Source: an uncultured Acidobacteriota bacterium
GTDB lineage: Bacteria; Acidobacteriota; Thermoanaerobaculia; Gp7-AA8
Direction of reading: 5' to 3'
Length of the DNA stretch: 64,000 bases
Assembly: GCA_963758195.1 (NCBI GenBank)
Contig: CAVWUH010000002.1
Span: forward strand, 715,618 to 779,617
Part shown: positions 1 to 64,000 of the stretch, piece by piece
Layout of the letters: each line of letters starts with the position of its first letter
How positions within the stretch are numbered: position 1 is the first letter of the stretch
Made by a program: the position numbers and the translations under genes
The notes under the pieces: model-generated
Told to the model about the DNA's origin: nothing
What the model saw: the letters and a program-made list of their open reading frames with translations, nothing else
Database searches by the model: none

Positions 1-10
1 CGAAGCGCCG

Positions 11-508
11 GTGCCCGAGCTCGACGAACGCGGAATCTCCAAAAAGTACGGACTGCGGGAGCTCAACTACCCGGACGTCGATCAGGCCAAGGCGCTCGGC
101 GCGTTCCTCACCGCCGCGGTGGAATCGGGCCGTTGCGGTCCTCTGCCCAAGACCGCCGTCGTCGTTCTCCTCGATTACCTGCAGGCGACGATCAACCGCC
201 AGCACATCACCAAGGGTCCACGCATGTCGCAGGAAGAATTCGACACGATCCAATCGCCGTACTACATGGCGGCGCGCATCGTGGCGAAGGTCCAACGCTC
301 GCGCCAGGAGAACACGAAGGGGAAGGTTTACCAGGCGACGTATGTGTCGCTGACGCAGTTCATCGAGCTGCTGCGCAACCTCCTCGATCCCGGCTGCTAC
401 TGGCTTCGCCTCGGCGCCATTCCCGAGGGCGTTCGCGAAGGGATGGAAGCGCTGCGTGACTTTCTGGCCTTCTATCCGGAGCAACGGCGCAAAGGCCGAT
501 CGGTATAA
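11..508 (+). CDS. hypothetical protein, possibly truncated at the window edge
   Basis: 165-aa ORF with coding-like composition and no recognisable domain. The ORF start is only 10 nt from the window start. Confidence 0.35.
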   Translation: MPELDERGISKKYGLRELNYPDVDQAKALGAFLTAAVESGRCGPLPKTAVVVLLDYLQATINRQHITKGPRMSQEEFDTIQSPYYMAARIVAKVQRSRQENTKGKVYQATYVSLTQFIELLRNLLDPGCYWLRLGAIPEGVREGMEALRDFLAFYPEQRRKGRSV

Positions 509-551
509 CTCCCGCCGCAACTCTGACTTAAGATGCGCGTAGCGGAGTTGT

Positions 552-776
552 TTGATGTCACGCTATCTGCAGAAGATTTCGCTGCGCCCGTACAGCGACG
601 CGGAGATCTGGACCGGCTGGGAGCTCGAGAGCCGCAGCGGCGAAATCGACGGGCTTGTGCTCGCCGACACGATCAGCTCCGATGAGCTGATCGCCAAGTA
701 CGGCGTCACCGAATTCCAGAAGATCCCGCCCGAGTATCTCGACGCCGGCGAGTTCCGCGCGAAGTCGAAGAGTTGA
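552..776 (+). CDS. small hypothetical protein
   Basis: 74-aa ORF in a gap between genes with acidic, coding-like composition and no recognisable motif. Confidence 0.3.
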   Translation: MMSRYLQKISLRPYSDAEIWTGWELESRSGEIDGLVLADTISSDELIAKYGVTEFQKIPPEYLDAGEFRAKSKS

Positions 777-806
777 CGTGCGGCGCACGGGTTAGACTCC
801 GACGCG

Positions 807-1403
807 ATGACGAAAGAGTACGACCGCGCCTACTTCGACCGCTGGTACCGCCACGATGACACGCGCGTGAACTCGCGCACCGAGGTGCGGAGGAAAGTCG
901 TGCTGGCCGTGGCGCTGACCGAGTACTTCATTGGGCGCCCAATCCGCACGGTGCTGGACGTCGGATGCGGAGAAGGCGCCTGGCTCCCCCATCTGCGCGC
1001 GCTCCGTCCCGGCGTCGAGTACACCGGCTTCGATTCGTCGGACTACGTCGTCAAACGCTTCGGGCGGACGCGCAACATCCGCAAGGCGGCGTTCGGCGAT
1101 CTCCCATCGATCAACCTCGACGTCTACGATCTCGTCGTCTGCTCCGACGTGATGCACTACGTCCCCGACGACGAGCTCCGCGCCGGCATCCGAAGCCTCG
1201 CCGCCGTCACCGACGGCATGGCCTTCCTCGAAGTGCTCACCCGCGAAGACGACATCTTCGGCGATCTCCACGCGCTCATCAAACGTCCCGCCGCCTGGTA
1301 TCGCAAGACGTTCGCGAGCGCCGGCCTCACGTTCGTTGGCCCGTACTGCTGGCTCGGCCCGGCATTCGAGAACGGAGTCGCGGAGCTGGAAACGCCAACG
1401 TAA
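807..1403 (+). CDS. class I SAM-dependent methyltransferase
   Basis: Glycine-rich SAM-binding motif VLDVGCGEG followed by an acidic residue about 20 aa downstream. This is the typical Rossmann methyltransferase layout. Confidence 0.8.
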   Translation: MTKEYDRAYFDRWYRHDDTRVNSRTEVRRKVVLAVALTEYFIGRPIRTVLDVGCGEGAWLPHLRALRPGVEYTGFDSSDYVVKRFGRTRNIRKAAFGDLPSINLDVYDLVVCSDVMHYVPDDELRAGIRSLAAVTDGMAFLEVLTREDDIFGDLHALIKRPAAWYRKTFASAGLTFVGPYCWLGPAFENGVAELETPT

Positions 1404-1405
1404 AT

Positions 1406-1481
1406 CGGTTGCTGATTACTAGTTGCTGGTTGCTTGCGGTGTACCCCAGATAACCGACAACCAGAAACCAGCAACCAATTC
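1406..1481. repeat. Heptamer-repeat hairpin H1 (ttgctgg-type arms), a bidirectional terminator-like element between convergent genes
   Basis: Left arm cggttgctgattactagttgctggttgcttgcggtg; right arm cagataaccgacaaccagaaaccagcaacc. The right arm is an imperfect reverse complement of the left. Confidence 0.7.
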
Positions 1482-1686
1482 AGATCAGCACGGCCATCTC
1501 TTCGCGCCGTGCGAGCGACTCCCGTTTCGGCCTACGCACGAGCTCGGTCGTGCAGTTCGGACATCGCGACTGGAACCATCGGGTACAGGTCGCGCAGAAC
1601 GTACATTCGAAACTGCAGATGTATGCAACTTCGTCGTCCGTGAGATGCGACTCGCAACGCTCACAACGCGGTTTCATGTCGAGCAT
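1480..1686 (-). CDS. DUF1272-like zinc-ribbon protein
   Basis: 68 aa with paired Cys motifs (CERCESH...CSFECTFCATC...CPNCTTEL) matching the DUF1272 pattern. Confidence 0.55.
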   Translation of the reverse strand: MLDMKPRCERCESHLTDDEVAYICSFECTFCATCTRWFQSRCPNCTTELVRRPKRESLARREEMAVLI

Positions 1687-1764
1687 GGGCTTCTGAAGAA
1701 TGAATACGCCTCAGACCTCGACAGGTTTGGGATTCGCCGCAAATGTAACAACTGGCGCAACTCG

Positions 1765-3024
<1,260 letters not shown>

Positions 3025-3105
3025 GCCCGCACTCTGGAATGCGATCTCGCGAGCGAGGTCGTCAACGTCACGAGCGGCGGCATGAATGGAACGAACGGTC
3101 GAAAC

Positions 3106-3195
3106 GAGGAGGGCGGGCTTACAGCCCGCCGATTCTTTTGGGTGGGAGGGGTCCAACCTTCCGCCCAAAACCGGCGGGCTATAAGCCCGCCCTCC
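3106..3195. repeat. Family-3 structured palindromic element (GGAGGGCGGGCTTA...TAAGCCCGCCCTCC), copy 1
   Basis: Outer inverted arms, each containing a GGCGGGCT-loop-AGCCCGCC hairpin. Inner palindrome ttttgggYggg...ccgcccaaaa. About 85% identical to copy 2 over the arms. Confidence 0.8.
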
Positions 3196-3216
3196 TTTAC
3201 GGCTCGCTCGTGCCGG

Positions 3217-3971
3217 CTAGAAGAACTCTTTCAGCCTCGCGCGATGCCTTCGGCTCAGCGCGAGCTTCGTTCCGTCGCGAAGCAGCACGACGAAATCGTC
3301 GCCGACTCCGCGATGGATCTCTTTCACGCGGCGCAGATTCACGATCGTGCTGCGATGGATCCGCAGGAACTCGCGTGCATCGAGACGGCGCTCCACTTCC
3401 CCGATCGACTGGCGCAGGAGATAGGTCACACCTTTCACGTAGAGCCGCACGTACTTCCCTTCCGCGCCGATCCAATCGACGTCGCGCACGTCGACGAAAA
3501 CGATCTTGCCTTTCGCCTGAACGACAAACTGCGCCAGCGACCGGCTGCGGCGCCGTCCAGTCGCTCCAACGCATCGAGCAAACGCATGCGCACCGCGGCG
3601 TCGGTCTCCGTCTGGCGGTCGCGGCGCACGCGCTCGATCGTCCGATCGAAGCGCGCCCGATCGAAAGGCTTCAGCAGATAGTCGACCGCTTCGACATCGA
3701 ATGCCTCCACCGCGTACTCCGCGTGAGCGGTGACGAACACGATCCGCGGCAATTCCTGGCGCGGCACGCGGCGCACGACTTCGAATCCGTCCATGCGCGG
3801 CATGCGGATGTCGAGGAAGACGAGATCCGGCTCGAGCTCCCGAATCGCATCCACCGCTTCCGCCCCGTTCGCGCACTCGCCCACCACCTCGAGATCGGCA
3901 TGTGCCTCGGCGAAGGCACGCACCTTCTGCCGCGACAAGCGTTCGTCATCGACGATGAGCAGCCGGATCAT
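3217..3971 (-). CDS. LytTR-family two-component response regulator, carrying a single frameshift
   Basis: A REC domain (LLIVDDE...DLVFLDIRMP) lies in the frame 3435..3971. A LytTR DNA-binding domain (IVFVDVRDVDWIGAEGKYVRLY...IHRSTIVNL) lies in the frame 3217..about 3560. The two join cleanly if one indel near 3540-3560 is corrected. Confidence 0.8.
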
Positions 3972-5158
3972 CGCAGCGGCACGTCGACCTCGACGATCAC
4001 GCCTCCACCCTCGCGCTCCGCCAGCTTGAAATCGAAGGCCTCGCCATACAGATCGCGCAGACGGGCGAGCGTGTTGCCGAGGCCGATGCGCACGACTCGA
4101 TCCGGGCCACCGGCGAGTCCGGCGCCATCGTCAGCGACGGACAAGCGCAGGCGGTCCCCGCTCACCGCGGCGCGAATCACGATCGTGCCTCCCTCGGCAC
4201 GCGGGGCGACGCCGTGATGGATGGCGTTCTCGACCAGCGGCTGGAGCACGAGATTGGGCACCAGCGCATCCTTGGCCCGCGGCTCGATCTCGTATGCGAC
4301 GCGCAACCGGTCCTCGAGCCGGATCTGTTCGATCTCGAGATAACGGCGCACGAACTCCAGCTCGCGCGACAGCGGCACGAGCTGCTCGGCTTCGCTGTCG
4401 ATGGTCATGCGCAGAAACTCCGCGAGCCGTGTGAGCATCGCGTCGGCGCTGTCGCGATCGCTGTACATCAGTGACGAAATCGAGTTGAGCGTGTTGAACA
4501 AAAAGTGCGGCCGCAACTGCATCTTCAACGCCGCCAGCCTCGCCTCGGACAATCGCACTTCGAGTTGCGACGCCTGCAGCTCGCGATCGCGGTATTTCGC
4601 GTAATAGAGAAACAGGTGATGGCCAAGGAGGATCACCCAGTACGTCGGCACCAGAGAATGGAAGTTCGCCGAGAACGAATAGGCGACGACGAGTGGATAC
4701 GGATCGTTGCGCAGGCGAAGGACGAACGTGAGAAAGACCTCCGTCGCAATGAGGGAGACCGCGGTCACGGCGAGGCTGGCCACGATATGAACCAGCGCCG
4801 CGCGCAGCCGGCGCCGCGGTTCGAGCAGCGGAAACCGCGTTCCCAGCCAGACGATGACCGGCGTGAACAGCCCGTACGTGTAGTAGTACGGCAGATTGAC
4901 GGCCATGGCCCGCGGCCAGGTGATCATCCCTCGCAACGCCGGATTGAAATAGGCCTGCGTGGTGAAAAAAAGCCCGACGACCGTCGATCCGATGAAGACC
5001 AGCAGCGCGGACCGCACGCGTCGACCGAGCACGTCCGCATGATAGCCCGCACGTTTCGCACCCGAGCCGCCGCTCGTGACGCCATGGACGCCGCTCGTGA
5101 CATTGGCAGGGATGCAGCTACTCGAAGGAATGACCCGGCGTCGCAGCGGCATTCTCAT
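3968..5158 (-). CDS. LytS/YehU-type sensor histidine kinase
   Basis: Multi-transmembrane N-terminus, the His_kinase (PF06580) motif LRPHFLFNTLNSI, and a HATPase_c region (NAIHHG...DDGAG). It overlaps the downstream response regulator by 4 nt. Confidence 0.85.
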   Translation of the reverse strand: MRMPLRRRVIPSSSCIPANVTSGVHGVTSGGSGAKRAGYHADVLGRRVRSALLVFIGSTVVGLFFTTQAYFNPALRGMITWPRAMAVNLPYYYTYGLFTPVIVWLGTRFPLLEPRRRLRAALVHIVASLAVTAVSLIATEVFLTFVLRLRNDPYPLVVAYSFSANFHSLVPTYWVILLGHHLFLYYAKYRDRELQASQLEVRLSEARLAALKMQLRPHFLFNTLNSISSLMYSDRDSADAMLTRLAEFLRMTIDSEAEQLVPLSRELEFVRRYLEIEQIRLEDRLRVAYEIEPRAKDALVPNLVLQPLVENAIHHGVAPRAEGGTIVIRAAVSGDRLRLSVADDGAGLAGGPDRVVRIGLGNTLARLRDLYGEAFDFKLAEREGGGVIVEVDVPLR

Positions 5159-5163
5159 CCATC

Positions 5164-5529
5164 ATGAGAAAGACTGCCGCTTTGCTGGTGATCCTCCTGT
5201 TCTCACTCGCCGCCTTCGCCGACGTCGAGGTGAAGCCGAACGGCAAACTGACGAAAGTCGAATCGAAGACCGTCTGCATGATCAACGAACACGCCATGGG
5301 GAAGGATCAGATCCCCGTGGAAGTCGACGGCAAGACCTATTACGGCTGCTGCGACATGTGCAAGAAAGCGCTGTCGACCGACGCCGCCAAGCGCGTCTCC
5401 ACCGATCCCGTGACCGGCAAGCAGGTCGACAAGGCCAAAGCCGTCATCGCCGCGCAGGAAGACGGCCGCGTCTTCTATTTCGAAAACGACGAGACCCTGG
5501 CGAAGTACAACGCACAGTTCGCGAAGTAG
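5164..5529 (+). CDS. secreted protein with two YHS-like domains
   Basis: Signal peptide, then VCMINEHAMGK...GKTYYGCCDMCK, and a second DPVTGKQV...GRVFYFENDETLAKYN repeat. Both resemble YHS/TRASH metal-binding motifs. Confidence 0.6.
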   Translation: MRKTAALLVILLFSLAAFADVEVKPNGKLTKVESKTVCMINEHAMGKDQIPVEVDGKTYYGCCDMCKKALSTDAAKRVSTDPVTGKQVDKAKAVIAAQEDGRVFYFENDETLAKYNAQFAK

Positions 5530-5534
5530 GAACC

Positions 5535-5634
5535 GGACCGCCGGAGTCCTCGCCGTCTGGGTGAGCGGCGTCTCGCCGCTCACGGGCGGGCGTCGAGACG
5601 ACGCCGCCCCAGCCGCCGGGACGGCGGCGGTCCA
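5535..5634. repeat. Family-2 ~100-bp imperfect palindrome (GGACCGCCGGCGTCCTCGCCGGCTGGG...CCCAGCCGCCGAGACGGCGGCGGTCCA), copy a
   Basis: Near-identical to the copies at 30703-30802, 11997-12112 and 51440-51560. Lies between convergent genes. Confidence 0.85.
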
Positions 5635-5638
5635 CTCG

Positions 5639-6061
5639 TTACCCTTCCGGCACGTTGATCACGTACGCCCGCTGATGGATCTCGTCCGACGGATCAGGCA
5701 TGTAGATTCGCGTGAGATAGTCGAGCGCGATGGCCACTCCCTGCCGCTCGCGCATCGTGGCGATGAGAGGGACGAAGAGCGCGATGAAGAAGCCGGCGCC
5801 GCCGAACCAGTTCGTGGAGCGGAAGCCGAAGTAGAGCGCGACCACGCCGGCGAAGATCGGGACGCGGTCCATGATCAGAAGCCAGAACCAGAGATCGCCG
5901 TAGTTCGCCTGATAGAGCACGCCGCAAACCGAACAGCGCTCGTGCGCCTCGATCCAGCGCCGGAACAACGGCCCTTCCCCACAACGCGGGCAACGGCGGC
6001 GGAATCCGCGCCGGATCACGAGGGCGATCGGAATGCGCGGCCGTGCCGCTTCCGCGCTCAC
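5639..6061 (-). CDS. DUF983 membrane protein
   Basis: CPRCGEGPLF...CSVCG zinc-ribbon followed by two transmembrane helices. Its start overlaps the stop of the downstream gene by 4 nt. Confidence 0.7.
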   Translation of the reverse strand: MSAEAARPRIPIALVIRRGFRRRCPRCGEGPLFRRWIEAHERCSVCGVLYQANYGDLWFWLLIMDRVPIFAGVVALYFGFRSTNWFGGAGFFIALFVPLIATMRERQGVAIALDYLTRIYMPDPSDEIHQRAYVINVPEG

Positions 6062-6612
6062 TTCGCCTTGGCAGCGGACGAGCCGTCGATCGACTTCCGC
6101 AGCTCGCCCACGAATCGATCCGTCGCCCGGACGCTGCGCAGCACGACCGTCAGCGCCTCCTCCGGGAACCCCGATTCCAGCGTGACCGTGTAGCCGCAGA
6201 AAACATCATCTTCATCATCGGCGCCCCAATAGAGAAAGTTGAGATCGTTGTAGTGCGCGAGCTGGCGCAGGAAGGCGCGTTCGTCCTTGAGCTTGTTCAG
6301 ATTGATGTAGCCGCCCTTGTAGTGCGGAAACACGCGCAGGTTGATCGTCTCCGTCGGCGTCACGCGAAGCACGATCTCAAGCTTCTCGACGTTCGACAGC
6401 TTGTCTTTCATCGTGCCGGTAAAGTTGTACGGCTCCTTCGTGCTCTGATGAAACGAGACGTTGACATCGTCACGCTCCCCCACCGACTCCAGCAACCCCC
6501 GCAACTTCTCGCGCGTCGCGTCCCGCGCCTCCGAATCCGCATCCTGCGCACGCGCCGGAATCGCGAAGATCACGCAGAGAAGAACGAACAACATGGCGAG
6601 CCGCTGACGCAT
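6058..6612 (-). CDS. secreted YbjN-like hypothetical protein
   Basis: Signal peptide (MRQRLAMLFVLLCVIFAIPARA). The architecture weakly resembles a YbjN/sensory-transduction-regulator fold. Confidence 0.45.
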   Translation of the reverse strand: MRQRLAMLFVLLCVIFAIPARAQDADSEARDATREKLRGLLESVGERDDVNVSFHQSTKEPYNFTGTMKDKLSNVEKLEIVLRVTPTETINLRVFPHYKGGYINLNKLKDERAFLRQLAHYNDLNFLYWGADDEDDVFCGYTVTLESGFPEEALTVVLRSVRATDRFVGELRKSIDGSSAAKAK

Positions 6613-6658
6613 TCAGGGAGCCTCCTTGGCGGAGTCATCGTAAATCAGATCGCATACT

Positions 6659-6886
6659 GCGGTTGCTGGTTGCTGGTTGTCTGTGGAGCATCGCTCTCGC
6701 GACATCGCCGTGGACACGAGGAGGGCGGGCTTAATTAGCCCGCCGGTTCTGGGCGGGGGACGGAGGATGGACCAGGGACGGACGGCACGGGCGCGGGACG
6801 AGCCCCCGCCCAAAAGAATCGGCGGGCTATAAGCCCACCCTCCGGAATCTACGCGGGACCCACAGATAACCAGGAACCAGCAACAC
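6659..6886. repeat. Heptamer-repeat hairpin H2 whose loop contains the family-3 element
   Basis: Arms ggttgctggttgctggttgtctgtgg (6659-6686) and ccacagataaccaggaaccagcaacacc (6860-6886) are complementary. About 170 bp, including repeat 6718-6843, lies between them. Confidence 0.7.
6718..6843. repeat. Family-3 structured palindromic element, copy 2, nested inside heptamer hairpin H2
   Basis: Same arms as copy 1 with a longer central part. It lies between the two complementary arms of H2 (6659-6686 and 6860-6886). Confidence 0.8.
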
Positions 6887-6942
6887 CCCCCGCCGCAACT
6901 GTCCAGCTAACCGAACGAACCTTCGCTAGTCTAAGCACACGG

Positions 6943-7500
6943 ATGGAAACGGATCAGCAGCTCGTCGAGCGCACCCGCACCGGAGACGACGACGCCTTTC
7001 GCGTCATCGTCGAGCGGCATTCGCGATCGGTCTACCGCGCCGCCTATCGCATCACCGCCAATGCCGCCGATGCCGATGACGTCGTGCAGGAGACATTCCT
7101 CCGCGCCTATCGCGCCCTCGGCACCTTCGACGCCCGCGCCGCGCTGACGACCTGGCTGCACCGCATCGCCGTCAACTGCTCGCTCGATCTCATCGACTCG
7201 CGCCGGCGCCGCGAGGGTCGCATCGACGCCCGTGAGGATCTCTCGCTCCTCGCCTCATCCTCCGCCACTCCCGATCGCGTCGCACTCGGCGGCGAGATGC
7301 AACGAGCCATCGCCGACGCCATGGACGCGCTCACCGGCAACGAGCGCACCGCGTTCGTCCTCCGCCACTTCGAAGGCATGCCGCTCGAGGAAATCGGTCA
7401 GATCCTCGGCACACGCCTCAACGCCACGAAAAACACCGTCTTCCGCGCCGTGCGGAAACTGAGGCATCAATTGCAGCCATTCACGGGGTCCCTGGTATGA
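6943..7500 (+). CDS. RNA polymerase ECF sigma factor (sigma-70 regions 2 and 4)
   Basis: DDVVQETFLRAYRAL (region 2.2), WLHRIAVNCSLD (region 2.4) and a region-4 helix-turn-helix (LEEIGQILGTRLNATKNTVFRAVRKLR). Confidence 0.9.
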   Translation: METDQQLVERTRTGDDDAFRVIVERHSRSVYRAAYRITANAADADDVVQETFLRAYRALGTFDARAALTTWLHRIAVNCSLDLIDSRRRREGRIDAREDLSLLASSSATPDRVALGGEMQRAIADAMDALTGNERTAFVLRHFEGMPLEEIGQILGTRLNATKNTVFRAVRKLRHQLQPFTGSLV

Positions 7501-8279
7501 GTCATCTCTCTCACGACGAGCTCGTTCTCTCCTATTACGGCGAACCGGATCTCGGCGCGCGTCAAGACCATCTCGATTCCTGCGACGAGTGCAAGGCCGA
7601 GCTGACACGCCTCGCGCAAATCCTCGATCGAGTCACACCGTTCGAAGTTCCCGAGCCCGATGACACCTATGAAGCGCACGTCTGGGATCGCCTGCAGTGG
7701 CGCCTGCGCGGTGAAAAGAAGCACGCCCGCCGCGCCGAATGGATCAAGTGGACCGCCGCCGCGGCGATGCTCGCTCTCGCGTTCCTCGCCGGCCTGCTCT
7801 GGAACCGCCGCCAGAACGCCGGCTTCGACACGACACCGATCGCGCACAACGACACGACCTCACCCAACACCACGGCCAGCACGGCCGCACAACAACAGCA
7901 GGGACGCGACCGCATCCTTCTCGTCGTCGTCGGCGATCACTTCGACGAATCCGAGCGGATGCTCGTCGAGCTCACGAATCTCAGTCCCGGCGAAGGAAAC
8001 GACATCAGCACGGAACGCGACCGTGCCGGTGAGCTCCTCGCCAGCAACCGGCTGTACCGGCGCACCGCATCGCAGCGCGGCGAGGAGAGCGTGGCCACGC
8101 TTCTCGACGAGCTCGAGCCGGTGCTGATGCAAATCGCCCACGCCCCTTCGCAGGTCTCCGCGGAAGAGCTCCGCGCGATCCAGAAGCGCGTGGAGAAAAA
8201 AGGACTCGTTTTCAAACTGCGTGTCGTGCGCGCGGACGTTCGCGCCACGGCCATGCCTCACCTTCAACCGAATGTCTAA
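7497..8279 (+). CDS. anti-sigma factor with a zinc-finger N-terminus and one transmembrane helix
   Basis: ATGA translational coupling to the sigma factor gene. HxxxCxxC motif (HLDSCDECK), then a single transmembrane helix (AAAAMLALAFLAGLL). Confidence 0.7.
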   Translation: MSHLSHDELVLSYYGEPDLGARQDHLDSCDECKAELTRLAQILDRVTPFEVPEPDDTYEAHVWDRLQWRLRGEKKHARRAEWIKWTAAAAMLALAFLAGLLWNRRQNAGFDTTPIAHNDTTSPNTTASTAAQQQQGRDRILLVVVGDHFDESERMLVELTNLSPGEGNDISTERDRAGELLASNRLYRRTASQRGEESVATLLDELEPVLMQIAHAPSQVSAEELRAIQKRVEKKGLVFKLRVVRADVRATAMPHLQPNV

Positions 8280-8304
8280 CAGAGCAACAGACCACGGGGA
8301 CATC

Positions 8305-9561
8305 ATGCTGACGAAAAAACTGCTGGCGGCCATCGCCATCGCCCTTCTGATCCAGACCATTGCACCGAAAGGCTTCGCCTCGCCGGTGCCTGCGCCCGTG
8401 CCCGCACCCGCACCGCTCCCCTGGGCGGAATCGGACGACCGCGCCGAGCGCGAGGCCGATCTCTACGAACAGGGCACCGACGCTATCGACGAAGAGCAAT
8501 GGGAAGACGCGATCCGCAACTTCACCCGCGTCGCCGAGATGAAAGGCAGCAAGGCCGACGGCGCGATCTACTGGACCGCGTACGCGCTGAGCAAGCTCGG
8601 TCGCCGCGCCGAGGCGTTGAAGACGATCGATGGACTTCGGAAGTCGTATCCGAACAGCAAGTGGATCGACGACGCGCAGGCGATGGAGCTCGAGCTGCGA
8701 CAGGCGCGCGGCGAAGTCGTGCAGCCGTCGAGCGTCGACGACGCCGAGCTGAAGATGATCGCCATCAACTCACTGATGCACTCCGATCCGGAGAAGGCGT
8801 ACCCGCTGCTCGAGAAGATCGTCCGCGGCACCGCCTCGAAGAAGATCAAGGATCGCGCGCTGTTCATCCTCAGCCAGTCGAGCTCACCTCGCGCGCAAAC
8901 GCTCATCGGCGAGATCGCGCGCGGCAACGCCAATCCCGACATGCAGAAGGACGCCGTCCGCTACCTCGGCATCAACGGCACTCCGCGCAATCGCCAGATT
9001 CTGTCGGAGCTTTACGCATCGGCCAATTCCAATGAGGTGAAGAAGGAGATCCTCCGCGCTTTCATGATCGCCGGCGACAAGGCCTACGTACTCAATGCCG
9101 CGAAGAGCGAGAAGGACGCAGCGCTCCGCGAGGAAGCGATCCGCACCCTCGGCATCATGGGCGCCCGCGCCGAGCTGGCCACGATGTACGACACTGAAAG
9201 CGTGTCGAGCGTGAAGGAGGGCATCATCCAGGCGCTCTTCATCAGCGGCGACGCCGAGAAGATCGGCGAGCTGGCGAAGAAAGAGAAAGACATCGAGCTG
9301 CGCAAGGAAGCGATCCAGAAGCTCGGCCTCATGGGCAACAAGACCGGCCCCACGCTCCTCGCGCTCTACGCCAGCGAAACGAGCACGGACGTGAAGGAAT
9401 CGGTGATCACCGGCCTCTTCCTCCAGAGCAACGCCCGCGCCCTCATCGACATCGCCAAGCGCGAGCAGAACAAAGACCTCAAGCGCGCCGCGCTCAAGAA
9501 GCTATCGATCATGAACGACGACGAAGCGCTCGCGTACATGCTGCAGATTCTGAACGAGTAG
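8305..9561 (+). CDS. secreted HEAT/PBS-lyase-repeat protein
   Basis: Signal peptide MLTKKLLAAIAIALLIQTIA. Tandem ~30-aa repeats (xxVRxxAIxxLGxxGxxxAxxxL...) typical of HEAT repeats. Lies directly downstream of the sigma/anti-sigma pair. Confidence 0.7.
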   Translation: MLTKKLLAAIAIALLIQTIAPKGFASPVPAPVPAPAPLPWAESDDRAEREADLYEQGTDAIDEEQWEDAIRNFTRVAEMKGSKADGAIYWTAYALSKLGRRAEALKTIDGLRKSYPNSKWIDDAQAMELELRQARGEVVQPSSVDDAELKMIAINSLMHSDPEKAYPLLEKIVRGTASKKIKDRALFILSQSSSPRAQTLIGEIARGNANPDMQKDAVRYLGINGTPRNRQILSELYASANSNEVKKEILRAFMIAGDKAYVLNAAKSEKDAALREEAIRTLGIMGARAELATMYDTESVSSVKEGIIQALFISGDAEKIGELAKKEKDIELRKEAIQKLGLMGNKTGPTLLALYASETSTDVKESVITGLFLQSNARALIDIAKREQNKDLKRAALKKLSIMNDDEALAYMLQILNE

Positions 9562-9568
9562 GTGAATC

Positions 9569-9686
9569 GAGTTGGCGGTTGGCAGTTGGCGGTTGGCAGT
9601 GGAAGACCCACCGCGATGTCGCCAACCTGGGCCGCCAACCCGGTGTGCTCGCTCCCGCCAACCGCCAACCGCCAACTGCCAACTCC
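9569..9686. repeat. Heptamer-repeat hairpin H3 (gttggcg/gttggca units)
   Basis: gagttggcggttggcagttggcggttggcag ... ccgccaaccgccaaccgccaactgccaactcc, with a ~60-nt loop. Confidence 0.7.
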
Positions 9687-9698
9687 CCGGAGGCATTC

Positions 9699-10496
9699 AT
9701 GAACCTTCGTATGCTCGTCGTGTCTCTGCTCCTCGCCACGTCCGTCGCCGCGCAAACGTTCCAGCACGTCACGATCAAAGAGATCGACGCCGCCTCGGGT
9801 GTCGCGATCGCGATCGCAAAAGTGCCGCATGCCGCAGCCGCGTGGGCCGCATGGATCGTTCCGACGATGGGTCGTTCGGTCTACTGCAATCGCTGCACGC
9901 TCGACGGAAGGCACGGCGGCTTCACGATCTCTGACGATGACGGGATGCCGTTCACCTCGAAGCTCGTCCTCGTCGCCAGACTCGAAGACGGCAACCTGCG
10001 CCGCGTCCGCTTCTTCAACGCCGCCTGTCCGATCGAAGGAAACGGCGAGACCGTCTATCTGCTCACGAATGCCAGCGTCGAGAGCAGCATCGACTACCTC
10101 CGCTCCGGTCTGCGCGACGCCGACGAGGAAGGCCAGATCATCGCCGCCCTCTCACTCCACGAGCATCCATCTGTCGTGCCGCTGCTCATCGACCTCGCTC
10201 GCCACGACGCCAGCACGAAGATCCGCCGCGACGCTCTCTTCTGGCTCGGACAGAAAGCAGGCGAGAAAGCCGCCGCGGAACTGCGCCGCGCCGTTGACGA
10301 AGATCCGAACGAAGATGTCAAAGAACACGCCGTCTTCGCCATCTCCCAACTCCCCCGCGAACGCTCCGTCCCCATGCTCATCGATCTCGTGAAGACCCAC
10401 AAAAGCCGCGCCGTCCGCAAACGCGCCATGTTCTGGCTCGCACAAACGAATGATCCGCGCGCGCTCGATCTGATCGAAGAGATACTCGCGAAGTAA
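9699..10496 (+). CDS. secreted HEAT-repeat protein
   Basis: The start is set at MNLRMLVVSLLLATSVAAQ, which is a signal peptide. The upstream part of the long ORF translates a hairpin repeat. HEAT-like repeats (VRKRAMFWLAQTNDPRALDLIEEIL). Confidence 0.65.
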   Translation: MNLRMLVVSLLLATSVAAQTFQHVTIKEIDAASGVAIAIAKVPHAAAAWAAWIVPTMGRSVYCNRCTLDGRHGGFTISDDDGMPFTSKLVLVARLEDGNLRRVRFFNAACPIEGNGETVYLLTNASVESSIDYLRSGLRDADEEGQIIAALSLHEHPSVVPLLIDLARHDASTKIRRDALFWLGQKAGEKAAAELRRAVDEDPNEDVKEHAVFAISQLPRERSVPMLIDLVKTHKSRAVRKRAMFWLAQTNDPRALDLIEEILAK

Positions 10497-10502
10497 CCCT
10501 TT

Positions 10503-10560
10503 CTCCTCCGCGCCCTCCGCGCCTCCGCGTGAACCGTTTCTCACGCGGAGACGCGGAGAG
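10503..10560. repeat. Heptamer-repeat hairpin H4 (cctccgc units)
   Basis: ctcctccgcgccctccgcgcctccgcgtgaaccgtttctcacgcggagacgcggagag. The same unit type occurs in H16 and H17. Confidence 0.7.
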
Positions 10561-10573
10561 ATACCATTCGCTG

Positions 10574-11167
10574 ATGCGAATTCTCGTCATCGGCTCCCAC
10601 GGCCTCATCGGCAGCGCCATCGTCGCCGCGCTCTCCCCTGACCACGAAGTCCTCGGCGCCAGCCGCAGCAACGCTGCCATTCACGTCGACATCACCGATC
10701 CCGCATCCATCCGCTCGATGTACGAAAAGACCGGACCACTCGACGCCGTCATCAGCGCCGCCGGCAGCGGCGCCTGGAAACCACTCGCCGACCTCACCGA
10801 CGAAGACTTCAGCAACACCCTCGGCTACAAGCTCATGGGCCAGGTCAACGTCATCCGCTATGGCTTCGCCCACGTCCGCGACGGCGGCTCCATCACGACC
10901 ACCAGCGGCATCCTCTCCCGCAACCCCGTCCCCCACGGCGCCGCCATCAGCCTCGTCAACTCCGGCCTCGAAGGCTTCACCCGCGCCGCCGCCCTCGAAG
11001 CCCCCCGCGGCATCCGCGTCAACGTCGTCGCCCCACCCTGGGTCACCGAAACCCTCATCGCCATGGGCAGCACCGACCTCTCCCACGGATTGCCCGCCGC
11101 CAAAGTCGCCGAGGCCTACGTGCGCAGCGTGATGGGGAAAGAGACGGGACAGGTGATCGATCCGTAG
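10574..11167 (+). CDS. SDR-family NAD(P)-dependent oxidoreductase
   Basis: N-terminal ILVIGSHGLIGSAIV dinucleotide-binding motif and an SDR-like core. The start is chosen after hairpin 10503-10560. Confidence 0.75.
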   Translation: MRILVIGSHGLIGSAIVAALSPDHEVLGASRSNAAIHVDITDPASIRSMYEKTGPLDAVISAAGSGAWKPLADLTDEDFSNTLGYKLMGQVNVIRYGFAHVRDGGSITTTSGILSRNPVPHGAAISLVNSGLEGFTRAAALEAPRGIRVNVVAPPWVTETLIAMGSTDLSHGLPAAKVAEAYVRSVMGKETGQVIDP

Positions 11168-11225
11168 AAGTCAACAACGGACGTGCGGCGGCGATCCCTT
11201 GCACATCCCTGTTAGCATTGGACCC

Positions 11226-11435
11226 ATGAGCGAATACACCGCAATCGTGCAGCAAACGGGCGACTGGTGGATCGGCTGGATCGAGGAAGTCCCCGGCGTG
11301 AATTGTCAGGAACAAACGCGCGAGGAATTGCTCGAGACCCTTCGAATCACGTTGAGCGAAGCTCTTGAAACGAATCGTGCCGATGCCCGCCTCGCAGCGG
11401 CGGTCGGCTTCGAGGAAATCCGCATCGCCGTATGA
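11226..11435 (+). CDS. hicB: HicB-family antitoxin (UPF0150)
   Basis: YTAIVQQTGDWWIGWIEEVPGVNCQ is the typical HicB N-terminal domain. It overlaps hicA by 4 nt. Confidence 0.7.
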   Translation: MSEYTAIVQQTGDWWIGWIEEVPGVNCQEQTREELLETLRITLSEALETNRADARLAAAVGFEEIRIAV

Positions 11436-11626
11436 AGAGGCGCGCCGTCGACCGCTGGTTGGCGGAGCATGGCTGCGAGCTCGATCGAGAAGGCAGTCGT
11501 CACTCCTGGGTCATCAATCGTGTGCTGAACCGACGCTCCGCCGTCCCACGCCATGCCGAGATCCGCGACGAGCTCGTTCGCAAGATCTGCCGTGACCTCG
11601 GCATCGACCCACCCGAGCACACGTGA
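11432..11626 (+). CDS. hicA: HicA-family mRNA-interferase toxin
   Basis: 64 aa with the YcfA/HicA pattern (LAEHGCELDREGSRHSWVINRVLNRRSAVPRHAEIRDELVRKICRDLGI). Confidence 0.75.
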   Translation: MKRRAVDRWLAEHGCELDREGSRHSWVINRVLNRRSAVPRHAEIRDELVRKICRDLGIDPPEHT

Positions 11627-11996
11627 TGGGCGGCGGGCTTCTGTGTGGTGCTGGCCGCCCTCGGCCGGCAGCGCGTGCATCATGCAGAGCGATCGAGAAA
11701 CACATAAGACTCGACTGCACATGACCGACCCAAAGAACAGGACGTGTCAGCCGCACGGGAGGACGACCGAGGCGGCCGAGAAGTCGAGATCGCGTTGTAG
11801 ACGAAGATTACGGGCCATCATCTCGACACCGTTGTGCGCCGTACAGCGCGCGGCTCATTCGCCTTCAGCCGAAGAACCTGCTAGCGCATCGCGCTACGCA
11901 CCACGTTGTTCCCACCTCGGGTGCCTCCTTCGACATTCGGATAGCGATCGAGAGTGTCACAGCCGGAACGTCGTGATCTGACCCTTTCCCCACCCT

Positions 11997-12112
11997 CGGC
12001 GGCGAGACGCCGCCGTTCCAGCCGCCGAGACGGCGGCGGTCCACACCGCGATTCTCGGACCGCTGGCGTCCTCGCCGGCTGGGCGAGCGGCGTCTCGCCG
12101 CTCGCGCGCGCG
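11997..12112. repeat. Family-2 element, copy b (halves in permuted order: B, spacer, A)
   Basis: The second half (ccagccgccgagacggcggcggtcca) precedes the first half (ggaccgctggcgtcctcgccggctgggcgagcggcgtctcgccgctcgcg). Lies just 3' of the histidine kinase gene. Confidence 0.8.
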
Positions 12113-12113
12113 C

Positions 12114-13358
12114 CTAGAACTCGATTGTGAAGTCCGCCCCGCCCTCCGCCCTGCTCTTGAGCGCGAACGCCAGGCCGTGATTGGCGAGGATGTCGTGGAC
12201 GATGGTGAGGCCGAGGCCGCGGCCGTCACGTTTGGTGGTGAAGAAGGGGGTGAAGAGTTCAGAACGGATCGCGTCGGCGATGCCGGGGCCGCTGTCGGCG
12301 ATGCTCAAGACGCCGTCGCGAAACGTGATGCGCAGAGCGCCGTCGCGACCGATGGCGTCGATGGCGTTGCGGACAATGTTGAGGATGACTTGCTCGATCT
12401 GGCTGGCGTCGACGTCGTATTCACGTCGATCCGCGAGATCGAGCTCGATGGCGATGCCGCGCTCCTGGAGCTCGGGGCGCATGAGGGCGGCGATGCGTTC
12501 GCAGAGATCGGCGATGCGCGCGGGGGAGCGTCGCGGCGCGGGGATGCGGACGACGTCGGCGAAGGCGCTCATGAAGCGATTCAGCGCGTCGATGCGCGCC
12601 GAGGCGATGGTCAACGCGCCGCGGAAGTCTTCGCGATCCGCTTCTCCGACCTGCGGGGCGTAGCGCAGCGACGATTCGAGCAGCGAGCGCACGGCGCCGA
12701 CGGAGTTGTTGACCTCGTGCGACATCATGCGAATCAGCTTCTCGTACGCCGACTTCTCGGAGACGCGCAGCTCCTCGGTCATCTCTTCGAGGAGATAGAA
12801 CGTCTTGGCGAAGCCGCGATCGCGGAACTCGGCGCGGCTGACTTTCATTCGCCGCGCGCCGAGGTGCGTGAGGAGGCGCGAGGCACCGGCGGGAATCGAC
12901 TCGAGTTGCTCGCGCAGCTCTGCGGTCATCATGCGCTCCGCCGCGGGGTTCATCTGTTCAATGCGGCCGTCGAAGTCGCAGATCACGATCCCCGCCGGCG
13001 AGGCGGCCACGATTTTCTGCAGCAACTGATGCTGTTCCTCGGCGGCGAGGCGTTCCTCGCGCAGCCGGTCGATCATGCGGTTGTAGACGTCGATGAGCGT
13101 GTCCATCTCCGTCTGCCCGACCGGCGCGAGGCGCGACGTGAAGTCGCGCTCGGCGATCAGCTCCGCACCGGTCTGGATGAGATCGAGCGGCACGAACAGC
13201 ACGCGCACCAGGCGAAAGCTGATGATCACCGACAGCACGAACAGCCCCTCGACGACGAACAGCAGCTCTGTCTGTTCGAGCAGAAACGCCAGCGACGCCC
13301 CCGCGAGGACCGCGTGCAGGGCGATGAAGTAGAGCAGGATTTTGCCGCGTAAGGTCAT
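12114..13358 (-). CDS. PAS-domain sensor histidine kinase (NtrY/ZraS-like)
   Basis: Two transmembrane helices, a HAMP/PAS region, an H-box (RMMSHEVNNSVGAV), and N/G1/G2 boxes (NIVRNAIDA, DSGPGI, GRGLGL). Confidence 0.85.
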   Translation of the reverse strand: MTLRGKILLYFIALHAVLAGASLAFLLEQTELLFVVEGLFVLSVIISFRLVRVLFVPLDLIQTGAELIAERDFTSRLAPVGQTEMDTLIDVYNRMIDRLREERLAAEEQHQLLQKIVAASPAGIVICDFDGRIEQMNPAAERMMTAELREQLESIPAGASRLLTHLGARRMKVSRAEFRDRGFAKTFYLLEEMTEELRVSEKSAYEKLIRMMSHEVNNSVGAVRSLLESSLRYAPQVGEADREDFRGALTIASARIDALNRFMSAFADVVRIPAPRRSPARIADLCERIAALMRPELQERGIAIELDLADRREYDVDASQIEQVILNIVRNAIDAIGRDGALRITFRDGVLSIADSGPGIADAIRSELFTPFFTTKRDGRGLGLTIVHDILANHGLAFALKSRAEGGADFTIEF

Positions 13359-13439
13359 GAGCGAGTCGCCGAGTCTACGAGTCGCCGAGTTGACAAGGGA
13401 GCCGCGGCTTCTCGCCGACTGGACGACTCGGCGACTCGA

Positions 13440-14814
13440 CTACTCCCCCAGTCCATACTTCTCCATCCTCCGATACAACGCCGCGCGCGAAATCCCCAGC
13501 GCCTCGGCGACGCGGGAGATGTTGCCTTCGTAGTGCTGCATGCACTTCACGATCATGCGCTTCTCCATCTCGTCGAGGGTGATCGTCCCAGCGTCGGGAA
13601 GAGCGACGTTGCGATGGTCGCCGCCGCCGGACGAGGCGTCGCGGACGGCGAAGAAATCGTCGACGTCGAGCTCGCGGCCGCCGCGGATCAGCACCGCGCG
13701 CTCGATGGTCTGGCGGAGCTGGCGGATGTTGCCCGGCCAGTTCTGCGACTTGAGCCATTCCATCGCCCGCGGCGAGATCGATTGCACGTCGGTGCGGTAG
13801 ACCTCGTTCGCGAGTCGCAGGAAATGATTCGCGAGTCGCGGCACATCGCCGCGGCGATCGCGCAGCGGTGGAAGATGGATGTTGATGAGGTTCAAGCGAT
13901 AGAGCAGGTCCTCGCGGAACTCGCCGCGCTGCACGAGCTCGTGCAGCGGACGATTCGTCGCCGCGATGACGCGCAGATCGACGGTGCGCGGGCGACTCGA
14001 GCCGAGCACTTCAAACGTCCGGTCCTGCAGCACGCGCAGCAGCTTCACCTGCGACGAGCCGTCGAGCTCGCCGATCTCATCGAGAAAAATCGATCCGCCG
14101 TCCGCGGTCTCGAATCGCCCGCGCCGCGTTTCGCGCGCGTCGGTGAACGCGCCGCGGACGTGGCCGAACATTTCGCTCTCGAACAGCGTCGACGAAATGC
14201 CGCCGAGGTTCACTTTCACGAACGGACCGCCGCGGCGCCGGCTGTTGCGATGCACGGCTTCGGCGATCAGCTCCTTGCCCGTGCCGCTCTCGCCGGTGAT
14301 CAGCACCGACGCTTCGGTCGGCGCGACGCGGCCGATCATCTCCAGGATGCGGATGCATCTTCGCGTCGCTGCCGATGATGTTCGAGAAGTCCCACTGCTC
14401 GTCGAGCTCCGCGCGCGTCGGATCTTTCTCCGCGACGCGCACGTCGGCGAGATTGAGCGCGGTCTCGACCGACTGCAGCACCGTCGCGTTGACCCACGGC
14501 TTGGTGATGAAGTCGGCCGCGCCGCGTTTCATCCCTTCGACGGCGAGCTGAATCGATCCCCACGCCGTCATCAGAATCACCGGCATCGCCGGTTCCTCGG
14601 CGTGAATGCGCTCGATGAGATCGAGCCCTTCCTCGCCGCCGGTCTGGCGGCTGAAGTTCATGTCCTGAATCACCAGCCGCGGCTTCGCGCGCCGCATCTC
14701 CGCCAGCGCCTCCATCGGCGTGTGCGCCGACACCGTCGCATAGCCGTGCTGCTTGAGCAGCAGCGCGAGCGATGCCGTGATGGAGGTGTCGTCGTCGACG
14801 ATCAGAATGGACAT
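13440..14814 (-). CDS. sigma-54-dependent Fis-family (NtrC-type) response regulator, carrying a single frameshift
   Basis: REC domain (ILIVDDD...LVIQDMNF). AAA+ sigma-54 activator domain (GESGTGKE, the GAFTGA-like motif GHVRGAFTDA, RVIAATN). C-terminal Fis helix-turn-helix. Deleting one extra C in 'gcatccgcatcc' near 14340 restores the frame (IIGSDAKMHRILEMIGRVAPT). Confidence 0.85.
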
Positions 14815-14820
14815 GCCGTT

Positions 14821-14896
14821 GGTAGACGGTCGACAGGTGACAGTAGACAGGAGTGAGCCCCCGCTCACGAGCCCTGTCACCCGTCACCCGTCTACC
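14821..14896. repeat. Heptamer-repeat hairpin H5 (gacaggt units)
   Basis: gacaggtgacagtagacagg ... cctgtcacccgtcacccgtctacc. Lies between the permease 3' end and the ntrC-type start. Confidence 0.7.
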
Positions 14897-16091
14897 TCAT
14901 TCGTATCTCAACGCATCCGCCGGTTGCAGGCGCGATGCGAGCCAGCTCGGGTATAGACCGCAAAGTACCGTGAGCGCGTAAATCGTCGCAAGAGCGAGGG
15001 CGAAGCCGCTGCTGAAGGCGGCAGGGGTCACGATCGTGAAGGCGCCGAGGATCGGGAGCTGGAGGACGATGACACTGCCGACGATCAGCGCGATCGTCGT
15101 CAGCAGCATGACCTCGAGCAGGATCTGGCGATTCACCTGCTTGCCGGACGCGCCCATCGCGCGGCGTACACCGATCTCGCGCGTCCGCTTCGTCACGTTC
15201 TGCCAGAGCACGCCGGTGAGTCCCAGCGCGACCATCGAGATCAGAAAGAGCGCGACGATTCCGCCGGCGACGAGAGGCGCGAGACGGAACCGCAGAGCCT
15301 CGTCGCGCGTCTGGGCCATCGGACGCGCGCGGAACGATCGGTCGGGCGCGATGCGCTGCATCCGCTCGATGAGCGCCTGCTCGAACACCGCGGGCGTGCC
15401 GGGACGCACGCGAACCATGATGTTCCGGATCAATCCGCCGAACTTGTGATTCGGCATGTAACGCAGGAAAACCATGTCGCGCCGGCGACTGCACCTCGCC
15501 GTCTTTGCGGTACGACTGCACGACTCCGACGACGCGGAACGAATCCTTGTCGTCACGCATCTGGATCTTCTGTCCGATCGGATTGGCGTTCCCGAACAGA
15601 TGTTCCGCGGCGGTCTCATCGAGCACTGCCGGGTGATACTGCGCCGCGTCATCCTCGGCGTTGAAGAAGCGTCCCTTGACGACCTTCATCCGCATGACCT
15701 TCGCAAAATCATCCGTGACATCGTCCACGAGCATGTGCACCGATTTCCCGTTGATCTCGGTGCCCCACTCCTGCGTCGAAAACATATAGGGAGGCGTGTT
15801 CGACCCCGCCACCGCTTCGACCTGCGGGAACGAACGGATCTCGCTGAGCAGCCGCATGAGCGTTTCATGTACGCGCGGGTCGGGCTCCTGACCGATGTGC
15901 ATCTCGACGTCGGCGCGCACGCTCCAGACGTCGTGCCAGTCATAGCCGAGGGGACGCATCCAGTTCGAGATGAACGTGATCGCGCCGGTGATCACCGCGA
16001 AGATCACCAGGAAAGAGACGAAGATCTCGGCGACGATCAGCGCGTTCGCGCGCTTGCGGTTCCAGACCAGCTTGAGCAGATGACGAATCAT
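14897..16091 (-). CDS. ABC transporter permease (FtsX/MacB-like), frameshifted
   Basis: N-terminal transmembrane helix with MIRHLLKLVWNRKRANALIVAEIFVSF, then a large periplasmic domain. The C-terminal FtsX domain (LISMVALGLTGVLWQNVTKRTREIGVRRAMGAS...LQPADALRYE) lies in a second frame. The frameshift is near 15650. Confidence 0.8.
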
Positions 16092-17337
16092 TGCGCACCT
16101 CCACGAAGAGCATTGACCGGTTGCATGCGCGCCATCCTCCACGCCGGGTACACGCCGGAGAAGACGCCGAACAGCGCCGCCAGCAGCATTCCGTAGCGCG
16201 AAGATGCGCAGGTTGATGTCGAAGACGGCGTTCGGAAGAAGGTCCGCGCGCGTGATCGCGCTCAGTGCGATCACCGAGAGCACGAAGCCGATCGCTCCGC
16301 CGATGATCGTGAGCACGACGTTCTCGAGCACGAACTGGCCGATGAGCGCGCGCGACGAGGCACCGAAGGCCTTGCGCACGCCGATCTCGGAGGAGCGCTC
16401 CATGATGCGGCTGAGATTGATGCTGACGAGATTCATCGTCGGCAGGGAGATGAACAGCAGCACAAGGATGAGCATGATCAGGCGCACCATCCGGGCGTGC
16501 TCGGCCGCGCTCATCCGATCGTTGAAGTGGAACGTCACCGCAAACGCTTCGAACTGCGTATTGAGCGAGACCACCAGACGGTTCTGCGTTTTCGGATCGT
16601 CGAAGACGAAGTGCGTGATGCGCTCATTGAACTCGCGGCGCAGCGTCGGAAAGTCGGCCGTGCTGCGCGCGAGAACGACGGCGTTGTACTGGCCCATGTT
16701 CTGCGTCTTCCACCCGGAAGTCTTCTGGGTCATGTTCGGAACCCAGATGTCGCTGAACCCGGCAGTGCGAAGCGACGGGCACATCCTCGACGACGCCGAT
16801 CACGCGAAAGCGTTGTCCATCGACTTCGAACGGCTGCCCGATCGCCGGACCCTTGTCGAAGAGCTGCCGGCGCATGTCCCGGCTGATGACCGCGACGTGA
16901 TTGGCGTTGTCGTCATCGGCCTGCGTGTACGGACTGCCCTCGAGGAACTTGAAGTCGAGGACGTTCCAATACGCGCCGTCAGTCCATCGCATCCGCGTCT
17001 CGATCTTCTTTCCGCGGTGGTACAACACGACGCGATCCGAGTCGCTGAAGAACGTCGTCTTCTCCGCAGCCGCGAGGCCTCGCACGTACTTGTCGAGGAA
17101 GCCGTAACCCGGATTGCCGGTGAAGCCTCCCTCCTTGCCGTAGATGCCGATGGTGTAGATGACCAGCGCCCGATCGAACCGCGATTCCGGAGCACGCGGC
17201 GCGAAGACGTTGTCCATCACCGCCGTCGCGACCATCAGCACGACGAGCGTGAGGCTGATGCCGAAGAGCGAGATGAAGGTAAAGAACTTGCGGCGGCCGA
17301 GGACCTTGAGGGCGATTTTGATGTAGTTCGTAATCAT
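16088..17337 (-). CDS. ABC transporter permease (FtsX/MacB-like), with at least two frameshifts
   Basis: MITNYIKIALKVLGRRKFFTFISLFGISLTLVVLMV N-terminus. The FtsX domain IGVRKAFGASSRALIGQFVLEN is in another frame, and the C-terminus YPAWRMARMQPVNALRGGAQ is in a third. Its stop overlaps the next permease start (ATGA). Confidence 0.8.
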
Positions 17338-17350
17338 GTGTGTCTCCGTG

Positions 17351-17458
17351 TAATCAGTATCACTGATCGCTGATCGCTGATCGCTTGCGAGCTCGCGAGG
17401 CACGCGACTGGTCCTGTGACGCACTGCGATACTGCAGATCAACCAGTCAACCAGTCAC
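17351..17458. repeat. Heptamer arrays H6 ((ctgatcg)3 and (caaccagt)2), within the operon between the ABC ATPase and permease genes
   Basis: cactgatcgctgatcgctgatcgc ... gcgatactgcagatcaaccagtcaaccagtcacc. The arms are only partly complementary. Confidence 0.55.
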
Positions 17459-17463
17459 CGCTC

Positions 17464-18129
<666 letters not shown>

Positions 18130-18150
18130 TGGTGATTCCTCCATTCATTT

Positions 18151-18266
18151 AGATCGCAGATCGCAGATCGCAGATCGCGGATCGCAGGAGAAACAAACCA
18201 CGAAGGTCGCACGTGCAGTGGCAGCCTTCGGTCGTCGCTGCGTTCTGCGACCTGCGTTCTGCGATC
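18151..18266. repeat. Heptamer arrays H7 ((agatcgc)5 and (tgcgttc)2 plus gcgatct), within the operon between the MFP and ATPase genes
   Basis: agatcgcagatcgcagatcgcagatcgcggatcgc ... tgcgttctgcgacctgcgttctgcgatct. GATC recurs every 7 nt. Confidence 0.6.
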
Positions 18267-19508
18267 TCATTTCAGTCGTACCTTCTTCACCGCATCGAAC
18301 TCCGTCATGTCCGAGATCACCAGCTCGTCGCCTTCCTTCACGCCGTTCTCGATCTCGATGGCATCCTCGCTGCCGAGACCGAAGCGGATGGGGATGCGCA
18401 CCGCGTCGTCGCCGCGGATCACGAAGGCGTGATCGGTGCTCGTGCGTCCCAGCGCGCCGCGCCGCGCCATCAGCACATTCGCCCTGCGGCCGGTCACGAC
18501 GGCGACGTCGACGCGCAGGTTGTTGCGCAGCAGCGGATGCGACGGCTGATCGAGCGTGATGGAAAAACGCACGACGCCATCGACGATGCGCGGATCGACG
18601 CTGTCGATCACACCGCCGATGGTCGCGTTGTCGAGCTTCACCTGGGCGCGCATCCCCGCGGAAAGCCGCGCCGCATGGATGTCGGAGATCGAAGCATCGA
18701 CGCGATACGCCGACAGATCAGCGATGCGCGCCAGGATGTCGCCGCGGCGAATCGTCGCGCCGACCTCGCTGACGATCGACGTCAGCACGCCGTCGCGATC
18801 GGCGCGGAGCATGGCCAGCTCGAGCTGCCGCTTCGACTCATCGCGATCGCGGCGCGCCGTGCTGACGTCCGCCTGCGACGCAGCGAGCTGCATATCGCGC
18901 GAGCGCAACGCCCGCGTCAACGCTTCCTGCAGCTGGCGCAGCTCGATGTCGCTCTTCTTCGCCGCCGCGCCCGCGGCCAGCGCGTCCTGTTCGGCGATGA
19001 GTCCATCGGCGCGGAGCTTCGTCTTCTGCTCCGCCGTGTAATGCACGATCTGCGCGTCGAGCTTCTTCTGTTCGATCTGCGCCTTGAGATTCTCGATCGT
19101 CTCTTCGAGCCGCAGCCGCAGCTCCGCGCTCGTATTCTCGAGCTGCGTCACACGATCGTCGAGGCGAGCGGCATCGAGACGCGACGCCGAGGTATCGAGC
19201 GTCAGCAGCTCATCACCGATGCGCACGTGATCGCCGGCGCGGCGCCCGACGCGCAACACCCGCGCCTCGACCGGACTCGAAACGACCTGCTCGATGAGCG
19301 GCACCACCGAACCGTTGGCCTGCACCGTCGCCTCGACGGCCCCACGCTCGACGCGCGCCGTCTGAATCGCATCGCGCTGCATCGAAGGCCGCAGCCACTC
19401 GACCGTCGACGCCAGAAAAAACGCCGCCGCCGCCAGCGCGACAACAATCACGACCACGCGCCGCAAGACAACCCGCCGCCTGACTTCCGGAGTGATCTCG
19501 ACATCCAT
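18267..19508 (-). CDS. HlyD/MacA-family periplasmic adaptor (membrane fusion protein)
   Basis: N-terminal transmembrane anchor, long coiled-coil region (LENTSAELRLRLEETIENLKAQIEQKKLD...), and beta-barrel/lipoyl motifs. It is the first gene of the ABC efflux operon. Confidence 0.85.
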   Translation of the reverse strand: MDVEITPEVRRRVVLRRVVVIVVALAAAAFFLASTVEWLRPSMQRDAIQTARVERGAVEATVQANGSVVPLIEQVVSSPVEARVLRVGRRAGDHVRIGDELLTLDTSASRLDAARLDDRVTQLENTSAELRLRLEETIENLKAQIEQKKLDAQIVHYTAEQKTKLRADGLIAEQDALAAGAAAKKSDIELRQLQEALTRALRSRDMQLAASQADVSTARRDRDESKRQLELAMLRADRDGVLTSIVSEVGATIRRGDILARIADLSAYRVDASISDIHAARLSAGMRAQVKLDNATIGGVIDSVDPRIVDGVVRFSITLDQPSHPLLRNNLRVDVAVVTGRRANVLMARRGALGRTSTDHAFVIRGDDAVRIPIRFGLGSEDAIEIENGVKEGDELVISDMTEFDAVKKVRLK

Positions 19509-19627
19509 ACGCCGCTCGCCTATCGCGAAGGACGTACCAAGGTCGCGCGCAGTGTTTTCAACGAGTTAGCGCCAGCGAGTCGTTCGCAATCGCACGACGT
19601 GTCCGATAACGAACAGTGGAGGGCCGA

Positions 19628-19672
19628 CGGAGCGCAGGCATCCTGCCTGCCTGGAAGGCTGCGCTCCGTCAC
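19628..19672. repeat. short hairpin related to family 5 (GACGGAGCGCAGGC...GCTGCGCTCCGTC), terminator-like
   Basis: Perfect 13-bp stem lying 3' of the secreted-protein gene at 19669. Confidence 0.55.
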
Positions 19673-20283
19673 TCCCCGTAGTCGAGGATCATCAAGTACA
19701 CGTACGGATTCACGGCGCGCATCGCCGGATTGCCCGACGAGAACTCGTTGTCGCCGCCGAGGCGCTCTTCGTATTGCGATGGGCGCGCGGGATCGGGTTG
19801 CAGTCGCGCGCCGAAGGTGCACGGACCGCTGGCGTCCAGCGCTCCGCCCGACCAATCGGTGACCGTACCGGCGTAATCCCAATCAAAGCCGAGCAGACGG
19901 AACGTACCGCCGTTCATCCGCTCGAGCTGCAGCAGCGTCGTGCCGAGGGTGACGCCCTTCAACGTACGCCACTCGCTCCGATTCCAGTCCGCGGCATCGC
20001 CGACGCGCACGGTCGCGGGCCAACGACGAACCTTCGGCTTCTTCCAGAGGATCTCGATCCGCTTCGCCCGATCGTTCGGATAGACGATCGTCCCTGGCTC
20101 CGACTGCCCTTCGCCGACATACACGTCGCCGACGACGACATTGGCCGCGCCGAAATACGACGCCAGCGAGGCGTGACTCGCGCCCGGCGCGAGAGGACCG
20201 GTACACGCGAAACGCAACTGCGCCGCGGCGGCGGATGTGATCAAGGCGAGGGCGAGCGAGAAGATGGCAAGCGGGCGCGACAT
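19669..20283 (-). CDS. secreted hypothetical protein
   Basis: The start is set at MSRPLAIFSLALALITSAAAAQ, which is a signal peptide. The upstream part of the 465-aa ORF is antisense junk. No domain recognised. Confidence 0.45.
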   Translation of the reverse strand: MSRPLAIFSLALALITSAAAAQLRFACTGPLAPGASHASLASYFGAANVVVGDVYVGEGQSEPGTIVYPNDRAKRIEILWKKPKVRRWPATVRVGDAADWNRSEWRTLKGVTLGTTLLQLERMNGGTFRLLGFDWDYAGTVTDWSGGALDASGPCTFGARLQPDPARPSQYEERLGGDNEFSSGNPAMRAVNPYVYLMILDYGE

Positions 20284-20332
20284 GGGATGGGCATTGTAGT
20301 GTCGGCGCGACTTGCGCACGCTGCAATCTCCT

Positions 20333-20434
20333 GTCATCCCGAGCGTCGAGCGAGGGACCTGGGCGGGCGGGTGGCAGAAGGAGCGTGCCTCGTGCCGCTC
20401 GCCACCCAGGTCCCTCGCTACGCTCGGGATGACA
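20333..20434. repeat. Family-4 ~100-bp palindrome (TGTCATCCCGAGCGTCGAGCGAGGGACCTGGG...CCCAGGTCCCTCGCTNCGCTCGGGATGACA), copy 1
   Basis: Perfect long inverted arms with a variable centre. Three copies in the window. Confidence 0.85.
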
Positions 20435-21380
20435 TGCGTGTATTGATACGCCGAAGTTGCCGCGCGCTGAATCCCGCGCGTTGCGCGACGGCCTCCATCG
20501 TCAGTCCAGGATCGTGCATCAGCGTGCGCGCCAGCTCCGCGCGGACGCGCGTCGAGAACTGGTGCACGGAGATCCCCGTCGCCGCGCGGAACGTTCGCGT
20601 GAGGCTGCGCGCGCTCATGCCCGCGAGCTCCGCGAGCTCGTCGAGCGTGGAACGCGAACGGGGGTTCTGCACGATGAAATCCTGCACGCGATGCACGCCC
20701 GGATGAATGTGCGTGCGGTAATCGAGATACACGCTGCTCTGTTTCTGCGCGCCATCCCGCCGCAGGTACACCACCATCTCCCGCGCCACCTCGGCGGCGA
20801 CGATCGGCCCGTCGGCCTGCTCGATGAACGCCAGCGCCATGTCGATGCCCGAGGCAATGCCCGCGCTCGTCGTGAGCTCGCCGTCGCTGACATAGAGACG
20901 ATCCTCGAGCACCTTCGCCCGCGGAAACCTCCGCGCCAGCTCCGCCGTGCGCGACCAATGCGTCGTACAACGCCGCCCATCGAGCAGTCCCGCTTCGCCG
21001 ACGATGAATGCACCGGTACAAACCGACGCGATGTGCGCGCCCGCCCGCGCCGCATCCGCCAACCACCGCGTGATCGCCCGATCGACCTTCTGCGTCGCCG
21101 CGTACGGCATGCCCGGCACGATCACGATGGGACCAGTTTGCTGTTCGCAGTTCGCAGTTCGCAGGAGAACCCCCGCCCCAGGAGCCGGCGACGCCGTGTC
21201 GTTCCTGCCAGCTGCGAGCTGCGAGCCGCGAGCTATTTCCGGCAGCCGGTCGAGATCGGCCAGCACGATCCCCTGATGCGAGTGCACGCGATCGCGGTTC
21301 GAGCAGACGCGGATCCGGTAGCGGCCTTTCGCTTCCGAGAAGGCCTGCAACGGCCCGGCGAGGTCGAGGATCTCGACCTC
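20418..21380 (-). CDS. GlxA-family transcriptional regulator (DJ-1/PfpI domain plus AraC helix-turn-helix) carrying an in-frame ~99-nt repeat insertion
   Basis: DJ-1/PfpI motifs (ILDLAGPLQAF, IASVCTGAFIVGEAGLLDGRRCTTHW) and a C-terminal AraC helix-turn-helix (LDELAELAGMSARSLTRTFRAATGISVHQF). Hairpin H8 (21141-21233) is translated in frame as RGSQLAAGRNDTASPAPGAGVLLRTANCEQQTG. The start codon is uncertain and probably non-ATG. Confidence 0.7.
   Translation of the reverse strand, partial: EVEILDLAGPLQAFSEAKGRYRIRVCSNRDRVHSHQGIVLADLDRLPEIARGSQLAAGRNDTASPAPGAGVLLRTANCEQQTGPIVIVPGMPYAATQKVDRAITRWLADAARAGAHIASVCTGAFIVGEAGLLDGRRCTTHWSRTAELARRFPRAKVLEDRLYVSDGELTTSAGIASGIDMALAFIEQADGPIVAAEVAREMVVYLRRDGAQKQSSVYLDYRTHIHPGVHRVQDFIVQNPRSRSTLDELAELAGMSARSLTRTFRAATGISVHQFSTRVRAELARTLMHDPGLTMEAVAQRAGFSARQLRRINTRMSSRA
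21141..21233. repeat. Heptamer-repeat hairpin H8 ((gttcgca)3 ... (ctgcgag)3) inserted in frame in the GlxA-family CDS
   Basis: ctgttcgcagttcgcagttcgcagg ... ccagctgcgagctgcgagccgcgagc. It interrupts the DJ-1 domain between two conserved blocks. Confidence 0.7.
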
Positions 21381-21397
21381 CGGCAGCACGACGAAAA

Positions 21398-21961
21398 TTA
21401 CTTCGCGGATACGAGCATCTCCTGCGTCACTTCGCTCACGGTCATGATCCGCGCGAACCGCCCCCGCAGCGCGGCCTCGGTGCGTTCGACGATCGCATCC
21501 GTCGCCAGCACCCCTGTCGGCGTCACGATCGGAAACGTCGCCGTCGCCTCGGTGACGAAGTCGACATCGTAGCCGAGGTCCGCCGCGACACGTGTCGTCG
21601 TCTCGCAGCACTGCTCCGTGGATATCCCGCAAACCACGACCCTGTGCACTCCGATCGCATCGAGCCGCTGCTGCAGATCCGTGCTCGTGAACGCGTTACG
21701 CGTATTCTTGAGCACAACCGGATCGCTCTCCCGCCGGTCGAGAAATTCCATCAACCGCACCTCCGGGTCCCCCGGCCGAAACCCCGGATCCGAATCGTTG
21801 TGAAGGATGAAGAAGATGGGCAGCGACGCCTCGCGAAACGCGGCGACGAGATCCGTCACGTTCCTCTCGAAGCCCGGGTTATTGCGCCGCGCCCAACGCG
21901 CCGGATCGATCTTGAACGAATCCTGAATGTCGACGACGAGCAAAGCTGTGTTGTTGTTCAT
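21398..21961 (-). CDS. isochorismatase-family cysteine hydrolase
   Basis: ALLVVDIQDSF...VVVCGISTEQCCETT carries the catalytic Asp/Lys/Cys pattern of isochorismatase-like hydrolases. Confidence 0.8.
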   Translation of the reverse strand: MNNNTALLVVDIQDSFKIDPARWARRNNPGFERNVTDLVAAFREASLPIFFILHNDSDPGFRPGDPEVRLMEFLDRRESDPVVLKNTRNAFTSTDLQQRLDAIGVHRVVVCGISTEQCCETTTRVAADLGYDVDFVTEATATFPIVTPTGVLATDAIVERTEAALRGRFARIMTVSEVTQEMLVSAK

Positions 21962-22116
21962 GACGCGCAATGTAAAGCGCGCGTCGCACGCGGGAGGGAC
22001 GAAGAGCGGTCAAAACGGGCCAACGACAGCGATCTTCTTCACCGGCGGCAAAGCCCCGCTCTCGCCTTTGTTCGCAGCTCGGCGAAGCACATCCAACTTC
22101 GCCAAGAGGCGTCGCG

Positions 22117-22359
22117 TTAGCCGGCTCGCTTCTTACGTGTCGCCTTCAGGCCGACCGTCTTTCCCGAGATTCTGACCAATGTCCTCAGCGCTTCGTTGAC
22201 AGCTTGGGAATCCTGAAAGAACTCGGCCATATCGGGCGACAGCACGATGACGTTCGTTCCCGCGGCGTAACGAGCCGCATACTTGCCGCGAACACCGTTC
22301 GAGAAATCGTAGTCGGGAACCGGCTGCCGCTTCTTCGTGCTACCGCTTTTTGTGGTCAT
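22117..22359 (-). CDS. brnA: BrnA-like antitoxin
   Basis: 81 aa immediately downstream of brnT, overlapping its 3' end. DYDFSNGVRGKYA motif typical of BrnA. Confidence 0.55.
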   Translation of the reverse strand: MTTKSGSTKKRQPVPDYDFSNGVRGKYAARYAAGTNVIVLSPDMAEFFQDSQAVNEALRTLVRISGKTVGLKATRKKRAG

Positions 22360-22618
22360 ATTGCTTCCGCTGTCGGGCATTCGCATGCCATGCACTGATG
22401 ATCCGAATATACGCACCCCGTTCCGTATGGGGCACGACGAGGAGATTACCGCGACTCGATTTGCCAAGTGTGACCCACCGCCGCTCACCTACCGAGTGTT
22501 CATCATCCGGAATGGTAATCTGATCCCAATCCGCAAATACGGTGAGTGCCTCCTCGAATGAAACACCATGGTTCCGGACGTTCTCCTCCGCCTTCCATGG
22601 ATCCCACTCAAACTTCAC
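22340..22618 (-). CDS. brnT: BrnT-family ribonuclease toxin (DUF497)
   Basis: KFEWDPWKAEENVRNHGVSFEEALTVF matches the BrnT/DUF497 signature. Confidence 0.7.
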   Translation of the reverse strand: MKFEWDPWKAEENVRNHGVSFEEALTVFADWDQITIPDDEHSVGERRWVTLGKSSRGNLLVVPHTERGAYIRIISAWHANARQRKQYDHKKR

Positions 22619-22753
22619 GCGGAGATTGTACCTGCTCGAAAATCAGCACCTCGAGTTACGCCAACTGACCGGACGAGCGCGACACCGCAAGTCCAGGCCC
22701 ATATGCTGCGAACGACCGATCGAGGCGAAGGGCCTCATCGCGAAGGACCGCCA

Positions 22754-23251
22754 TTACTTGGTCTGCCAGCCCTCATCGGCCGTCGGCCCATAGATCGACG
22801 GAATCGGCTGGTCATTGAGACGCAGATAGACCGAGAGCTGTCCGCGATGGTGAGCCAGATGCGAAAACGTGTCCGTGATCATGATGTAGCGCGGCTTTTC
22901 GTCGACGACAGCACCGTTGACCTTGAGCTGCCAGGGCTTCATCAGATGCTCATCGCTCGTGCCGGACAAAGCGCGACGCGCATCGGCCACTGACTTGTCG
23001 AAGAGCGCCAGCCGTTCGGCTCCTGTGGACGCCGAGGCTCCAGCACCCTTGCCGAGATCGAGATCGTCCTGCTCGATCATCAACGCGATCCAACCGAACA
23101 TACCCGCGACGAGCGCCGAGAGGTACCCCATCGCCATCGACTTCGGGTGTGGCTTCCAATCCCCCAGACCTTCCGGCACGCGCTCGATGACCCTGTGCGT
23201 CGTCGGAGTCTCGCGTTCGAGTTGCGCCAGCAGCATGTCCGTAATCTTCAT
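22754..23251 (-). CDS. DinB-superfamily protein (damage-inducible, metal-dependent hydrolase-like)
   Basis: Four-helix-bundle DinB pattern with HLAHHRGQLSVYLR near the C-terminus. Confidence 0.7.
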   Translation of the reverse strand: MKITDMLLAQLERETPTTHRVIERVPEGLGDWKPHPKSMAMGYLSALVAGMFGWIALMIEQDDLDLGKGAGASASTGAERLALFDKSVADARRALSGTSDEHLMKPWQLKVNGAVVDEKPRYIMITDTFSHLAHHRGQLSVYLRLNDQPIPSIYGPTADEGWQTK

Positions 23252-23335
23252 GATCCCTCCGGCCGAAAGGCCAATTCATGAACGATTCCACCGCGAGGCG
23301 CGAGGTCGAAGCAACTCGTCACATCGAGGGTACGC

Positions 23336-23962
23336 TCAGCCGTCCAACGCTCGCTCGTGCAGCGTGCATTCGTTCACGCCGGATTCGACATTCGCCGCCT
23401 CATAGAGCGTTCGCGCGCGAAGCCAGAACGCCAGCGCCCGCACCTTGAAACCTGTCCGCTCATTCAGCAACGCGATGCCCCGCAACGTATTCGCCACATC
23501 GAGCGGCGATGCCAGCTCTTCATGCTCGTAGATCGACAGTGCTTCGGCGTAACAGTCGTCGGCCTTACCAAGCTCGCCTTGATGCCGATAGAGATCGGCG
23601 AGGTGACGGACCGCATGTGCGAGCTTCAGTGGCACCTGAACGTTCCGCAGAATCTCGATCGCCTCCTGATACGACGCCGCGCCGTGATCTCCGCCGGCAA
23701 GTGATCGTTCGACTTCGCCGAGACGGCGCACCGCATCCGCCAATTGCAGCGGGTTTTCTCCCGACCTCAACTGCGCAATCGCATCCCGGAGGTCGTCGCG
23801 CGCGAGGTCGAATCGACCTTCGCTTCGCGCCGCGGCCGCTCGCGCAATCAAGGTCTCGGCGCTGATGGACACGCTGCCACAGTACCACCGCCGAAGGTTG
23901 TTCCGACCGGTCCAGGAATACGTCAATTCGCGAACCGACCCAGCATCCATCGCCGAAGCCAT
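23336..23962 (-). CDS. tetratricopeptide-repeat protein
   Basis: The start is set at MASAMDAG. Three or four TPR-like helices (AHAVRHLADLYRHQGELGKADDCYAEALSIYE, ANTLRGIALLNERTGFKVRALAFWLRARTLYEA). Confidence 0.45.
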   Translation of the reverse strand: MASAMDAGSVRELTYSWTGRNNLRRWYCGSVSISAETLIARAAAARSEGRFDLARDDLRDAIAQLRSGENPLQLADAVRRLGEVERSLAGGDHGAASYQEAIEILRNVQVPLKLAHAVRHLADLYRHQGELGKADDCYAEALSIYEHEELASPLDVANTLRGIALLNERTGFKVRALAFWLRARTLYEAANVESGVNECTLHERALDG

Positions 23963-24037
23963 TTCGTGTACCAAGTGGAGACCGCAAGCGCAAGACCATG
24001 ACAGCGCAGGCGGGATTCCGCGCTCACCTTCCGTATC

Positions 24038-25132
24038 ATGTCCTCCCGAACGACCCTGACCGCTCTCCTGTTCTCCCTTGTCACCCTCGGCTGGATGAGC
24101 CCTGCGCGCGCGAACCCTTTCGAGTATCACTTCACGGAACTGGCCACGGGCGTATGGGGTGCCATCCGTCAGGATCCGTTCGAGCTGCCTCAGGAAGGGA
24201 ACGCGGTCTTCGTGATCACCGACGAAGGCGTCGTGCTGTTCGATGCCGGCGGATCGCCGCGCATGGGTGAGGCGATCGTGGCGAAAGTTCGCTCCCTCAC
24301 GAAGAAGCCCATCACGCACGTCGTTCTCAGCCATTGGCACGGAGATCACATGCGCGGACTGCAGACGATTCAGGCGGCGTATCCGAACGTCGCGATCCTC
24401 GCCCACCCGTTCACTCGCGAGTTCATCACGTCGACCGCGGATCGATGGCTGAAACGACGCGTCAGCATGGTGCCGAACATTCGCAAAGCGCTCGACGCGG
24501 CACTCGGCAGCGGACACGATCTGGCCGGAAGGGATCTCACCCCGGGAGAGAAGGAGTGGCTGCTCCACGGAAAAAGCACGATCGACGAGTTAGACCGCGA
24601 GAACAATCGCACCACCTACGTCATCCCCAACGAAACGTTCGAGGACCGTCTCGTCCTCCACCTCGGCGGCCGTGAGCTCGACTTCTTTCGCCTCGGAAAC
24701 GCCCACACGGCCGGCGACGTCATCCTCTGGCTGCCGAAAGAACGCGTCGTCGCCACCGGCGACATCGTCACGGCACCGGTCCCGCTCATGCCCAGCCCTT
24801 ACCTCAACGACTACATCGACGTCCTGAACAAAATCAAAGGTCTGAATTTCACGACTCTCGTTCCCGGCCACGGCGAGGTGCAACACGACGACGCCTACCT
24901 GAACCTCATCGCGACCTTGATCGAAACGACGCGGCAGCAGATGAAACAACTCCTCGCCAGCGGCGCATCCAAAGAGGACGCGATTGCAAAAACCGACCTC
25001 GCCGCGGTCGAGAGCCGGTTCACCCATGGCGACGTGTTTCTCATGCATCGCTTCGACGACTACGTCGCCAAAGCGCTTCCCGCGGCCGCATATCTCATCG
25101 AAACCGGCGAGGGGATTCACGAAAGTTTTTAG
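24038..25132 (+). CDS. secreted MBL-fold metallo-hydrolase
   Basis: Signal peptide. HxHxDH motif (LSHWHGDHMRG), with downstream His and Asp ligands (GNAHTAGD, PGHG). Confidence 0.85.
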   Translation: MSSRTTLTALLFSLVTLGWMSPARANPFEYHFTELATGVWGAIRQDPFELPQEGNAVFVITDEGVVLFDAGGSPRMGEAIVAKVRSLTKKPITHVVLSHWHGDHMRGLQTIQAAYPNVAILAHPFTREFITSTADRWLKRRVSMVPNIRKALDAALGSGHDLAGRDLTPGEKEWLLHGKSTIDELDRENNRTTYVIPNETFEDRLVLHLGGRELDFFRLGNAHTAGDVILWLPKERVVATGDIVTAPVPLMPSPYLNDYIDVLNKIKGLNFTTLVPGHGEVQHDDAYLNLIATLIETTRQQMKQLLASGASKEDAIAKTDLAAVESRFTHGDVFLMHRFDDYVAKALPAAAYLIETGEGIHESF

Positions 25133-25256
25133 CGGAGTCAAGGACGAATTCATGAACGATTCCGGTCCAGAGATGACTCGCAGAATCCCGCGGCTCCGTC
25201 AAAATGTGCCGACGTCGAAACCCGAATGGGGACGCACCGGCTCGCGAATGAAAAGT

Positions 25257-25730
25257 TTAGACGCCCTTTCGCTTTGCCACAGCGAGCAGCTTGGCCACGT
25301 CCGCCAAATCCTTCTGTCGACCCGCGGCTCTTTTGTTCCGCAGAAGCTCGGCCCATCCGATGATCGTGACCGACTGACCATCCATGCTCGACTCTACGCG
25401 CGTTGTCCACGCCGAGTCGAAATCAACACCTGAAATCGAGGTGAGGAGATCGATCCGATTCGGCGGATGGCCCAATTGAATGACCCGCTTCGGCGCAACC
25501 AGATCGGCCTCGGTAATGCCGATATTGCCGAATCCAAAGTCATTCAAGGCTGCGAGAAGGCGTTGCGCGTTTCCTGGCGTACTTCGGATGAAGAAGTCCA
25601 TGTCACCCGTAAAGCGAGGGTGGCCATGGAATGCCACCGCATGACCGCCGACGAGGACGTATTCAACGCTGTGAGAGCTCAACAACGCGATGAACTCTTT
25701 CAAATCGGCTTGCAGCGTCGCCAAGAGCAC
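25257..25730 (-). CDS. nucleotidyltransferase-fold protein (AbiEii-like GG...D.D motif), possible toxin-like
   Basis: EYVLVGGHAVAFHGHPRFTGDMDFFI resembles the NTase-fold catalytic motif. Sits in a low-GC islet. It overlaps the upstream small ORF by 68 nt, so its start is uncertain and the two may be one gene. Confidence 0.4.
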   Translation of the reverse strand: MLLATLQADLKEFIALLSSHSVEYVLVGGHAVAFHGHPRFTGDMDFFIRSTPGNAQRLLAALNDFGFGNIGITEADLVAPKRVIQLGHPPNRIDLLTSISGVDFDSAWTTRVESSMDGQSVTIIGWAELLRNKRAAGRQKDLADVAKLLAVAKRKGV

Positions 25731-25857
25731 TCCGGTGCCGTTCCACCAACTCGAGGAGGATATCGAGTCGTTCCTCCGGCGTCAGGTCCGCGTAGAACTG
25801 GTCATCAGCACGATCGGCTTCCTCAAAAGTGCCGAAGATCTGAACGACCGGTTTCAT
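25663..25857 (-). CDS. small hypothetical protein (partner of the NTase-fold gene)
   Basis: MKPVVQIFGTFEEADRADDQFYADLTPEERLDILLEL. Acidic and small, lying immediately 5' of the NTase-fold ORF. Confidence 0.3.
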   Translation of the reverse strand: MKPVVQIFGTFEEADRADDQFYADLTPEERLDILLELVERHRSALGDAASRFERVHRVVELSQR

Positions 25858-25919
25858 TCTCGGGCACTTTACCATGTCAGTACTCCAGTCGTGGTGATGG
25901 CGGTAATTGGACCGACAAC

Positions 25920-26813
25920 TTACTCGCACCGCATGCTGACTTCGGATGGTTTCACGACGAACGTCAGATTCTCGTGAATGGCGAATGTCTTAAGGCTGCG
26001 CTTGATGAGACCCGCGTCGAGGCATGGCCCTACGCGCACTTCGCGAAATGGCTGACTGGCACTTTCAGATGTTGACGCTGTTAGATCCGCTTCAAAATAT
26101 GGAATTACCACACCGCCTGATGCCCGAAATGCGAGCTGAGTAGTATGCACTGAGCGATCAGACGACAACACATCAAACAAGCGATATTCTCGTTCGCTCT
26201 CGTAGGTGTCGCTCTTAAGCGCCGATCGAACGATCACGAGATATAGCCCTAGCGCGTCCATAAGCCGACGGCGGCGCGCCTTATCGTAACGCGCGGCCAG
26301 TAGCGGTTGACGGAAAACATCCATCATGTCGGTAACGAATTGCCGTTGTTGGCGCTTTTCGTAGATGACACGGGCCAAAATGAGACTCGGTCGGCGACGA
26401 AGTACACCTGCATCGACGCCGATAGCCACCCCACGACCGTTCCTACAGTATGCTCGCCACTGCGGCAGGAGATCTGCGTCTCCAGAAAACGAAGTGATGT
26501 AGCAGTCCAGTTCCGCGAGCACCTCCCTCAATCCCTGCAACTTCAGATCTCGGTCGGTCTTGGCGACATCATCGAGAACGTCCTGCCCGTAGGTCGCTTC
26601 GGCCGGGTCATTCGTATACACGACGTTTGAGCACCACATCTTGCGATGTTTCAGGATGTGAATCGCTGCGTCGAGACTGGTGTAATGATAAAGAGTATCC
26701 GGAAGCGGCGGCGTACTACGGTAACTTTCAAGGACCTCGTCGGCTCGGGGAAGAAGTGCTGCGACCTCTGGATCCGACTCGTATGGTGCCAGTTCCGTGA
26801 GTTTCTCGGCCAT
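25920..26813 (-). CDS. DUF2971-family protein
   Basis: LYHYTSLDAAIHILKHRKMWCSNVVYTNDPAE matches the DUF2971 N-terminal signature. Lies in a locally low-GC segment. Confidence 0.6.
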   Translation of the reverse strand: MAEKLTELAPYESDPEVAALLPRADEVLESYRSTPPLPDTLYHYTSLDAAIHILKHRKMWCSNVVYTNDPAEATYGQDVLDDVAKTDRDLKLQGLREVLAELDCYITSFSGDADLLPQWRAYCRNGRGVAIGVDAGVLRRRPSLILARVIYEKRQQRQFVTDMMDVFRQPLLAARYDKARRRRLMDALGLYLVIVRSALKSDTYESEREYRLFDVLSSDRSVHTTQLAFRASGGVVIPYFEADLTASTSESASQPFREVRVGPCLDAGLIKRSLKTFAIHENLTFVVKPSEVSMRCE

Positions 26814-26961
26814 GGCACTATCTTAGCGCCGCGATGATGCAAGCGCGGTAGGCTGCGCAACGAGTCAGGCGAAGAACATGGCGCACCGTCGTATCCGACT
26901 GCGCAAACGCGCAGGGCGTTAAGCGAGCGACAAGCGGCGGCATGTCGCTCATCTGCCACCC

Positions 26962-27354
26962 TCACTCCATCTCAAAATCCCCAAACTCAAACCCCGGACC
27001 CACCGTGCACCCCACCAGCACATACGCCCCCAGCGGTCGCGCCGATTGCCACGCACGCGCAGCCACCACGTGAACGCGATGATCGGCGTCGAGTACAACC
27101 GGCTCCTCGCCGCGAATGGAGAGCTTGAGCGGGTCGCCTTCGTAGAAATGCCACACCTCGTCCGATTGCACGCGGTGCCAGGCGCTGGACGTGCCTTCGA
27201 CCAAGACGAAGTAGATCGTCGTGAGCGCGACACGGTCCGCCCCGTCGGCGTGTCGCGTCACGCGCTCAGCCGACTTGAACACTTGCCGATACCACCCGCC
27301 CTCGGGATGCGGCGCGAGGGCGAGGGTATCGATCAGGTGTTGGGCGCGCGGATG
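26962..27354 (-). CDS. cupin-domain protein (DUF985-like)
   Basis: HPEGGWYRQVF motif and a beta-rich C-terminus. Probable GTG start overlapping the stop of the permease upstream. Confidence 0.55.
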   Translation of the reverse strand, partial: HPRAQHLIDTLALAPHPEGGWYRQVFKSAERVTRHADGADRVALTTIYFVLVEGTSSAWHRVQSDEVWHFYEGDPLKLSIRGEEPVVLDADHRVHVVAARAWQSARPLGAYVLVGCTVGPGFEFGDFEME

Positions 27355-27356
27355 CA

Positions 27357-28937
27357 CTACTCCTCGTCGGTGTCGCGCGGGGGGACGCGCGATGCGGGGT
27401 CGAAGTCGTGGAGGACTTCGTGGCGCGGCGCGACGCCGGCGAGGGCGGCATTTTCGGGACGGAGGCGGCTGTGGCGGTAGCCGTAGATGAAATAGACGAC
27501 GAGGCCGATGGCCAGCCAGAGGAAGAAGCGAGTCCACGACGACGGGGGCAGATAGATCGCCAGGCCGATGCAGGAGACGGCGCCGAGGACGGGGAGAACG
27601 ATTCCGAAGGGAACGCGGAAGGGGCGATCGCGGTCGGGGTCTTTGAAGCGGAGGATGATGATTCCGACGCAGACGAGGAAGAAGGCGAAGAGTGTTCCGA
27701 TGTTCGTGAGGTCGACCATTTCCTCGAGGTTCATGACCATGGCGAAGAGGCCGACGCCGACGCCGGTGATGATCGTGGAGATGTGCGGGGTCTTGAACTT
27801 CGGATGGACTTTTGCGAAGACCTTCGGCAGCAGGCCGTCGCGCGACATGGCGAAGAAGATGCGCGGCTGGCCGAGCTGGAAGACGAGCAGCACGGCGGTG
27901 TGCGCGATGACGGAGCCGAGGGCCACGACGCCGACCATCCAGCCCGGCATCGAGTTCAGTTTCATCGCCAGCGTGAGCGGCTCGGCTTGTTCGCTGGCCA
28001 GCGCGCCGGTGAGGACGCGGTACGGGATCATGCCGGTGAAGACCATGGCTACGACGCCGTAGATGATCGTGCAGACGATGAGCGAGCCGATGATGCCGAT
28101 GGGGAGGTCGCGTTTCGGATTGCGCGCTTCCTCGGCGGTCGTGGAGACGGCGTCGAAGCCGATGTAGGCGAAGAAGACGACCGCGGCGCCGGAGAAGATC
28201 CCGTGCATGCCGTTGGGCGCGAACGGCGTCCAGTTGGCGGGCTTCACGAATTTGAAGCTGACGATGACGAAGAAGCCGAGGATGATGAGCTTGATCGCGA
28301 CCATCCAGAAGTTGAAGCTGGCGGACTCGCGAATGCCCCAGATGAGCACGATGGTGATCGCCGCGACGATGGCGCCGGCGAGGATGTTGAAGACGATCGG
28401 CACGCCGAAGATGTGCGGCGCGTTCATCACGACGTCGGGCAACTTCGCCGCGGCCGTGCGGTAGTCGACGGTCAGCCACTTCGGCAGATGAATGCCCATC
28501 CCGTCGAGCAGCGTGTTCATGTAGTTCGCCCAGGAGATGGCGACGGCGACGTTGCCGATGGCGTATTCGATGATGAGATCCCAGCCGATGATCCAGGCCA
28601 CGAGCTCGCCAAGCGTGCCGTACGAGTAGGTGTACGCGGAGCCGGAGACCGGCACCATCGACGCGAACTCGGCGTAGCAGAGCGCGGTGAATCCGCAGAC
28701 GATCGCCGTGATGACGAACGAGAGCATGAGCCCCGGACCCGCGCCGGGACGCTGCGCATCGCCGGCGGCAGCGGTGCCGATCGTGGCGAAGATGCCCGCG
28801 CCGATGATCGCGCCGATGCCAAGCGCGAGAAGGTTCCACGGGCCGAGGGCTTTCTTGAGCTGATGTCCCTCTTCGCGGGTCTCCTCGACGAGCGCGTCGA
28901 GAGACTTCGTCTGGAAAAGCTGACCGAATTTCGACAT
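27357..28937 (-). CDS. APC-superfamily amino-acid permease (cationic amino acid transporter-like)
   Basis: Twelve or more transmembrane helices. Motifs GIGAIIGAGIFATIG and FFAYIGFDAVSTTAEE. The start is set at MSKFGQLF. Confidence 0.9.
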   Translation of the reverse strand: MSKFGQLFQTKSLDALVEETREEGHQLKKALGPWNLLALGIGAIIGAGIFATIGTAAAGDAQRPGAGPGLMLSFVITAIVCGFTALCYAEFASMVPVSGSAYTYSYGTLGELVAWIIGWDLIIEYAIGNVAVAISWANYMNTLLDGMGIHLPKWLTVDYRTAAAKLPDVVMNAPHIFGVPIVFNILAGAIVAAITIVLIWGIRESASFNFWMVAIKLIILGFFVIVSFKFVKPANWTPFAPNGMHGIFSGAAVVFFAYIGFDAVSTTAEEARNPKRDLPIGIIGSLIVCTIIYGVVAMVFTGMIPYRVLTGALASEQAEPLTLAMKLNSMPGWMVGVVALGSVIAHTAVLLVFQLGQPRIFFAMSRDGLLPKVFAKVHPKFKTPHISTIITGVGVGLFAMVMNLEEMVDLTNIGTLFAFFLVCVGIIILRFKDPDRDRPFRVPFGIVLPVLGAVSCIGLAIYLPPSSWTRFFLWLAIGLVVYFIYGYRHSRLRPENAALAGVAPRHEVLHDFDPASRVPPRDTDEE

Positions 28938-29117
28938 GGTCGCGATGATGGCGGGCGCGCGCAGCAGGGTCAAGCGTAAGTTGCAGGATCGCGTCTTTCC
29001 TTCGCGTCTTCGCGGCTTCGCGTGCAACGGTCTCACGCGAAGCCGCGAAGGGCGCGAAGGGGATCTAGGCAATCGACGACATTCAGCATTAGATTGTGCG
29101 CATCCAGGAGGCACGCA

Positions 29118-30607
29118 ATGACCGCCATCGAACAATCAACCCCTACCCGCTATCCCGACGTGCGCAACTACATCGGAGGAACGTTCGTCGAGCCCGAACG
29201 TGATGGGCATCTCGACGTCACGAATCCGACCGACGGGACATTGCTCTCGCGCGTGCCGCTGTCGGGGATGGCCGAGGTCGACCGGGCGGTGGAGGCGGCG
29301 AAGAAAGCGCAGCCGGGATGGGCGGCGACGCCGATCAAGGAGCGCGTGCAGGTCTTCTACCGATACAAGGCGCTGCTCGAGAAGAACATCGACGAGCTCG
29401 CGGCGCTCGTGACCGAGGAGAACGGGAAGATCCGCAGCGAGGCGCGCGGCGGAAGTGCTCAAGTCGGCGGAGCTCTGCGAGTTCGCCTGCTCGCTGCCGC
29501 AGATCATCCCCGGCGAAGTGCTCGAAGTTTCGCGCGGCGTCGAGTGCCGCGTCGAGCGTTATCCGGTCGGCGTCGTCGCCTCGATCACGCCGTTCAACTT
29601 CCCGAACATGGTTCCGAACTGGACGATCCCCAACGCGATCGCCCTCGGCAACTGCATGATCCTCAAGCCGTCCGAGCTGGTGCCGCTCAGCGCGGGCCGC
29701 ATCGCCGAGCTGCTGCGCGAAGCCGGACTGCCCGACGGCGTGCTTCAACGTCGTGCACGGCGGACAGGAGACGGTCGAAGCGATCTGCGATCATCCCGGC
29801 ATCGAAGCGATCAGCTTCGTCGGCTCGACGAAGGTCGCGAAGATCGTCTATCGCCGCGGCTCCGCGAATCTCAAGCGCGTGCTCGCGCTCGGCGGCGCGA
29901 AGAATCACCTCATCGTCATGCCCGACGCCGAGCCGGAGATGACGTCGAACAACGTCGTCGCGTCGATGTCGGGCTGCGCCGGCCAGCGCTGCATGGCGGC
30001 GTCGGTGATGATGGCCGTCGGCGACGACGGATCACATCATCGAGCGGATGGCGAACATCGTCGCGCGCGATGGTGCCCGGCGAGCACCTCGGGCCGGTGA
30101 TCTCGGCGGCGGCGAAGGAGCGCATCGAGCGCTACATCACCGAGGCCGAGAAGGCGGGCGCGAAGGTGCTCGTCGATGGCCGCGGCTACGTCGTGCCGGG
30201 CAAGGAAGGCGGCTACTACGTCGGCCCGACGCTCATCGATCACGTCACGCCCGACATGCGCATCGCGCAGGAAGAGGTCTTCGGTCCGGTGATGGTGATC
30301 ATCCGCGCGAAGGACGTCGACGAGGCGCTGGCGGTGCAGCATGCGCTCGCCGTACGGCAACGCGGCCTCGGTCTTCACCGAGAGCGGCGGCGTCGCGCGT
30401 TACGTGATGGAGAACGCCAGCGCCGGCATGGTCGGCGTCAACGTCGGCGTCCCGGTGCCGCGCGAGCCGTTCGGCTTCGGCGGCTGGAACGAATCGAAGT
30501 TCGGCGTCGGCGACATCACCGGCCGCGGCTCGATCGAGTTCTGGACGAAGGCGAAGAAGATGACGACGAAGTGGAACAAGGAAGCGGGCGTGAACTGGAT
30601 GTCGTAA
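29118..30607 (+). pseudogene. mmsA: CoA-acylating methylmalonate-semialdehyde dehydrogenase, with four or more frameshifts
   Basis: ALDH segments are spread over three frames: N-terminus MTAIEQSTPTRYPDVRNYIGGTFV; VLKSAELCEFACSLPQ...ITPFNFP; VHGGQETVEAICDHP...LGGAKNHLIVMPDA...SGCAGQRCMAAS (catalytic Cys); EEVFGPVM; NPYGNAASVFTESGG. Confidence 0.8.
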
Positions 30608-30609
30608 TC

Positions 30610-30642
30610 GGTTGCTGGTTGTCGGTTGTCGGTTGTCTGCGG
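30610..30642. repeat. single-arm heptamer array (ggttgtc/ggttgct)x4 adjacent to family-2 copy c
   Basis: ggttgctggttgtcggttgtcggttgtctgcgg. No complementary arm was found within 150 nt. Confidence 0.5.
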
Positions 30643-30702
30643 TGATCGATCGCTGGTCAGTGTTTGTGAACGGCACACCTCCATGTAGCGAGGGGCACCT
30701 AT

Positions 30703-30802
30703 GGACCGCCGGCGTCCTCGCCGGCTGGGCGAGCGGCGTCCCGCCGCTCGCGGGCGGGCGTCGAGACGACGCCGCCCCAGCCGCCGAGACGGCGGCGGTC
30801 CA
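30703..30802. repeat. Family-2 element, copy c
   Basis: About 95% identical to copy a. A single (ggttgtc)n heptamer array lies 60 nt upstream at 30610-30642. Confidence 0.85.
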
Positions 30803-30808
30803 GCCGTT

Positions 30809-31228
30809 CTACTCCATGCGTTCGAAGAATGTGTCGATGGCGCCGAGGTCTTCGACGTAGACGCCGTGGACGCGGGCGCCGAACGCGCTGCTGCCGTTGA
30901 ATACGCGGTTCGCGAACGAGCCGGTGATGGTGCGAGTGCTGCCGTCGTCGAAGCTTGCGCGGGCCGTGAAATCGGCGCCGGTCACTTCGATGCCGTTCAG
31001 CACGGCCACGCGTCCCATCTCGACGTAATTGCCGCGCAGCCTGCCGTCCGGCGCGACTTCGAGCACGAGGCCGTACGACTCACTCGGACCGCGGTAACTG
31101 CCTGCGTAGCCGGCGGTCGACTTCACGACCGGCTCGAACCGCTTGTCCTTCGACTTCGACTTCTCTTTCTCCGCGTAGGCCGCGGACGCAACGACGATCA
31201 TCAACAACACCACGACGAGCTTGCGCAT
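30809..31228 (-). CDS. secreted hypothetical protein
   Basis: Signal peptide MRKLVVVLLMIVVASAAYA and a Lys-rich linker. No domain recognised. Confidence 0.5.
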   Translation of the reverse strand: MRKLVVVLLMIVVASAAYAEKEKSKSKDKRFEPVVKSTAGYAGSYRGPSESYGLVLEVAPDGRLRGNYVEMGRVAVLNGIEVTGADFTARASFDDGSTRTITGSFANRVFNGSSAFGARVHGVYVEDLGAIDTFFERME

Positions 31229-31264
31229 CGATCCCTCCGGAGACTGGTCATTGGTCAGTCATTG

Positions 31265-31342
31265 AGGCAGTTCGCATCGGGAGTCGTCAGGAACAGGAGC
31301 CGATTCCTCTTTCCTGCCGACTGCGTTCTGCGAACTGCCTTG
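31265..31342. repeat. Hairpin H9 (gaggcagttcgca ... tgcgaactgccttg, with a nested inner stem)
   Basis: Outer 13-bp perfect stem and an inner caggaacaggag/ctcctctttcctg imperfect stem. Lies 3' of the NCS1 gene. Confidence 0.6.
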
Positions 31343-31447
31343 TGGATAGATACGCACAACCGGGCAAAGAGTTAGCCCTGTTGCGAAGCCGTTCCCGAAG
31401 TTGTGGGAGCGTTGACGCGAACGTTCAATCGCCGTGCGGATGTTTCG

Positions 31448-32952
31448 CTACGCCTCCATCGGCACGACGACCGCGGGCGGCATGGCCTTCATCAGCAACG
31501 CGTGCAACGCGAAGGCAACGCCGAAGCCGACGAACCAGGCGTAGTCGTAGAGCGCCGTGCAGCGACGGGACGAAGAGGCCGATCCAGGCGAAGAAGCAGC
31601 CGGCCAGCGTGGCCACGACCGCGCGCCAGTTCCATCCCGCCGTGTACGGTAGACGCCCTGCTCGCGATAGAGATCGGCGAGCGCGAGCTTCTTCTTGCGC
31701 ACGATCCAGTAGTCGGCGATCAGCACGCCGGCGATCGAGCCGAGGCCGCCGGAGTAGCCGAGCAGCCAGGTGAAGATGTAGCCGGACGGATCGGCGAGCA
31801 GCCGCCACGGCATGCATCAGCGATGCCGAGGATGCCGGTGATCAGGCCGCCGGTGCTTGAAGCGTGATCGAGCTGCGGGAACGCGTTCGCGAAATCGTTC
31901 GCCGGCGAGACGACGTTCGCGGCGATGTTCACCGCGAGCGTCGCGACGACGACGGTGAACATCGAGATCGCGACGACGACCGGCGTGCGTGAAGTGGCCG
32001 ACGAGCTTGACCGGATCCCAGATCGCCTCGCCGTAGATGATCGCGGTCGCGCTGCGTGATCATCACGCCCATCGCCGCGAACACGATCATCGTCGTCGGC
32101 AGCGCGACGACCTGGCCGACGATCTGCTCGCGCTGGCTGCGGCCGAAGCGCGTGAAGTCGGGCATGTTGAGCGAGAGCGTCGCCCAGAAGCCGATCATCG
32201 CCGTCAGCGACGGGACGAAGACCGGCCAGAACTCGCCGAGCGTGTGGAACTTGCCCGGCTGCGTCAAGCAGCGGCCCGAGGCCGTGCGCGCGCCGACACG
32301 GCCCACCACGAGCAGCGCGCCGTCATCACGAGCACGAACGGCGCCGCCCAGTTCTCGACGTGGCGCAGCAGGTCCATGCCGCGATAGATGATGAAGATGT
32401 TCAGCCCCCAGAACAGCAGGAACGAGAGCCACTCCGTCGTCGTGTGGCCGCCGAACGCCGGCGCCGAGGAGCGTCGTGCCAGCCGGGAATGACCGATCGC
32501 GAAGAACGTGTGCAGCGCCTCGCCGCCGATCCAGGCCTGGATGCCGAACCAGCCGCAGGCGACGAGCGCGCGCATCAGCGCCGGGAGGTTCGAGCCGATC
32601 GGTGCCGTAGCGCGGCGCGCGCGAACACCGGGAACGGGATGCCGTACTTCGTGCCCGGGATGCGAGTTGAGCAGGATCGGCACGAGCACGATCGTGTTGC
32701 CGAGCGAGGATCGTGACGAGCGCCTGCCACCAGTTCATGCCCGGCGCCGATCAGCCCCGACGCGAGCATGTAGGTCGGGATGCAGTGCGCCATGCAGATC
32801 CACAGCGCGGCGTAGTTGTAGGTCGTCCAGTTGCGCTGCGCGATCGGCACCGGCGCGAGGTCGTCGTTGTAGAGGCGGCTTGCTTCGATGGAGGTGTGAC
32901 TGCGCAGCTCCACACGGCCGTCCGCGTGACGGATCACTTCATCGTTCATCGG
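31448..32952 (-). pseudogene. NCS1-family nucleobase/hydantoin/allantoin:cation symporter, with multiple frameshifts
   Basis: N-terminus MNDEVIRHADGRVELRSHT...LYNDDLAPVPIAQRNWTTYNYAALWI is typical of NCS1. Transmembrane segments are scattered over all three minus-strand frames (31448-31813, 31720-31962, 31929-32738, 32264-32689, 32575-32991). Confidence 0.7.
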
Positions 32953-33020
32953 CATGCACGCGATTGTACCGCTCTGCTTTGGAGCGTACACTCCTCCCTT
33001 TCCACGAGATAGGAGACGCC

Positions 33021-34146
33021 ATGGCCGAGTTGTCGACGACGTTTACCGGACTTAAATTCGCAAATCCTTACCTCCTCGCCTCGGCACCGCCGACGGAGTC
33101 GGATTCGAACATCATCCGCGCCTTCGAAGCCGGTTGGGGCGGAGTCGTGACCAAGACCATCGGCCTGCATCCGGTCATGAACGTCAAGGGCCCGAAGACG
33201 AAGTTCCTGCGCGCCGAAAACAACGGCACGCAGCTGTCGATGAACAAGCGCCCCGACACGACGCTCATGGCGTCGTGGAACTGGGAGCTGATCTCCGACA
33301 AGCCGCTCGACTGGTGGATCGGCAAGCTCGCGCGCATCAAGAAGCAGTTCCCCGATCGCGTGCTCGTCGCCTCGATCATGGCCGGTTCCGGCAACGACAA
33401 GGAGCTGCACAACTGGCAGACGCTGGCCAAGGCATGTCAGGACGAGGGAGCGGACGCGCTGGAGCTCAACTTCTCCTGCCCGCACATGGATCGCGTCGAC
33501 ATGGGCTCGAACGTCGGCAAGGACAAGGTGCTCTGCTCCGTCGTCACGCAGGCGGTAAAGGAAGTCGCGACCATCCCGGTCTGGGTGAAGCTCACGCCGG
33601 CGACGTCCAACATCGTCGAAGAAGCCGCAGGCGACGTTCCTCGGCGGCGCCGACGCCGTCTGTTCGTCGAACACCTTGCCGTCGCTCCCCGTGATCGATC
33701 CGCAAACGCTCGACTTCGAGATGAACGTCGAGGGCTTCGTCTCCCCCGGCGGCCTCGGCGGACCGGCGATTCTCCCGCTCTCGATGGCCAAGATGGCGCA
33801 GATGACGAAAGCGTTTCCCGATCGCGCTTTCTCCGGCATCGGCGGCGTCTCGACCTTCGAGCACGCGCTCAACTACTTCCTCCTCGGCTGCGGCACGGTG
33901 CAGGTCTGCACCGCGGCGATGCTCGATCACGCCATCGGCCCGAACGTGATCAAGACCCTTCTCGCCGGCATGACCGAGTTCATGGATCAACGCGGCTATG
34001 CCTCGCTCGAAGATTTCCGCGGCATCCGCCGCGATCGCGTCGTCCCGCATTCGCAGATCAAACGCCCCGACACGTCCGACTACCGCGGCGGCTACGCCGA
34101 GGATCAGGAAGGCTACGCAGCGCCGGTCACGCCGGTCACGGCGTAA
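33021..34146 (+). CDS. dihydroorotate-dehydrogenase-family flavoprotein (PydA/PreA-like dihydropyrimidine dehydrogenase catalytic subunit), carrying a single frameshift
   Basis: DHOD/DPD motifs FANPYLLASAPPT, GWGGVVTKT, LELNFSCPH, PVWVKLTP, then (second frame from about 33650) SGIGGVSTFEHALNYFLLGCGTVQVCTA. Good RBS (aggagacgccATG). No C-terminal 4Fe-4S domain. Confidence 0.75.
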
Positions 34147-34153
34147 TTTTGTT

Positions 34154-34260
34154 GGAGCGCAGGCTTCCAGCCTGCCGGTCCGCCGGCATCTTGCCGGCAG
34201 TCCTCGCGAGTGCGTACCGGCTGGAAGCCGGTGGACCGGCAGGCTGGAAGCCTGCGCTCC
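34154..34260. repeat. Family-5 palindrome (GGAGCGCAGGCTTCCAGCCTGCCGGTCCGCCGGC...GCCGGCTGGAAGCCGGTGGACCGGCAGGCTGGAAGCCTGCGCTCC)
   Basis: Full inverted-repeat copy 3' of the PydA-like gene. A half copy lies at 63054-63097 and a short related hairpin at 19628-19672. Confidence 0.8.
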
Positions 34261-34267
34261 GACGGAA

Positions 34268-35143
34268 CTACCGCGCGATGGCTTCGATCTCGAGCAACAG
34301 ATCCGCGCGGCAGATGTCTGCTTCGAGATAGAGATTCGCGGCGAACACGCTCTCCAGCTTGCGCGCGATCAACTCGTAATCAGCAGCGCGTCGCACGTAC
34401 GTCTTCGCGGAGACCACGTTCGCGAGCGAGCGTCCCGTCTGCGCCAGCACGGCGTCGATGTTCCGCAGCGTCTCCTCGAGTTGCGTGTCGACATCGCCGG
34501 CATGCACGGTCAGATGACCGACAACGCTCGACGTGCCCGACACGAACACCGTCCCATTCCACACCGTCGCGCGTGAGAACGATGGGCTCTTGGGACCGTA
34601 GCGCGCGGGGTAATCGTAGGCCGCAACCTGTCGCGGATTCTCGACCTGCAGCCCGGGCTCGCGCGCGGCGAGGTAGTACGCAACGAAACCGCGTCCCGGC
34701 ACGCCGACCGCGCTCGCCGCGGGAAGATCGACGTCGTGGTGATAGCCCGCTTCGACGAACGCGTCGTGACGTCCGGCGCAGAAGAGCTGATAGCGCTCGC
34801 GCCCTTCGTCCAGCTCATTGATGCCGCCGAGGTAGTTCCAGATGCGAAGAAAGTACGGGTATCCCGACTCGCGCGTCTCGCGGATCATGCGCACGTAGGC
34901 CTCGCGCGCGATCTGTTCGATCGGCAGAGATCCGTCGATCGTCACCGAGCCGAACGTCACCCCGTCGGGCAGCGGCCACTCTTCGATCAGAGAAGTTCCG
35001 CCGAGCTGGCGCACCGGTACGTGCAAAGCGTCGCGCAGCGCGTCGCCATAGGCGATCGCCACCGGCGCGCCATTGCGCGACGACACATAGCGCGGCGCCA
35101 GCCCACTTGCCGCCGAGGGTACCCACCGATCCTGGACCCGCAC
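34268..35143 (-). CDS. RidA/YjgF-domain protein with N-terminal extension (chorismatase FkbO/Hyg5-like)
   Basis: C-terminal ~110 aa has the RidA-type fold (TVWNGTVFVSGTSS...AKTYV). The ~180-aa N-terminal domain matches the two-domain chorismatase-like layout. Confidence 0.5.
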   Translation of the reverse strand: MRVQDRWVPSAASGLAPRYVSSRNGAPVAIAYGDALRDALHVPVRQLGGTSLIEEWPLPDGVTFGSVTIDGSLPIEQIAREAYVRMIRETRESGYPYFLRIWNYLGGINELDEGRERYQLFCAGRHDAFVEAGYHHDVDLPAASAVGVPGRGFVAYYLAAREPGLQVENPRQVAAYDYPARYGPKSPSFSRATVWNGTVFVSGTSSVVGHLTVHAGDVDTQLEETLRNIDAVLAQTGRSLANVVSAKTYVRRAADYELIARKLESVFAANLYLEADICRADLLLEIEAIAR

Positions 35144-35175
35144 GGAGCAAGCATACCAACGTTAGAATGTCGCAC

Positions 35176-36560
<1,385 letters not shown>

Positions 36561-36699
36561 TTCGCGTCGGACGGCCGGTAAACGGTAGACAGGAAACAGG
36601 GGACGATTGCCCGTCCCGTTCATACCTCTCATAAGAGTCAGAACCACTGACTCGCTCTGGCTTGACAAGACGGACATGCGGAATTAGCTTTTTTCCGTC

Positions 36700-37347
36700 A
36701 TGAAAATACTGTCCGCTTTGTTGCTGCTGATCTCCGTGGATGCATTCGGCGCAAACCCCAAGGCAAAGGCGCCATGGGAGTGGACGACAGAGGAACGACT
36801 CACGGTTCGCGCGGATGCTTCTAAGGCTGCTGAACGATTTTCGCGAAGCGAGCAAGGTGGAGGCCGCGTCCAGACTCTTGGTGCGCGGTCCCGCGTGGTT
36901 GACGTGATCGACGGGAAGGTCAATCCTGAATTGTTTCTTCCTCATGAGCTTTTCGAGTCGTTCATTGAGAGATGTTTTGTGATCAAGGACCGTCAGGTCT
37001 GGCGCGATGCGCACGAGCCGCAACTCATCGGTCTGGGATTCCCGGAAGATGTCTGGACTCGGATCGAGAAACTCGCGGGACTTTACCTTGACGATCTTAA
37101 GAGCAACCACGCGACACTGATCGCCGCCACGGATGAAGAAACGCGGCTTCGGGCGAACGAACAAGTAGCAAGCACGTTCCCGGCACTCTGCCACGATCGT
37201 GCGGTGGCATTGGCCGCGGTCCGCCACGAGCTCGGTCCCGCATTCGACCGCTTTCTCTATCAATATTGCGCGCCCATGCGATCCTCGTATCTCGAGGAGC
37301 TCACGAACCCCACGATCGCGCTTTCACTCGAGCGTGGATGCAAATGA
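36700..37347 (+). CDS. secreted hypothetical protein (low-GC islet)
   Basis: Signal peptide MKILSALLLLISVDAFG. No recognisable domain. Local GC about 52-55% against about 68% in the flanks. Confidence 0.5.
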   Translation: MKILSALLLLISVDAFGANPKAKAPWEWTTEERLTVRADASKAAERFSRSEQGGGRVQTLGARSRVVDVIDGKVNPELFLPHELFESFIERCFVIKDRQVWRDAHEPQLIGLGFPEDVWTRIEKLAGLYLDDLKSNHATLIAATDEETRLRANEQVASTFPALCHDRAVALAAVRHELGPAFDRFLYQYCAPMRSSYLEELTNPTIALSLERGCK

Positions 37348-38306
37348 TTCGGCGCCGCCTCGCCCTCATCGGGTTACTTCTGCCTCTCTTCGGCAAGGTT
37401 GACGCCGGACAAGTAAATGCCGAAGTGAATTTGACAATACAGTCGACCGGCGGCCTCCGGTCGAGCGGATATCTCACATACACGAGCATCTTTGGGAACT
37501 CGACCTCCGAGCACGTGAGTTATGTGCATTTCATCCAGAACTACGACGCCTACTCCACAGGGCAAGGCAACACGCCGCTGAGCAACGTCATACACAGCGG
37601 AACAGCACCAACCCCACCTTTTTGCTATCGCGCGAAGCTTGACGCGACCGCGGACGATTCCGAGGCCCACGGAACGAGCGACGACGAATTTTGTTACGAC
37701 GGGCCCCCTTCACCCGGCGGCGGAACGGATGAACCTAACGACGGTTGCCCAGCAAGTCTTCCAAATTGCAACAATTCGCCGATCCTTCTCGACATCGGCG
37801 GAACCGGCTACCACTTGACCTCCGTCACAGACGGTGTGTTGTTTGACCTCAGAAACGAAGGACGGCGAATCCATGTGGCATGGACGCGCGCCGACAAAGA
37901 GATCGCGTTTCTGGCACTTGACCGCAACGGCGACGGCCGCATTGACAATGGCTCGGAGCTCTTCGGCAATGCCACGCCGCTCCGCTCCGGCGCACTGGCG
38001 GCGAACGGTTTTGTCGCACTCGCCGAGTTCGACGACAATCAAGATCTGCAAATCGACTCAATCGATGCGGCGTGGGCGGTGCTTCTACTGTGGACCGATC
38101 GCAACCACGACGGCAAGTCACAGCCTGACGAATTGCAACCGATCGCCGATAGTGACGTCATGTCGCTCGCCACGGATTATCGGACCATACGGAGGAGAGA
38201 TCCCTGGGGCAATGTGTTCCGCTATGCATCCAAATTTCTCATCGAAAAGCATGGCGTCGCGCACAAACGTGTCTGCTACGACGTGTTGTTGAGTAACCAG
38301 CAGTAA
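37338..38306 (+). CDS. secreted hypothetical protein with EF-hand/dockerin-like Ca-binding motifs (low-GC islet)
   Basis: Signal peptide MQMIRRRLALIGLLLPLFG. Two DxNxDGxID-like loops (DRNGDGRIDNGSE, DRNHDGKSQPDE). The start overlaps the upstream gene's end. Confidence 0.5.
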   Translation: MQMIRRRLALIGLLLPLFGKVDAGQVNAEVNLTIQSTGGLRSSGYLTYTSIFGNSTSEHVSYVHFIQNYDAYSTGQGNTPLSNVIHSGTAPTPPFCYRAKLDATADDSEAHGTSDDEFCYDGPPSPGGGTDEPNDGCPASLPNCNNSPILLDIGGTGYHLTSVTDGVLFDLRNEGRRIHVAWTRADKEIAFLALDRNGDGRIDNGSELFGNATPLRSGALAANGFVALAEFDDNQDLQIDSIDAAWAVLLLWTDRNHDGKSQPDELQPIADSDVMSLATDYRTIRRRDPWGNVFRYASKFLIEKHGVAHKRVCYDVLLSNQQ

Positions 38307-38421
38307 CGGGACGCGTCATCACCCGCCTGCCGCTCGCCAGGACGAAGCCTCCTCTCCCAACCCGTGTATCCTCCTGCGCCAAGTGCCACTGGCCCATACC
38401 TTCTCTCCCCTTCCACGGAAC

Positions 38422-39651
38422 ATGAAGCCCACGCTGATCGCGCTCGCCTTCGGCTTTGCGTTGGGGATTCCCGCGTCGTTCCTTTCGTCTTCGCACGTTG
38501 CCACGTACGTCGATGGCGCGGCAGCGATCGGCGGGTGGTGGGCCGCGGGGCTGCGGTTGATCGTCATGCCGCTCATCGTCTGCCTTCTGATCACCGGTCT
38601 CGCCGGTTCGAGCAGTCGTCTCGTAGGGCGTCTCGGCGCGATCTGCTTTGCGGTGTTCGTGGCGATGCTCGTCGTCGGCACGCTTCTCGGGTTGGTGCTG
38701 ACGCCGGCGCTCGTCCGCCTGCTGGGCGTTCCGCGCGGGGTGCTCGCCGTCGCGATGAGCTCTTCGCAGGCAAGCAATGCGGCGCCCGGCGGCGCGGCGA
38801 TCGTGCAGGCGATGCTGAACAATCAACTGCTGATGGTCATCGCCGTCACCGTGCTCTTCGCGCTGGCGATGACGCGCATCGCCGAGGAGAAGCGGAAGAC
38901 GCTCGTGGCCTTCTTTGATGCGGCGATGGCGACGATCGTCGTGATCCTCTCGTGGATCCTGCGGCTGATGCCTGCCGCGGTGTTCTTCCTCGCCTTCGCC
39001 ACTGCGGTGCGCAGCGGATTGTCGGCGGCGCGCGCGCTCATCTCGCTCGTGGCCATTGCCATTCTTCTGCTGGTGCTGTTCACGATCGCGATGTACGCCG
39101 TCGCCTCGATCTTCGGCCGCGTGTCCCTACGGCAATTCGCATCCGCGGCGCTGCCGGTGCAGATCGTCGCCGGCGGAACACGCTCGTCGCTGGCCTCGCT
39201 CCCCGCGCTGCTCGACGCCGGCGATCGCCTGGGACTGCCGGCGAGCGTGAACGCGTTCGTCATGCCGCTCTGCGTGTCGATCTTCAAGGTCAATCGCACG
39301 ATCACCGGCATGGTCTACCTGTTTTTCCTCGCGCACGTCTGCGGCGTCGAGCTCAACGTGCCGACGATCGTCGCCTACGCGGCGACCGGAATCATCCTCA
39401 GCTTCGCTTCGCCGGGAACGCCGGGCGCCGGCGTGCTCACTGCCACCGCGCCGTTGCTCGCAGCGGGCATTCCGATGGCGGCGATCGTGATGACGCAGGC
39501 GATGGACGATCTGCCCGATGTGTTCAAGACGATCGCCAACGTGACCGCGGACCTCGCCGCCGGCGCGGTCGTGGCCCGTTTCGCCGGCGCGGAAGAGATG
39601 ACTGGCGCGGACGACGCGACGATCCTCGTCGCCGAGCCGGACGCGGCCTGA
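38422..39651 (+). CDS. dicarboxylate/amino acid:cation symporter (DAACS/GltP family)
   Basis: Eight or more transmembrane helices. Motifs SSSQASNAAPGG and the re-entrant hairpin region PGTPGAGVLTATAP typical of DAACS. Confidence 0.8.
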   Translation: MKPTLIALAFGFALGIPASFLSSSHVATYVDGAAAIGGWWAAGLRLIVMPLIVCLLITGLAGSSSRLVGRLGAICFAVFVAMLVVGTLLGLVLTPALVRLLGVPRGVLAVAMSSSQASNAAPGGAAIVQAMLNNQLLMVIAVTVLFALAMTRIAEEKRKTLVAFFDAAMATIVVILSWILRLMPAAVFFLAFATAVRSGLSAARALISLVAIAILLLVLFTIAMYAVASIFGRVSLRQFASAALPVQIVAGGTRSSLASLPALLDAGDRLGLPASVNAFVMPLCVSIFKVNRTITGMVYLFFLAHVCGVELNVPTIVAYAATGIILSFASPGTPGAGVLTATAPLLAAGIPMAAIVMTQAMDDLPDVFKTIANVTADLAAGAVVARFAGAEEMTGADDATILVAEPDAA

Positions 39652-40536
39652 TGCCGATCCGCAAGATCGCCATCCTCCTGCACGAGCGCCATCGCGATGC
39701 GCTGTTGACCGCTTATCGCATCTGGGGACTCGCCGCACACTGGCGCAAGCGCGGCATCACCGTCGAGCCAATCTTGGGCATCGAGCGCGAGATCGACGCC
39801 GATCTGCTGATTCCGCATCTCGATCTCTCGTACATCCCCGACGATTACTGGGCGTTCCTGCAACGACATCCGAACGTCGTCAATCGCCGCGTGCGCGACA
39901 TCCGCAAGATCGCGATCAGCACGAATCTCGTGCAGCTCACCGATTCCTGGCAGGGACCCGTGATCGTGAAGACGAACCTCAACTATCGCGGCGTGATGGA
40001 CGCGCAACTCCTCGGCCCAACACGAACGTTCGCAAAGCGCATCGCCAATCGCATCACGGATCGCCTCGCCCGCCCCTCCTTCATCGAACGGAGATTCCTC
40101 GGCTGGCGCAGCACGCCGCATCGCTATCACATCTTTCGCAGCAAGCACGACGTTCCCCGCCCCGTCTGGACAAACGACGCGCTCGTCGTCGAACGCTTTC
40201 TCCCCGAGCGCCGCGGCAGGCAGTACGTGATGCGCATCTGGGCCTTCTTCGGCGATCGCGGCCAGAGCAAGGTGTTCTACGGCGACGATCCCTGGATCAA
40301 AGGGCAGAACTCCGAGATGCACGTCCTCGCCGATCCCCCTCCGCCCGCCATCGTCGAAGCCCGCCACCGCCTCGGTCTCGACTACGCCAAGATGGACTAC
40401 GTCCTTCACGACGGCGAGGCGGTGCTGATCGACGTCAACGTCACGCAAGGCCTGCGATTGCCGACCGAGCCGTCGATGCTCGAGCGATCGCGGCACATGG
40501 CGGACGGGTTGGCGTACTTCGAACGATCGCGGATCG
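39651..40536 (+). CDS. ATP-grasp-like hypothetical protein; no stop codon before the next gene
   Basis: Starts one nt inside the symporter stop (ctgATGc). Beta-rich motifs (GPVIVKTNLNYRG, YVMRIWAFFGDRG, EAVLIDVNVTQG) resemble an ATP-grasp fold. The reading frame continues through hairpin 40524-40624 into the downstream gene with no stop. Confidence 0.4.
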
Positions 40537-40624
40537 CAGATCGTGGATCGCAAAAGACGCCCCCATCACCGCGCGATGAAGAACATTTGCGCACCTGCGA
40601 TCCGCGATCTACGGTCCGCGATCT
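40524..40624. repeat. Heptamer-repeat hairpin H10 ((gatcgca) units), translated in frame between the ATP-grasp and beta-ureidopropionase genes
   Basis: gatcgcggatcgcagatcgtggatcgca ... tgcgatccgcgatctacggtccgcgatct. No stop codon occurs within or before it. Confidence 0.65.
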
Positions 40625-40671
40625 GAGGGTGGTAAGCTCTCCCGCACTTCAAAATCAGGAGCCAAAATTCA

Positions 40672-41543
40672 TGTCCCGTCTCGTGAAGTGCGGTCTCATT
40701 CAGACGTCTCTTGCGGCCGACGTATCGGAGTCGATCGAAACGATCCGCGATGCCCAGACCGAGCGGACGTTGAAGTACATCGAGCAGGCCGGGCAGGAAG
40801 GCGTGCAGATCCTCTGCCTGCAGGAGATCTTCAACGGCCCCTACTTCTGCGCCGAGCAGAACCCGCGCTGGTACGACGCGGCCGAGAAGATCCCCGACGG
40901 CCCGACCACGAAGCTGATGCAGGAGTACGCGAAGAAGTACAAGATGGTGATCGTCGTGCCGCTCTACGAAGAAGAGGAGACCGGGCGTCTACTACAACAC
41001 CGCCGCGGTCATCGACGCCGACGGCACGTACCTCGGCAAGTACCGCAAGAACCACATCCCGCACATCGCACCCGGCTTCTGGGAGAAGTACTACTTCCGC
41101 CCCGGCAACCTCGGCTATCCGGTCTTCGAGACGCGCGTACGCGAAGGTCGGCGTCTACATCTGCTACGACCGCCACTTCCCCGAGGGCGCGCGCGCGCTC
41201 GGGCTCGAACGGCGCGGAGATCGTCTTCAATCCGTCGGCGACCGTCGCCGGCCTCTCGCGAGTATCTCTGGAAGCTCGAGCAGCCGGCGCACGCCGTCGC
41301 CAACGGCTACTTCGTCGGCGCGATCAACCGCGTCGGCACCGAAGCGCCCTGGAACATCGGCGAGTTCTACGGCCAGAGCTACTTCTCGATCCGCGCGGCA
41401 AGATCCTCGCGATCGGCGAGCGCGACAAGGACGAGCTCGTCGTCGCCGAGCTCGACCTCGACAAGATCCGCGAAGTGCGCAACACGTGGCAGTTCTATCG
41501 CGATCGCCGGCCGGAGACGTACACGGGAATCGTCAAACTGTAG
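40672..41543 (+). pseudogene. beta-ureidopropionase / N-carbamoyl-amino-acid amidohydrolase (nitrilase superfamily), with three or more frameshifts
   Basis: RBS aggagccaaaattcATG. CN-hydrolase motifs in three frames: LCLQEIFNGPYFC (catalytic Glu region), YRKNHIP...KVGVYICYDRHFPE (catalytic Lys and Cys), and GAEIVFNPSA...FYGQSYF...ELDLDKIREVR. Confidence 0.75.
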
Positions 41544-41550
41544 AACGGCA

Positions 41551-41635
41551 GTTGCTGGTTGCTTGTTGCTGGTTGTCGAGGGGCGTCACGCTTCGATGAA
41601 CCACAACAGCAACCAGCAACCAGGAACCAGCAACC
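41551..41635. repeat. Heptamer-repeat hairpin H11 (ttgctgg units)
   Basis: gttgctggttgcttgttgctggttgt ... acaacagcaaccagcaaccaggaaccagcaacc. Lies between the beta-ureidopropionase stop and the DinB-family start. Confidence 0.7.
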
Positions 41636-41636
41636 C

Positions 41637-42161
41637 ATGTCCGATCCTCGTTATCCCATCGGTCCCTTCGAACCGCGACAGCAACTGACCGCCGAGGAGC
41701 GTCGCGTCATGATCGAGCAGATCGCGGCGACGCCGGCGCGGATGCGCGCGGCGATCGCCGGGCTCGATGGCGCGCAGCTCGACACGCCGTATCGCGACGG
41801 CGGATGGACGGTGCGGCAGGTGATTCATCACGTGCCGGACAGTCACATGAACGCCTTCATCCGGCTCAAGCTCGCGCTGACGGAAGAGCAGCCGACGATC
41901 AAGCCCTACGACGAGGCGGCGTGGGCGAAACTCCCCGACGCGACCGAGACGCCGATCGAAGTCTCGATGACGATTCTCGAATCGGTCCACGCGCGATGGA
42001 CGGGCCTCATGCGCGCGATGGCCGAGGAAGATTTCCGGCGGACGCTCGTGCATCCCGATCATGGCGTGATGACCGTCGACTGGCTCGTGTCGATGTACGC
42101 CTGGCACGGTCGGCATCACGTCGGGCACATCACCTCGCTGCGCGAACGCCTGCGCTGGTAA
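41637..42161 (+). CDS. YfiT/DinB-family metal-dependent hydrolase (bacillithiol-transferase-like)
   Basis: WTVRQVIHHVPDSHMNAFIRLKLAL...WHGRHHVGHI shows the His-triad DinB_2 pattern. Confidence 0.75.
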   Translation: MSDPRYPIGPFEPRQQLTAEERRVMIEQIAATPARMRAAIAGLDGAQLDTPYRDGGWTVRQVIHHVPDSHMNAFIRLKLALTEEQPTIKPYDEAAWAKLPDATETPIEVSMTILESVHARWTGLMRAMAEEDFRRTLVHPDHGVMTVDWLVSMYAWHGRHHVGHITSLRERLRW

Positions 42162-42190
42162 GGGAGCATCTGGTAAGCGAGCATCTGGTG

Positions 42191-43069
42191 ATGCGCACGC
42201 TCACGCGCGACGACTTCGACGCGCTGCACCTCGCGTTCGTCGAAGCCTTCAGCGACTACGTCGTCAAGCTCGCGCCAACGCGCGAGCAACTCGCGGAGAT
42301 GCTGACGCGCCGCGGCTACGTTCCCGAAGCCTCGGTGGCCGAGGTCGAAGGCGACCGCATCGTTGCCTTCACGCTGAACGGAATCGACGGCACGAGCGCC
42401 TACGACACCGGCACCGGCGTCGTCCCTTCCCATCGCCGCCGCGGTCTCGCCAACGCGATGCTGGCGTTCCTCGAGCCGCTGCTGCGCGAGCGCGGCTGTA
42501 CGGAGTACATCCTCGAAGTGCTCGAAGCCAACGCCGCCGCTCGCGCGCTCTACCTCGGCGCGGGGTTTCAGGAGACGCGCGGGTTGCAGTGCTGGACGTT
42601 CGAGGCTCAAGGGCGCACAGGCTCACAGGCTCACAGCGTTTTTGCCCCGGTGAGCCTCGAAGCCCGTGAGCCTGTGAGCCACTGGTGGAGCGTCACTCCC
42701 TCCTGGCAAAACTCCTCGCCCTCGATCGCCCGCGCCCGCGTTCCGCACGTCACGCTCGGCGACGAGAACTGCTACGCGATCCTCTTCCCATCGAACGGCG
42801 ATCTCGCGCAACTCGCGGTGCGTCCCGAGATGCGCCGGCAGGGAATCGGAACGCGACTCCTTCACGAAGTCGCGACACTCGCCGGCAAACCGCTGCGCAT
42901 CATGAACGTCGACGAGCGCGACGAAGGGATTGCTCGTTTTCTCGATGCCGCCGGCGCGAAGCGGATGGTGCGGCAGATCGAGATGCGTTTTCAGCTCGCA
43001 GCTGGCAGCTCGCAGCTCGCAGCGGAAACCACATCGACTCCCGGTCGACTTCTGCCAGCTGAGAGCTGA
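42191..43069 (+). CDS. tandem-GNAT N-acetyltransferase with in-frame repeat insertions
   Basis: Two acetyl-CoA-binding motifs (HRRRGLANAML; RRQGIGTRLLHEV). Hairpin H12 is translated in the inter-domain linker (GRTGSQAHSVFAPVSLEAREPVSHWW). The C-terminal tail (QLAAGSSQLAAETTSTPGRLLPAES) is a translation of hairpin H13. Confidence 0.65.
   Translation: MRTLTRDDFDALHLAFVEAFSDYVVKLAPTREQLAEMLTRRGYVPEASVAEVEGDRIVAFTLNGIDGTSAYDTGTGVVPSHRRRGLANAMLAFLEPLLRERGCTEYILEVLEANAAARALYLGAGFQETRGLQCWTFEAQGRTGSQAHSVFAPVSLEAREPVSHWWSVTPSWQNSSPSIARARVPHVTLGDENCYAILFPSNGDLAQLAVRPEMRRQGIGTRLLHEVATLAGKPLRIMNVDERDEGIARFLDAAGAKRMVRQIEMRFQLAAGSSQLAAETTSTPGRLLPAES
42616..42680. repeat. Heptamer-repeat hairpin H12 ((caggctcac)2 ... 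(gtgagcct)2) in frame inside the GNAT CDS linker
   Basis: cacaggctcacaggctcacagcgtttttgccccggtgagcctcgaagcccgtgagcctgtgagcc. Confidence 0.65.
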
Positions 43070-43082
43070 GAGCTGAGAGCTA
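42992..43082. repeat. Heptamer-repeat hairpin H13 ((cagctcg)n ... (gagctga)3) forming the GNAT C-terminal tail and stop codon
   Basis: cagctcgcagctggcagctcgcagctcgcagc ... tgccagctgagagctgagagctgagagctaag. Confidence 0.65.
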
Positions 43083-43086
43083 AGCC

Positions 43087-43728
43087 ATGGAAATCAAAAT
43101 CTGCTGCATCAGCAGCCACGATGAAGCGCGCATGGCCATCGACGCCGGCGCGAACATTCTCGGACTCGTTTCGGCGATGCCGAGCGGGCCGGGCGTCATC
43201 GACGAAACGCTCATCGCATCGATCGCCGCCGCTGTCGATGCACAGACCTTTCTGCTCACCTCGCTGCGCGATGCCGATGCAATCGTCGCGCAGCATCGGC
43301 GTTGCGGGACGACCGGCATTCAGATCTGCGACGCCCTTCCGCCCGGAAACTTCCGCGCGTTGCGCGAAGCGTTGCCGGGCGTGCGACTCGTCCAGGTCAT
43401 CCACGTCGTCGGCGAGCAGTCGTACGACGAAGCGATGAACGCGGCGAAGGAGGCCGACGCGTTGCTGCTCGATTCGGGCAATCCCGCGCTGCAGATCAAA
43501 GAGCTCGGCGGCACGGGACGCGTCCACGATTGGACGATCAGCAGACGCATCTGCGCGGACGCCGGAGTGCCGGTCTTTCTTGCCGGAGGTCTCCGTCCGG
43601 AAAACGTTGCCGACGCGCTCGCCATGACCGGCGCGAGCGGTGTCGACATCTGCAGCGGCGTGCGCACCGACGACCGACTCGATCGCGCAAAACTCGATCG
43701 TTTCATCTCTGCGGTTACTGGTTTCTAG
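43087..43728 (+). CDS. trpF: N-(5'-phosphoribosyl)anthranilate isomerase
   Basis: MEIKICCISSHDEARMAIDAGANILGLV, a (beta/alpha)8 fold and C-terminal VFLAGGLRPENV match TrpF. Confidence 0.8.
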   Translation: MEIKICCISSHDEARMAIDAGANILGLVSAMPSGPGVIDETLIASIAAAVDAQTFLLTSLRDADAIVAQHRRCGTTGIQICDALPPGNFRALREALPGVRLVQVIHVVGEQSYDEAMNAAKEADALLLDSGNPALQIKELGGTGRVHDWTISRRICADAGVPVFLAGGLRPENVADALAMTGASGVDICSGVRTDDRLDRAKLDRFISAVTGF

Positions 43729-43798
43729 TTGCTGGTTGTCTGCGGTGACTCGATGTTCAGGAGAGATCCACAGATAACCAGCAACCAGGAACCAGGAA
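43714..43798. repeat. Heptamer-repeat hairpin H14 (ttgctgg type) 3' of trpF
   Basis: gttactggtttctagttgctggttgtctgcggtg ... cacagataaccagcaaccaggaaccaggaacg. Confidence 0.7.
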
Positions 43799-43877
43799 CG
43801 AATCGCAGCCTTGGGCAACCCACGCTGCCGGCCGTGCCGGCCGGCTGGCGGGTTTCCTGCTAGTCGAGTAGACGGTC

Positions 43878-44276
43878 ATGCCACAGGGGAACGTTCTGGT
43901 GGTGGAGGATGACGAGGCGATCCGAAGGCTGCTCATCGATTGCCTCCAGGAACATTCCTGCCTCGTCGACGGCGCGCGCGACGGCCGCGACGCCCTGCAC
44001 CAGATCACGACCAAACGCTACGCCGTCATCGTCCTCGACGTGATCATGCCCTTCATGAGCGGCATCGACTTCCTCGACTCCCTGCAAGCGCTCCTCACCG
44101 ACCCCTCGCTCACCACCATCGGCCGCCCTCCCGCCGTCCTCATCGTCACCGCCATCCCCTGCGACGTGATTCCCAGCGGCGAGATCCAGCAACGCTTCCC
44201 CACCATCGTCCGCGACGTGTTCCGCAAACCAATCGACGTGACCGCGCTGGCGACGAGGGTCGAGAGCCTGTTGTAA
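43878..44276 (+). CDS. single-domain response regulator (receiver/CheY-like)
   Basis: VLVVEDDEAIR...AVIVLDVIMPFMSG...FRKP. Receiver domain only, with no output domain. Confidence 0.8.
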   Translation: MPQGNVLVVEDDEAIRRLLIDCLQEHSCLVDGARDGRDALHQITTKRYAVIVLDVIMPFMSGIDFLDSLQALLTDPSLTTIGRPPAVLIVTAIPCDVIPSGEIQQRFPTIVRDVFRKPIDVTALATRVESLL

Positions 44277-44280
44277 AAAA

Positions 44281-44515
44281 GATCGCGGATCGCAGTTCGC
44301 AGATCGCGGGAAAACCACGGCAAACTCCCTGTCATCCCGAGCGTCGAGCGAGGGACCTGGGGGCCGGGTGGCAGAAGGCTCGTGCCTCGCGCCACCCCGC
44401 CCAGGTCCCTCGCTCGACGCTCGGGATGACATGTTTGGGGTTCTCTCCTGCGATCCGCGATCTGCGATCTGCGATCTCGTTGCAATCTGCGATCTCGCAC
44501 GAGCGATCTACAATC
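44281..44515. repeat. Heptamer-repeat hairpin H15 ((gatcgcN) and (gcgatct) arms) carrying family-4 copy 2 in its loop
   Basis: Left gatcgcggatcgcagttcgcagatcgcgg. Right ctgcgatccgcgatctgcgatctgcgatctcgttgcaatctgcgatctcgcacgagcgatct. Confidence 0.7.
44330..44431. repeat. Family-4 palindrome, copy 2, nested between the arms of heptamer hairpin H15
   Basis: Flanked by a (gatcgcN)4 array on the left (44281-44309) and a complementary (gcgatct)n array on the right (44449-44515). Confidence 0.85.
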
Positions 44516-44521
44516 CGCGCC

Positions 44522-47391
44522 ATGCGTCGATTGCTCTCCATCCTTCTCATCCTCGCCGCGAGCGCGCTGAGCATCTCCGCCCAGCCCTACGACCCTTCCC
44601 TCTTCGCCGAAATGCGTTGGCGGATGATCGGGCCGTTTCGCGGCGGGCGCACCGTCGCCGCGGCGGGCGATTCCGGCGCAGCCGAACGTCTTCTACATCG
44701 GCGTCAACAACGGCGGCGTCTGGAAGACCGACCGACTACGGCCGCACGTGGACGCCGATCTTCGACGACCAGCCGACCGGCTCGATCGGCGCGATCGCCG
44801 TCGCGCCGTCCGATCCGAACATCATCTACGTCGGCAGCGGCGAAGGGCTTGCAGCGCCCCGACCTCTCGATCGGCGACGGCATCTACAAGTCGACCGACG
44901 CCGGCAAGACGTGGACGCACCTCGGCCTGCGCGACGGCCAGCAGATCCCGCAGATCGTCGTCGATCCGCACGATCCCGAACCGCCTCTTCGTCGCCGTGC
45001 TCGGCCATCCCTACGGCCCGAACGCGGAGCGCGGCATCTTCCGCTCGACCGACGGCGGCAAGACGTTCGCAGAAGGTGCTCTACAAGGACGAGAACACCG
45101 GCGGCATCGACGTCGCCTTCGATCCGTCGAACCCGCAGACCGTCTACGCCGCGCTGTGGGAGGCGCGGCAGGGGCCGTGGGAGAACGGCGCGTTCTCGCG
45201 GGCCGGGCAGCGGCCTGTTCAAGTCGACCGACGGCGGCACGACGTGGAAGCAGCTGACGAACGGACTGCCCGACGTCGAGCGACGGCCTCGGCCGCATCG
45301 GCATCGACGATCTGCGCCGAGCGATCCGAAGCGGCTGTACGCGATCGTCGACGCGCACGAAGCGGGCGGGCTCTATCGCTCCGACGACGCCGGCGAGAGC
45401 TGGACGCGCGTCAACGACGGACGAGCGCATCTGCGGCCGCGGCGGCGACTTCGCCGAGGTCAGCGTCGATCCGAAGAACCCCGACGTCGTCTACGTCGCC
45501 AACACGTCGACCTGGAAGTCGACCGACGGCGGCAAGACGTTCACCGCGTTCCGCGGCGCGCCCGGCGGCGACGACTATCACCGCATCTGGATCAATCCCG
45601 AACGACCCGAACATCATCCTGCTCGCCGGCGACCAGGGCGCGGTCATCACCGTCAACGGCGGCGCAGACCTGGAGCTCCTGGTACAACCAGCCGACCGCG
45701 CAGTTCTACCACGTCAACACCGACAACGCGTTTCCGTACCGGGTCTGCGGCGGACAGCAGGAGAGCGGCTCGGCGTGCGTGCCAGCCGCGGCGACGACGG
45801 CGCAGATCACGTTCCGCGACTGGCATCCGGTCGGCGTCGAGGAGTACGGCTACGTCGCGCCCGATCCGCTCGATCCCGACATCATCTACGGCGGCAAGGT
45901 GACGCGCTACGACCGCCGCACCGGCCAGGTGCAAGACGTCACGCCCGAAGCCGCTGCGCGGCGCCGGCTATCGCGTCGTGCGCACGCGCCGGTCGTCTTC
46001 TCGCCGGTCGATCCGCACGTGCTCTTCTTCGCCTCGAACACGCTGTGGAAGACGACGAACGGCGGCAGCAGCTGGACGGAGATCAGCCCCGACCTGACGC
46101 GCAAGACGTGGGCGATGCCGGCGAGCGTCGGCATCTACACGAACACGCCCGCGGCGAAGCCGACGCAGCGCGGCGTCATCTACGCGGTCGCGCCGTCGCC
46201 GCTCGACGTCAACCGCATCTGGGCCGGCACCGACGACGGCCTGATTCACGTCACGACCGACGGCGGCAAGAACTGGAAGGACGTCACGCCGCCGCAGCTC
46301 GACGCCGTGGGCAAGGTCTCGATCCTCGACGCCTCGCACTTCGACGCGCAGCACCGCCTACGCCGCGGTCAACACGTTCCGGCTCGACGACCTGCGCCCG
46401 CACATCTATCCGCACGCACGACGGCGGCAAGACGTGGACGGAGATCGTCAGCGGCATCCCCGACGGCGCGATCGATCAACGTCGTCCGCGAAGATCCGAA
46501 GCAGAAGGGCCTGCTCTTCGCCGGCACCGAGCGCAGGTCTACGTCTCGTTCGACGACGGCGACCACTGGCAGTCGCTGCGGCTCAACATGCCGGCGACGT
46601 CGATCCGCGATCTCGTGATGCACGAACGACGACCTCGTCGTCGGCACGCACGGCCGCGGCTTCTGGATCCTCGACGACATCGACGCCGCTGCGCCAGAGT
46701 CGCCGACGCCGACAGCCGACGCGTTCCTCTTCAAGCCCGCAACGCGCGCTGCGCGTCCGCTGGAACACGAACACCGACACGCCGCTGCCGCCCGACGAGC
46801 CCGCGGGCCAGAATCCGCCCGACGGCGCGATCATCGACTACTACCTGGCGTCGCCGTCGGCGACCGGCGACGCTCGAGATCCTCGACGCATCCGGCGCGC
46901 TCGTGCGCCGCTACTCGAGCAGCGACGTCGTCGCGCCAGTCGCCGATCAGGAGAACGTGCCCTGGTACTGGATCCGTCCACAACGCGCGCTCCCCGCCAC
47001 CGCCGGCATGCACCGCTTCACCTGGGATCTCCGCTATCCGCCCCTGCCGGAGAAAGCCCCCAGCTTCTCCATCGCCGCAACCCCCGGCGACACCGCTCCC
47101 GATTCGATCGCACCCTGGGCCATGCCCGGCACGTACACGATCAAGCTCACCGCCAACGGCCACACATTCACGCAGCCGCTGATCGTTACCATGGACCCTC
47201 GCGTGAAAACCTCCCGCGAAGATCTGGCGCAACAGTTCTCCCTCTCGATCCGCCTCTACCAGGCACTGAAAGCCGAAACCGAAGGCTCCGACCGCGCCAC
47301 GAAACTGCGCCGCCTCCTCGACACCCTCCAAAGCGCCGACGTCGCGCCGACTGCTCAGTTGGTCACGGCGGTGGAGGATGCGTTGAAGTAG
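44522..47391 (+). pseudogene. BNR/sortilin (VPS10)-repeat glycosyl-hydrolase-like secreted protein, with many frameshifts
   Basis: Signal peptide MRRLLSILLILAASALSISA. Repeated SxDxGxTW BNR motifs (STDAGKTWTH, STDGGKTF, STDGGTTWKQ, TTNGGSSWTE, TTDGGKNWKD, DDGDHWQS) are spread over all three plus-strand frames from 44.5 to 47.4 kb. Confidence 0.75.
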
Positions 47392-47447
47392 TTCTCCGCA
47401 TCTCCGCGTCTCCGCGTGAAATCCATCTCACGCGGAGACGCGGAGGA
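47392..47447. repeat. Heptamer-repeat hairpin H16 (ctccgcg units)
   Basis: ttctccgcatctccgcgtctccgcgtgaaatccatctcacgcggagacgcggagg. Lies between the BNR hydrolase and GH57 genes. Confidence 0.7.
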
Positions 47448-47476
47448 AAATCGGAATCCGATACCATCCCCCGCCC

Positions 47477-49885
47477 ATGCCCACGCGTTTCATCACCATC
47501 CACGGACACTTCTACCAACCGCCGCGCGAAAACCCCTGGCTCGAGGCGGTGGAGACGCAGGATTCCGCGTTTCCGTATCACGACTGGAACGAGCGCATCA
47601 CCGCCGAGTGCTACGAGCCGAACGCCTCGGCGCGCATCCTCGATCGCGAAAGAGCGCATCCGCGGAATCGTCAACAACTACGCATCGATCAGCTTCAACT
47701 TCGGACCGACGCTCCTCAGCTGGCTCGCAGTCCTGCGCGCAGGAAACGTACGCCGCGATCATCGAAGCCGATCGGCTTTCGCGCACGCGGCGCTCGGGGC
47801 ATGGCAACGCCATCGCGCAGGCCTACAACCACATCATCCTGCCGCTCGCAAACGCGCGCGACCAACGGACGCAGGTACGTTGGGGCATCCGCGATTTCGA
47901 ACATCGCTTCGGCCGCAAGCCCGAGGGGATGTGGCTGCCGGAGACGGCCGTCGACGTCGCATCGCTCGAGGCGCTGGCGGCGGAAGGAATCGCCTTCACG
48001 ATCCTCGAGCCGAGCAGGCAGCGCGCTAGAACCGTCGCGAACGGTGGCGCAGCGGGCTCGATCCGACGATGCCGTACCTCTGCAAGCTTCCCTCGGGGCG
48101 CTCGATCGCGATCTTCTTCTACGACGGACCGATCTCGCGCGCCGTCGCCTTCGAGCGCCTCCTCGCGCGCGGCGAGAACCTCGCCCATCGCCTCGCTCGG
48201 CGCGTTCAGCGACACGCGACCGCACACGCAGCTCGTGAACATCGCCACCGACGGCGAGACCTACGGCCACCATCACCGCTTCGGCGACATGGCGCTCGCC
48301 TACGCGCTGCGCTCATCGAAGAGCAAAAGTCTCGCGACGCTCACGAACTACGCCGAGTTTCTCGAGCGCCATCCCGCCGACGCACGAGGTCGAGATCGTC
48401 GAGCAGACGTCGTGGAGCTGCGCCCACGGCGTCGAGCGCTGGCGCAGCGACTGCGGCTGCAACACCGGCGGCGCACCGGGATGGAATCAGCAGTGGCGCG
48501 CGCCGCTGCGCGCGGCGCTCGACTGGCTGCGCGACGAAGCAGCGGCGATCTTCGAGCGCGTCGGCAAGCTCGTGCTGCGCGATCCCTGGGCGGCGCGCGA
48601 CGAGTACATCGACGTCATCCTCGATCGCAGCGAACAGACGATCGTCGACGCTTCATCTTGCGAAGCATGCGATCGACGGTCGCGCGCACGATCACGTCCT
48701 CGAGCTGCTGGAGATGCAGCGCAACGCCATGCTCATGTACACGAGCTGCGGCTGGTTCTTCAACGAGATCTCCGGCATCGAGACGCGTGCAGGTGCTGCA
48801 CTACGCCGCGCGCGTCGATCCAGCTCGCCGAGCGCCTCGGCGCGACGTCCCTCGAAGCAGCAGTTCCTCGACCGCCTCGAGCCCGCGCGCAGCAACCTGC
48901 CGCCGGCAAGGGCAACGGACGCCAGATCTACGAGCGCGACGTCATCCCGGCGCGTCTCGATCTCTCGCGCGTCGCCGCGCACTACGCCGTGCTCTCGCTC
49001 TTCGACGACTTCGACGACGACGCGCGCGTCTACTGCTACGACGTCACGCGCCGCGACTTCGAGATCCACAAGAGCCGGCCGCGCGCGTCTGGCGATCGGC
49101 GCGATCGAAGTCACGTTCGCGCATCACCCGCGAGACCGCTGCCTTCGAATTCGCCGCTTGCACCTCGGCGAAACGGAGCTGACCGGCGGCGTCCGCGCGC
49201 TGCAAGCCGGCTCGAACTACGACTCCGTCCGCACGCAACTCGCTGCAGGCCATGGAGCCGGGCGGCGTGCCGATTCGTCATCCGATTGCTCGACACGCAT
49301 TTCGGCGAGACGCCGCTCTCCATCCGCTCGCTCTTCCGCGACGAGCAGCGCCGCATCCTGCAGCGAGCTCATCGACGCGACGCTGGAGGAAGCGGAGATC
49401 GACGTTCCGCCAACTCCACGAGCGCTACGACCCGCTGATGCGCTTTCACACGCGCCTCGGCATCCCCGTTCCGAAGGTCCTGCAGACCGCCGCCGAGTTC
49501 GATCTCAACATGCAGATTCGACGCTTCCTCGAAGAAGACGACCGCGCCGCTCGCGGAGATCGAGGCGCGGCTGCGCGAGGCGCAGCGAAGAAGGTGCAAC
49601 GCTCGACGAGATGACGCTGGTGGCCTTCCGCGATGCCGTCGAGCGCGCGTCGGAGCGTTTTCGTCAACGCCCCGAGGATCTCGATCGGCTGGAAGCATTC
49701 GACACGATCGTCACGCATCGTGCGCGACGGAGCGATCAACATCGATCTGCGCCGCGCGCAGAATCGCTACTACCGCCTGCGCAACACCGTGCGGCCCGCC
49801 ATCGCCGCGAGCGGCGATGCCGCGAAGCGAATGGCTGGCGCTGTTCGATGGCCTCGGCGAGAAACTGTCGATGGCACCGGTATAG
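47477..49885 (+). pseudogene. glycoside hydrolase family 57 protein (alpha-glucan branching/amylase type, with DUF3536-like C-terminus), with multiple frameshifts
   Basis: GH57 N-terminal signature FITIHGHFYQPPRENPW, catalytic region NIATDGETYGHHHRFGDMALA, and cysteine-rich SWSCAHGVERWRSDCGC. The segments are distributed over three frames. Confidence 0.8.
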
Positions 49886-49901
49886 CTACAATCGAGCGCG
49901 A

Positions 49902-51426
49902 ATGCACACCTCCGTCTCCCCCGCCCACGATGCCCGACGAGTGGCCGGCGTGCTTCTCCATCCGACGTCTCTGCCTCGGCGCTACGGCATCGGCGAGCTC
50001 GGCGATCACGCCGTCGAGTTCCTCGACTGGGCCGCGAGCGCTGGCATGCGGATCTGGCAGGTCCTGCCGCTGAATCCTCCCGGCTACGGCGCCTCGCCGT
50101 ACGGATGCCTCTCGTCCTTCGCCGGCAATCCGCTGCTCATCTCCTGCAGCGCTTGCTGCAGGAGGGACTGCTCGACGCCGAGCGACGTCGCCGACGTGCC
50201 GCGATTCTCGGATCAGCACGTCGAGCTCGATCGCGTTCAGACGTTCAAGTTCGCGCTGCTTCGCAAATCGTGGCAACGCTTCGAAGAGCGCGCGCCGGAC
50301 TCGCTGCGGGCGCAGCTCGACGCGTTCGTCCATGCACCCGAACAGCGCGAATGGCTCGACGACTACACGCTCTACATGGCGCTCAAGGACCACACCGGCG
50401 GCCAGCCCTGGTGGCGCTGGAACAGCGGGCTCATGAAGCGCACCCCGCGCGCGATGGAGCGCGCGCGCGTTCGCCACATCGACGCGATCCGCTTCTGGGA
50501 GTTCGCGCAGTTCCTGTTCTTCCGGCAGTGGGCGTGCGATTCGCGAAGCCGCGCACGCGCGCGGCATTCGCATCATGGGCGACGTGCCGATCTACGTCGC
50601 CGGCGACAGCGCCGACGTCTGGGCCAATCGCGAGCTCTTTCAGCTCGACGAGCATGGACAGCCGACCGTCGTCGCCGGCGTTCCGCCCGACTACTTCAGC
50701 GCAACCGGCCAGCGCTGGGGCAATCCGCTCTATCGCTGGGACCTCATGCGCGAGACGCAGTACCGCTGGTGGGTCGCCCGCGTGCGCACCAACCTGCGCT
50801 TCGCCGACATCGTGCGCCTCGATCACTTCCGCGGATTCGCCGCGTACTGGGAAATCCCCGCGAGCGAAGACGACCGCGGTGCGCGGACGCTGGATGCCCG
50901 GCCCCGGCCTCGCGCTCTTCGAAACGCTGCAACGCGAGCTCGGTCAACTTCCGCTCATCGCCGAAGACCTCGGCTTCATCACCGAGGATGTTCACGAACT
51001 GCGCAGAGCGATCGGGACTGCCGGGCATGCAGCATCCTGCAGTTCGGATTCGGACAGGACGACAGCCCGCACCTTCCGCATCGCTTCGAGCCGCACACGG
51101 TCGTCTACACCGGCACGCACGACAACGACACCGCGCGCGGCTGGTTCGAAGCCGCCAGCACCGAAGAGCGCGACAACGCGCGCGCCTACCTCGGCTGCTC
51201 GCACGCGGAAGAGATTGCAACGGCCTTGATCCGCGCGGCCTACACATCCGTCGCGGAAGCGGCCATCGTCCCCGTCCAGGACATCCTCGGCCTCGCCAGC
51301 GACGCCCGCATGAACACCCCCGGCGAAGAACAACACAACTGGACCTGGCGCCTCGCTCCCGGCATCCTGCGCAACGAGCACGCGGTGAGTTTGCGCAAGC
51401 TCGCGGCAATCACGGGCCGCGTGTAA
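49902..51426 (+). pseudogene. malQ: 4-alpha-glucanotransferase (amylomaltase, GH77), with multiple frameshifts
   Basis: N-terminus GVLLHPTSLPRRYGIGELGD...WQVLPLNPPGYGASPYGCLSSFAGNPLLIS. DVPIYVAGDSADVW, DHFRGF and YTGTHDNDT motifs lie in shifted frames. Confidence 0.8.
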
Positions 51427-51439
51427 CGCACGCGCCGGC

Positions 51440-51560
51440 AGCGAGACGCTGCCGGCCCAGCCGGCGAGACGCCGGCGGTCCAACGGCGTCGCTTGTGGAC
51501 CGCTGCCGTCTCGGCGGCTGGCGTGGCGGCGTCCCGCGCCGCCACTCGGGCGGGTGGGCG
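51440..51560. repeat. Family-2 element, copy d (permuted, like copy b)
   Basis: Half-B, spacer, half-A arrangement. Lies between malQ and the ydjM-like gene. Confidence 0.75.
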
Positions 51561-51577
51561 GTTACGATTCACCCGCA

Positions 51578-52090
51578 ATGCCGACGATCTTCACGCACCC
51601 CGCGCTGACCTTGCTGAAACCGTGGTTCCCGCGTGTTCCGTCGCGCGCGATCGCCGCCGGCATCGTGGCCAGCATGCTTCCCGATGCCGACACCATCGGT
51701 TTCGCCTTCGGCATCCCTTACGGTTCGACATTCGGTCATCGCGGGTTCACGCACTCGATCGTCTTCGCGCTCCTCGTCGCTACGCTTGGAACATGGCTGC
51801 TGCGCGTCAGCGCGAATCGCGGCGTCACCTTCGCGTTTCTGTTCCTCTGCGCGATCTCCCATCCGATCCTGGATGCCTTCACGAATGGAGGACGCGGGAT
51901 CGCGTTCTTTTCACCGTTCAGCAATCACCGCTACTTCTTCCCCTGGCGCCCGATCGACGTCTCGCCGATCGGAGTGCGCTTCTTCAGCGACCGCGGCCTG
52001 CACGTCATCACGAGCGAGTTGATCTGGGTGTGGACGCCGTGCGTCGTGCTAGGACTCGCCGGATGGCTTCACGCGCGAAAGACGTCGTGA
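51578..52090 (+). CDS. membrane-bound metal-dependent hydrolase (YdjM/DUF457-like)
   Basis: The start is set at MPTIFTHPAL; the upstream part of the ORF translates a family-2 repeat. Four transmembrane helices with conserved His residues (FGHRGFTHS, ISHPILD). Confidence 0.6.
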   Translation: MPTIFTHPALTLLKPWFPRVPSRAIAAGIVASMLPDADTIGFAFGIPYGSTFGHRGFTHSIVFALLVATLGTWLLRVSANRGVTFAFLFLCAISHPILDAFTNGGRGIAFFSPFSNHRYFFPWRPIDVSPIGVRFFSDRGLHVITSELIWVWTPCVVLGLAGWLHARKTS

Positions 52091-52629
52091 ATGTCGAGCG
52101 CGAATCCGGCGAGGATCGGAGTCGTGATCGTGCCGCCGGTCTCCGTGCTGATCTCTGCCACGCGTTGAAACGCGGCATCGACACGACGGTGAATCTTCAC
52201 TGTCTCGAGCTCGGGATCGACGATCCAGTATTCGGCGACGCCGTTTTCATCGTAGATCTTGCGCTTCTGGATCTCGTCCCGGCGGCGTGTGCTCGGTGAA
52301 AGAACCTCCACCACGAGATCCGGTGCGCCGCGGAGATTCTTCTCTCCTACGATTCCCGCGCTCGCGGTCGTGATGACGACGAGATCCGGCTCCAGCATGT
52401 TGTCTTCGTCGAACACCACATCGAGCGGAGAACTCAACACTTCGCCGCCGCCGTGAGCCACGAAGTGGCGATACAACGCGAACCAGATTCGGCCGACAAT
52501 GCGTTGATGCGTGGGAATGGGAGCAGGATTCACGAGCAACTCCCCATCAATGATCTCGTAATGCTTACCGTCATCCGGCAGCTTGAGGTATTCCTCGTAG
52601 GTCATCCTGGTCGAGGTCTCGGTAGCCAT
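52069..52629 (-). CDS. Uma2-family endonuclease (DUF820)
   Basis: YEIIDGELLVNPAP...EPDLVVI...APDLVVEVLSPST...KYDENGVAEYWIVDP is the canonical Uma2 PD-(D/E)xK pattern. Confidence 0.8.
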   Translation of the reverse strand: MATETSTRMTYEEYLKLPDDGKHYEIIDGELLVNPAPIPTHQRIVGRIWFALYRHFVAHGGGEVLSSPLDVVFDEDNMLEPDLVVITTASAGIVGEKNLRGAPDLVVEVLSPSTRRRDEIQKRKIYDENGVAEYWIVDPELETVKIHRRVDAAFQRVAEISTETGGTITTPILAGFALDIHDVFRA

Positions 52630-52640
52630 GATTCGAAAGT

Positions 52641-55262
52641 TTACGCCTTCTCCAGAATCGCCACAGGAAACGACGCGAATACGTTCCTGAGCGGCAGCGA
52701 CTCCCCGTCCACGACCTCATCCGTGAACACGTTCCGCCACCGCCCACCCACCGCGAGCGCATGATCGCCCCACACTTCGCCGAGCGGGAATCGCGGCGGT
52801 TTCACGAGTTGCGTCGTGAGGCGCGGCACAACGACGAGCGCGCCGTCGCCGCGGTGGAAGGCGACGGCGTTCGGCGTGCCCGTGTCGATCGCGCGATAGC
52901 CGGCGTCGTGAAAGCGTGTTCGCGCAGCGAGCGCGCGCGACGTGACGAAGAGCTTCACGCGGCCATCGCGCCACGTGCGCAGCAACGTCGCCGGCGATGG
53001 AAGGTCGCGCAGAAACGCGGCGCGTTTTTCGTAATCGACGGGACGACGATTGTCAGGGTCGACGAGGCTGAAGTCCCAGAGCTCCGTTCCCTGATAGAAA
53101 TCGGGCACGCCGGGGCTGCATGTTTTCAACACGACCTGCGCCAGCGAATTGAGCATCCCGTGAAAGGCAATGCGTCGTTGAAAGCGGGAGAACGCTTCAC
53201 GAAACGGCGTATGCGCGAGGATCGATGTCGCGAAGCGCTGCACCGCGGCCTCGTACTCGATGTTCGGCATGAGCCAGCTCGAATGCGTCTTCGCTTCGCG
53301 CATGGCCTTCTCGAGAAATCGCGAAAGGCGTTGCGTCACGCCCTCGATTTCTGCGTCGTCGAGCGGCCACATCCCGATGAGCGTTTGATAGAGAAGCATT
53401 TCCTCGTTCGGGTGAGGAACGCCGTCGCTCTTCAGCGGCGCGTTGATGCGCGTCCACTTGCGCAGCTCGCGCTGCCACGCGTCCGGAATCTCCGAGAGGA
53501 CGTTGATCCGCGCCCGCGCGTCCTCGGCGCGTTTGGTGTCGTGCGTCGACGTCGCGTTCATGGTGTGCGGCCAATCGCGCGCGATCCGTTCGTTGTGCGC
53601 ATGCAGCTCGGCCACCGGATCGAAACTCGCATCGCGCCCCGGCTCCCCGCCCACTTCGTTGAGCGAGATCAGCCGATTGTCGTTGTAGAAGGCCGTGTCC
53701 TCGACCCCTTTCGCCATCACGCGTCCCGTGAACTGCTGCCAGCGCAGCACGAAGTCGAGCCACTTCTCCTGCTCGCCGGCGATGTACGGCGGGAGCTCGA
53801 GCAGCAGCACGTGCGCGACGAAGTCGAACAGGCGCGCGTCGACACCCGGCGCGCGTCGCCGCGCTTCCGCTACCGCCCGCTCGAGAATCGCGCGATCGGC
53901 CTCGCCCACCGCGGCCTCGCGGATGTACGTGCGATAGACCGGCATGCAGACCGTGATCTCGATCAGCGCCGCAAGCAATTCGCTCGGCGAGAAGTCGCGC
54001 GCATTGCGATCGGCAACGGCCAGCGCGGCGAGGTGCGTTCCGAATGCACGCATCTCGCCGAAGAAGAGTTGCTCGAGCACCTGCTTCTTGCGCTCATAGA
54101 CGAGATCCTCGAACGACAGCGTCCGTCCCGTGTAGGCGCGATCGATCTCTGTCAGACGTCCGAGGCCTCGCGGATCGACGAAGAGTGCATTCGCGGTATC
54201 GAGAAAGTCGTAGCCGGTCGTGCCCGCGCAGCGGAACGGGCGCAGCGTTTCCCCGTGCGCGAGAATCTTCTCGACGACGACGTAGAACGGATCGCCGAGG
54301 CGGGTCTGTAGCTTGGCGAGATAGTTCTCCGGCTCACGCAGCCCGTCGATGTGGTCGATGCGCAGACCGCTGACTTTCCTATCCGCGATGAGCGCGAAGA
54401 CGAGCTGATTGTGCGCCTCGAACACTTCCGGATTCTCGACGTGTACGCCGATGAGATCCGTCACGTCGAAGAAGCGCCGGTAGTTGATCGTCTCGCTGGC
54501 GATGCGCCAGTACGCCAGGCGATACCACTGCGCCTCCAGCAGCGCGTCGAGCAGATCGGGATCGCCGTTGACCCGCGCGATCACCGACGCCAGCGCCTCG
54601 CGAAGCTCTGACGCCTGTTCGTGGAGGCGCCAAAGCGTGTCCTTCACGAACCGGCTATTCGTGATCACGGCATCGTTCTGCACGAGGTCATTCACCTCCG
54701 CCCCAATCCCTTCGGACGGAAGCAGCACCAGGCATTCGCGCAGCAGGAGGTGATACGTGTGCAGCCCGAGCGGCAGCCGCTTGTCGTAGTACCTGAAAAA
54801 GAAACCGTCGGCATCGAACGCGAGTCGGATCTCCCCCGCTTCCAGCGCCTCGCCATACGGACGCCCGAGGATCGGCAGAACCTTGTCGTCGCGCCGCTCG
54901 ATGTCGAAGTAGTAGAGGAAGCGCGACTGCGGCCCATTCTCGAGCACGCTCATCCACCACGCGTTCTCATCACTCGCCGCCATGTGATTCGGCACGATGT
55001 CGAGAATCAACCCCATCCCGAGACGCTCGAGCTCCGCGTGAAGCGCGTTGAAATCCTCGACCGTCCCCAACTCCGGATTCAGCGACGCAACATCCACGAC
55101 GTCGTACCCGTGCGTACTCCCCTTCCGCGCACGCAGCAACGGCGACGCGTATACGTCGCAGATCCCGAGCGCATGCAGATAGCCCGCGACGCGACGCGCA
55201 TCCGCAAACGTGAACTGCGCGTTGAACTGCAGGCGATACGTGGCCAGAGGTACGCGATACAC
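52641..55262 (-). CDS. treY: malto-oligosyltrehalose synthase (GH13)
   Basis: 873 aa. N-terminus MYRVPLATYRLQFNAQFTFADA. GLRIDHIDGL catalytic region. Full-length intact ORF. Confidence 0.9.
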   Translation of the reverse strand: MYRVPLATYRLQFNAQFTFADARRVAGYLHALGICDVYASPLLRARKGSTHGYDVVDVASLNPELGTVEDFNALHAELERLGMGLILDIVPNHMAASDENAWWMSVLENGPQSRFLYYFDIERRDDKVLPILGRPYGEALEAGEIRLAFDADGFFFRYYDKRLPLGLHTYHLLLRECLVLLPSEGIGAEVNDLVQNDAVITNSRFVKDTLWRLHEQASELREALASVIARVNGDPDLLDALLEAQWYRLAYWRIASETINYRRFFDVTDLIGVHVENPEVFEAHNQLVFALIADRKVSGLRIDHIDGLREPENYLAKLQTRLGDPFYVVVEKILAHGETLRPFRCAGTTGYDFLDTANALFVDPRGLGRLTEIDRAYTGRTLSFEDLVYERKKQVLEQLFFGEMRAFGTHLAALAVADRNARDFSPSELLAALIEITVCMPVYRTYIREAAVGEADRAILERAVAEARRRAPGVDARLFDFVAHVLLLELPPYIAGEQEKWLDFVLRWQQFTGRVMAKGVEDTAFYNDNRLISLNEVGGEPGRDASFDPVAELHAHNERIARDWPHTMNATSTHDTKRAEDARARINVLSEIPDAWQRELRKWTRINAPLKSDGVPHPNEEMLLYQTLIGMWPLDDAEIEGVTQRLSRFLEKAMREAKTHSSWLMPNIEYEAAVQRFATSILAHTPFREAFSRFQRRIAFHGMLNSLAQVVLKTCSPGVPDFYQGTELWDFSLVDPDNRRPVDYEKRAAFLRDLPSPATLLRTWRDGRVKLFVTSRALAARTRFHDAGYRAIDTGTPNAVAFHRGDGALVVVPRLTTQLVKPPRFPLGEVWGDHALAVGGRWRNVFTDEVVDGESLPLRNVFASFPVAILEKA

Positions 55263-55382
55263 CAGGTCGAGCTCGGTGCAGGTTCCTTGCCGGTGGCACT
55301 CTTCGACGGACGCGTACGCGATATGCGAGCGGGCGTCGTCCTGCTGCTCAACGGGGCGGCGTCCCGCATTCGCCGCGGTCCT

Positions 55383-55922
55383 CTATGTCGCGGACACCTG
55401 CGCCACCCACCCATCCACCTTTTCGATCGCTGCCCTTGCTTCCGCTGGTTTGACGTGCGGTTTGATCTCCATCAGCTTCGCCGCGCGAGCGGCGGCGTAG
55501 GCGTTTGGCTGCTGACGAGTGACGAACAGCGCCGTGGTTAATGGTTCGAGTTCTTTCACACCTAGCGAGCCGAGCTGCGATGCAGCGAAGTCAATCGCCT
55601 GCTGGTACTTCGCGATTGTCTGAGGGAACTGCTCGCGGAGCTGTGAGAAACGCTCGCCGGTGTCGTAGGTCACCCCCAGTTCGCGAGGAGAAACCCGAAG
55701 GAACTCCTCGGCTTCGAGCAACGCGAGCCGATTGCGTAGCTGGAATGAGAACGGGCCGTAGTAGTGGATGCGGAACTGGTCCGAAAGAGGAACGCCGAAC
55801 AGCTCCTTCATTACGAACGCCGCCTTCTGAAGAAGTGTCTCACCGCAGGCGTGGCCGGTCGCACGCACCTTTTCGACGAATGCGCCGAGGATGGCAGCTT
55901 GTTTCAGATATTCAGTGCTCAT
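55383..55922 (-). CDS. Panacea-domain (DUF4065-like) protein, putative antitoxin/immunity partner
   Basis: TLLQKAAFVMKELFGVPLSDQFRIHYYGPFS resembles the Panacea core (KLQKLLYF...G.PLF...F.AW.YGPV). ATGA translational coupling to the upstream HD-domain gene. Confidence 0.45.
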   Translation of the reverse strand: MSTEYLKQAAILGAFVEKVRATGHACGETLLQKAAFVMKELFGVPLSDQFRIHYYGPFSFQLRNRLALLEAEEFLRVSPRELGVTYDTGERFSQLREQFPQTIAKYQQAIDFAASQLGSLGVKELEPLTTALFVTRQQPNAYAAARAAKLMEIKPHVKPAEARAAIEKVDGWVAQVSAT

Positions 55923-57250
55923 GATGGCTCCTTCTCAGAAAGGATCTTCTCGAGGTTCTCATGCAGCCAGGTGCGGCCTTCCTCGAGAAGCTCCGGCGCG
56001 ATGAAGACGAAGTCGAACACCGCCTTCGGCATCTCCCCGAGGATCTGCGACAGATGAATGGATGAGACGACCGCGCCGTCATCGCGTTCGACGGCGAAGC
56101 GAAACGGCTCGGGCACGGCGGATTCAGGTTCGCTTAACTTGATGTTCGTGTCGTGCGCCACGAATTCTTCTCCAAATCGGTCGCGAGCTGCACAATACAC
56201 AGCACCGACCGCATCCGCGTTTCTCTTCAGGTCTTCGGGGCGACGCTCGTAAAGGACGCGGAAGAAGCGCCGTTGGAGGATGCGCGAAGCGAGCTGGTGT
56301 CGCGGCAATTCAGGATCGGCGACATCGTCTTGCATCGCCGCGAGAACGTGATCGTTGGTAAGCCGCAGGTGGCCCTCGACGGTCGTCGGATAGACCCCGC
56401 CGGGCAGAAACGCCGGCAAATACTTTTTCAAGTGGACGTCCAGCGCGCGACGAACCTTGTGAAAGTAGAGTTGCTCGAACATGAAGTAGCGCGCAAGCTG
56501 CAGTCCCTCAGCAGCGTGCAGACCGCCGGCTTCGATACCGACGACAGCCTTCTGCTGCTCGTCGTCCCACATGATTCGCAATGTGTCGATGACTCGCTGA
56601 TGATCGAAGCGCCCGTACGCGACGCCGGCATGCAGTGAGTCGCGGAGCAGGTAGTCGATCCGATCAACGCCGAACGGATCGCCGGTGACGATCTCGGTCA
56701 TCAGTTCTTCCCACTCGGTGAACGGCGCCCCGTTCCACTTGTCGGCACCCACGGCGATCTTCGCCACGTGATCAGCGTTGAGCGGCGGCGTCATGTCATT
56801 CCAAAGCTTCTGCATTTGTGGTGACCGGATCACCTCCACCGATAAGTTCTCGTGATGCGTATTCTTCGGCAACAGTTCCTCGGCGCCATGTGAAAACGGG
56901 ATGTGTCCGAGGTCGTGACAGAGGGCCGCCATCCGCACGATCGAACGCCAATACCGGTGCTTCGCATCTGTCGGATCAGTCGACGGGAAAATGTTCTTCA
57001 GGCGACCGGTCGTCCGCCGGTTCTCCGGATGCGTGAGCACATCGAAGACTCTGCCGGCAAGATCCATGACGCCGAGGCAATGCTCAAAGCGCTTATGCGT
57101 GGCCGCCGGATAGACGAGCCAGGTAAGAGCGAGCTGGTGAATGTGCCGAAGGCGCTGGAACGCGCGCGAATTGACAACTTTGCGTTCATCGGACGTGAGG
57201 ACGATAAATCCGTGGATCGGATCACGGAATTCGTTGTGTTCCTTAGCCAC
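55919..57250 (-). CDS. HD-domain dNTP-triphosphohydrolase-like protein (dGTPase/SAMHD1 family)
   Basis: FRDPIHGFIVLT...NSRAFQRLRHIHQL...THKRFEHCLGV and CHDLGHIPFSHGAEE match the dGTPase/SAMHD1 HD motifs. Confidence 0.8.
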   Translation of the reverse strand: MAKEHNEFRDPIHGFIVLTSDERKVVNSRAFQRLRHIHQLALTWLVYPAATHKRFEHCLGVMDLAGRVFDVLTHPENRRTTGRLKNIFPSTDPTDAKHRYWRSIVRMAALCHDLGHIPFSHGAEELLPKNTHHENLSVEVIRSPQMQKLWNDMTPPLNADHVAKIAVGADKWNGAPFTEWEELMTEIVTGDPFGVDRIDYLLRDSLHAGVAYGRFDHQRVIDTLRIMWDDEQQKAVVGIEAGGLHAAEGLQLARYFMFEQLYFHKVRRALDVHLKKYLPAFLPGGVYPTTVEGHLRLTNDHVLAAMQDDVADPELPRHQLASRILQRRFFRVLYERRPEDLKRNADAVGAVYCAARDRFGEEFVAHDTNIKLSEPESAVPEPFRFAVERDDGAVVSSIHLSQILGEMPKAVFDFVFIAPELLEEGRTWLHENLEKILSEKEPS

Positions 57251-57353
57251 AAGGGCATGGTAGCAGTGGCAAATGCGGGCTGCGAAAGTTCTACTCCGCG
57301 TAGCTATCTGCAGACGTGTATAAGTGGAGAGTTCCGCGCTTCGACGGCGCCCC

Positions 57354-58109
57354 CTACCTCCCCGCCAACATCGGATACGGATTCACATACGTCCCCTTCC
57401 ACCATCTCCGTTCCTGGTCCAGTCGAATCAGCGCGAAGTGCAGATGCGGTGTGTTCTTCGGGGCGTTGCCGGTGGTGCCGACGTAGGCGAGGACTTCGCC
57501 GCGGTGGAGGAGTTGGCCTTCGTGGAGGCCGGGGGCGTAGTGGTCGAGGTGGGCGTAGTAGTAGCAGAAGCGCTGGTCGGGATCGAACTGGTAGACGGTC
57601 AGGCCGCCGGGCTTGCTGGTGAAGAGTTTCTTCACCACGCCGTCGTCGGTGGCGATGACCGGCGTTCCGGTGGGGGCGAGGATGTCGATGGCCTCGTGAC
57701 GTTTGTTGCCGCGCGTTTCGTTGAAGGTGTCGCGCATGGCGGCGCGCGTGATGCCGGCGACCGGGACGATCATCGGGCGCGGGGCATCGGGATCACGCAT
57801 CGAGGGTGTTTGATTGGCGACGAGAGGCGGCGGAGCGGTCGCAGTCGCGATGGGCGCGATGACATCGGCGGGTACCGCGGGCTCGATTGGAACTTCGATG
57901 GGCACGTCGGGTGGCGGTGCGTCGAGCGGTTCGCCGGAGAGGTCGGGAATCTCCACGGCGGTCGATGATGCCGGTGCGGGCACAGGCGCCCCCATGGCAC
58001 GCGGAACGTCTCGGCGCACCGGACTGTCGGCGGTCCTGTCGGGTCCGGCCGCGATCCAGGCGACCACGCCGACGAGCACAACGCCGAAGAGTGCGAGCAG
58101 CTTCTTCAC
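57354..58109 (-). CDS. M23-family metallopeptidase (LytM-like), secreted
   Basis: Transmembrane/signal N-terminus and a Pro-rich linker. HxxxD...HLHF motifs (HEAIDI, YYAHLDH, PHLHFAL). Confidence 0.8.
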   Translation of the reverse strand: MKKLLALFGVVLVGVVAWIAAGPDRTADSPVRRDVPRAMGAPVPAPASSTAVEIPDLSGEPLDAPPPDVPIEVPIEPAVPADVIAPIATATAPPPLVANQTPSMRDPDAPRPMIVPVAGITRAAMRDTFNETRGNKRHEAIDILAPTGTPVIATDDGVVKKLFTSKPGGLTVYQFDPDQRFCYYYAHLDHYAPGLHEGQLLHRGEVLAYVGTTGNAPKNTPHLHFALIRLDQERRWWKGTYVNPYPMLAGR

Positions 58110-58119
58110 GACCTCAACC

Positions 58120-59112
58120 TCATTTGACGAGGATCGCCGCCATTCCGGGCGTCACGAGGTTCGCGAGCTCGAGGGCGTCCCAATTCGTGAGACGGATGCA
58201 GCCGTGCGAGCTGGTCTTGCCGATCGTCGAAGGCACGGGCGTGCCATGGATGCCGTAGTGCGGTTTCGAGAGATCGATCCAGACGACGCCGACGGGGCTG
58301 TTCGGCCCGGCGGCGAGTTTCACTTTCTTTTCGCTCGCCTCGGCGTCCCAGAAGAGGTCAGGGTTGTAGTTGAACGTCGGATTGCGAGCCACGCCGTTGA
58401 TCTTCCACTCGCCGAGGGGAAGCGGATCGTGCGTGCTGCCGGTGGTGGCGGGATACCGCGCGACGACGACTTTGTTTCCATCCACCACTTCGACGGCTCC
58501 GGCGCTCTTGCTGACGCGCACGATCATCGCGGAGTTCTTTTCGAGTGCCGGACGCGCGACCGCGGGCACCTGGATCACGGTTCCGGCGCGATTGAATTTC
58601 TTTCCCGGATTGAGAAGGACGAGCAGGCTCGCATTGACATGGAACTTCTCGCCGAGCGCCTCGGTGACGCTTTCGTATCCGAGCGACGGCAGTTTCGCTT
58701 TGTCGGCCATCTCCTCGGGAATTGCGGCAAAGGGGCCGGCCACATCCTCGGCAGTGAGCGTGTAGGAAACGATCGCCGGCGCGGTGTCGCGATTCAGGGC
58801 CTTCCACGTTGCGGCGCCGACACGAGAGCCATCGTTGATTTTGCGAGCGCGGTTGAACGCGGCGACCGCGCCGCGCATGGTGCCGCCGAAGCGGCCGTCG
58901 ATCTCGCCGGCCGGAAAGTGCGCGCGGTCGAGAAGGATCTGCGCGCGCACGACGGACGCGTTGCGCTGCGAAGATGCGGTGAGGATCGGATGGCCGGTGG
59001 CTTTGTTCACCGCGGCGACGTTGACGGAGTTCGTGGCGGCGTGCACCGGAACGGCGAGGAGAAGGAGCAAGGCACTGCACAGGATGTTTCGCAGGGTCAT
59101 GACGGTGGACAT
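58120..59112 (-). CDS. L,D-transpeptidase (YkuD domain) with peptidoglycan-binding domain
   Basis: Signal peptide, PG_binding-like region (AQILLDRAHFPAGEIDGRFGGTMRGAV), and catalytic HGTP...SHGCIRL. Confidence 0.85.
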   Translation of the reverse strand: MSTVMTLRNILCSALLLLLAVPVHAATNSVNVAAVNKATGHPILTASSQRNASVVRAQILLDRAHFPAGEIDGRFGGTMRGAVAAFNRARKINDGSRVGAATWKALNRDTAPAIVSYTLTAEDVAGPFAAIPEEMADKAKLPSLGYESVTEALGEKFHVNASLLVLLNPGKKFNRAGTVIQVPAVARPALEKNSAMIVRVSKSAGAVEVVDGNKVVVARYPATTGSTHDPLPLGEWKINGVARNPTFNYNPDLFWDAEASEKKVKLAAGPNSPVGVVWIDLSKPHYGIHGTPVPSTIGKTSSHGCIRLTNWDALELANLVTPGMAAILVK

Positions 59113-59153
59113 TGCAATGGCAAGGCCGTCCCGATGGGGGCAACAGAATTCGG

Positions 59154-59228
59154 GTTCACGCGGAGAGGCGCGGAGAGGAGACGGTCAGGAGCCTTTATCT
59201 CCGCGTGCTCCGCGTCTCCGCGTGAACC
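59154..59228. repeat. Heptamer-repeat hairpin H17 (cgcggag units) 3' of treZ
   Basis: gttcacgcggagaggcgcggagagga ... tctccgcgtgctccgcgtctccgcgtgaacc. Confidence 0.7.
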
Positions 59229-60980
59229 GTTTGGAAGCCGTACGCCGCGAGCGTGATTTCACACCCGTTCGCGCTTGGGAAGGGGACGTTCAGCGTTTGC
59301 TCCTCGTTCGCGAAGTTGAAGGCGAGGATGATTTCGTCCACGTTGGTCCAGCGTCGGACGAACAGCACGCGTCGTTCGTCGTCGGCGTGGGTTTCGAGGC
59401 GCGAGAGATCGAGGCTGCGCAAGGCGGGGGTTTCGCGGCGCAAGGTGAACAGCTGTTTGTAGAATGAGCGAAGCGATTCGTCTTCGATGCGCGTGAGCTT
59501 CGAGCGGAGGAACGTCGATTCATCGTGCGGGTCGGGAGGTACGCCGGACCAGATGAAGTCGTCGAACTCTTCGCTGCGGCCCTTGCGTACGGCTTCGATG
59601 AGATCCGCGTCGGAGTGCGAGGTGAAGTACTGGAACGGTGCGGTCTCGCCGTACTCCTCGCCCATGAAGAGCATCGGAAGGAACGGCGAGAGCACGATCG
59701 CCGCGGCGGTGAGGCGCACCTGCTCGGGCGACACGAGTGTCGTCAGGCGATCGCCCATCATCCGATTGCCGATCTGATCGTGCGTCTGCGCGGAGACGAC
59801 GAAGCGCGCGCCGTCGCTCGTCTTCGGATCGGCGCCGTACTTGCGGCGGCGATAGGGCGAGTGTTGTCCGATGTAGAGAAATCCCTTCGTGAGCACGCGC
59901 GCGAGATTGCTGACCTTGCGGCGGGAAGCTCTCGTAGTAGCCGTCGCTCTCGCCGGTCAGCAACGTGTGCAGCGAGTGGTGGTAATCGTCGGCCCATTGC
60001 GAGTCGAAGCCGAGGCCTTGCTGTGCACGCGGAGTGATCACGCGCGGATCGTTCAGATCGCTCTCGGCGATGCTGTAGACCTTGCGCCCGAGCTCGCGTG
60101 CGCGTGCGTGTACGGCGGCGTTGAGATCCTGCAGGAACGGCTCGGCCGAGGGATCGACGATCGCGTGCACGGCATCGACGCGCAGGCCGTCGATGTGAAA
60201 CTCGTCGATCCATTGCAGCGCGTTGTGGATGAAGAACCAGCGCACGTCGTCGCTGTGCGGGCCGTCGAAGTTGAGCGCCGGACCCCAGGGCGTCGCGTAG
60301 CGCGCGGTGAAGTACGGGCCGTATTCGCTCAGGTAGTTTCCCTCGGGGCCGAGGTGGTTGTAGACGACGTCGAGAAGCAGGGCGAGACCGCGTTGATGAC
60401 AGGCATCGACAAGCCGCTTGAGCGCGCGCGGACCGCCGTACGTCGATTGCGCGGCGCCGATGTACGTTCCGTCGTAGCCCCAGTTGCGCGAGCCGGGAAA
60501 CTGCGCGATCGGCATCAACTCGATGGCGGTGATGCCGAGGTCTTTGAGCGCATCGAGATGTGGAACGATCGCGTCGAACGTCCCTTCGTCGGTGAACGTG
60601 CCGACGTGCAGCTCGTAGAGAACGTAGTCCTCGAGCGCGATGCCGCGCCAGCCGTCGTCGTGCCATTCGAAATCGCCGGCGATGACTTCTGAAGCGGCGT
60701 GAACGCCGTCCGGCTGCGAGCGCGACGCGGGATCGGGACGCTCGGTTCCGCCGAGGTCGAAGAGATAGCGCGTGCCCTCGCCGCAATCGTCGACGATGCC
60801 TTCGTGATAGCCGTTCGGCGCCTTGTGCAACGGCACGCGACGTCCGTGCGGCGCGACGATGTGCACCTCGACGCGCTCACGATGCGGAGCCCACACGCGA
60901 AACTCGCAGCGATTGTCGTCGAGCACGTGCGCGCCGAGGAGAGGTCTGTGCGTTTGATCAGGCATGAGGGAAAAACTCAT
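59195..60980 (-). CDS. treZ: malto-oligosyltrehalose trehalohydrolase (GH13), carrying a single frameshift
   Basis: N-terminus through the catalytic regions (GLRVDAVHAI, SDLND, YHHSLH) is in frame 59520..60980. The C-terminal domain (LSPFLPMLFMGEEYGE...) is in frame 59195..59896. The frameshift is near 59900. Confidence 0.85.
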
Positions 60981-61095
60981 GTCATCCCGAGCGTAGCGAG
61001 GGACCCGGGTGGGTGGGGGCGCGCAACACGATCTTGAATCACGAGTCGCGTGCCACACACCCACCCAGGTCCCTCGCTCGACGCTCGGGATGACA
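60980..61095. repeat. Family-4 palindrome, copy 3
   Basis: Lies between the treZ start and the glgB end. The arms match copies 1 and 2; the centre diverges. Confidence 0.8.
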
Positions 61096-61097
61096 GG

Positions 61098-63116
<2,019 letters not shown>

Positions 63117-63193
63117 CGTCTCGGCGCTCGCCGGCGAAGCGCTCTCCTGCCTACTGCCTACTGCCAACTGCCTACTCGTCTCGGGTACCGCCA

Positions 63194-64000
63194 TCAGCCT
63201 TCCTTCAACGTGGGATTCGCAATGGGATTCACCTGATTTGCAGCATTCGCGCCGCGCACCTGCAACATCTGGGCGGCGATGCTGATCGCGATCTCGTGCG
63301 GATCGTTCGTGCCGAGGTCGAGGCCGACGGGGCAGAAAAACGCGCGCGTCATCTCCTCGGCGAGTCCGGCGTCGAGGACGTCCTTGCGCAGACGCTTCGC
63401 CTTGGCGTTACTGCCGATGACGCCGAGGTACGGGAACGTGCGCGTGCGGAGAATCTCGATGAGGATCGGCTTGTCGGTGGTGTGTCCCATCGTCATCAGC
63501 ACGACGAACGATCCCTCGGCGATCTTCGCGACCTCCCGCGGCATCTCCGGCGCGAGAATCTTCGTCAGCTTCGGCGAATCGGGCAGCCGCGAGAGCCACT
63601 CCTCGCGCGGATCGATGCAGGTGATGCGGCAGTCGAGCCGCACGAGCATATCGATCAGCGCGCCGGCGACATGGCCGGCGCCGAAGACGACGATCTTCCA
63701 TCGCGTGACATTGAAGGCTTCGAAGTAGACACGCACGATCCCGCCACAGGTCATGCCGATGTCCTTCTCGAGACTCCACTGCACGAAGCGCGTCTTCGGC
63801 GCCGCGTCATCGAGCAGCAACCGCTTTGCCTCTTCGATCGCCCGCACCTCGACCTTGCCACCGCCGACCGTCCCGAACACGCGCCCCTCGTCCGTCACCA
63901 GCATCTTCGCGCCGCGATCCTGCGGCGTCGAGCCGAGAGTGTCGACGACGGTTACGGCGACGAAGGGCGTGCCTTGCTCGACGAGGGAGCTCTGCGATTC
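63194..64000 (-). CDS. XdhC/CoxI-family molybdenum-cofactor insertion accessory protein, 5'-partial at the window edge
   Basis: Rossmann-like [15 protein letters not shown], and C-terminal [24 protein letters not shown] typical of XdhC. The ORF continues past the window end. Confidence 0.7.

Follow-up and report, generated by a model that had tools for sequence, protein, structure and literature searches.

Introduction

The closest described counterparts of the repeats reported here are the REP and BIME elements, which are well studied in Proteobacteria but barely in Acidobacteriota, a dominant soil phylum. Both sets of repeats are built from short GC-rich hairpin units that carry an unpaired tag at one end and occur in many copies, whether singly, as head-to-head (HH) or tail-to-tail (TT) inverted dimers, in alternating clusters or as dimers of unlike partners; both are extragenic and lie mostly at 3' ends, with dimers sometimes placed within larger palindromes and spurious open reading frames running through them (PMC3733652). 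The REPIN-RAYT system (Bertels and Rainey 2011, PMC3116915) offers a second parallel, in that the inverted doublet forms one long hairpin and is the commonest form, occurs in many copies and passes down within a lineage. Acidobacterial TIRYTs are known, as are HH and TT dimers and REP dimers inside palindromes (Di Nocera et al. 2013, PMC3733652), and class 3 Y1 genes in Acidobacteria are flanked by hairpins with a CnGA foot, of which there are ~600 copies in Solibacter (Quentin et al. 2018, PMC6006769). With these class 3 TnpA(Y1)/TIRYT repeats (PMC6006769; Di Nocera et al. 2013), our repeats share an Acidobacterial host and atypical hairpins at high copy number.

Here we describe repeat families 2–5 of a 64-kb stretch of DNA from the genome of a soil Acidobacteriota of the Thermoanaerobaculia (the window). 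They belong to a known kind of element, found here in a lineage that has been little studied, and their mobilising enzyme is a candidate at this stage. The host differs from those of the described REP superfamilies, and so do the tags: those superfamilies are defined by a GTAG or CGTC tag, whereas families 2–5 have neither, the tag being GGWCC or GGAGC in families 2 and 5 and (T)GTCA in family 4. The units of families 2 and 5 are also made of two hairpins and span ~45 nt, the family 2 unit being longer than a classic REP. Families without a GTAG or CGTC tag thus widen the known REP architectures.

Repeat families in the window

Using self-BLAST and pattern searches with shuffle controls, we recovered every copy of families 2–5 listed by the first-pass annotation, at coordinates matching within a base or two and at an abundance far above chance (Table 1). 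Self-comparison of the window bore out that all copies are long imperfect palindromes, and the gene calls placed every copy in a spacer or at a gene end. The stability of their folds against dinucleotide shuffles gave z values of −5 to −14, and 0 of 200 shuffles folded as well as any copy, with the exception of the family 5 half copy. Conserved arms around a variable centre, a pattern that had been ascribed to all families, describe families 3–5 but not family 2, where the outer hairpin and tag are constant and it is the inner hairpin that differs between copies, through changes that compensate each other.

The building block of each family is a short, strand-asymmetric hairpin unit with a terminal tag, which is GGTCC/GGACC or GGAGC/GCTCC in families 2 and 5, TGTCA in family 4 and AGGAG in family 3. 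Larger palindromes sometimes enclose repeat copies at their centre. No Rfam family matched the window or nine viral loci at the gathering threshold, and the E-value mode returned sub-threshold miRNA-precursor matches to long hairpins and nothing else; a literature search by sequence string produced nothing relevant.

The first-pass annotation had tied its proposal of repeated, structurally constrained modules to further copies elsewhere and to covariation. Both were found for families 2, 4 and 5, which have further copies in related genomes and maintain their pairing by compensatory changes, so for these three the proposal is not refuted. Neither IMG/VR nor 1.64 Mb of loci from relatives, metagenomes and viruses yielded a family 3 copy beyond the two in the window.

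Table 1. Positions of the repeat copies and of the palindromes that enclose them (window coordinates)
Feature	Position	Strand	Units or arms	Description
Family 2 copy a, tags-outside (HH) dimer	5535–5634		units 5535–5579 (−), 5591–5633 (+)	occupies the 109 nt that separate two convergent stop codons
Family 2 copy b, tags-inside (TT) dimer	11997–12112		units 11999–12042 (+), 12057–12101 (−)	GGTCC and GGACC 14 nt apart
Family 2 copy c, HH dimer	30703–30802		units 30703–30746 (−), 30759–30801 (+)	convergent spacer
Family 2 copy d, TT dimer	51433–51552		units 51439–51481 (+), 51497–51537 (−)	between GH77 gene end and YdjM gene start
Family 3 copy 1	3107–3196			two inverted terminator-like modules: AGGAG, GGCGGGCT-loop-AGCCCGCC, GATTCTTTTGGG; T-tracts inward
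Family 3 copy 2	6719–6843			same arms as copy 1, longer centre; divergent spacer, within heptamer palindrome 6662–6686 / 6860–6884
Outer palindrome of tandem GTTGCTG heptamers	6662–6884		arms 6662–6686 / 6860–6884	encloses family 3 copy 2
Family 4 copy 1	20332–20434			inverted pair of GTCATCCCGAGCG...GAGGGACC unit, G-rich inner arms, variable centre
Family 4 copy 2	44330–44431		perfect 32-nt arms	central in heptamer palindrome 44280–44321 / 44448–44487
Outer palindrome of tandem GATCGCR heptamers	44280–44487		arms 44280–44321 / 44448–44487	encloses family 4 copy 2; conserved in L113
Family 4 copy 3	60980–61095			stops 2 nt before stop codon of gene 61098–61664 (−)
Family 5 full copy	34143–34271			GGAGCGC, hairpin AGGCT-TCC-AGCCT, GGTCC, hairpin GCCGGCA-TCT-TGCCGGC, centre, mirror image
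Family 5 half copy	63050–63097	+		one two-hairpin unit, end = GCGCTCC
Short relative of family 5 unit	19620–19667			~63% identity to reference half; 1 nt before stop codon of gene 19669–20319 (−)

Family 2 is one unit in two inverted arrangements

The family 2 unit of ~45 nt comprises, in order, a variable hairpin, ...CAG, the constant hairpin GCCGSCG-RGA-CGSCGGC and a GGTCC tag. Exact matches to it numbered five in the window against 0.00 expected from the shuffle control, and eight units in total were present against 0 expected. The minimum-free-energy folds of copies a–d had z values of −5.4 to −7.2, and the inverted doublet can form one long hairpin. Family 5 shares this hairpin grammar, with the tags GGAGC and GGWCC.

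Pairing is retained across divergent sequences. The first hairpin is formed by at least 15 different stems, each perfectly complementary, and the second by two complementary stems (62 and 17 cases), most of this second hairpin having been fixed by the genome-scan pattern. RNAalifold predicted both hairpins, and 6 of the 12 pairs showed compensatory changes.

The swapped order of the half-sites in copies b and d relative to copies a and c is real, and the two 'permuted forms' are a single ~45-nt unit paired with its tags out (head-to-head) or in (tail-to-tail). Among the matches listed, the window and Acidobacteriota loci together held at least 109 units, arranged as 25 HH dimers, two free TT dimers and ~31 singles, with one <><><><> array, one <><> cluster and one ><> cluster. 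The array, in the relative L108, alternates eight units with a period of 157 and holds both junction types together. Since the units occur singly, as HH or TT inverted dimers and in alternating arrays, the swapped copies are accounted for, and the earlier idea of tandem partial copies came closer than its companion, as the two junctions stand side by side in L108.

That companion idea was a circular or concatemeric transposition intermediate which, opened at different points, gave the permuted order. Y1 transposons do use circular single-stranded intermediates, which lends the idea some plausibility. Di Nocera et al. also speculate that dimers and arrays may arise by alternative processing of circles carrying REP units (PMC3733652). 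A permuted HH dimer would, however, retain the same spacers, whereas the inner spacer of HH dimers (10–20 nt, between the variable hairpins) and the spacer of TT dimers (~14 nt, between the tags) differ in sequence; moreover, TT dimers are inherited and duplicated as entities of their own, flanks included, and alternating arrays already account for both junction types. We therefore regard this origin as highly improbable, and such an intermediate is not called for when the permuted forms are two inverted arrangements of one unit, as is standard for REP families (PMC3733652).

In the genome scan, the family 2 unit was found in at least eight Thermoanaerobaculia/Acidobacteriota MAGs and, among the matches listed, was concentrated there, with other phyla yielding single chance matches. 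At least 13 contig ends lay no more than ~130 nt from a unit, and contigs assembled from short reads are interrupted within units, which points to a high copy number. The repeat families of the window break short-read assemblies and yield spurious open reading frames, such as those behind the recurrent peptides noticed in the first-pass annotation, which we likewise found (PERRARDLG four times and GGRRDDAAPAA twice). As annotation and synteny of soil MAGs can be misled in this way, cataloguing the units is of direct use.

The family 4 unit has a mini-hairpin core and a wide distribution

A widespread unit, GTCAT-YCY-GA-GCGNAGC-GA-RGR-AYC, makes up the arms of family 4 as inverted copies; tandem G.A/A.G and a covarying 5-bp stem border its core. 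The YCY and RGR triplets were complementary in 143 of the 147 metagenome matches, representing four stem types, with a search pattern that did not force pairing. The core is exactly GCG-N-AGC, with N being C in 36, A in 35, T in 11 and G in five of the metagenome cases, and all 147 metagenome matches have C[CT]GA preceding GCGNAGC, a feature that the search pattern fixed. The same core sequence, GCG-N-AGC, is that of the d(GCGNAGC) DNA mini-hairpin, which was reportedly described with a GNA triloop by Hirao and co-workers; this mini-hairpin is a biophysical motif, and not a repeat family. The likeness suggests that the core of family 4 may matter at the level of single-stranded DNA.

Two further likenesses to the Y1-associated repeats amount to a lead and not a match. 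CYGA, directly 5' of the GCGNAGC mini-hairpin, recalls the 'CnGA foot' of the class 3 repeats, and the family 4 terminus GGGATGAC agrees with the TIR motif GGGGWSAS at seven of eight positions. Metagenome contigs of 32–70% GC carried the unit, IMG/VR viral contigs carried it as singles that share one orientation, and a plasmid search with it gave chance matches only.

Family 4 units are found alone, in tandem, as inverted pairs of both orders (HH and TT) and in alternating arrangement, and between copies the centres vary in length and sequence while the arms are invariant. These properties bear on the possibility that the repeats are classical MITEs, that is, insertion sequences that have lost their interior, keep their terminal inverted repeats and are mobilised by a DDE transposase, a reading that would suit the long terminal inverted arms of families 3, 4 and 5 and their length of 90–130 nt. 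Descent from a single deletion does not fit centres that differ between copies in length and sequence, and the arms being themselves units with all the arrangements just listed also speaks against MITEs. The flanks of 11 family 4 copies or fragments had no target-site duplication, and across 1.64 Mb of loci no arm pair enclosed a gene of the size of a transposase gene. With neither a target-site duplication nor a parent element in the loci examined, we rejected the DDE-type reading as very unlikely.

Gene context and orthologous sites

By crude gene calls, the family 2 clusters fell in 19 convergent, 18 tandem and five divergent spacers, compared with 54, 227 and 64 for all gene pairs, and most lay within 20 nt of a stop codon. 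This bias towards 3' ends is compatible with the small-RNA or terminator role raised in the first-pass annotation. Copy b, for example, stops 2 nt short of the stop codon of a histidine kinase gene (12114–13358, −). The family 5 full copy takes up the entire stretch from the stop codon of DHODH to that of FkbO. Like intrinsic (Rho-independent) terminators, the repeats are stable GC hairpins directly 3' of stop codons, and both arms of family 3 have a GC hairpin and then a T-tract (GATTCTTTTG). On inspection the T-tract was confined to family 3, and families 2, 4 and 5 have no T/U tract; the repeats further differ from intrinsic terminators in being multi-copy, in their conserved primary sequence and in having promoter-side copies too.

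To compare orthologous spacers in relatives we used protein-anchored contigs, as the first 111 loci yielded no usable ones by synteny. Elements have been gained, lost or exchanged at these sites. The DHODH/FkbO spacer holds family 5 in the window but family 4 in L113, L114 and L116, and measures 3 nt in L117; L113 also has one more family 4 half and one more unit. L248 has a second TT copy where the window has 11 nt, and its family 2 TT duplicates are near-identical, flanks included, and lie 1.4 kb apart. No empty site with conserved flanks was found among the orthologous sites compared. Other copies persist. The site of copy c in L113 is also an HH dimer, with conserved outer hairpins and a diverged inner part, and family 4 copy 2 has an orthologue in L113 (392–501) with the same outer arms and a diverged centre. 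The TT dimer of copy d is 88.6% identical to its orthologue in L248, against 75–83% for the flanking coding sequence. Such conservation, like the invariance of the family 4 arms, might just as well stem from a role in the host.

A host function is the core of a rival explanation, in which the repeats are host-selected RNA or transcription modules and not mobile DNA. They would be either terminators acting in both directions or hairpins that stabilise mRNA at its 3' end, kept in place by selection in a lineage where canonical U-tract terminators are few. The strong enrichment in convergent spacers and directly after stop codons, folds that are very stable on both strands, compensatory changes in stems, the conservation of the copy d dimer above its flanking genes and the terminator-like, T-tracted arms of family 3 are all in keeping with it. 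It does not anticipate the occupation of one orthologous spacer by different families, nor the presence of five of the 42 family 2 clusters and of family 3 copy 2 in divergent, promoter-side spacers. The eight-unit arrays and mixed-family clusters (the latter in L003, L079 and L029), the breaking of contigs at units, the missing U-tract of families 2, 4 and 5 and the L248 duplicates with their flanks also speak against it, and we consider it unlikely as the sole account. Being a terminator does not preclude being mobile.

Probably mobile REP-type families and a candidate enzyme

As a whole, the repeats are probably best explained as several families of REP/BIME/REPIN type, non-autonomous palindromic repeats of a Thermoanaerobaculia genome. 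They would spread in the form of hairpins of single-stranded DNA, which a HUH tyrosine (Y1) transposase of the RAYT, TIRYT or class 3 type would cut and rejoin, and would persist where insertion does no harm. Repeats that are transcribed probably serve as 3'-end hairpins, either terminators or mRNA stabilisers, which would be a side effect and not the reason that they exist.

We looked for the enzyme by tblastn with E. coli RayT and by a HUH...Y motif scan, in which E. coli rayT was recovered as the positive control. Neither the window nor the 1.07 Mb of loci searched yielded a Y1 transposase ORF. The repeats differ from the REPIN-RAYT system in that no cognate RAYT was found in this DNA, and also in the coexistence of several unrelated families that replace each other at the same sites. 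The sole RAYT in 617 kb of metagenome loci (L166) was flanked by its own GTAG REPs and not by units of families 2–5, and, in a difference from the class 3 TnpA(Y1) repeats, no class 3 gene was seen beside a unit here. The Y1 transposases of Acidobacteria are unexplored, and families 2–5 offer concrete candidates for their substrates.

A more speculative reading, to which we give a rather low probability, considers the families jointly. The family 4 unit and the GGWCC-tagged two-hairpin units may be recognition sites of one uncharacterised single-strand DNA transposition system, with a class 3/TIRYT-like Y1 enzyme or another, that prefers the loops of existing palindromes and is common to several phyla and phages; or the family 4 unit may be a new, very widespread structured nucleic-acid motif with its own function. 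Its near-perfect covariation and wide distribution make this unit a clean test case for DNA- versus RNA-level selection of hairpins.

Single family 4 units were antisense to genes in all 15 cases in viral contigs, but in 12 versus 6 in metagenome loci; given this latter ratio, we did not build on the strand bias. Separately, several genes of the window appear truncated or frameshifted.

Copies and fidelity of the palindromic repeats

The window has a G+C content of ~64% and a gene content typical for Acidobacteriota (MacB/FtsX transporters, HlyD and a BNR/sortilin-like protein), with Thermoanaerobaculia MAGs as the source of the closest named homologues of its proteins. Self-comparison of the window recovered all the copies of the four intergenic repeat families (families 2-5) listed in the first-pass annotation, within 1-2 bases. 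As described there, all copies are long imperfect palindromes, with fold z-scores of -5.4 to -13.7 against shuffles, the family 5 half copy alone being marginal. In pattern searches against dinucleotide shuffles, the family 2 unit gave five exact matches in the window against 0.00 expected, and the copies of families 2-5 are not chance occurrences. No Rfam family matched the window repeats, and the spurious peptides said to be translated recurrently from them are indeed present. The original finding is real and its description largely right.

Several window genes appear truncated or frameshifted. The ORFs at 30341-30607, 33676-34146 and 50575-51426 match only the C-terminal part of aldehyde dehydrogenase, dihydroorotate dehydrogenase and 4-alpha-glucanotransferase profiles, the genes for which are full-length in relatives; the window sequence therefore seems to contain frameshifts, either long-read indel errors or pseudogenes.

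Positions of palindromic repeats in the window and of family 4 units in viral contigs
Feature	Location	Positions	Remarks
Family 2	window	5535-5634, 11997-12112, 30703-30802, 51433-51552	copies a-d; self-comparison
Family 3	window	3107-3196, 6719-6843	self-comparison
Family 4	window	20332-20434, 44330-44431, 60980-61095	self-comparison
Family 5, full	window	34143-34271	self-comparison
Family 5, half copy	window	63050-63097	self-comparison
Family 5, relative	window	19620-19667	self-comparison
Heptamer palindromes	window	9569-9685, 13362-13445, 18151-18277, 21135-21244, 40524-40634, 41549-41635, 42992-43084, 43712-43801, 6661-6884, 44280-44487	13362-13445 has an 8-nt unit, GAGTCGCC, instead of a heptamer
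Heptamer half arrays	window	1406-1446, 17359-17385, 30609-30644, 63144-63176	
CTCCGCG(T)/CTTCGCG palindromes	window	10515-10558, 47402-47445, 59208-59251, 28999-29060	
Family 4 units	L123	876, 1883, 3513, 6516, 10921	IMG/VR
Family 4 units	L127	8016, 8961, 10243, 12595	IMG/VR
Family 4 units	L120, L124, L125		IMG/VR

Family 2 is built from one tagged hairpin unit

When the four family 2 copies were split into halves, all eight halves were versions of one oriented ~45-nt unit, comprising in order hairpin 1 (stem of 7-11 bp, variable in sequence; loop RGA or CGGGA), a short linker with CAG at its end, hairpin 2 (GCCGSCG-(R)GGA/AGA-CGSCGGC) and the tag GGTCC. Two inverted units make up every copy: the tags lie outside in a and c (GGACC...GGTCC) and inside in b and d (...GGTCC, ~14 nt, GGACC...). 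REP families are known to have both forms, as head-to-head (HH) and tail-to-tail (TT) dimers (PMC3733652). In the minimum-free-energy fold of the HH dimer, the outer stem is formed from both hairpin-2 regions, while the two hairpin-1 stems fold locally. Both half-site orders of the 'permuted forms' reported earlier are real, but reflect a single unit paired HH or TT, and the circular intermediate considered for them is unneeded because an alternating array holds both junction types.

The family 2 search pattern left hairpin 1 free, and at least 15 different stems were found there, each perfectly complementary (for example, GTGGCGGCG/CGCCGCCAC, GCGCAGGCG/CGCCTGCGC, GTGCGGGCG/CGCCCGCAC and GAGCACGCG/CGCGTGCTC). 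For hairpin 2, there are two versions, each compensated (n=62 and n=17). RNAalifold, applied to a plain MAFFT alignment, recovered both hairpins with compensatory changes at 6 of 12 pairs. The covariation that had been proposed as a check is present in both hairpins, and shows that pairing is under constraint in a molecule that may be either RNA or single-stranded DNA.

The pattern of hairpin 2 and tag matched at least 111 stretches in a scan of 185,579 species genomes; among the matches listed, many hits came from Thermoanaerobaculia and unclassified Acidobacteriota MAGs (one with at least ~25 blocks), and GC-rich genomes of other phyla had single hits each. A profile search found at least 109 units in the window and the loci listed, arranged as at least 25 HH dimers, two free TT dimers (window copies b and d), one <><><><> array of period 157 (in contig L108; < and > denote unit orientation), one <><> and one ><> cluster, and at least ~31 single units. 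Contigs also end close to units, with at least 13 ends no more than ~130 nt from one, a pattern expected of a high-copy repeat that breaks short-read assemblies.

Gene context was assigned with a simple codon-bias gene caller. Family 2 clusters occupied 19 convergent, 18 tandem and 5 divergent spacers, compared with 54, 227 and 64 for all gene pairs in the same DNA, a roughly threefold enrichment in convergent spacers. For most elements the nearest stop codon is within 20 nt, which bears out the gene-end and intergenic placement noted earlier. Family 3 copy 2, family 4 copy 2 and a family 2 TT dimer in the related contig L248 are each centred in a palindrome with tandem-heptamer arms, and at 3366-3669 of L081 the halves of a family 2 HH dimer are split by ~300 nt of other tandem repeats (~20-nt GTGGTCTTCGCGACTCATCGC-like units). 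REP dimers within larger palindromes have been reported earlier (PMC3733652).

Turnover at orthologous sites

Contig L113, from a close relative (93% protein and ~87% DNA identity), is syntenic with the window over 24-45 kb. The FkbO/DHODH spacer holds family 5 in the window, family 4 in L113, L114 and the more distant relative L116, and measures 3 nt in L117. The aldehyde dehydrogenase spacer carries a family 2 HH dimer in both the window and L113; the two dimers can be aligned over their outer hairpins and differ further in, and L113 has an extra family 4 half there. At the response regulator/sortilin spacer, both have family 4 within a heptamer palindrome, with the outer arms preserved and a diverged centre, between genes 84% identical. 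The PRAI/acetyltransferase spacer has an additional unit in L113 and none in the window. In L248 (77% protein identity), the TT dimer of the GH77/YdjM spacer and copy d share 88.6% identity, against 75-83% for the flanking coding DNA; a second TT copy, near-identical together with its flanks, is found 1.4 kb from the first, at a site that in the window is an 11-nt spacer.

These comparisons show that sites gain, lose and exchange elements. A TT dimer is propagated as an entity, and some copies are more constant than the adjacent genes, through selection, homogenisation or reinsertion. A putative role as terminators or mRNA stabilisers is compatible with the data, but leaves the site-to-site exchange of families unexplained.

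Families 5, 4 and 3

Family 5 follows the grammar of family 2, with 5-7 bp GC stems, TCC/TCT (GGA/AGA) loops and GGAGC and GGWCC tags, and units of both families occur together in mixed clusters of the relatives L003, L079 and L029.

In family 4, each arm is a copy of a shorter unit, GTCATCCCGAGCG-(T)AGC-GAGGGACC, in inverted orientation to the other. Nine full elements were compared across the window, related contigs and a single metagenome contig: they have near-invariant outer arms and vary only in the inner G-rich part and the centre; no target-site duplication was found at 11 copies or fragments aligned with their flanks. The pattern GTCATYCYGAGCG-N(3-30)-GARGRAYC, which does not impose complementarity, gave 147 matches in 120 metagenome stretches (contig GC 32-70%), and the triplets are complementary in 143 of these (CCC-GGG 37, CCT-AGG 48, TCC-GGA 30, TCT-AGA 28). 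The inserts seen most often are CAGC, AAGC, TAGC and GAGC, so that the unit corresponds to a 5-bp stem with tandem G.A/A.G, followed by a GC/GC step and a GNA triloop; the last two make up the d(GCGNAGC) mini-hairpin. T stands on both sides in 70-80% of cases, and units occur as singles, HH dimers (~10), tandem pairs (~5) and one TT dimer. This GTCAT-YCY-GA-GCGNAGC-GA-RGR-AYC unit is very widespread, almost perfectly covarying, and the most interesting loose end.

IMG/VR viral contigs carry the family 4 unit as singles, 2-5 per contig, often directly upstream of a ribosome-binding site; in some, a long extra hairpin replaces the NAGC loop. All 15 units in the five viral contigs are antisense to the flanking genes; the strand bias is weak in metagenome loci (12 antisense vs 6 sense).

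Family 3 comprises two inverted hairpin and T-tract modules, GGCGGGCT-loop-AGCCCGCC GATTCTTTTG, with a terminator-like score on each strand. No third copy was found in IMG/VR or any of the loci examined.

Relationship to REP-type elements

The window repeats resemble REP/BIME/REPIN elements in that their hairpin units are tagged and strand-asymmetric, with compensated stems, and are arranged as HH or TT dimers or as arrays; they also favour gene 3' ends, nest in hairpin centres and show no target-site duplication; unlike the REP superfamilies tagged GTAG and CGTC, they lack those tags. Judged by these features, they are best placed within this known kind, in a lineage with hardly any such repeats described. 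For elements of this type, Y1 (HUH) transposases would act on single-stranded hairpins, a step we can only infer for the window repeats because no Y1 gene was found adjoining any unit; none was detected in the window or 1.07 Mb of loci by a search that did recover its positive control. Acidobacteria carry a distinct TIRYT group (PMC3733652), and Acidobacterial 'class 3' Y1 genes are flanked by atypical CnGA-foot hairpins, with ~600 copies in Solibacter usitatus (PMC6006769). In the family 4 unit, CYGA lies immediately 5' of the mini-hairpin and the terminus is similar to the GGGGWSAS TIR motif, leads that may point to class 3/TIRYT enzymes.

The only RAYT in 617 kb of metagenome loci (L166, 2588-3208) is bracketed by its own canonical GTAG REPs (GTAGGGGCGGATC...); family 4-like units lie ~700 nt off and do not flank the gene.

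Other repeats in the window

A large class of intergenic palindromes has arms of 3-5 tandem heptamers (GTTGCTG, GATCGCA, GTTGGCR and others), reminiscent of cyanobacterial STRR heptamer repeats. The repeat unit differs from locus to locus, with its reverse complement in the partner arm. Such palindromes also occur in L113 and L248, and adjoin family 4-like units in IMG/VR contigs. A further family, with tandem CTCCGCG(T) or CTTCGCG units (e.g. CTCCGCGTCTCCGCGTGAA...TCACGCGGAGACGCGGAG), probably belongs with them.

Within the BNR/sortilin-like coding region (~44523-47391), direct-repeat families D1, D2, D6 and D18 are coding Asp-box/BNR repeats, and a 96-nt tRNA-Thr called by ARAGORN at 46303-46398 (minus strand) is probably a false positive. 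A 102-nt direct repeat (60152-60253 and 62101-62202; 72% identity, 1.9 kb apart) is probably paralogous coding sequence.

Follow-up and report, generated by a model that had tools for sequence, protein, structure and literature searches.

Among the closest described systems is the CGTC/TGTC-tagged REP superfamily (Di Nocera, De Gregorio and Rocco 2013, PMC3733652), whose members carry an unpaired TGTC or CGTC tag at one end of the unit, lie in intergenic DNA mostly as outward-tag (HH) dimers accompanied by rare inward-tag (TT) dimers and by singletons, and have no dedicated transposase found. These traits are shared by family 4, one of several palindrome families in the stretch of DNA from a soil acidobacterium that was analysed here (the window, 64 kb). 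The family-4 unit has a short stem with a 5-nt loop; its tail is CCT, where the superfamily has a CCA-like 3-nt tail, and its stem is a weak 4+2 bp, compared with a superfamily stem of 8-9 bp that starts with A-T pairs and carries a loop of 4-5 nt (PMC3733652). Judged by its sequence features, family 4 resembles the superfamily in most respects, stem strength excepted. Nesting of this kind, with REP dimers inserted into palindromes, is on record for Anabaena variabilis, Thermomicrobium roseum and Halothiobacillus neapolitanus (PMC3733652); the present case differs from that report in its acidobacterial host, in the tandem-heptamer hairpins that enclose the dimers, and in the orthologs, which document both the filled and the unfilled state.

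REPIN-RAYT systems (Bertels and Rainey 2011, PMC3116915; Nunvar 2010, PMC2817692) are alike in being inverted doublets of a short palindromic unit that form a long hairpin of about 100 nt, in leaving no target duplication, and in having intergenic copies that vary between relatives. The GTAG tag of those systems is absent here, however, and searches of the window, of 0.73 Mb of metagenome loci (by a crude motif scan) and of the annotated orthologous loci yielded no RAYT.

The enclosing hairpins have their own precedent in Xanthomonas, where two convergent intergenic GGGAATC arrays lie on opposite strands, can form a stem-loop, and differ in length and sequence from one related genome to the next although they stay in the same slot (Rehm et al. 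2015, PMC4692102). The window abounds in hairpins with tandem-repeat arms: a strict detector finds 14 in 64 kb, each a pair of close, convergent, intergenic tandem-repeat arrays of the Xanthomonas type, and about 20 are seen by eye. Here, unlike in Xanthomonas (PMC4692102), a single genome has arrays of many unit types (GGTTGCT, AGATCGC, AGTTGGC, AGCTCGC, and the octamers CTCCGCGT, CGAGTCGC and AGGCTCAC), none of them G-quadruplex-type, and between relatives one unit type gives way to another at a given slot. An excess of heptanucleotide tandem repeats in prokaryotes is credited to Mrazek (2007) as cited in PMC4679880 and PMC4692102, and is attributed to polymerase slippage in work cited in PMC4679880.

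Two other element types were considered and rejected. The inserts have TIRs, as expected of a MITE derived from an insertion sequence by deletion, but target duplications flank 0 of 62 copies and no parent insertion sequence was found. Non-autonomous elements of the IS200/IS605 type (PATEs) have asymmetric ends with subterminal hairpins and insert 3' of a fixed tetra- or pentanucleotide on one side only, whereas the ends here are symmetric inverted repeats and only a slight preference is seen in the flanks, on both sides. The hairpins that IS200/IS605 and RAYT enzymes recognise are those at the ends of their own elements. The first-pass annotation of the window had compared the nesting to insertion into REP hairpins by IS200/IS605 and REP-associated tyrosine transposases, an imprecise analogy because the insertion sequences that target REP hairpins belong instead to the IS3, IS110, IS4, IS256 and IS5 families (Tobes and Pareja 2006, PMC1525189). 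With IS1397, ISKpn1, IS621 and other IS110-family members the present elements share the placement of a mobile element inside an intergenic palindrome; those insertion sequences are protein-coding and have a demonstrated or nearly 100% target association (PMC1525189), whereas the inserts here are non-coding palindromes of 90-155 nt whose association with hairpins does not exceed chance. REP dimers in palindromes (PMC3733652) and inverted heptamer arrays (PMC4692102) are already known. What is new here is orthologous evidence for three states of one locus, and the combination of REP-like dimers with heptamer hairpins in an acidobacterium.

Two hairpins and their palindromic inserts

The first of the two filled hairpins, H2, has arms of 25 nt at 6662-6686 and 6860-6884, which lie 173 nt apart and are 92% complementary. 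The left arm is a GGTTGCT-type heptamer array (GGTTGCT array at 6661-6679, arm end GTCTGTGG) with an orthologous arm in contig L202, and the right arm reads CCACAGATAACCAGGAACCAGCAAC. Next to the left arm is a remnant of the original loop, 6687-6704, homologous to the loop in L202; homology between the window and L202 extends up to 6704. The remainder, 6705-6859, is an inserted block absent from L202 and made up of the family-3 element with an outer stem, CGCCGTGGACACG ... TCTACGCGG. Its limits are those of the BLAST break at 6704/6860, opposite 18 nt in L202; the same block with its outer stem also occurs in L208, and the flanks of the other family-3 copy are similar. The palindrome core as delimited in the first pass, 6718-6843, consists of two inverted REP-like stem-loops (GGAGGGCGGGCTTA..AGCCCGCC), which form its ends (AGGAGGGCGGGCTTA..AGCCCGCC), with a T-rich run inward of each. 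The first-pass annotation had placed this copy exactly between the H2 arms. It does lie between them, but not exactly, as 31 nt and 16 nt of other sequence intervene, and its position is not apical: the insert occupies the junction of the loop and the right arm.

Family 3 starts with AGGAGGG, and a pattern scan of the genome contigs with the family-3 terminus gave no match. The other copy in the window, at 3107-3196, lies outside any hairpin; the same slot in contig L203 holds a GGTTGCT heptamer hairpin. Each family-3 half (6821-6839 on the minus strand; 3107-3140) is a strong GC stem-loop followed by the T-rich run GATTCTTTTGGG, and in sequence the family looks like a pair of convergent intrinsic terminators with T-runs in both directions. 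The half units fit the intrinsic-terminator pattern (GC-rich stem, loop of 3-8 nt, T-run), unlike the heptamer hairpins, which gave no intrinsic-terminator call and have no T-runs. Periodic hairpins usually start 0-10 nt past a stop codon; H2, which is flanked by divergent genes, is an exception.

The second hairpin, H15, is formed by AGATCGC-type heptamers at 44280-44311 and GCGATCT-type heptamers at 44446-44477 (arms of 32 nt, 28 paired positions). Its left arm begins 4 nt past the stop codon of a response-regulator gene (43878-44276), the named homologues of which are from Thermoanaerobaculia MAGs; the host is probably a Thermoanaerobaculia-like acidobacterium. The family-4 palindrome that had been placed between these arms is indeed enclosed by them, at 44330-44431; it is an HH dimer of a TGTC-tagged unit, 102 nt long, with perfect arms of 32 nt (TGTCATCCCGAGCG...). 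The insertion point is the 5-nt apical loop of the hairpin (CAAAC TCCC/T GTTTG, where the slash marks the junction). With the insert removed in silico, H2 and H15 each fold as an ordinary hairpin (z -8.5 in both cases), and the inserts themselves self-fold with z of -13.0 (H2, family 3) and -5.8 (H15, family 4). Heptamer flanks are absent from the family-4 copies at 20332-20434 and 60980-61095 and from the family-3 copy at 3107-3196, as first described, and the accompanying remark that a hairpin is no prerequisite for insertion is correct.

Scanning metagenomes with the family-4 terminus retrieved 120 contigs from soil, 733 kb in total. The unique HH dimers number 62, next to at least 4 TT pairs and some 40 solo termini. 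Each of the 62 dimers opens with TGTCATCC or CGTCATCC and closes with the complement, and their outer ends carry an unpaired TGTC tag (CGTC in some copies). The unit is predicted to fold by pairing TCCC/GGGA and GC/GC around a 2x2 GA/GA internal loop, with the loop GTCGA and the tail CCT; the weak stem gives a dG of -3.9 kcal/mol and a z of 0.16. The TT pairs (L090 3071-3134, L133 2068-2153, L173 1382-1444, L199 557-618) share a conserved linker of about 60 nt, GGTTGTTTCTTCC...CACCCNTCCCCC, in either orientation, an arrangement that recalls BIME mosaics. No target duplication was seen in the 62 family-4 copies, and orthologous comparisons did not define one for families 2 and 3 either. The flank preference consists of CC on the left in 25 of 62 copies and GG on the right in 16, with neither in 31. 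The family-4 terminus recurs, with different interiors, in Gemmatimonadaceae and Acidobacteriaceae MAGs.

Several searches for a mobilising gene, which took in 64 kb of the 5.08-Mb genome, were negative within their scope. A crude six-frame motif scan of the window and the 120 loci (0.73 Mb) detected no RAYT or Y1 enzyme, no candidate mobilising ORF lay between TIR pairs, Pfam searches of 20 window ORFs (from the lower-GC parts) and the annotated orthologous loci contained no transposase, and no parent insertion sequence with family-4 ends was found. Rfam yielded no family match; at the gathering threshold and at E<=1 it gave only spurious miRNA-precursor-like matches to long hairpins.

Palindrome families 2 and 5 occupy the same intergenic DNA of the window as the periodic hairpins. 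A single GGTTGCT/GGTTGTC array at 30608-30642, directly past the stop codon at 30607 and with its partner arm absent, precedes the family-2 palindrome at 30703-30808; the array is absent at this position in the ortholog L109. Likewise, a single (CTGCCTA)4 array at 63147-63176, also with its partner arm absent, adjoins the stop codon (63194) of a minus-strand gene near the family-5 half copy at 63050-63097. These arrays had been described as abutting the palindromes: the arrays are real (30608-30637 and 63147-63176), but gaps of 60 nt and 49 nt separate them from the elements.

States of the orthologous loci

Orthologs of H2 were traced to contigs from the 90% cluster of the sigma factor gene at 6943-7500, and the orthologous loci are 84-95% identical to the window. 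Contig L202, which is 88.5% identical to the window over 13.6 kb, has the same hairpin in the same place, with homologous arms and left loop and a loop of 36 nt, and without the family-3 element. The 18 nt of L202 between the break in homology at 6704 and its resumption at 6860 are unrelated to the window, and the possibility that this loop filler is a remnant of family 3 was rejected (P=0.63). Contig L208, which is 94.6% identical in the sigma region and groups with the window in the tree ((window,L208),L202), carries family 3 complete with the outer stem found in the window, but has lost the left arm and keeps only a remnant of two units from the right arm. This remnant shows that the absence of arms in L208 is a secondary loss.

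The H2 locus is therefore found in three states: arms only (L202), arms with family 3 (window), and the element with its arms largely deleted (L208), the last demonstrating that the element persists without them. Homology of the arms places their origin before the split between the window and L208; they are therefore not made by the family-3 element. The direction of change is ambiguous, as a gain of family 3 on the branch leading to the window and L208 and a loss in L202 are equally parsimonious.

At H15, the arms are present in the window, L205 and L207. L205 has family 4 at junctions identical to those in the window, which indicates one shared insertion, while the H15 loop in L207 is filled by a different compound palindrome of a dispersed family, GACGGCCGCCCTCGGCCGTC. 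The comparisons show that loops repeatedly hold palindromic inserts and that the two palindrome classes are separable and are gained or lost independently. The Logan contig L001 is from the same strain, is broken at the repeat, and is uninformative on insertion states.

Large blocks of other tandem and palindromic repeats were observed in the relatives (L205 13457-13994; L202 8640-8830 and 14154-14571), composed of CCCCTCTCCCC-rich units some 150 nt long, arrays of the 9-nt repeat CACCTCGCG, and further units of roughly 32 nt; the window has short hairpins or different sequence in these places. A relative further removed from the window (L204 4600-4900) has a palindrome, GTCATCTTGAGCG...CGCTCAGGATGAC, in the region preceding the same sigma factor gene, so that palindromic elements have gathered in this intergenic region repeatedly.

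Frequency of nesting and competing explanations

The claim that the elements target hairpin loops is not supported when the metagenome loci are compared with random intergenic placement, the null that the first-pass annotation had itself named. Across the 733 kb, 6 of 164 element instances lie in loops of periodic hairpins, and about 4.6 would be expected at random intergenic positions (P=0.32). The null model combined the 164 instances with 62 period-7/8 hairpins, 6 of them filled, and uniform placement in intergenic DNA assumed to make up 10% of the sequence, as it does in L202; P varies from 0.03 to 0.5 for intergenic DNA of 20% to 8%, the excess being nominally significant at 20%. Six of the 62 unique complete family-4 copies are strictly enclosed by periodic arms, with a few more visible by eye, since the detector misses some filled hairpins (L111, L171, L185). 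A 2-fold loop preference is compatible with this frequency test. For the window alone, where loops make up about 7% of the intergenic DNA (again assumed at 10%), P is about 0.05 for two of five family-3 and family-4 copies and about 0.2 for two of about 12 copies of all families, so the coincidence there is not by itself beyond chance. Most family-4 copies lack heptamer flanks, and roughly 80-90% of copies lack an enclosing inverted repeat.

Two further comparisons bear on the distribution of inserts. In 9 of 45 family-4 copies, with 2.2 expected, the two flanks complement each other significantly better than shuffled flank pairs do, a control that represents shuffled pairs and not random intergenic DNA. 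The result shows that nesting is real; flank complementarity was dropped as evidence of targeting, random intergenic DNA being itself rich in inverted repeats. Arms interrupted by an insert were seen in 0 of 62 cases (P<=0.005), with arms offering about 1.4 times the target size of loops. The data thus show no enrichment over the random expectation, and loops favoured over arms. The loop-only pattern is consistent with selection that keeps stems intact and equally with the accessibility of single-stranded loops, two causes that sequence alone cannot separate.

The periodic hairpins themselves are mostly empty (12 of 14 in the window and 56 of 62 in the metagenome loci), with loops of 10-60 nt. 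In a census of periodic inverted repeats over all sequence analysed, period 7 dominates the strongly periodic class (257, compared with 83 of period 8 and about 13 of each other period; period 9 was set aside as coding artefacts). A scan with the BNR protein at 44524-47388 gave relatives only about 40% identical, of no use as orthologs, which served as an outgroup sample for the hairpin census.

The explanation that we consider probable, with some reserve, is that two independent classes of intergenic palindrome coexist, that nesting roughly follows the share of intergenic DNA taken up by loops, and that the loop-only pattern is most simply tolerance. The first class comprises the hairpins with arms of tandem 7-nt (less often 8-nt) units, which occupy many intergenic slots. 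The second comprises REP- or MITE-like palindromes of 90-155 nt without target duplication (family 4 an outward-tag dimer, family 3 a terminator-like pair), presumably spread in a transposition-like manner by an enzyme acting in trans. Such elements are gained and lost in intergenic DNA, and a minority come to lie in the loop of a pre-existing hairpin; nesting would be about as frequent as chance predicts, since much of the short intergenic DNA is taken up by hairpins. Selection would then account for the loop-only pattern, since a self-folding insert in a loop keeps the outer stem and may be tolerated, while an insert in an arm destroys the hairpin. Together with its orthologs in their three states, the window documents an acidobacterial case in which REP-like palindromes and tandem-repeat hairpins build layered intergenic structures, and in repeat-dense genomes nesting alone is not evidence of targeting.

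Active targeting, in which palindromes integrate preferentially into the single-stranded apical loops of extruded hairpins, is unlikely, though several details lean towards it. Three independent loop fillings occur among a few orthologous hairpins (family 3 in H2, family 4 in H15, and the other family in H15 of L207), the H15 insertion lies in a 5-nt apical loop, and some metagenome copies sit at the centre of short palindromes (L104, between GCACAAGCA and TGCTTGTGC; L121, between GCCT and AGGC). Arms are never interrupted, elements nest in each other's centre (in L158 the family-4 copy enclosed by a hairpin itself contains another TGTCATCCTGAGC palindrome), and the REP dimers within palindromes of three other species (PMC3733652) are further parallels. 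The six observed nestings are nevertheless no significant excess over 4.6, inverted repeats enclose only a small minority of copies, the insertion point often lies away from the apex of the loop (89 and 9 nt from the arms in L097; the loop/right-arm junction in H2), and no candidate enzyme was found in the sequence searched.

A bolder suggestion, and one that we rate as a longer shot, is that a structure-specific enzyme captures single-stranded apical loops, so that heptamer hairpins and the elements alike would serve as landing pads and nested palindromes would expand outwards from their middle. It agrees with the confinement of inserts to loops, the apical site in H15, the junctions at palindrome centres in several metagenome copies, and the nesting of one element in another. 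Were loop targeting true, it would point to a structure-specific integration activity for the CGTC/TGTC REP class, for which no transposase is known.

It is very improbable that a hairpin and its inner palindrome form one composite unit, be it a structured element of RNA or DNA or a composite mobile as a whole. Larger composite repeats do exist, as some metagenome copies of the TGTCATCCTGAGCGGG subfamily in different contigs share long conserved flanks (..CAACCCAACGCAACNTTGGCC on one side, GGNGGTTGTGCGCGCC.. on the other). Orthologs of H2 and H15, however, have the parts apart from each other, most hairpins of the families to which these arms belong are empty, and there is no Rfam family match. 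The first-pass alternative that heptamer arms are generated at or by element termini, to which the closeness of single arrays (50-60 nt) to one family-2 and one family-5 copy might have lent some colour, is scarcely credible and is refuted by the homologous arms without an element in L202 and the predominance of empty hairpins, the unique loop sequence always found between arms and element ends, and the secondary loss of arms around the element in L208.

Turnover of hairpins at intergenic slots

The same orthologous intergenic slot carries hairpins of different unit types in relatives, the slot being kept and its occupant replaced. One slot holds CGAGTCGC, AGGCTCAC or GGTTGCT units among the relatives, a second holds the CTCCGCGT octamer or the AGATCGC heptamer, and a third has a heptamer hairpin in L203 and the family-3 palindrome in the window. 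The replacement sites lie at 13362-13445, 42603-42680, 47393-47445, 14821-14896 and 3099-3214 in the window, and at L202 15812-15899, L203 17118-17272, 18642-18729 and 1400-1510, L205 8661-8756 and L207 9417-9564 in the relatives. The replacement of one hairpin type by another at the same slot, just past a stop codon, is a stranger observation than the nesting and probably the more fruitful lead.

At 17359-17457 the arrays are non-complementary, the left one built of GATCGCT and the right one of CAACCAGT, and the ortholog in L202 (19779-19915) is a regular GGTTGCT hairpin; by this comparison the window copy looks like a half-replaced hairpin. In three others (42993-43081, 21145-21224 and 18158-18267) the arms differ by an identical mismatch in every unit (e.g. 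AGCTCGC vs AGCTGAG), so that each arm appears to have been homogenised internally and not kept complementary base by base. The asymmetry of G.T and A.C mismatches, a measure of RNA- versus DNA-level selection, gave no signal, with too few sites.

Hairpins also differ between relatives at the ends of genes. The stop codon of a PRAI-like gene (43087-43728) lies inside the left arm of a GGTTGCT hairpin at 43713-43745; in L207 there is no hairpin at the end of this gene, which terminates differently, so that in the window the hairpin has reshaped the gene's 3' end. At 40523-40623 the window has only a GATCGCG hairpin, and the corresponding regions of L207 (1787-2920) and L205 (5712-6659) have an extra abhydrolase gene on the minus strand, followed in L207 by a perfect palindrome with periodic CACTTTT/CACTTTC arms.

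Tandem-heptamer and -octamer hairpins with other, often AT-rich, units occur in unrelated Acidobacteriota and in a Gemmatimonadaceae MAG (for example CGTTTCT, AGTGGTC, CCATTTA and GGGACTG, among L003, L009, L015, L022, L033, L038, L041, L064 and L078). The hairpin architecture thus has a wide distribution in these phyla.

Two observations concern genes of the window. Domains like those of a glycogen-branching enzyme are split over two minus-strand ORFs about 230 nt apart (61098-61664 and 61899-63194), with Alpha-amylase_C in one and CBM48 and the start of the catalytic domain in the other, and the gene may be disrupted. The 96-nt tRNA-Thr called by ARAGORN at 46303-46398 (minus strand) lies inside a BNR/sortilin-like gene and is probably a false positive.

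Follow-up and report, generated by a model that had tools for sequence, protein, structure and literature searches.

Genes and hairpins of the window

The window, by which we mean the whole 64-kb stretch of DNA that was analysed, has a G+C content of 59–68% along its length. It carries a GlxA-family regulator gene whose product combines a DJ-1/PfpI domain with an AraC-type HTH (20418–21401, minus strand), an ORF without a Pfam or NCBIfam family (39654–40523, plus strand), a nitrilase-family gene of the CN_hydrolase, beta-ureidopropionase-like kind (40671–41543, plus strand) and the gene for a two-domain GNAT acetyltransferase of 292 aa (P0121; 42191–43069, plus strand). Hairpins built from short tandem units lie in or beside these genes: H8 inside the regulator gene, H10 between the unassigned ORF and the nitrilase-family leader, and H12 and H13 in the GNAT gene. 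A public protein is identical to the GlxA-type protein of the window, and its named relatives are source-labelled Thermoanaerobaculia (Acidobacteriota); the host is a free-living soil bacterium, a Thermoanaerobaculia-like member of the Acidobacteriota.

Reading frames were judged by orthologue alignment, given that many genes escaped a crude GC3-based caller and that the frame plot from GC3 was noisy. No indel separates the genes that host H8, H12 and H13 from their orthologues, and the count was likewise zero for the DinB, GNAT, trpF and response regulator genes. The nitrilase-family gene has four single-base insertions and one deletion against the intact orthologue in L005, and a nearby BNR/sortilin-like gene has about 24 single-base indels against its orthologue, making frame arguments in that stretch unsafe. 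An earlier note on this DNA, made from its letters, had allowed that better reads might reveal stops or frameshifts in H8. None is present in an independent short-read Logan contig (L001, 2479 bp, run ERR11596053), which is 100% identical to window positions 20410–22888, H8 included, so H8 is no assembly artefact.

A dispersed class of hairpin repeats

About 20 tandem-unit hairpins lie within the window, and the density in this genome is approximately one copy per 3 kb. Their arms are tandem arrays of three to five units of 7 nt, less often of 8 or 9 nt, and their loops are variable; most window copies have a period of 7, while H12 and a few others have a period of 8 or 9. The window has 35 occurrences of the unit pattern, where 4.8 would be expected. 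In one subfamily, represented by five aligned window copies, the heptamer fits G-N-T-N-G-C-N. In a seven-row alignment, made up of these five copies and both strands of the L004 orthologue, the G, T, G and C columns of every heptamer are invariant and the loops are not conserved. The predicted stems are as strong as −60 to −80 kcal/mol. Some subfamilies have an inner-stem sequence in common within one genome, and this sharing suggests copying. By the build of their arms, H8, H12, H13 and H10 are best regarded as copies of one dispersed class.

Most copies occupy short intergenic spacers and start 0–11 nt past a stop codon. For at least 11 of the 20 window copies, the end of a coding ORF lies 0–11 nt ahead of the hairpin or within the first units of it, and the called genes in L002, L004, L005 and L007 have matching post-stop placement of hairpins. 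Several members, like H8 listed without a strand, illustrate the range of positions. Copies with GGTTGCT units (1407–1477) and GTTGGCR units (9570–9687) begin 4–6 nt and 9–11 nt past a stop, respectively, the latter just ahead of the ribosome-binding site of the next gene. The outer unit of a copy with 8-nt units (CGAGTCGC; 13362–13445) holds the stop of the upstream minus-strand gene, and a GATCGCA copy between two minus-strand genes (18151–18267) abuts the stop of the upstream one. A GTTGCTG copy (41551–41635) fills the spacer from the nitrilase-family stop to the DinB start; it has an orthologous copy in L005, and L006 has a different hairpin at that spot. The trpF gene ends, with its last codons and its TAG stop, inside the left arm of the copy at 43713–43799. 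Finally, a GATCGCR copy (44280–44495) begins 6 nt past a stop and has a 102-nt repeat of another family (44330–44431) nested in its loop.

No T-run follows the stem of any tandem-arm hairpin and the terminator scan reported none of them, so that they were rejected as intrinsic (Rho-independent) terminators. An Rfam scan of the whole window at gathering score gave no match. At 74 arm ends of GTTGCTG-type copies neither the flanks nor the termini shared a motif and the target was not duplicated, and a stop triplet lay within 15 nt of only 40 of the 74. No transposase was found for the hairpin elements. RNA folding of 16 hairpins on both strands gave no consistent bias towards the transcribed strand (G-U versus A-C).

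An in-frame hairpin in the GlxA-type regulator gene

H8 (21134–21234) lies in the part of the GlxA-type gene that encodes the loop preceding strand IVIVPGMPY, and has a 40-nt loop of its own. Tandem Repeats Finder placed its left arm, CAGTTCG ×4.4, at 21134–21164 and its right arm, CTGCGAG ×4.3, at 21205–21234, both read on the plus strand; one array is an inverted copy of the other, apart from a single mismatch in each unit. On the sense (minus) strand the element reads GCTCGCR ×4, then the loop, then TGCGAAC ×3 and AGCAAAC, and this reading is free of stops within ORF 20418–21632. Folded as DNA, it has an energy of −25.4 kcal/mol (z = −3.0), and none of 200 shuffles did as well. The claim that H8 adds 31 residues to the protein in frame holds, with a net gain of 31 codons that gives a loop of 38 residues against seven in most orthologues, although the peptide quoted for these 31 residues had run to 33 letters.

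The orthologue alignment that the earlier note had proposed identifies H8 as an insertion. A loop of seven or eight residues stands at this position in 105 of 120 GlxA orthologues, and L124 is an empty site without any insert. The possibility that the segment is a native variable loop was rejected on the strength of these short-looped orthologues and of the DNA, which belongs to the repeat family. The empty site in L124 reads GATGCGAGTGCGATC, similar to two units, and growth of a hairpin in place from such a seed was also considered. Comparison of filled sites (window, L004 and L123) with empty L124 found no duplicated flank, but boundaries are blurred and the comparison is a weak one.

The two closest orthologues, L002 and L004 (88–89% identical), have an insert at the same nucleotide position as the window. 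That of L004 has arms GATCGCR ×4 / YGCGATC ×4 in a perfect 30-bp stem of −80 kcal/mol, that of L002 has a GCTCGCA/GTTCGCA left arm and a decayed right arm, and in L122 the loop and right arm are deleted and only a degenerate left arm is left, a 42-nt remnant. The loops of the window, L002 and L004 measure 111, 114 and 102 nt, and these lengths, together with those of 93 and 42 nt in other insert-bearing orthologues, are all multiples of three. The encoded insert peptides differ (RGSQLAAGRNDT..., RSSQFAARRGEV..., DRGSQIADRRGD...) among orthologues that are 88–89% identical elsewhere. Flanking codons gave dN/dS values of 0.031, 0.068 and 0.136, and the flanks are under strong purifying selection (0.03–0.07).

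Structure prediction with AlphaFold depended on alignment depth: 25 sequences gave a pLDDT of 62, too poor for use, and 120 sequences gave a mean of 80. With the deeper alignment, residues 60–87 had values below 50 and no secondary structure, and the flanking blocks exceeded 90. This check, which the earlier note had proposed in order to see whether inserts fall in surface loops, puts H8 in a low-confidence, unstructured stretch between confident strands. Compared with solved structures, the domain matches those of DJ-1/PfpI at a target-normalised TM-score of approximately 0.8. The H8 insert is thus predicted to form a disordered loop on the surface of the protein and not to be part of the folded core.

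The catalytic and HTH motifs are all intact in the insert-bearing genes. Together, the kept frame, low dN/dS, disordered loop and intact motifs argue that the GlxA-type gene is not inactivated, and it appears to be a working gene with a tolerated, disordered and fast-evolving loop. Its public annotation (P0001, 323 aa) starts at a GTG at 21389. The ancestral start is a GTG overlapping the upstream stop as GTGA, which reads GTAA in this genome; with GTA in place of GTG, a very recent loss of GlxA function here is conceivable.

H8 is not the only element to have entered this loop. At least four mutually unrelated hairpin families or types occur in it across orthologues, the other elements sitting within a few nucleotides of the H8 insertion point. 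L123 has a GTCGGCR heptamer hairpin, L205 a perfect GGACAGGCAGGATTGCCTGTCC-type hairpin (found by peptide in five more orthologues) and L206 a tandem palindromic 10-mer. The loop may be the one permissive site under a high flux of insertions, or a hairpin already in place may attract its replacement; filtering for a permissive site accounts for four types in one loop only if the insertion flux is high.

Hairpins in the linker and at the C-terminus of the GNAT acetyltransferase

H12 (42603–42680, plus strand) encodes the linker between the two GNAT domains. Its left arm consists of four 8-nt units AGGCTCAC (×4.2) and its right arm is the complement, GTGAGCCT, all inside the ORF. It had been described as translated within this linker, and its placement there stands, but its limits had been put at 42616–42680. 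Distant orthologues have a hairpin-free linker of 23–25 residues without periodicity, and approximately half of all GNAT orthologues have one of 28–42 residues. At the DNA level, among 46 metagenomic orthologues, nearly all linkers of at least 96 nt have a period of 8 in each of their halves. The GNAT domains themselves have dN/dS values of 0.16–0.30.

In 16 orthologues, the most distant of them approximately 55% identical, one and the same conserved GAG codon marks the start of the linker hairpin, which has four 8-nt units per arm in each of them, while L006 has 9-nt units in its linker. The units themselves differ among the 16 (GAGGCTCA, GAGTCGCA/AAGTCTCA, GAGTCGAC, GAGTCGCC, CAGTCTCC and TGGTCTCC), and the type of unit is independent of gene similarity, that of the window occurring in an orthologue of 67% identity and not in one of 81%. 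Both sides vary with pairing kept at 21 of 36 stem columns, a count to be read with the caveat that the pairs of each sequence come from its own predicted fold, a procedure biased towards pairing. Pairing kept over such deep divergence would seem to be more than a purely passive passenger need do.

H13 (42992–43081, plus strand; CAGCTCG ×4.6 / AGCTGAG ×3.6) begins at the last codons of the same gene and replaces its stop. GNAT orthologues end in ...RQIEMxxxL and then a stop; that stop is gone in the window, and H13, as had been noticed before, supplies a C-terminal tail and a stop; the tail has 23 residues and the stop is the TGA at 43067–43069 inside the right arm. All units of this arm are CTGAGAG, although CTGCGAG would be needed to complement the left arm, and three CTGAGAG units in tandem place a TGA in every frame of this arm. 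Variants that run through a whole arm are thus found both in H13 (CAGCTCG facing CTGAGAG) and in H8 (GCTCGCR facing TGCGAAC), which indicates that homogenisation among the units of one arm outpaces the matching of the two arms to each other.

The hairpin ahead of the nitrilase-family gene

H10 (40525–40623, plus strand; GATCGCR ×4 / YGCGATC ×4) lies between the upstream ORF and the leader of the nitrilase-family gene. Over residues 1–291 this ORF aligns with its homologues, which end 2–8 residues later, past the motif GLAxFE, and H10 starts exactly there. ORF 38952–41543 crosses the hairpin stop-free into the frame of the nitrilase-family ATG at 40671; this frame has no stop until the end of the next gene, and the other two have TGA and TAA right past the hairpin. 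In L005 and L006, H10 is absent, the neighbouring gene is different and the nitrilase-family leader is conserved.

H10 had been presented as an insertion read in frame from an ATP-grasp gene into the beta-ureidopropionase gene. The stop-free reading into the latter frame is correct, whereas the ATP-grasp label is not borne out by any Pfam or NCBIfam match, and H10, being intergenic, is not an insertion into coding sequence. H10 is read through because there is no stop codon ahead of it, and it is an ordinary post-stop hairpin behind a gene that is stopless in this assembly. The codon CGA at 40521–40523 could be a former TGA.

Distribution and relation to known repeats

The exact pattern GTTGCTGGTTG, a gap of 20–50 nt and CAACCAGCAAC was found in more than 114 places in species-representative genomes. 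Many of these matches are in Thermoanaerobaculia, and others are in Hymenobacter isolates, Bacteroidales (34% G+C), Phycisphaerales, Gemmatimonadaceae, Desulfobacterales and Alphaproteobacteria. In 924 kb of loci, mostly taken from this pattern scan, 159 of 167 tandem-arm hairpins have a period of 7 and most units contain AAC/GTT. In the literature searched, the 14-mer GTTGCTGGTTGCTG and its complement did not occur, and no description of heptamer hairpins in Acidobacteria or Hymenobacter was found.

The closest parallel to the in-gene copies may be the Rickettsia palindromic elements (RPEs; Ogata et al.), whose hallmark, in the account given in PMC10969869, is the occurrence of palindromic repeats in frame within genes. 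By that account they too are a dispersed palindromic family with many in-frame fusions inside ORFs, compatible with the protein fold and set against orthologues that have no insert. As described there, however, RPEs are approximately 100–150 bp long and conserved both in sequence and in the peptide that they encode, whereas the arms here are tandem units of 7–9 nt; and unlike RPEs so described, the elements of the window have neither conserved loops nor conserved peptides, are usually at home in the spacer just past a stop, and belong to a free-living Acidobacteriota host. Similarity between the two in sequence is not to be expected. No conserved encoded peptide of the RPE type was found, the insert peptides differing between orthologues.

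In build, the nearest counterparts are the STRRs of filamentous cyanobacteria, 7-bp tandem repeats that occur as hairpins, for example between hupS and hupL; their function is unknown, roles in transcript stability or translational coupling have been proposed, and they are tolerated inside a functional gene, that for RNase P RNA (PMC2670836). Both are hairpin-forming, inverted arrays of 7-bp tandem units in operon spacers or near the 3' end of the preceding gene. The host range of STRRs is the heterocyst-forming and filamentous cyanobacteria, in contrast to the Acidobacteriota here. In-frame copies in protein genes, turnover of units at orthologous sites and variants of 8–9 nt, all of which were seen here, are not part of the STRR description.

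REP, BIME and REPIN elements, which are mobilised by RAYT transposases (PMC3116915, PMC2817692, PMC3733652), are similar in their high copy number, hairpin formation, placement in short spacers just past stops, often in operons, and division into subfamilies per genome. REPs, however, are single imperfect palindromes of 20–40 nt with a GTAG or CGTC head, and the arms described here are tandem arrays without it; no conserved head of the REP type was found in 74 flanks, and the arms are not themselves palindromes. Terminal inverted repeats with a target-site duplication, the mark of MITEs, were not found either, although the blurred boundaries make this weak evidence.

TAACTGA and other heptamer direct repeats are known from Beggiatoaceae, Cyanobacteria and Bacteroidetes (PMC4679880). 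They resemble the present elements in their 7-nt period, intergenic position, AAC/GTT units, patchy spread across phyla and lack of a known mechanism, but nearly all of those arrays are direct repeats that have no inverted counterpart, where ours form inverted pairs. TAACTGA also carries stop codons in the forward orientation, whereas many units here are stop-free on both strands. The tandem repeats of Borgs create intrinsically disordered protein regions (PMC9879509) and are likewise fast-evolving, frame-filtered nucleotide repeats within ORFs that add disordered segments to proteins. Borg repeats are direct, with a unit length divisible by three inside ORFs; those described here are inverted and have units of 7 or 8 nt, and it is their total length alone that can be divided by three.

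The present finding is therefore a known kind of event brought about by an unusual repeat. We found no description of tandem-unit hairpins inserted in frame, of one loop used by several families or of a coding hairpin kept by compensatory change.

Origin and maintenance of the in-gene copies

The account that we consider probable is that these are dispersed hairpins whose in-gene copies are tolerated passengers, filtered for frame and for position. Continual production of new copies, together with their closeness to gene ends, would lead some to overwrite a stop codon, as in H13 and probably H10, and a few to land inside genes, as in H8 and H12. In-gene copies would survive only at tolerant positions, namely a surface loop, a linker between domains or a C-terminus, and even there only with a length that preserves the frame and with no stop of their own. 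The survivors would then be translated as passive peptides, the constraint falling on the frame and on the DNA or RNA hairpin and not on the amino acid sequence.

The arms would meanwhile evolve in concert. A variant unit may spread along one arm, most simply by slippage, and the second arm would later come to match the first, either through selection for pairing or through template switching within the hairpin (quasipalindrome correction).

With regard to the earlier note, this agrees with its proposal that frame-preserving insertions are tolerated as disordered protein segments, which is upheld for H8, H12 and H13 by insert-free orthologues, lengths that are multiples of three and dN/dS of 0.03–0.30. 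Its wording of selection for such insertions goes too far: the data fit selection against all other insertions. Moreover, protein searches see intact ORFs only, so that the impression of inserts being always in frame is partly an effect of ascertainment.

Small hairpin repeats would then be a means, besides point mutation and domain shuffling, by which the loops, linkers and tails of working proteins are lengthened in a free-living soil lineage, and the cases described here offer clean natural examples of a nucleic acid hairpin and a reading frame constrained in one stretch. Annotators of such genomes should expect low-complexity peptides (RGSQLAAGR, SQAHS...VSL, QQPATSN) and lost stops, and should treat them as repeat-derived and not as errors or pseudogenes.

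A more far-reaching proposal, and to our minds a doubtful one, is that tandem-unit hairpins with a period of 7–8 nt and GTT/AAC units are an actively maintained, STRR-like class found across phyla, read or renewed by dedicated machinery and held at orthologous sites for very long times, even in ORFs, by compensatory and concerted change of their arms, with the copy in the GNAT linker a functional nucleic acid element and not a passenger. If the hairpins were actively maintained, a common mechanism would link the heptamer repeats of cyanobacteria, Beggiatoa and Bacteroidetes, which have long been unexplained.

Compensatory patterns can also arise without selection, by template switching within quasipalindromes. 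This bears on the related suggestion that the in-gene hairpins are functional cis-elements of the mRNA or DNA, such as a translational pause between the GNAT domains, a site of processing by RNase III or another enzyme, or an internal attenuator. The linker hairpin lends itself to such a role, with its one GAG start and four 8-nt units per arm in the 16 orthologues to approximately 55% identity, its compensatory changes at 21 of 36 stem columns and the predicted −60 to −80 kcal/mol of stems of this class. We nevertheless think the suggestion unlikely, given that the H8 element decays in close relatives (the right arm degenerate in L002, loop and right arm deleted in L122), that folding energy has no consistent transcribed-strand bias, that one family occupies every kind of context, that no Rfam match was found and that template switching alone could produce the compensatory pattern.

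Inactivation of the host genes, the other possibility that the earlier note had raised, is very unlikely. It would make them pseudogenes, or genes on the way to becoming so, with frames that are open by accident in GC-rich, stop-poor sequence. Many frames do stay open in DNA of 64% GC, the GlxA-type gene of the window has lost its ancestral GTG start and two nearby genes are full of frameshifts, but dN/dS in the flanks is 0.03–0.30, inserts of different lengths are retained in frame in several lineages, the catalytic and HTH motifs are all intact, and the genes hosting H8, H12 and H13 are free of indels against their orthologues.

That the segments are native, fast-evolving low-complexity loops, or else artefacts of assembly, is scarcely credible: GlxA loops and GNAT linkers do vary in length across families and the assembly has local indel errors, yet most orthologues are without the segment, its DNA is that of a family with copies throughout the window and in further genomes, and it is present both in an independent short-read contig and in other metagenomes.

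Repeat arrays and nested insertions

The arms of the hairpins, which consist of tandem 7-8 nt units, reach up to 7-14 units in relatives (L006, 8035-8348; L002, 11834-11993; L087, approximately 3830-3990), and the arrays therefore behave like minisatellites. Expanded 8-mer arms in these relatives include GCACAGGC × 10.8 / GTGAGCCT × 13.9 and AGTCGTCT × 6.9 / CGACTCGA × 11.8, and more than 10 GTTGCTG units were found in one Pseudomonadota metagenome-assembled genome.

Three further repeat families were identified in the window. The second family (TGTCATCCCGAGCGTCGAGCGAGGGA...) is represented at 44330-44431 by a copy with perfect 32-nt arms, nested within the loop of a heptamer hairpin (44280-44495), with additional copies at ∼20.3 kb (20332-20357) and 61 kb (61070-61095). 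A split hairpin of the GTTGCTG type, with its arms at 6662 and 6871, encloses the ∼6.7 kb copy (∼6700-6760) of the fourth, a hairpin family (AGGAGGGCGGGCTTA..AGCCCGCC) also present at 3107-3196, making this another nested insertion. The third family (GGAGCGCAGGCTTCCAGCCTGCCGG...; 34136-34278 and 63053-63089) has inverted arms of 62 nt, and some GNAT orthologues (P0126 and P0130) carry its peptide signature, AGFQPAG, in their linker as well.

At the GlxA site, the empty loop of the orthologue in L124 (∼3150-3170) reads GATGCGAGTGCGATC, which is similar to two TGCGAKC units, the same units that make up the hairpin present at this site in relatives. This unit-like sequence could be a trace that an old copy left behind, a seed from which a copy could arise, or a product of chance.

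Hairpins at gene ends

Some hairpins overlap the ends of genes. The left arm of the hairpin at 43713-43799 includes the trpF stop and the last four codons, and the outer unit of that at 13362-13445 includes the stop of a minus-strand gene. In P0123, a 482 aa relative of the GNAT protein, the GNAT open reading frame continues into trpF and has been called as one protein. This fusion is another stop loss, at the gene junction that bears hairpin H13 in the window.

The GlxA start codon and neighbouring genes

In orthologues, the GlxA start overlaps the isochorismatase stop as GTGA. The window carries GTAA in its place (21389-21401, minus strand), which leaves the upstream isochorismatase gene with its TAA stop and the GlxA regulator without its GTG start. 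The public annotation begins GlxA four codons downstream of the ancestral position, which would trim the first beta-strand. Adjoining the isochorismatase-GlxA operon is a small gene pair (22117-22618, minus strand) that probably constitutes a BrnT/BrnA toxin-antitoxin module, since one product matches BrnT_toxin.

Local indel clusters

When set against its intact L005 orthologue, the nitrilase-family gene (40671-41543) contains one deletion and four single-base insertions, and the BNR/sortilin-like gene (44560-47391) approximately 24 single-base indels, with +1 insertions predominating. The same comparison found no such indels in the intervening DinB, GNAT, trpF and response-regulator genes. 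The two clusters look like a long-read assembly left unpolished locally, rather than gene decay. Immediately 5′ of the nitrilase-family gene lies a conserved leader, GGTGGTAAGCTCTCCCGCACTTCAAAATCAGGAG (40624-40670), common to L005 and mostly also to L006.

Follow-up and report, generated by a model that had tools for sequence, protein, structure and literature searches.

Gene content and organization of the locus

The window analyzed here, a 64,000-nucleotide stretch of DNA from an uncultured Acidobacteriota bacterium, contains a 1.9 kb pair of overlapping genes on the minus strand (Table 1). By its close homologs, the window belongs to a genome of the Thermoanaerobaculia. The upstream gene encodes an HD domain protein, and the downstream one a small protein whose homologs carry the JGI label "uncharacterized protein YwgA" (hereinafter, YwgA-like). 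The two ORFs, the ATGA overlap between them and the motifs quoted in a preliminary description of this DNA are all present in the sequence, on the minus strand, which that description had left unstated: HCLGV at residues 57-61 and CHDLGHIPFSHG at residues 111-122 of the HD protein, and TLLQKAAFVMKELFGVPLSDQFRIHYYGPFS at residues 29-59 of the small protein. Judging by their conservation, with over 4,900 homologs for the HD protein and, for the small protein, a family of about 1,950 clusters when grouped at 50% identity (902 of them at E<=1e-10), both ORFs are real genes rather than chance ORFs. The ATGA overlap suggests translational coupling of the two genes. The same 4-nt overlap is found in the gene calls of four other loci (L006, L011, L012 and L098), and a 5-nt gap separates the genes in a fifth one (L009).

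Table 1. Features of the HD/YwgA-like gene pair and its boundaries, in window coordinates
Feature	Coordinates	Strand	Description
HD gene (443 aa, GTG start)	55919..57250	minus	SAMHD1-like/COG1078 (YdhJ/YwfO-type) HD phosphohydrolase (predicted); putative effector/toxin
YwgA-like gene (179 aa, ATG start)	55383..55922	minus	Stand-alone homolog of the DarG C-terminal toxin-binding domain (predicted); putative inhibitor/antitoxin
ATGA overlap (HD stop TGA, YwgA-like start ATG)	55919..55922	minus	Read directly from the sequence
103-nt intergenic region, M23 peptidase gene to HD gene	57251..57353	minus	Presumed promoter/operator region of the pair
120-nt intergenic region, YwgA-like stop to treY start	55263..55382	minus	Downstream boundary of the inserted pair

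The intergenic region upstream of the HD gene has a GC content of 58%, compared to the window mean of 64%, and a consensus scan of this region detected no sigma-70-like promoter. No terminator-like site was found between the YwgA-like gene and treY, and the scan showed no terminator enrichment. A search for flanking repeats that could represent insertion scars around the pair yielded no meaningful ones.

Insertion into a trehalose gene block

The pair had been described as lying inside a glycogen/trehalose block and as a possible inserted accessory module, and comparison of gene orders bears out both points. In a related locus (L097), in which TreY is 73% identical, the genes are arranged in the order xdhC-malQ-glgB-treZ-treY-uma2-uma2-ydjM-GH77-GH57, with treZ abutting treY. 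The window keeps this synteny but carries the genes for an L,D-transpeptidase (LDT), an M23 peptidase, the HD protein and the small protein between treZ and treY; the inserted stretch thus consists of four genes, compared to the two that the preliminary description implied. As assembled, the glgB, treZ, GH57 and GH77 genes of the source genome carry apparent frameshifts. The HD and YwgA-like genes have a GC content of 59% and a GC3 of 71-72%, as against 64-67% and 81-82%, respectively, for the treY, M23 and LDT genes, placing the pair about 10 GC3 points under its neighbors. The two cell-wall genes and the pair probably arrived in separate events.

None of the genes flanking the pair in the window is shared with four related genomes (L001-L004). 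Among 108 nearest-neighbor ORFs, the recurrent matches included Hma helicase and methylase (5), NOV_C (5), type III methyltransferase (4) and DUF1156 (4), and DarT and AEP-TOTE were each matched a single time; in other loci, ParE-type toxin-antitoxin genes and a HEPN_Swt1-DUF499 gene are located beside the pair. Overall, defense and conflict genes account for about 10-15% of the nearest neighbors, most of which are ordinary metabolic genes. A tblastn search with two family members found no plasmid or phage copies. By its genomic context, the pair is probably accessory and horizontally mobile.

The HD protein is predicted to be a SAMHD1-type enzyme

In Pfam searches, the HD assignment made in the preliminary description held: the upstream protein matched HD with 32.1 bits (cutoff 22) and, in addition, HD_assoc_2 with 30.2 bits (cutoff 23.1). 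The best match among PDB sequences was 2HEK from Aquifex (E 2.5e-51), an uncharacterized "hypothetical protein" without an assigned activity, followed by EF1143 from Enterococcus (2O6I; 6.5e-30) and SAMHD1 (~1e-18). Many of the homologs are 443 aa long and align at 100% coverage. The scores against the dGTPase models were far below the cutoffs, with the HD core alone aligned in each case, and both candidate assignments were rejected: Dgt-type dGTPase (TIGR01353; 34.8 bits, cutoff 152.35) and anti-phage dGTPase (NF041026; 21.6 bits, cutoff 400). Therefore, by domain composition and similarity to solved structures, the HD protein is a SAMHD1/COG1078 (YdhJ/YwfO-type) enzyme rather than a Dgt; of the original designation "dGTPase/SAMHD1", the second half stands and the first does not.

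The catalytic and metal-binding residues H57, H112, D113, H116, H121, D196, D199, Y200, R203 and D204 are invariant in all 46 homologs that belong to intact pairs, and the set, comprising H...HD...D and the DYxxRD motif, is complete in the HD protein of the window. Given this invariance, the HD enzyme is expected to be active.

The small protein is predicted to adopt the fold of the DarG C-terminal domain

The small protein had been characterized as Panacea-like. No Pfam match whatsoever was obtained for it at E<=1, including SocA_Panacea (PF13274, DUF4065), nor did any of ten further diverse family members match PF13274 at E<=5. Among 50 YwgA-like family members, three showed some similarity to this model, with a best E-value of 0.0025. 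Membership in the Pfam Panacea family was therefore rejected, given that the gathering score was not reached and that the window protein and the ten other members were without a match; a failure to match Panacea was also what the preliminary description had named as refuting its assignment, so that the strict Panacea call falls.

Searches against antitoxin models yielded a different relationship. The small protein matched the NCBIfam DarG model (NF048014) with an E-value of 1.9e-6 and 27.4 bits (cutoff 250) over model positions 170-314 alone, and the PADLOC DarG model with an E-value of 4.6e-8; the latter model was matched by all 50 diverse members of the family (best E 3.4e-13). A Pfam search found no Macro domain in the small protein; with the N-terminal macrodomain missing and the NF048014 score so far under the cutoff, its identification as a full DarG antitoxin was rejected. 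No nucleotidyltransferase (NTase) or other enzymatic domain was matched in Pfam or NCBIfam either.

The AlphaFold2 model of the small protein, built with 27 homologs, consists of a winged helix followed by a helical bundle (pLDDT 90, pTM 0.87). The sole significant match of this model to PDB in a Foldseek search was to chains B and D of 7YK3 (E 9e-5, probability 1.0, TM 0.67), which are the C-terminal domain of Mycobacterium tuberculosis DarG bound to DarT. This match covers the full length of the protein, extending beyond the winged helix alone. At the sequence level, a profile of the diverse family retrieved 7yk3_B as its top PDB hit, with a marginal E-value of 0.047, through the core QK..YF...GP(F/Y)S, the very stretch spotted in the preliminary description, which is common to the DarG C-terminal domain; searches with the single protein or with a profile of close homologs produced no PDB match. 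A search of the viral structure database BFVD gave no significant match and none with a Panacea name. The DUF4065/Panacea domain is itself reported to be homologous to the DarG C-terminal domain (PMC13621843, 2026). Thus, "Panacea-like" is right for the superfamily, to which the DarG-type fold and the shared core point, but wrong for the family, as PF13274 is not matched: at the level of the modeled fold, the small protein belongs to the Panacea/DarG C-terminal domain superfamily, with the DarG C-terminal domain as its nearest relative.

Nearly all members of the YwgA-like family are stand-alone proteins of about 180 aa, and the longer ones (217-281 aa) contain no extra Pfam domains. The alignment of the 27 homologs includes 34 invariant columns. 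With a median pI of 6.4, and one of 8.7 in the window protein, the family is not acidic, so that the ssDNA mimicry attributed to DarG is not simply transferable to it; an acidic "DNA mimic" role, considered for the YwgA-like family, was rejected for want of support from pI and charge.

Linkage, co-evolution and asymmetric decay of the two genes

The association between the two genes in other genomes was assessed in loci retrieved through the small protein (80 metagenomic and 8 other ones), of which 73 were informative on the upstream sequence after the removal of duplicates. A full-length HD gene precedes the small gene in 41 of these loci, an HD remnant in 10, and the C-terminus of an HD gene that reaches the contig end in 18, whereas four have no HD gene. 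Hence, a whole or remnant HD gene lies directly upstream of the small gene in 69 of the 73 non-redundant loci, across several phyla, and the co-occurrence that the preliminary description had proposed to look for is confirmed. Conversely, when distant homologs of the HD protein (about 50-60% identity; in Bacillota, Rhodothermales and another MAG) were taken as the starting point, each was found to have a YwgA-like gene downstream, encoding 177-184 aa and either overlapping the HD gene by 4 nt or located 5 nt away. With its 4-nt overlap in the window and its conservation across phyla, the pair fits the operational definition of a PanAT-type module (Kurata et al. 2022), namely, a locus of two genes separated by no more than 100 nt and conserved in several species.

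The HD and YwgA-like proteins co-evolve. Their matrices of pairwise identities are correlated at r = 0.848, a value that none of 2000 permutations in a Mantel test reached, with the small protein evolving faster (mean identity 44%, compared to 55% for the HD protein).

The association does not extend to all related HD genes. No YwgA-like gene was detected within 3 kb of the YwfO-type HD gene in Listeria and Bacillus, nor within 3 kb of an HD gene of a Klebsiella plasmid (about 30% identity); a 175-aa ORF downstream of the Bacillus HD gene was examined as a candidate YwgA-like partner and rejected (hhalign probability 0.2%). In B. subtilis, ywfO and ywgA are, we presume, adjacent. From these gene neighborhoods, the pairing with a YwgA-like gene is specific to the HD subclade represented in the window.

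In 53 loci, the sequence available ahead of the small gene was 1,350 nt or longer, and the state of the HD gene was scored in these: it was intact in 41, frameshifted only in two, affected by a large deletion or truncation in eight (L001, L004, L005, L049, L056, L064, L069 and L072) and absent in two (L008 and L084). Thus, a deleted or missing HD gene was recorded in 10 of the 53 loci (about 20%), with the small gene intact in nearly all; since retrieval of these loci relied on an intact small gene, the asymmetry is biased. Among truncations ascertained through HD (n=2), the partner is intact in one (L098) and both genes are damaged in the other (L099). Loss of HD with retention of the partner is suggestive of a costly effector.

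A proposed module and the alternatives

Taken by the families to which its predicted products belong, the pair represents a large family and is a variant of the DarG/Panacea-type antitoxin modules in which the putative effector is SAMHD1-like. We propose, at roughly even confidence, that the two genes form a module that moves horizontally, either a type II-like toxin-antitoxin or an anti-phage one, whose SAMHD1-type HD effector is restrained by its partner. In this scheme, the effector would be a SAMHD1-type triphosphohydrolase that is competent in catalysis and acts on nucleotides, probably dNTPs, and the co-translated 179-aa protein would bind it directly and hold it inactive, the ATGA overlap coupling synthesis of the inhibitor to that of the enzyme. 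Should the inhibitor be lost or displaced, for example, upon phage infection or under stress, the freed enzyme would deplete nucleotides and so arrest DNA replication of both the cell and the phage. The binding, inhibition, substrate, toxicity and defense role of the pair are all put forward here by analogy with characterized systems. Specifically, the small protein would most likely bind and inhibit the HD enzyme, because the DarG C-terminal domain and the PanA proteins neutralize their toxins by direct binding (for PanA, Kurata et al. 2022). A more specific version of this proposal, which we advance only tentatively and consider somewhat doubtful, is that the YwgA-like proteins form a distinct stand-alone branch of the DarG C-terminal domain/Panacea superfamily that functions as stoichiometric protein inhibitors of SAMHD1-type dNTPases, such that the pairs, which are widespread (about 2,000 protein clusters), would represent an abortive-infection or toxin-antitoxin family in which a protein antitoxin, rather than allosteric nucleotides, controls nucleotide depletion.

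SAMHD1-type enzymes also perform housekeeping roles, and the winged helix in the model of the small protein could make it just a DNA-binding regulator; both points count against the module, as do the negative plasmid and phage search and the predominance of ordinary metabolic genes among the neighbors. An alternative that we regard as unlikely is a non-toxic metabolic or regulatory pair, in which the HD protein would be a hydrolase involved in sanitizing or homeostasis of the dNTP pool, and the winged-helix protein a transcriptional regulator or an allosteric subunit, without any addiction or defense. Against such a pair, no YwgA-like gene neighbors the YwfO-type housekeeping HD genes in Listeria and Bacillus or the Klebsiella HD gene; the pair in the window is inserted, compositionally foreign and surrounded by a different context in every relative. 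Frequent deletion of HD speaks against this alternative as well, and so does the full-length fold match, which is to a toxin-inhibiting domain and involves more than the winged helix.

The logic of an effector with a protein inhibitor could also apply to an HD protein that is not a dNTPase and would instead act on another nucleotide or signaling substrate, or as a ssDNA or RNA nuclease. Among the HD-superfamily proteins that share this metal site are nucleases as well as hydrolases of (p)ppGpp or cyclic nucleotides; the nearest solved structure has no assigned activity; the similarity to the dGTPase models is confined to the HD core; and the partner of DarG itself acts on ssDNA (PMC13621843). 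We nevertheless consider a different substrate class quite improbable, given that the motifs VDRxDYxxRD and HDxGHxPFSH, together with HD_assoc_2, are those of the SAMHD1/EF1143-type dNTP triphosphohydrolases and are invariant in the clade. Long spurious ORFs are common in high-GC genomes, and a fortuitous adjacency or a spurious small ORF was also entertained; however, the size of the YwgA-like family, the invariant columns among its members and the confident fold, along with the HD linkage and the co-evolution (r = 0.85), refute this explanation and leave it a negligible probability. The module with a restrained SAMHD1-type effector thus remains the reading that we favor for the pair.

Comparison with known systems

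We found no paper on the HD/YwgA-like pair. The preliminary description took the combination of an HD dNTPase with a Panacea protein to be an undescribed architecture, which does not hold: pairs of an HD (YdhJ) protein with Panacea are already present in Dataset S1 of Kurata et al. 2022, where "HD domain-containing protein" (CDD YdhJ = COG1078) is the predicted PanAT toxin cluster pT33/T34. The T34 entries come from Ammonifex, Desulfofundulus and Caldicellulosiruptor, with the toxin gene preceding the antitoxin gene at spacings of -4, 0 and -17, and are all marked "notest"; in that listing, T34 is confined to thermophilic Clostridia and includes the pairs WP_115792120.1/WP_115792121.1, WP_027357562.1/WP_084327280.1 and WP_127352754.1/WP_127352755.1. 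Accordingly, the HD-plus-Panacea architecture had been predicted previously but never tested or discussed. The pair in the window resembles T34 in that a COG1078 HD protein is combined with a small antitoxin-type protein that stands alone and belongs to the same superfamily, in the toxin-first order and with a -4 overlap. It differs in that the PanA proteins of T34 exceeded the Pfam gathering cutoff, which the family in the window does not, the comparison being with the published listing alone. If the proposal is correct, it would assign a function to cluster T34 of the Panacea catalog and to the many "hypothetical" proteins that make up the large COG YwgA family.

The likeness to DarTG resides in the small protein, which in its model has the full-length fold of the DarT-binding, DarT-inhibiting C-terminal domain of DarG (7YK3), and in the gene order, with the effector gene first and the DarG-like gene second. 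However, the upstream gene of the pair encodes an HD hydrolase with HD and HD_assoc_2 rather than the ADP-ribosyltransferase DarT, and the pair was therefore rejected as a DarTG system. Unlike DarG, the small protein lacks the N-terminal macrodomain, so that no enzymatic reversal is possible, and is not acidic. If the proposed mechanism is correct, DarTG and the SAMHD1-like dNTPases would become connected.

Nucleotide depletion is an established antiviral mechanism, and bacteria and animals alike employ HD dNTPases for it in their immunity, the latter through SAMHD1. With the stand-alone anti-phage dGTPases of the Dgt/TIGR01353 type (Tal et al. 2022) and with SAMHD1, the HD protein of the window shares the HD-domain triphosphohydrolase core; unlike the Dgt-type enzymes, it is of the SAMHD1/EF1143/2HEK type, with HD_assoc_2, and is accompanied by a small, obligate partner protein.

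How cells protect themselves from HD dNTPases has so far been barely understood, and Clover (2025) is the first worked example. In this system, the CloA dNTPase is paired with the nucleotidyltransferase CloB, and the defense dNTPase needs this dedicated partner to restrain its toxicity (PMC12265719). Like Clover, the pair described here comprises two genes, one for a potentially toxic HD dNTPase that, under our proposal, would be kept in check by a dedicated partner. Identity with Clover (CloAB) was rejected, given that the partner in the window has no Pol-beta-type NTase match in Pfam or NCBIfam and is predicted to adopt the DarG C-terminal domain fold instead. Whereas CloB makes an inhibitory nucleotide, p3diT, the YwgA-like partner probably acts through protein-protein binding, and if so, a protein inhibitor with the DarG/Panacea fold would represent a second, different solution to the restraint of dNTPases.

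Loss of the HD gene in related genomes

The SAMHD1-like HD phosphohydrolase gene and the adjoining YwgA-like gene do not always share the same fate in related genomes. At five loci, the HD gene is either damaged or gone: large internal deletions removed residues 136-391 in L001 and residues 206-361 in L004, only a C-terminal stub is left in L005, and the gene is absent from L008 and L084. The YwgA-like gene is intact at all of these loci despite the deletion, truncation or absence of its partner. Where part of the HD gene is retained, it is always the 3' end, which adjoins the small gene.

Features of the window and of related loci
Feature	Location	Strand	Context
GH57, GH77 (malQ-like), treZ and glgB	window 47400-51450 and 59200-63100		frame changes relative to L097 orthologues
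Uma2-family putative restriction endonuclease gene	window 52069-52629	minus	just downstream of treY
M23 peptidase and YkuD L,D-transpeptidase (LDT; with PG_binding_1 domain) genes	window 57354-59112	minus	between treZ and treY
Inverted repeat	window 59153-59228		treZ 3' end and intergenic region ahead of LDT gene
Damaged HD gene	L001 5245-6001
Damaged HD gene	L004 5001-6001
Damaged HD gene	L005 4519-5001
HD gene absent	L008
HD gene absent	L084
Dgt-type HD gene	L009 2445-3620		divergent; adjoins HD-YwgA pair
Macro-domain gene	L012 3299-3769		directly upstream of HD-YwgA pair

The treZ-treY junction and its surroundings

The HD pair is not the only insert between treZ and treY, which abut in the related locus L097: the M23 and LDT genes also separate them in the window. 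The GC3 of these two genes (81-82%) is native-like, in contrast to that of the HD pair, and the junction has probably been struck more than once. The inverted repeat (18 nt, 94% complementary, 40-nt spacer) is a possible terminator or regulatory hairpin. The Uma2 gene, with a lower GC3 of 73%, occupies the same position in locus L096 and is tandemly duplicated in L097.

Alignment of GH57, GH77, treZ and glgB to their intact L097 orthologues required one to three frame changes per gene, about eight over 8 kb in total, and several further ORFs of the window yielded only partial Pfam domain matches. The frameshifted genes reflect either an indel-rich assembly or pseudogenization. Intact genes in the window include TreY, Uma2, YdjM, XdhC, LDT, M23, HD and the small gene.

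Possible links to defence systems

In the alignment of the YwgA-like family, 46 of the 50 members matched the PADLOC candidate model PDC-M19A over its N-terminal part (positions 13-101 of 294), and 10 matched the PADLOC 'Specificity_I' model (E 5e-7). The literature search found no publication on PDC-M19.

In a Bacillota MAG (L009), the HD-YwgA pair is adjoined by a Dgt-type gene (HD and HD_assoc domains), so that two different dNTPase-type genes lie side by side. In L012, HIT and HNH genes surround the pair and the stand-alone Macro-domain gene. Among loci L001-L092, DarT accounts for one of the 108 nearest neighbours of the pair, at a single locus. Together, the L012 Macro-domain gene and this DarT neighbour hint at a physical proximity of DarTG-type parts to the HD-YwgA pair.
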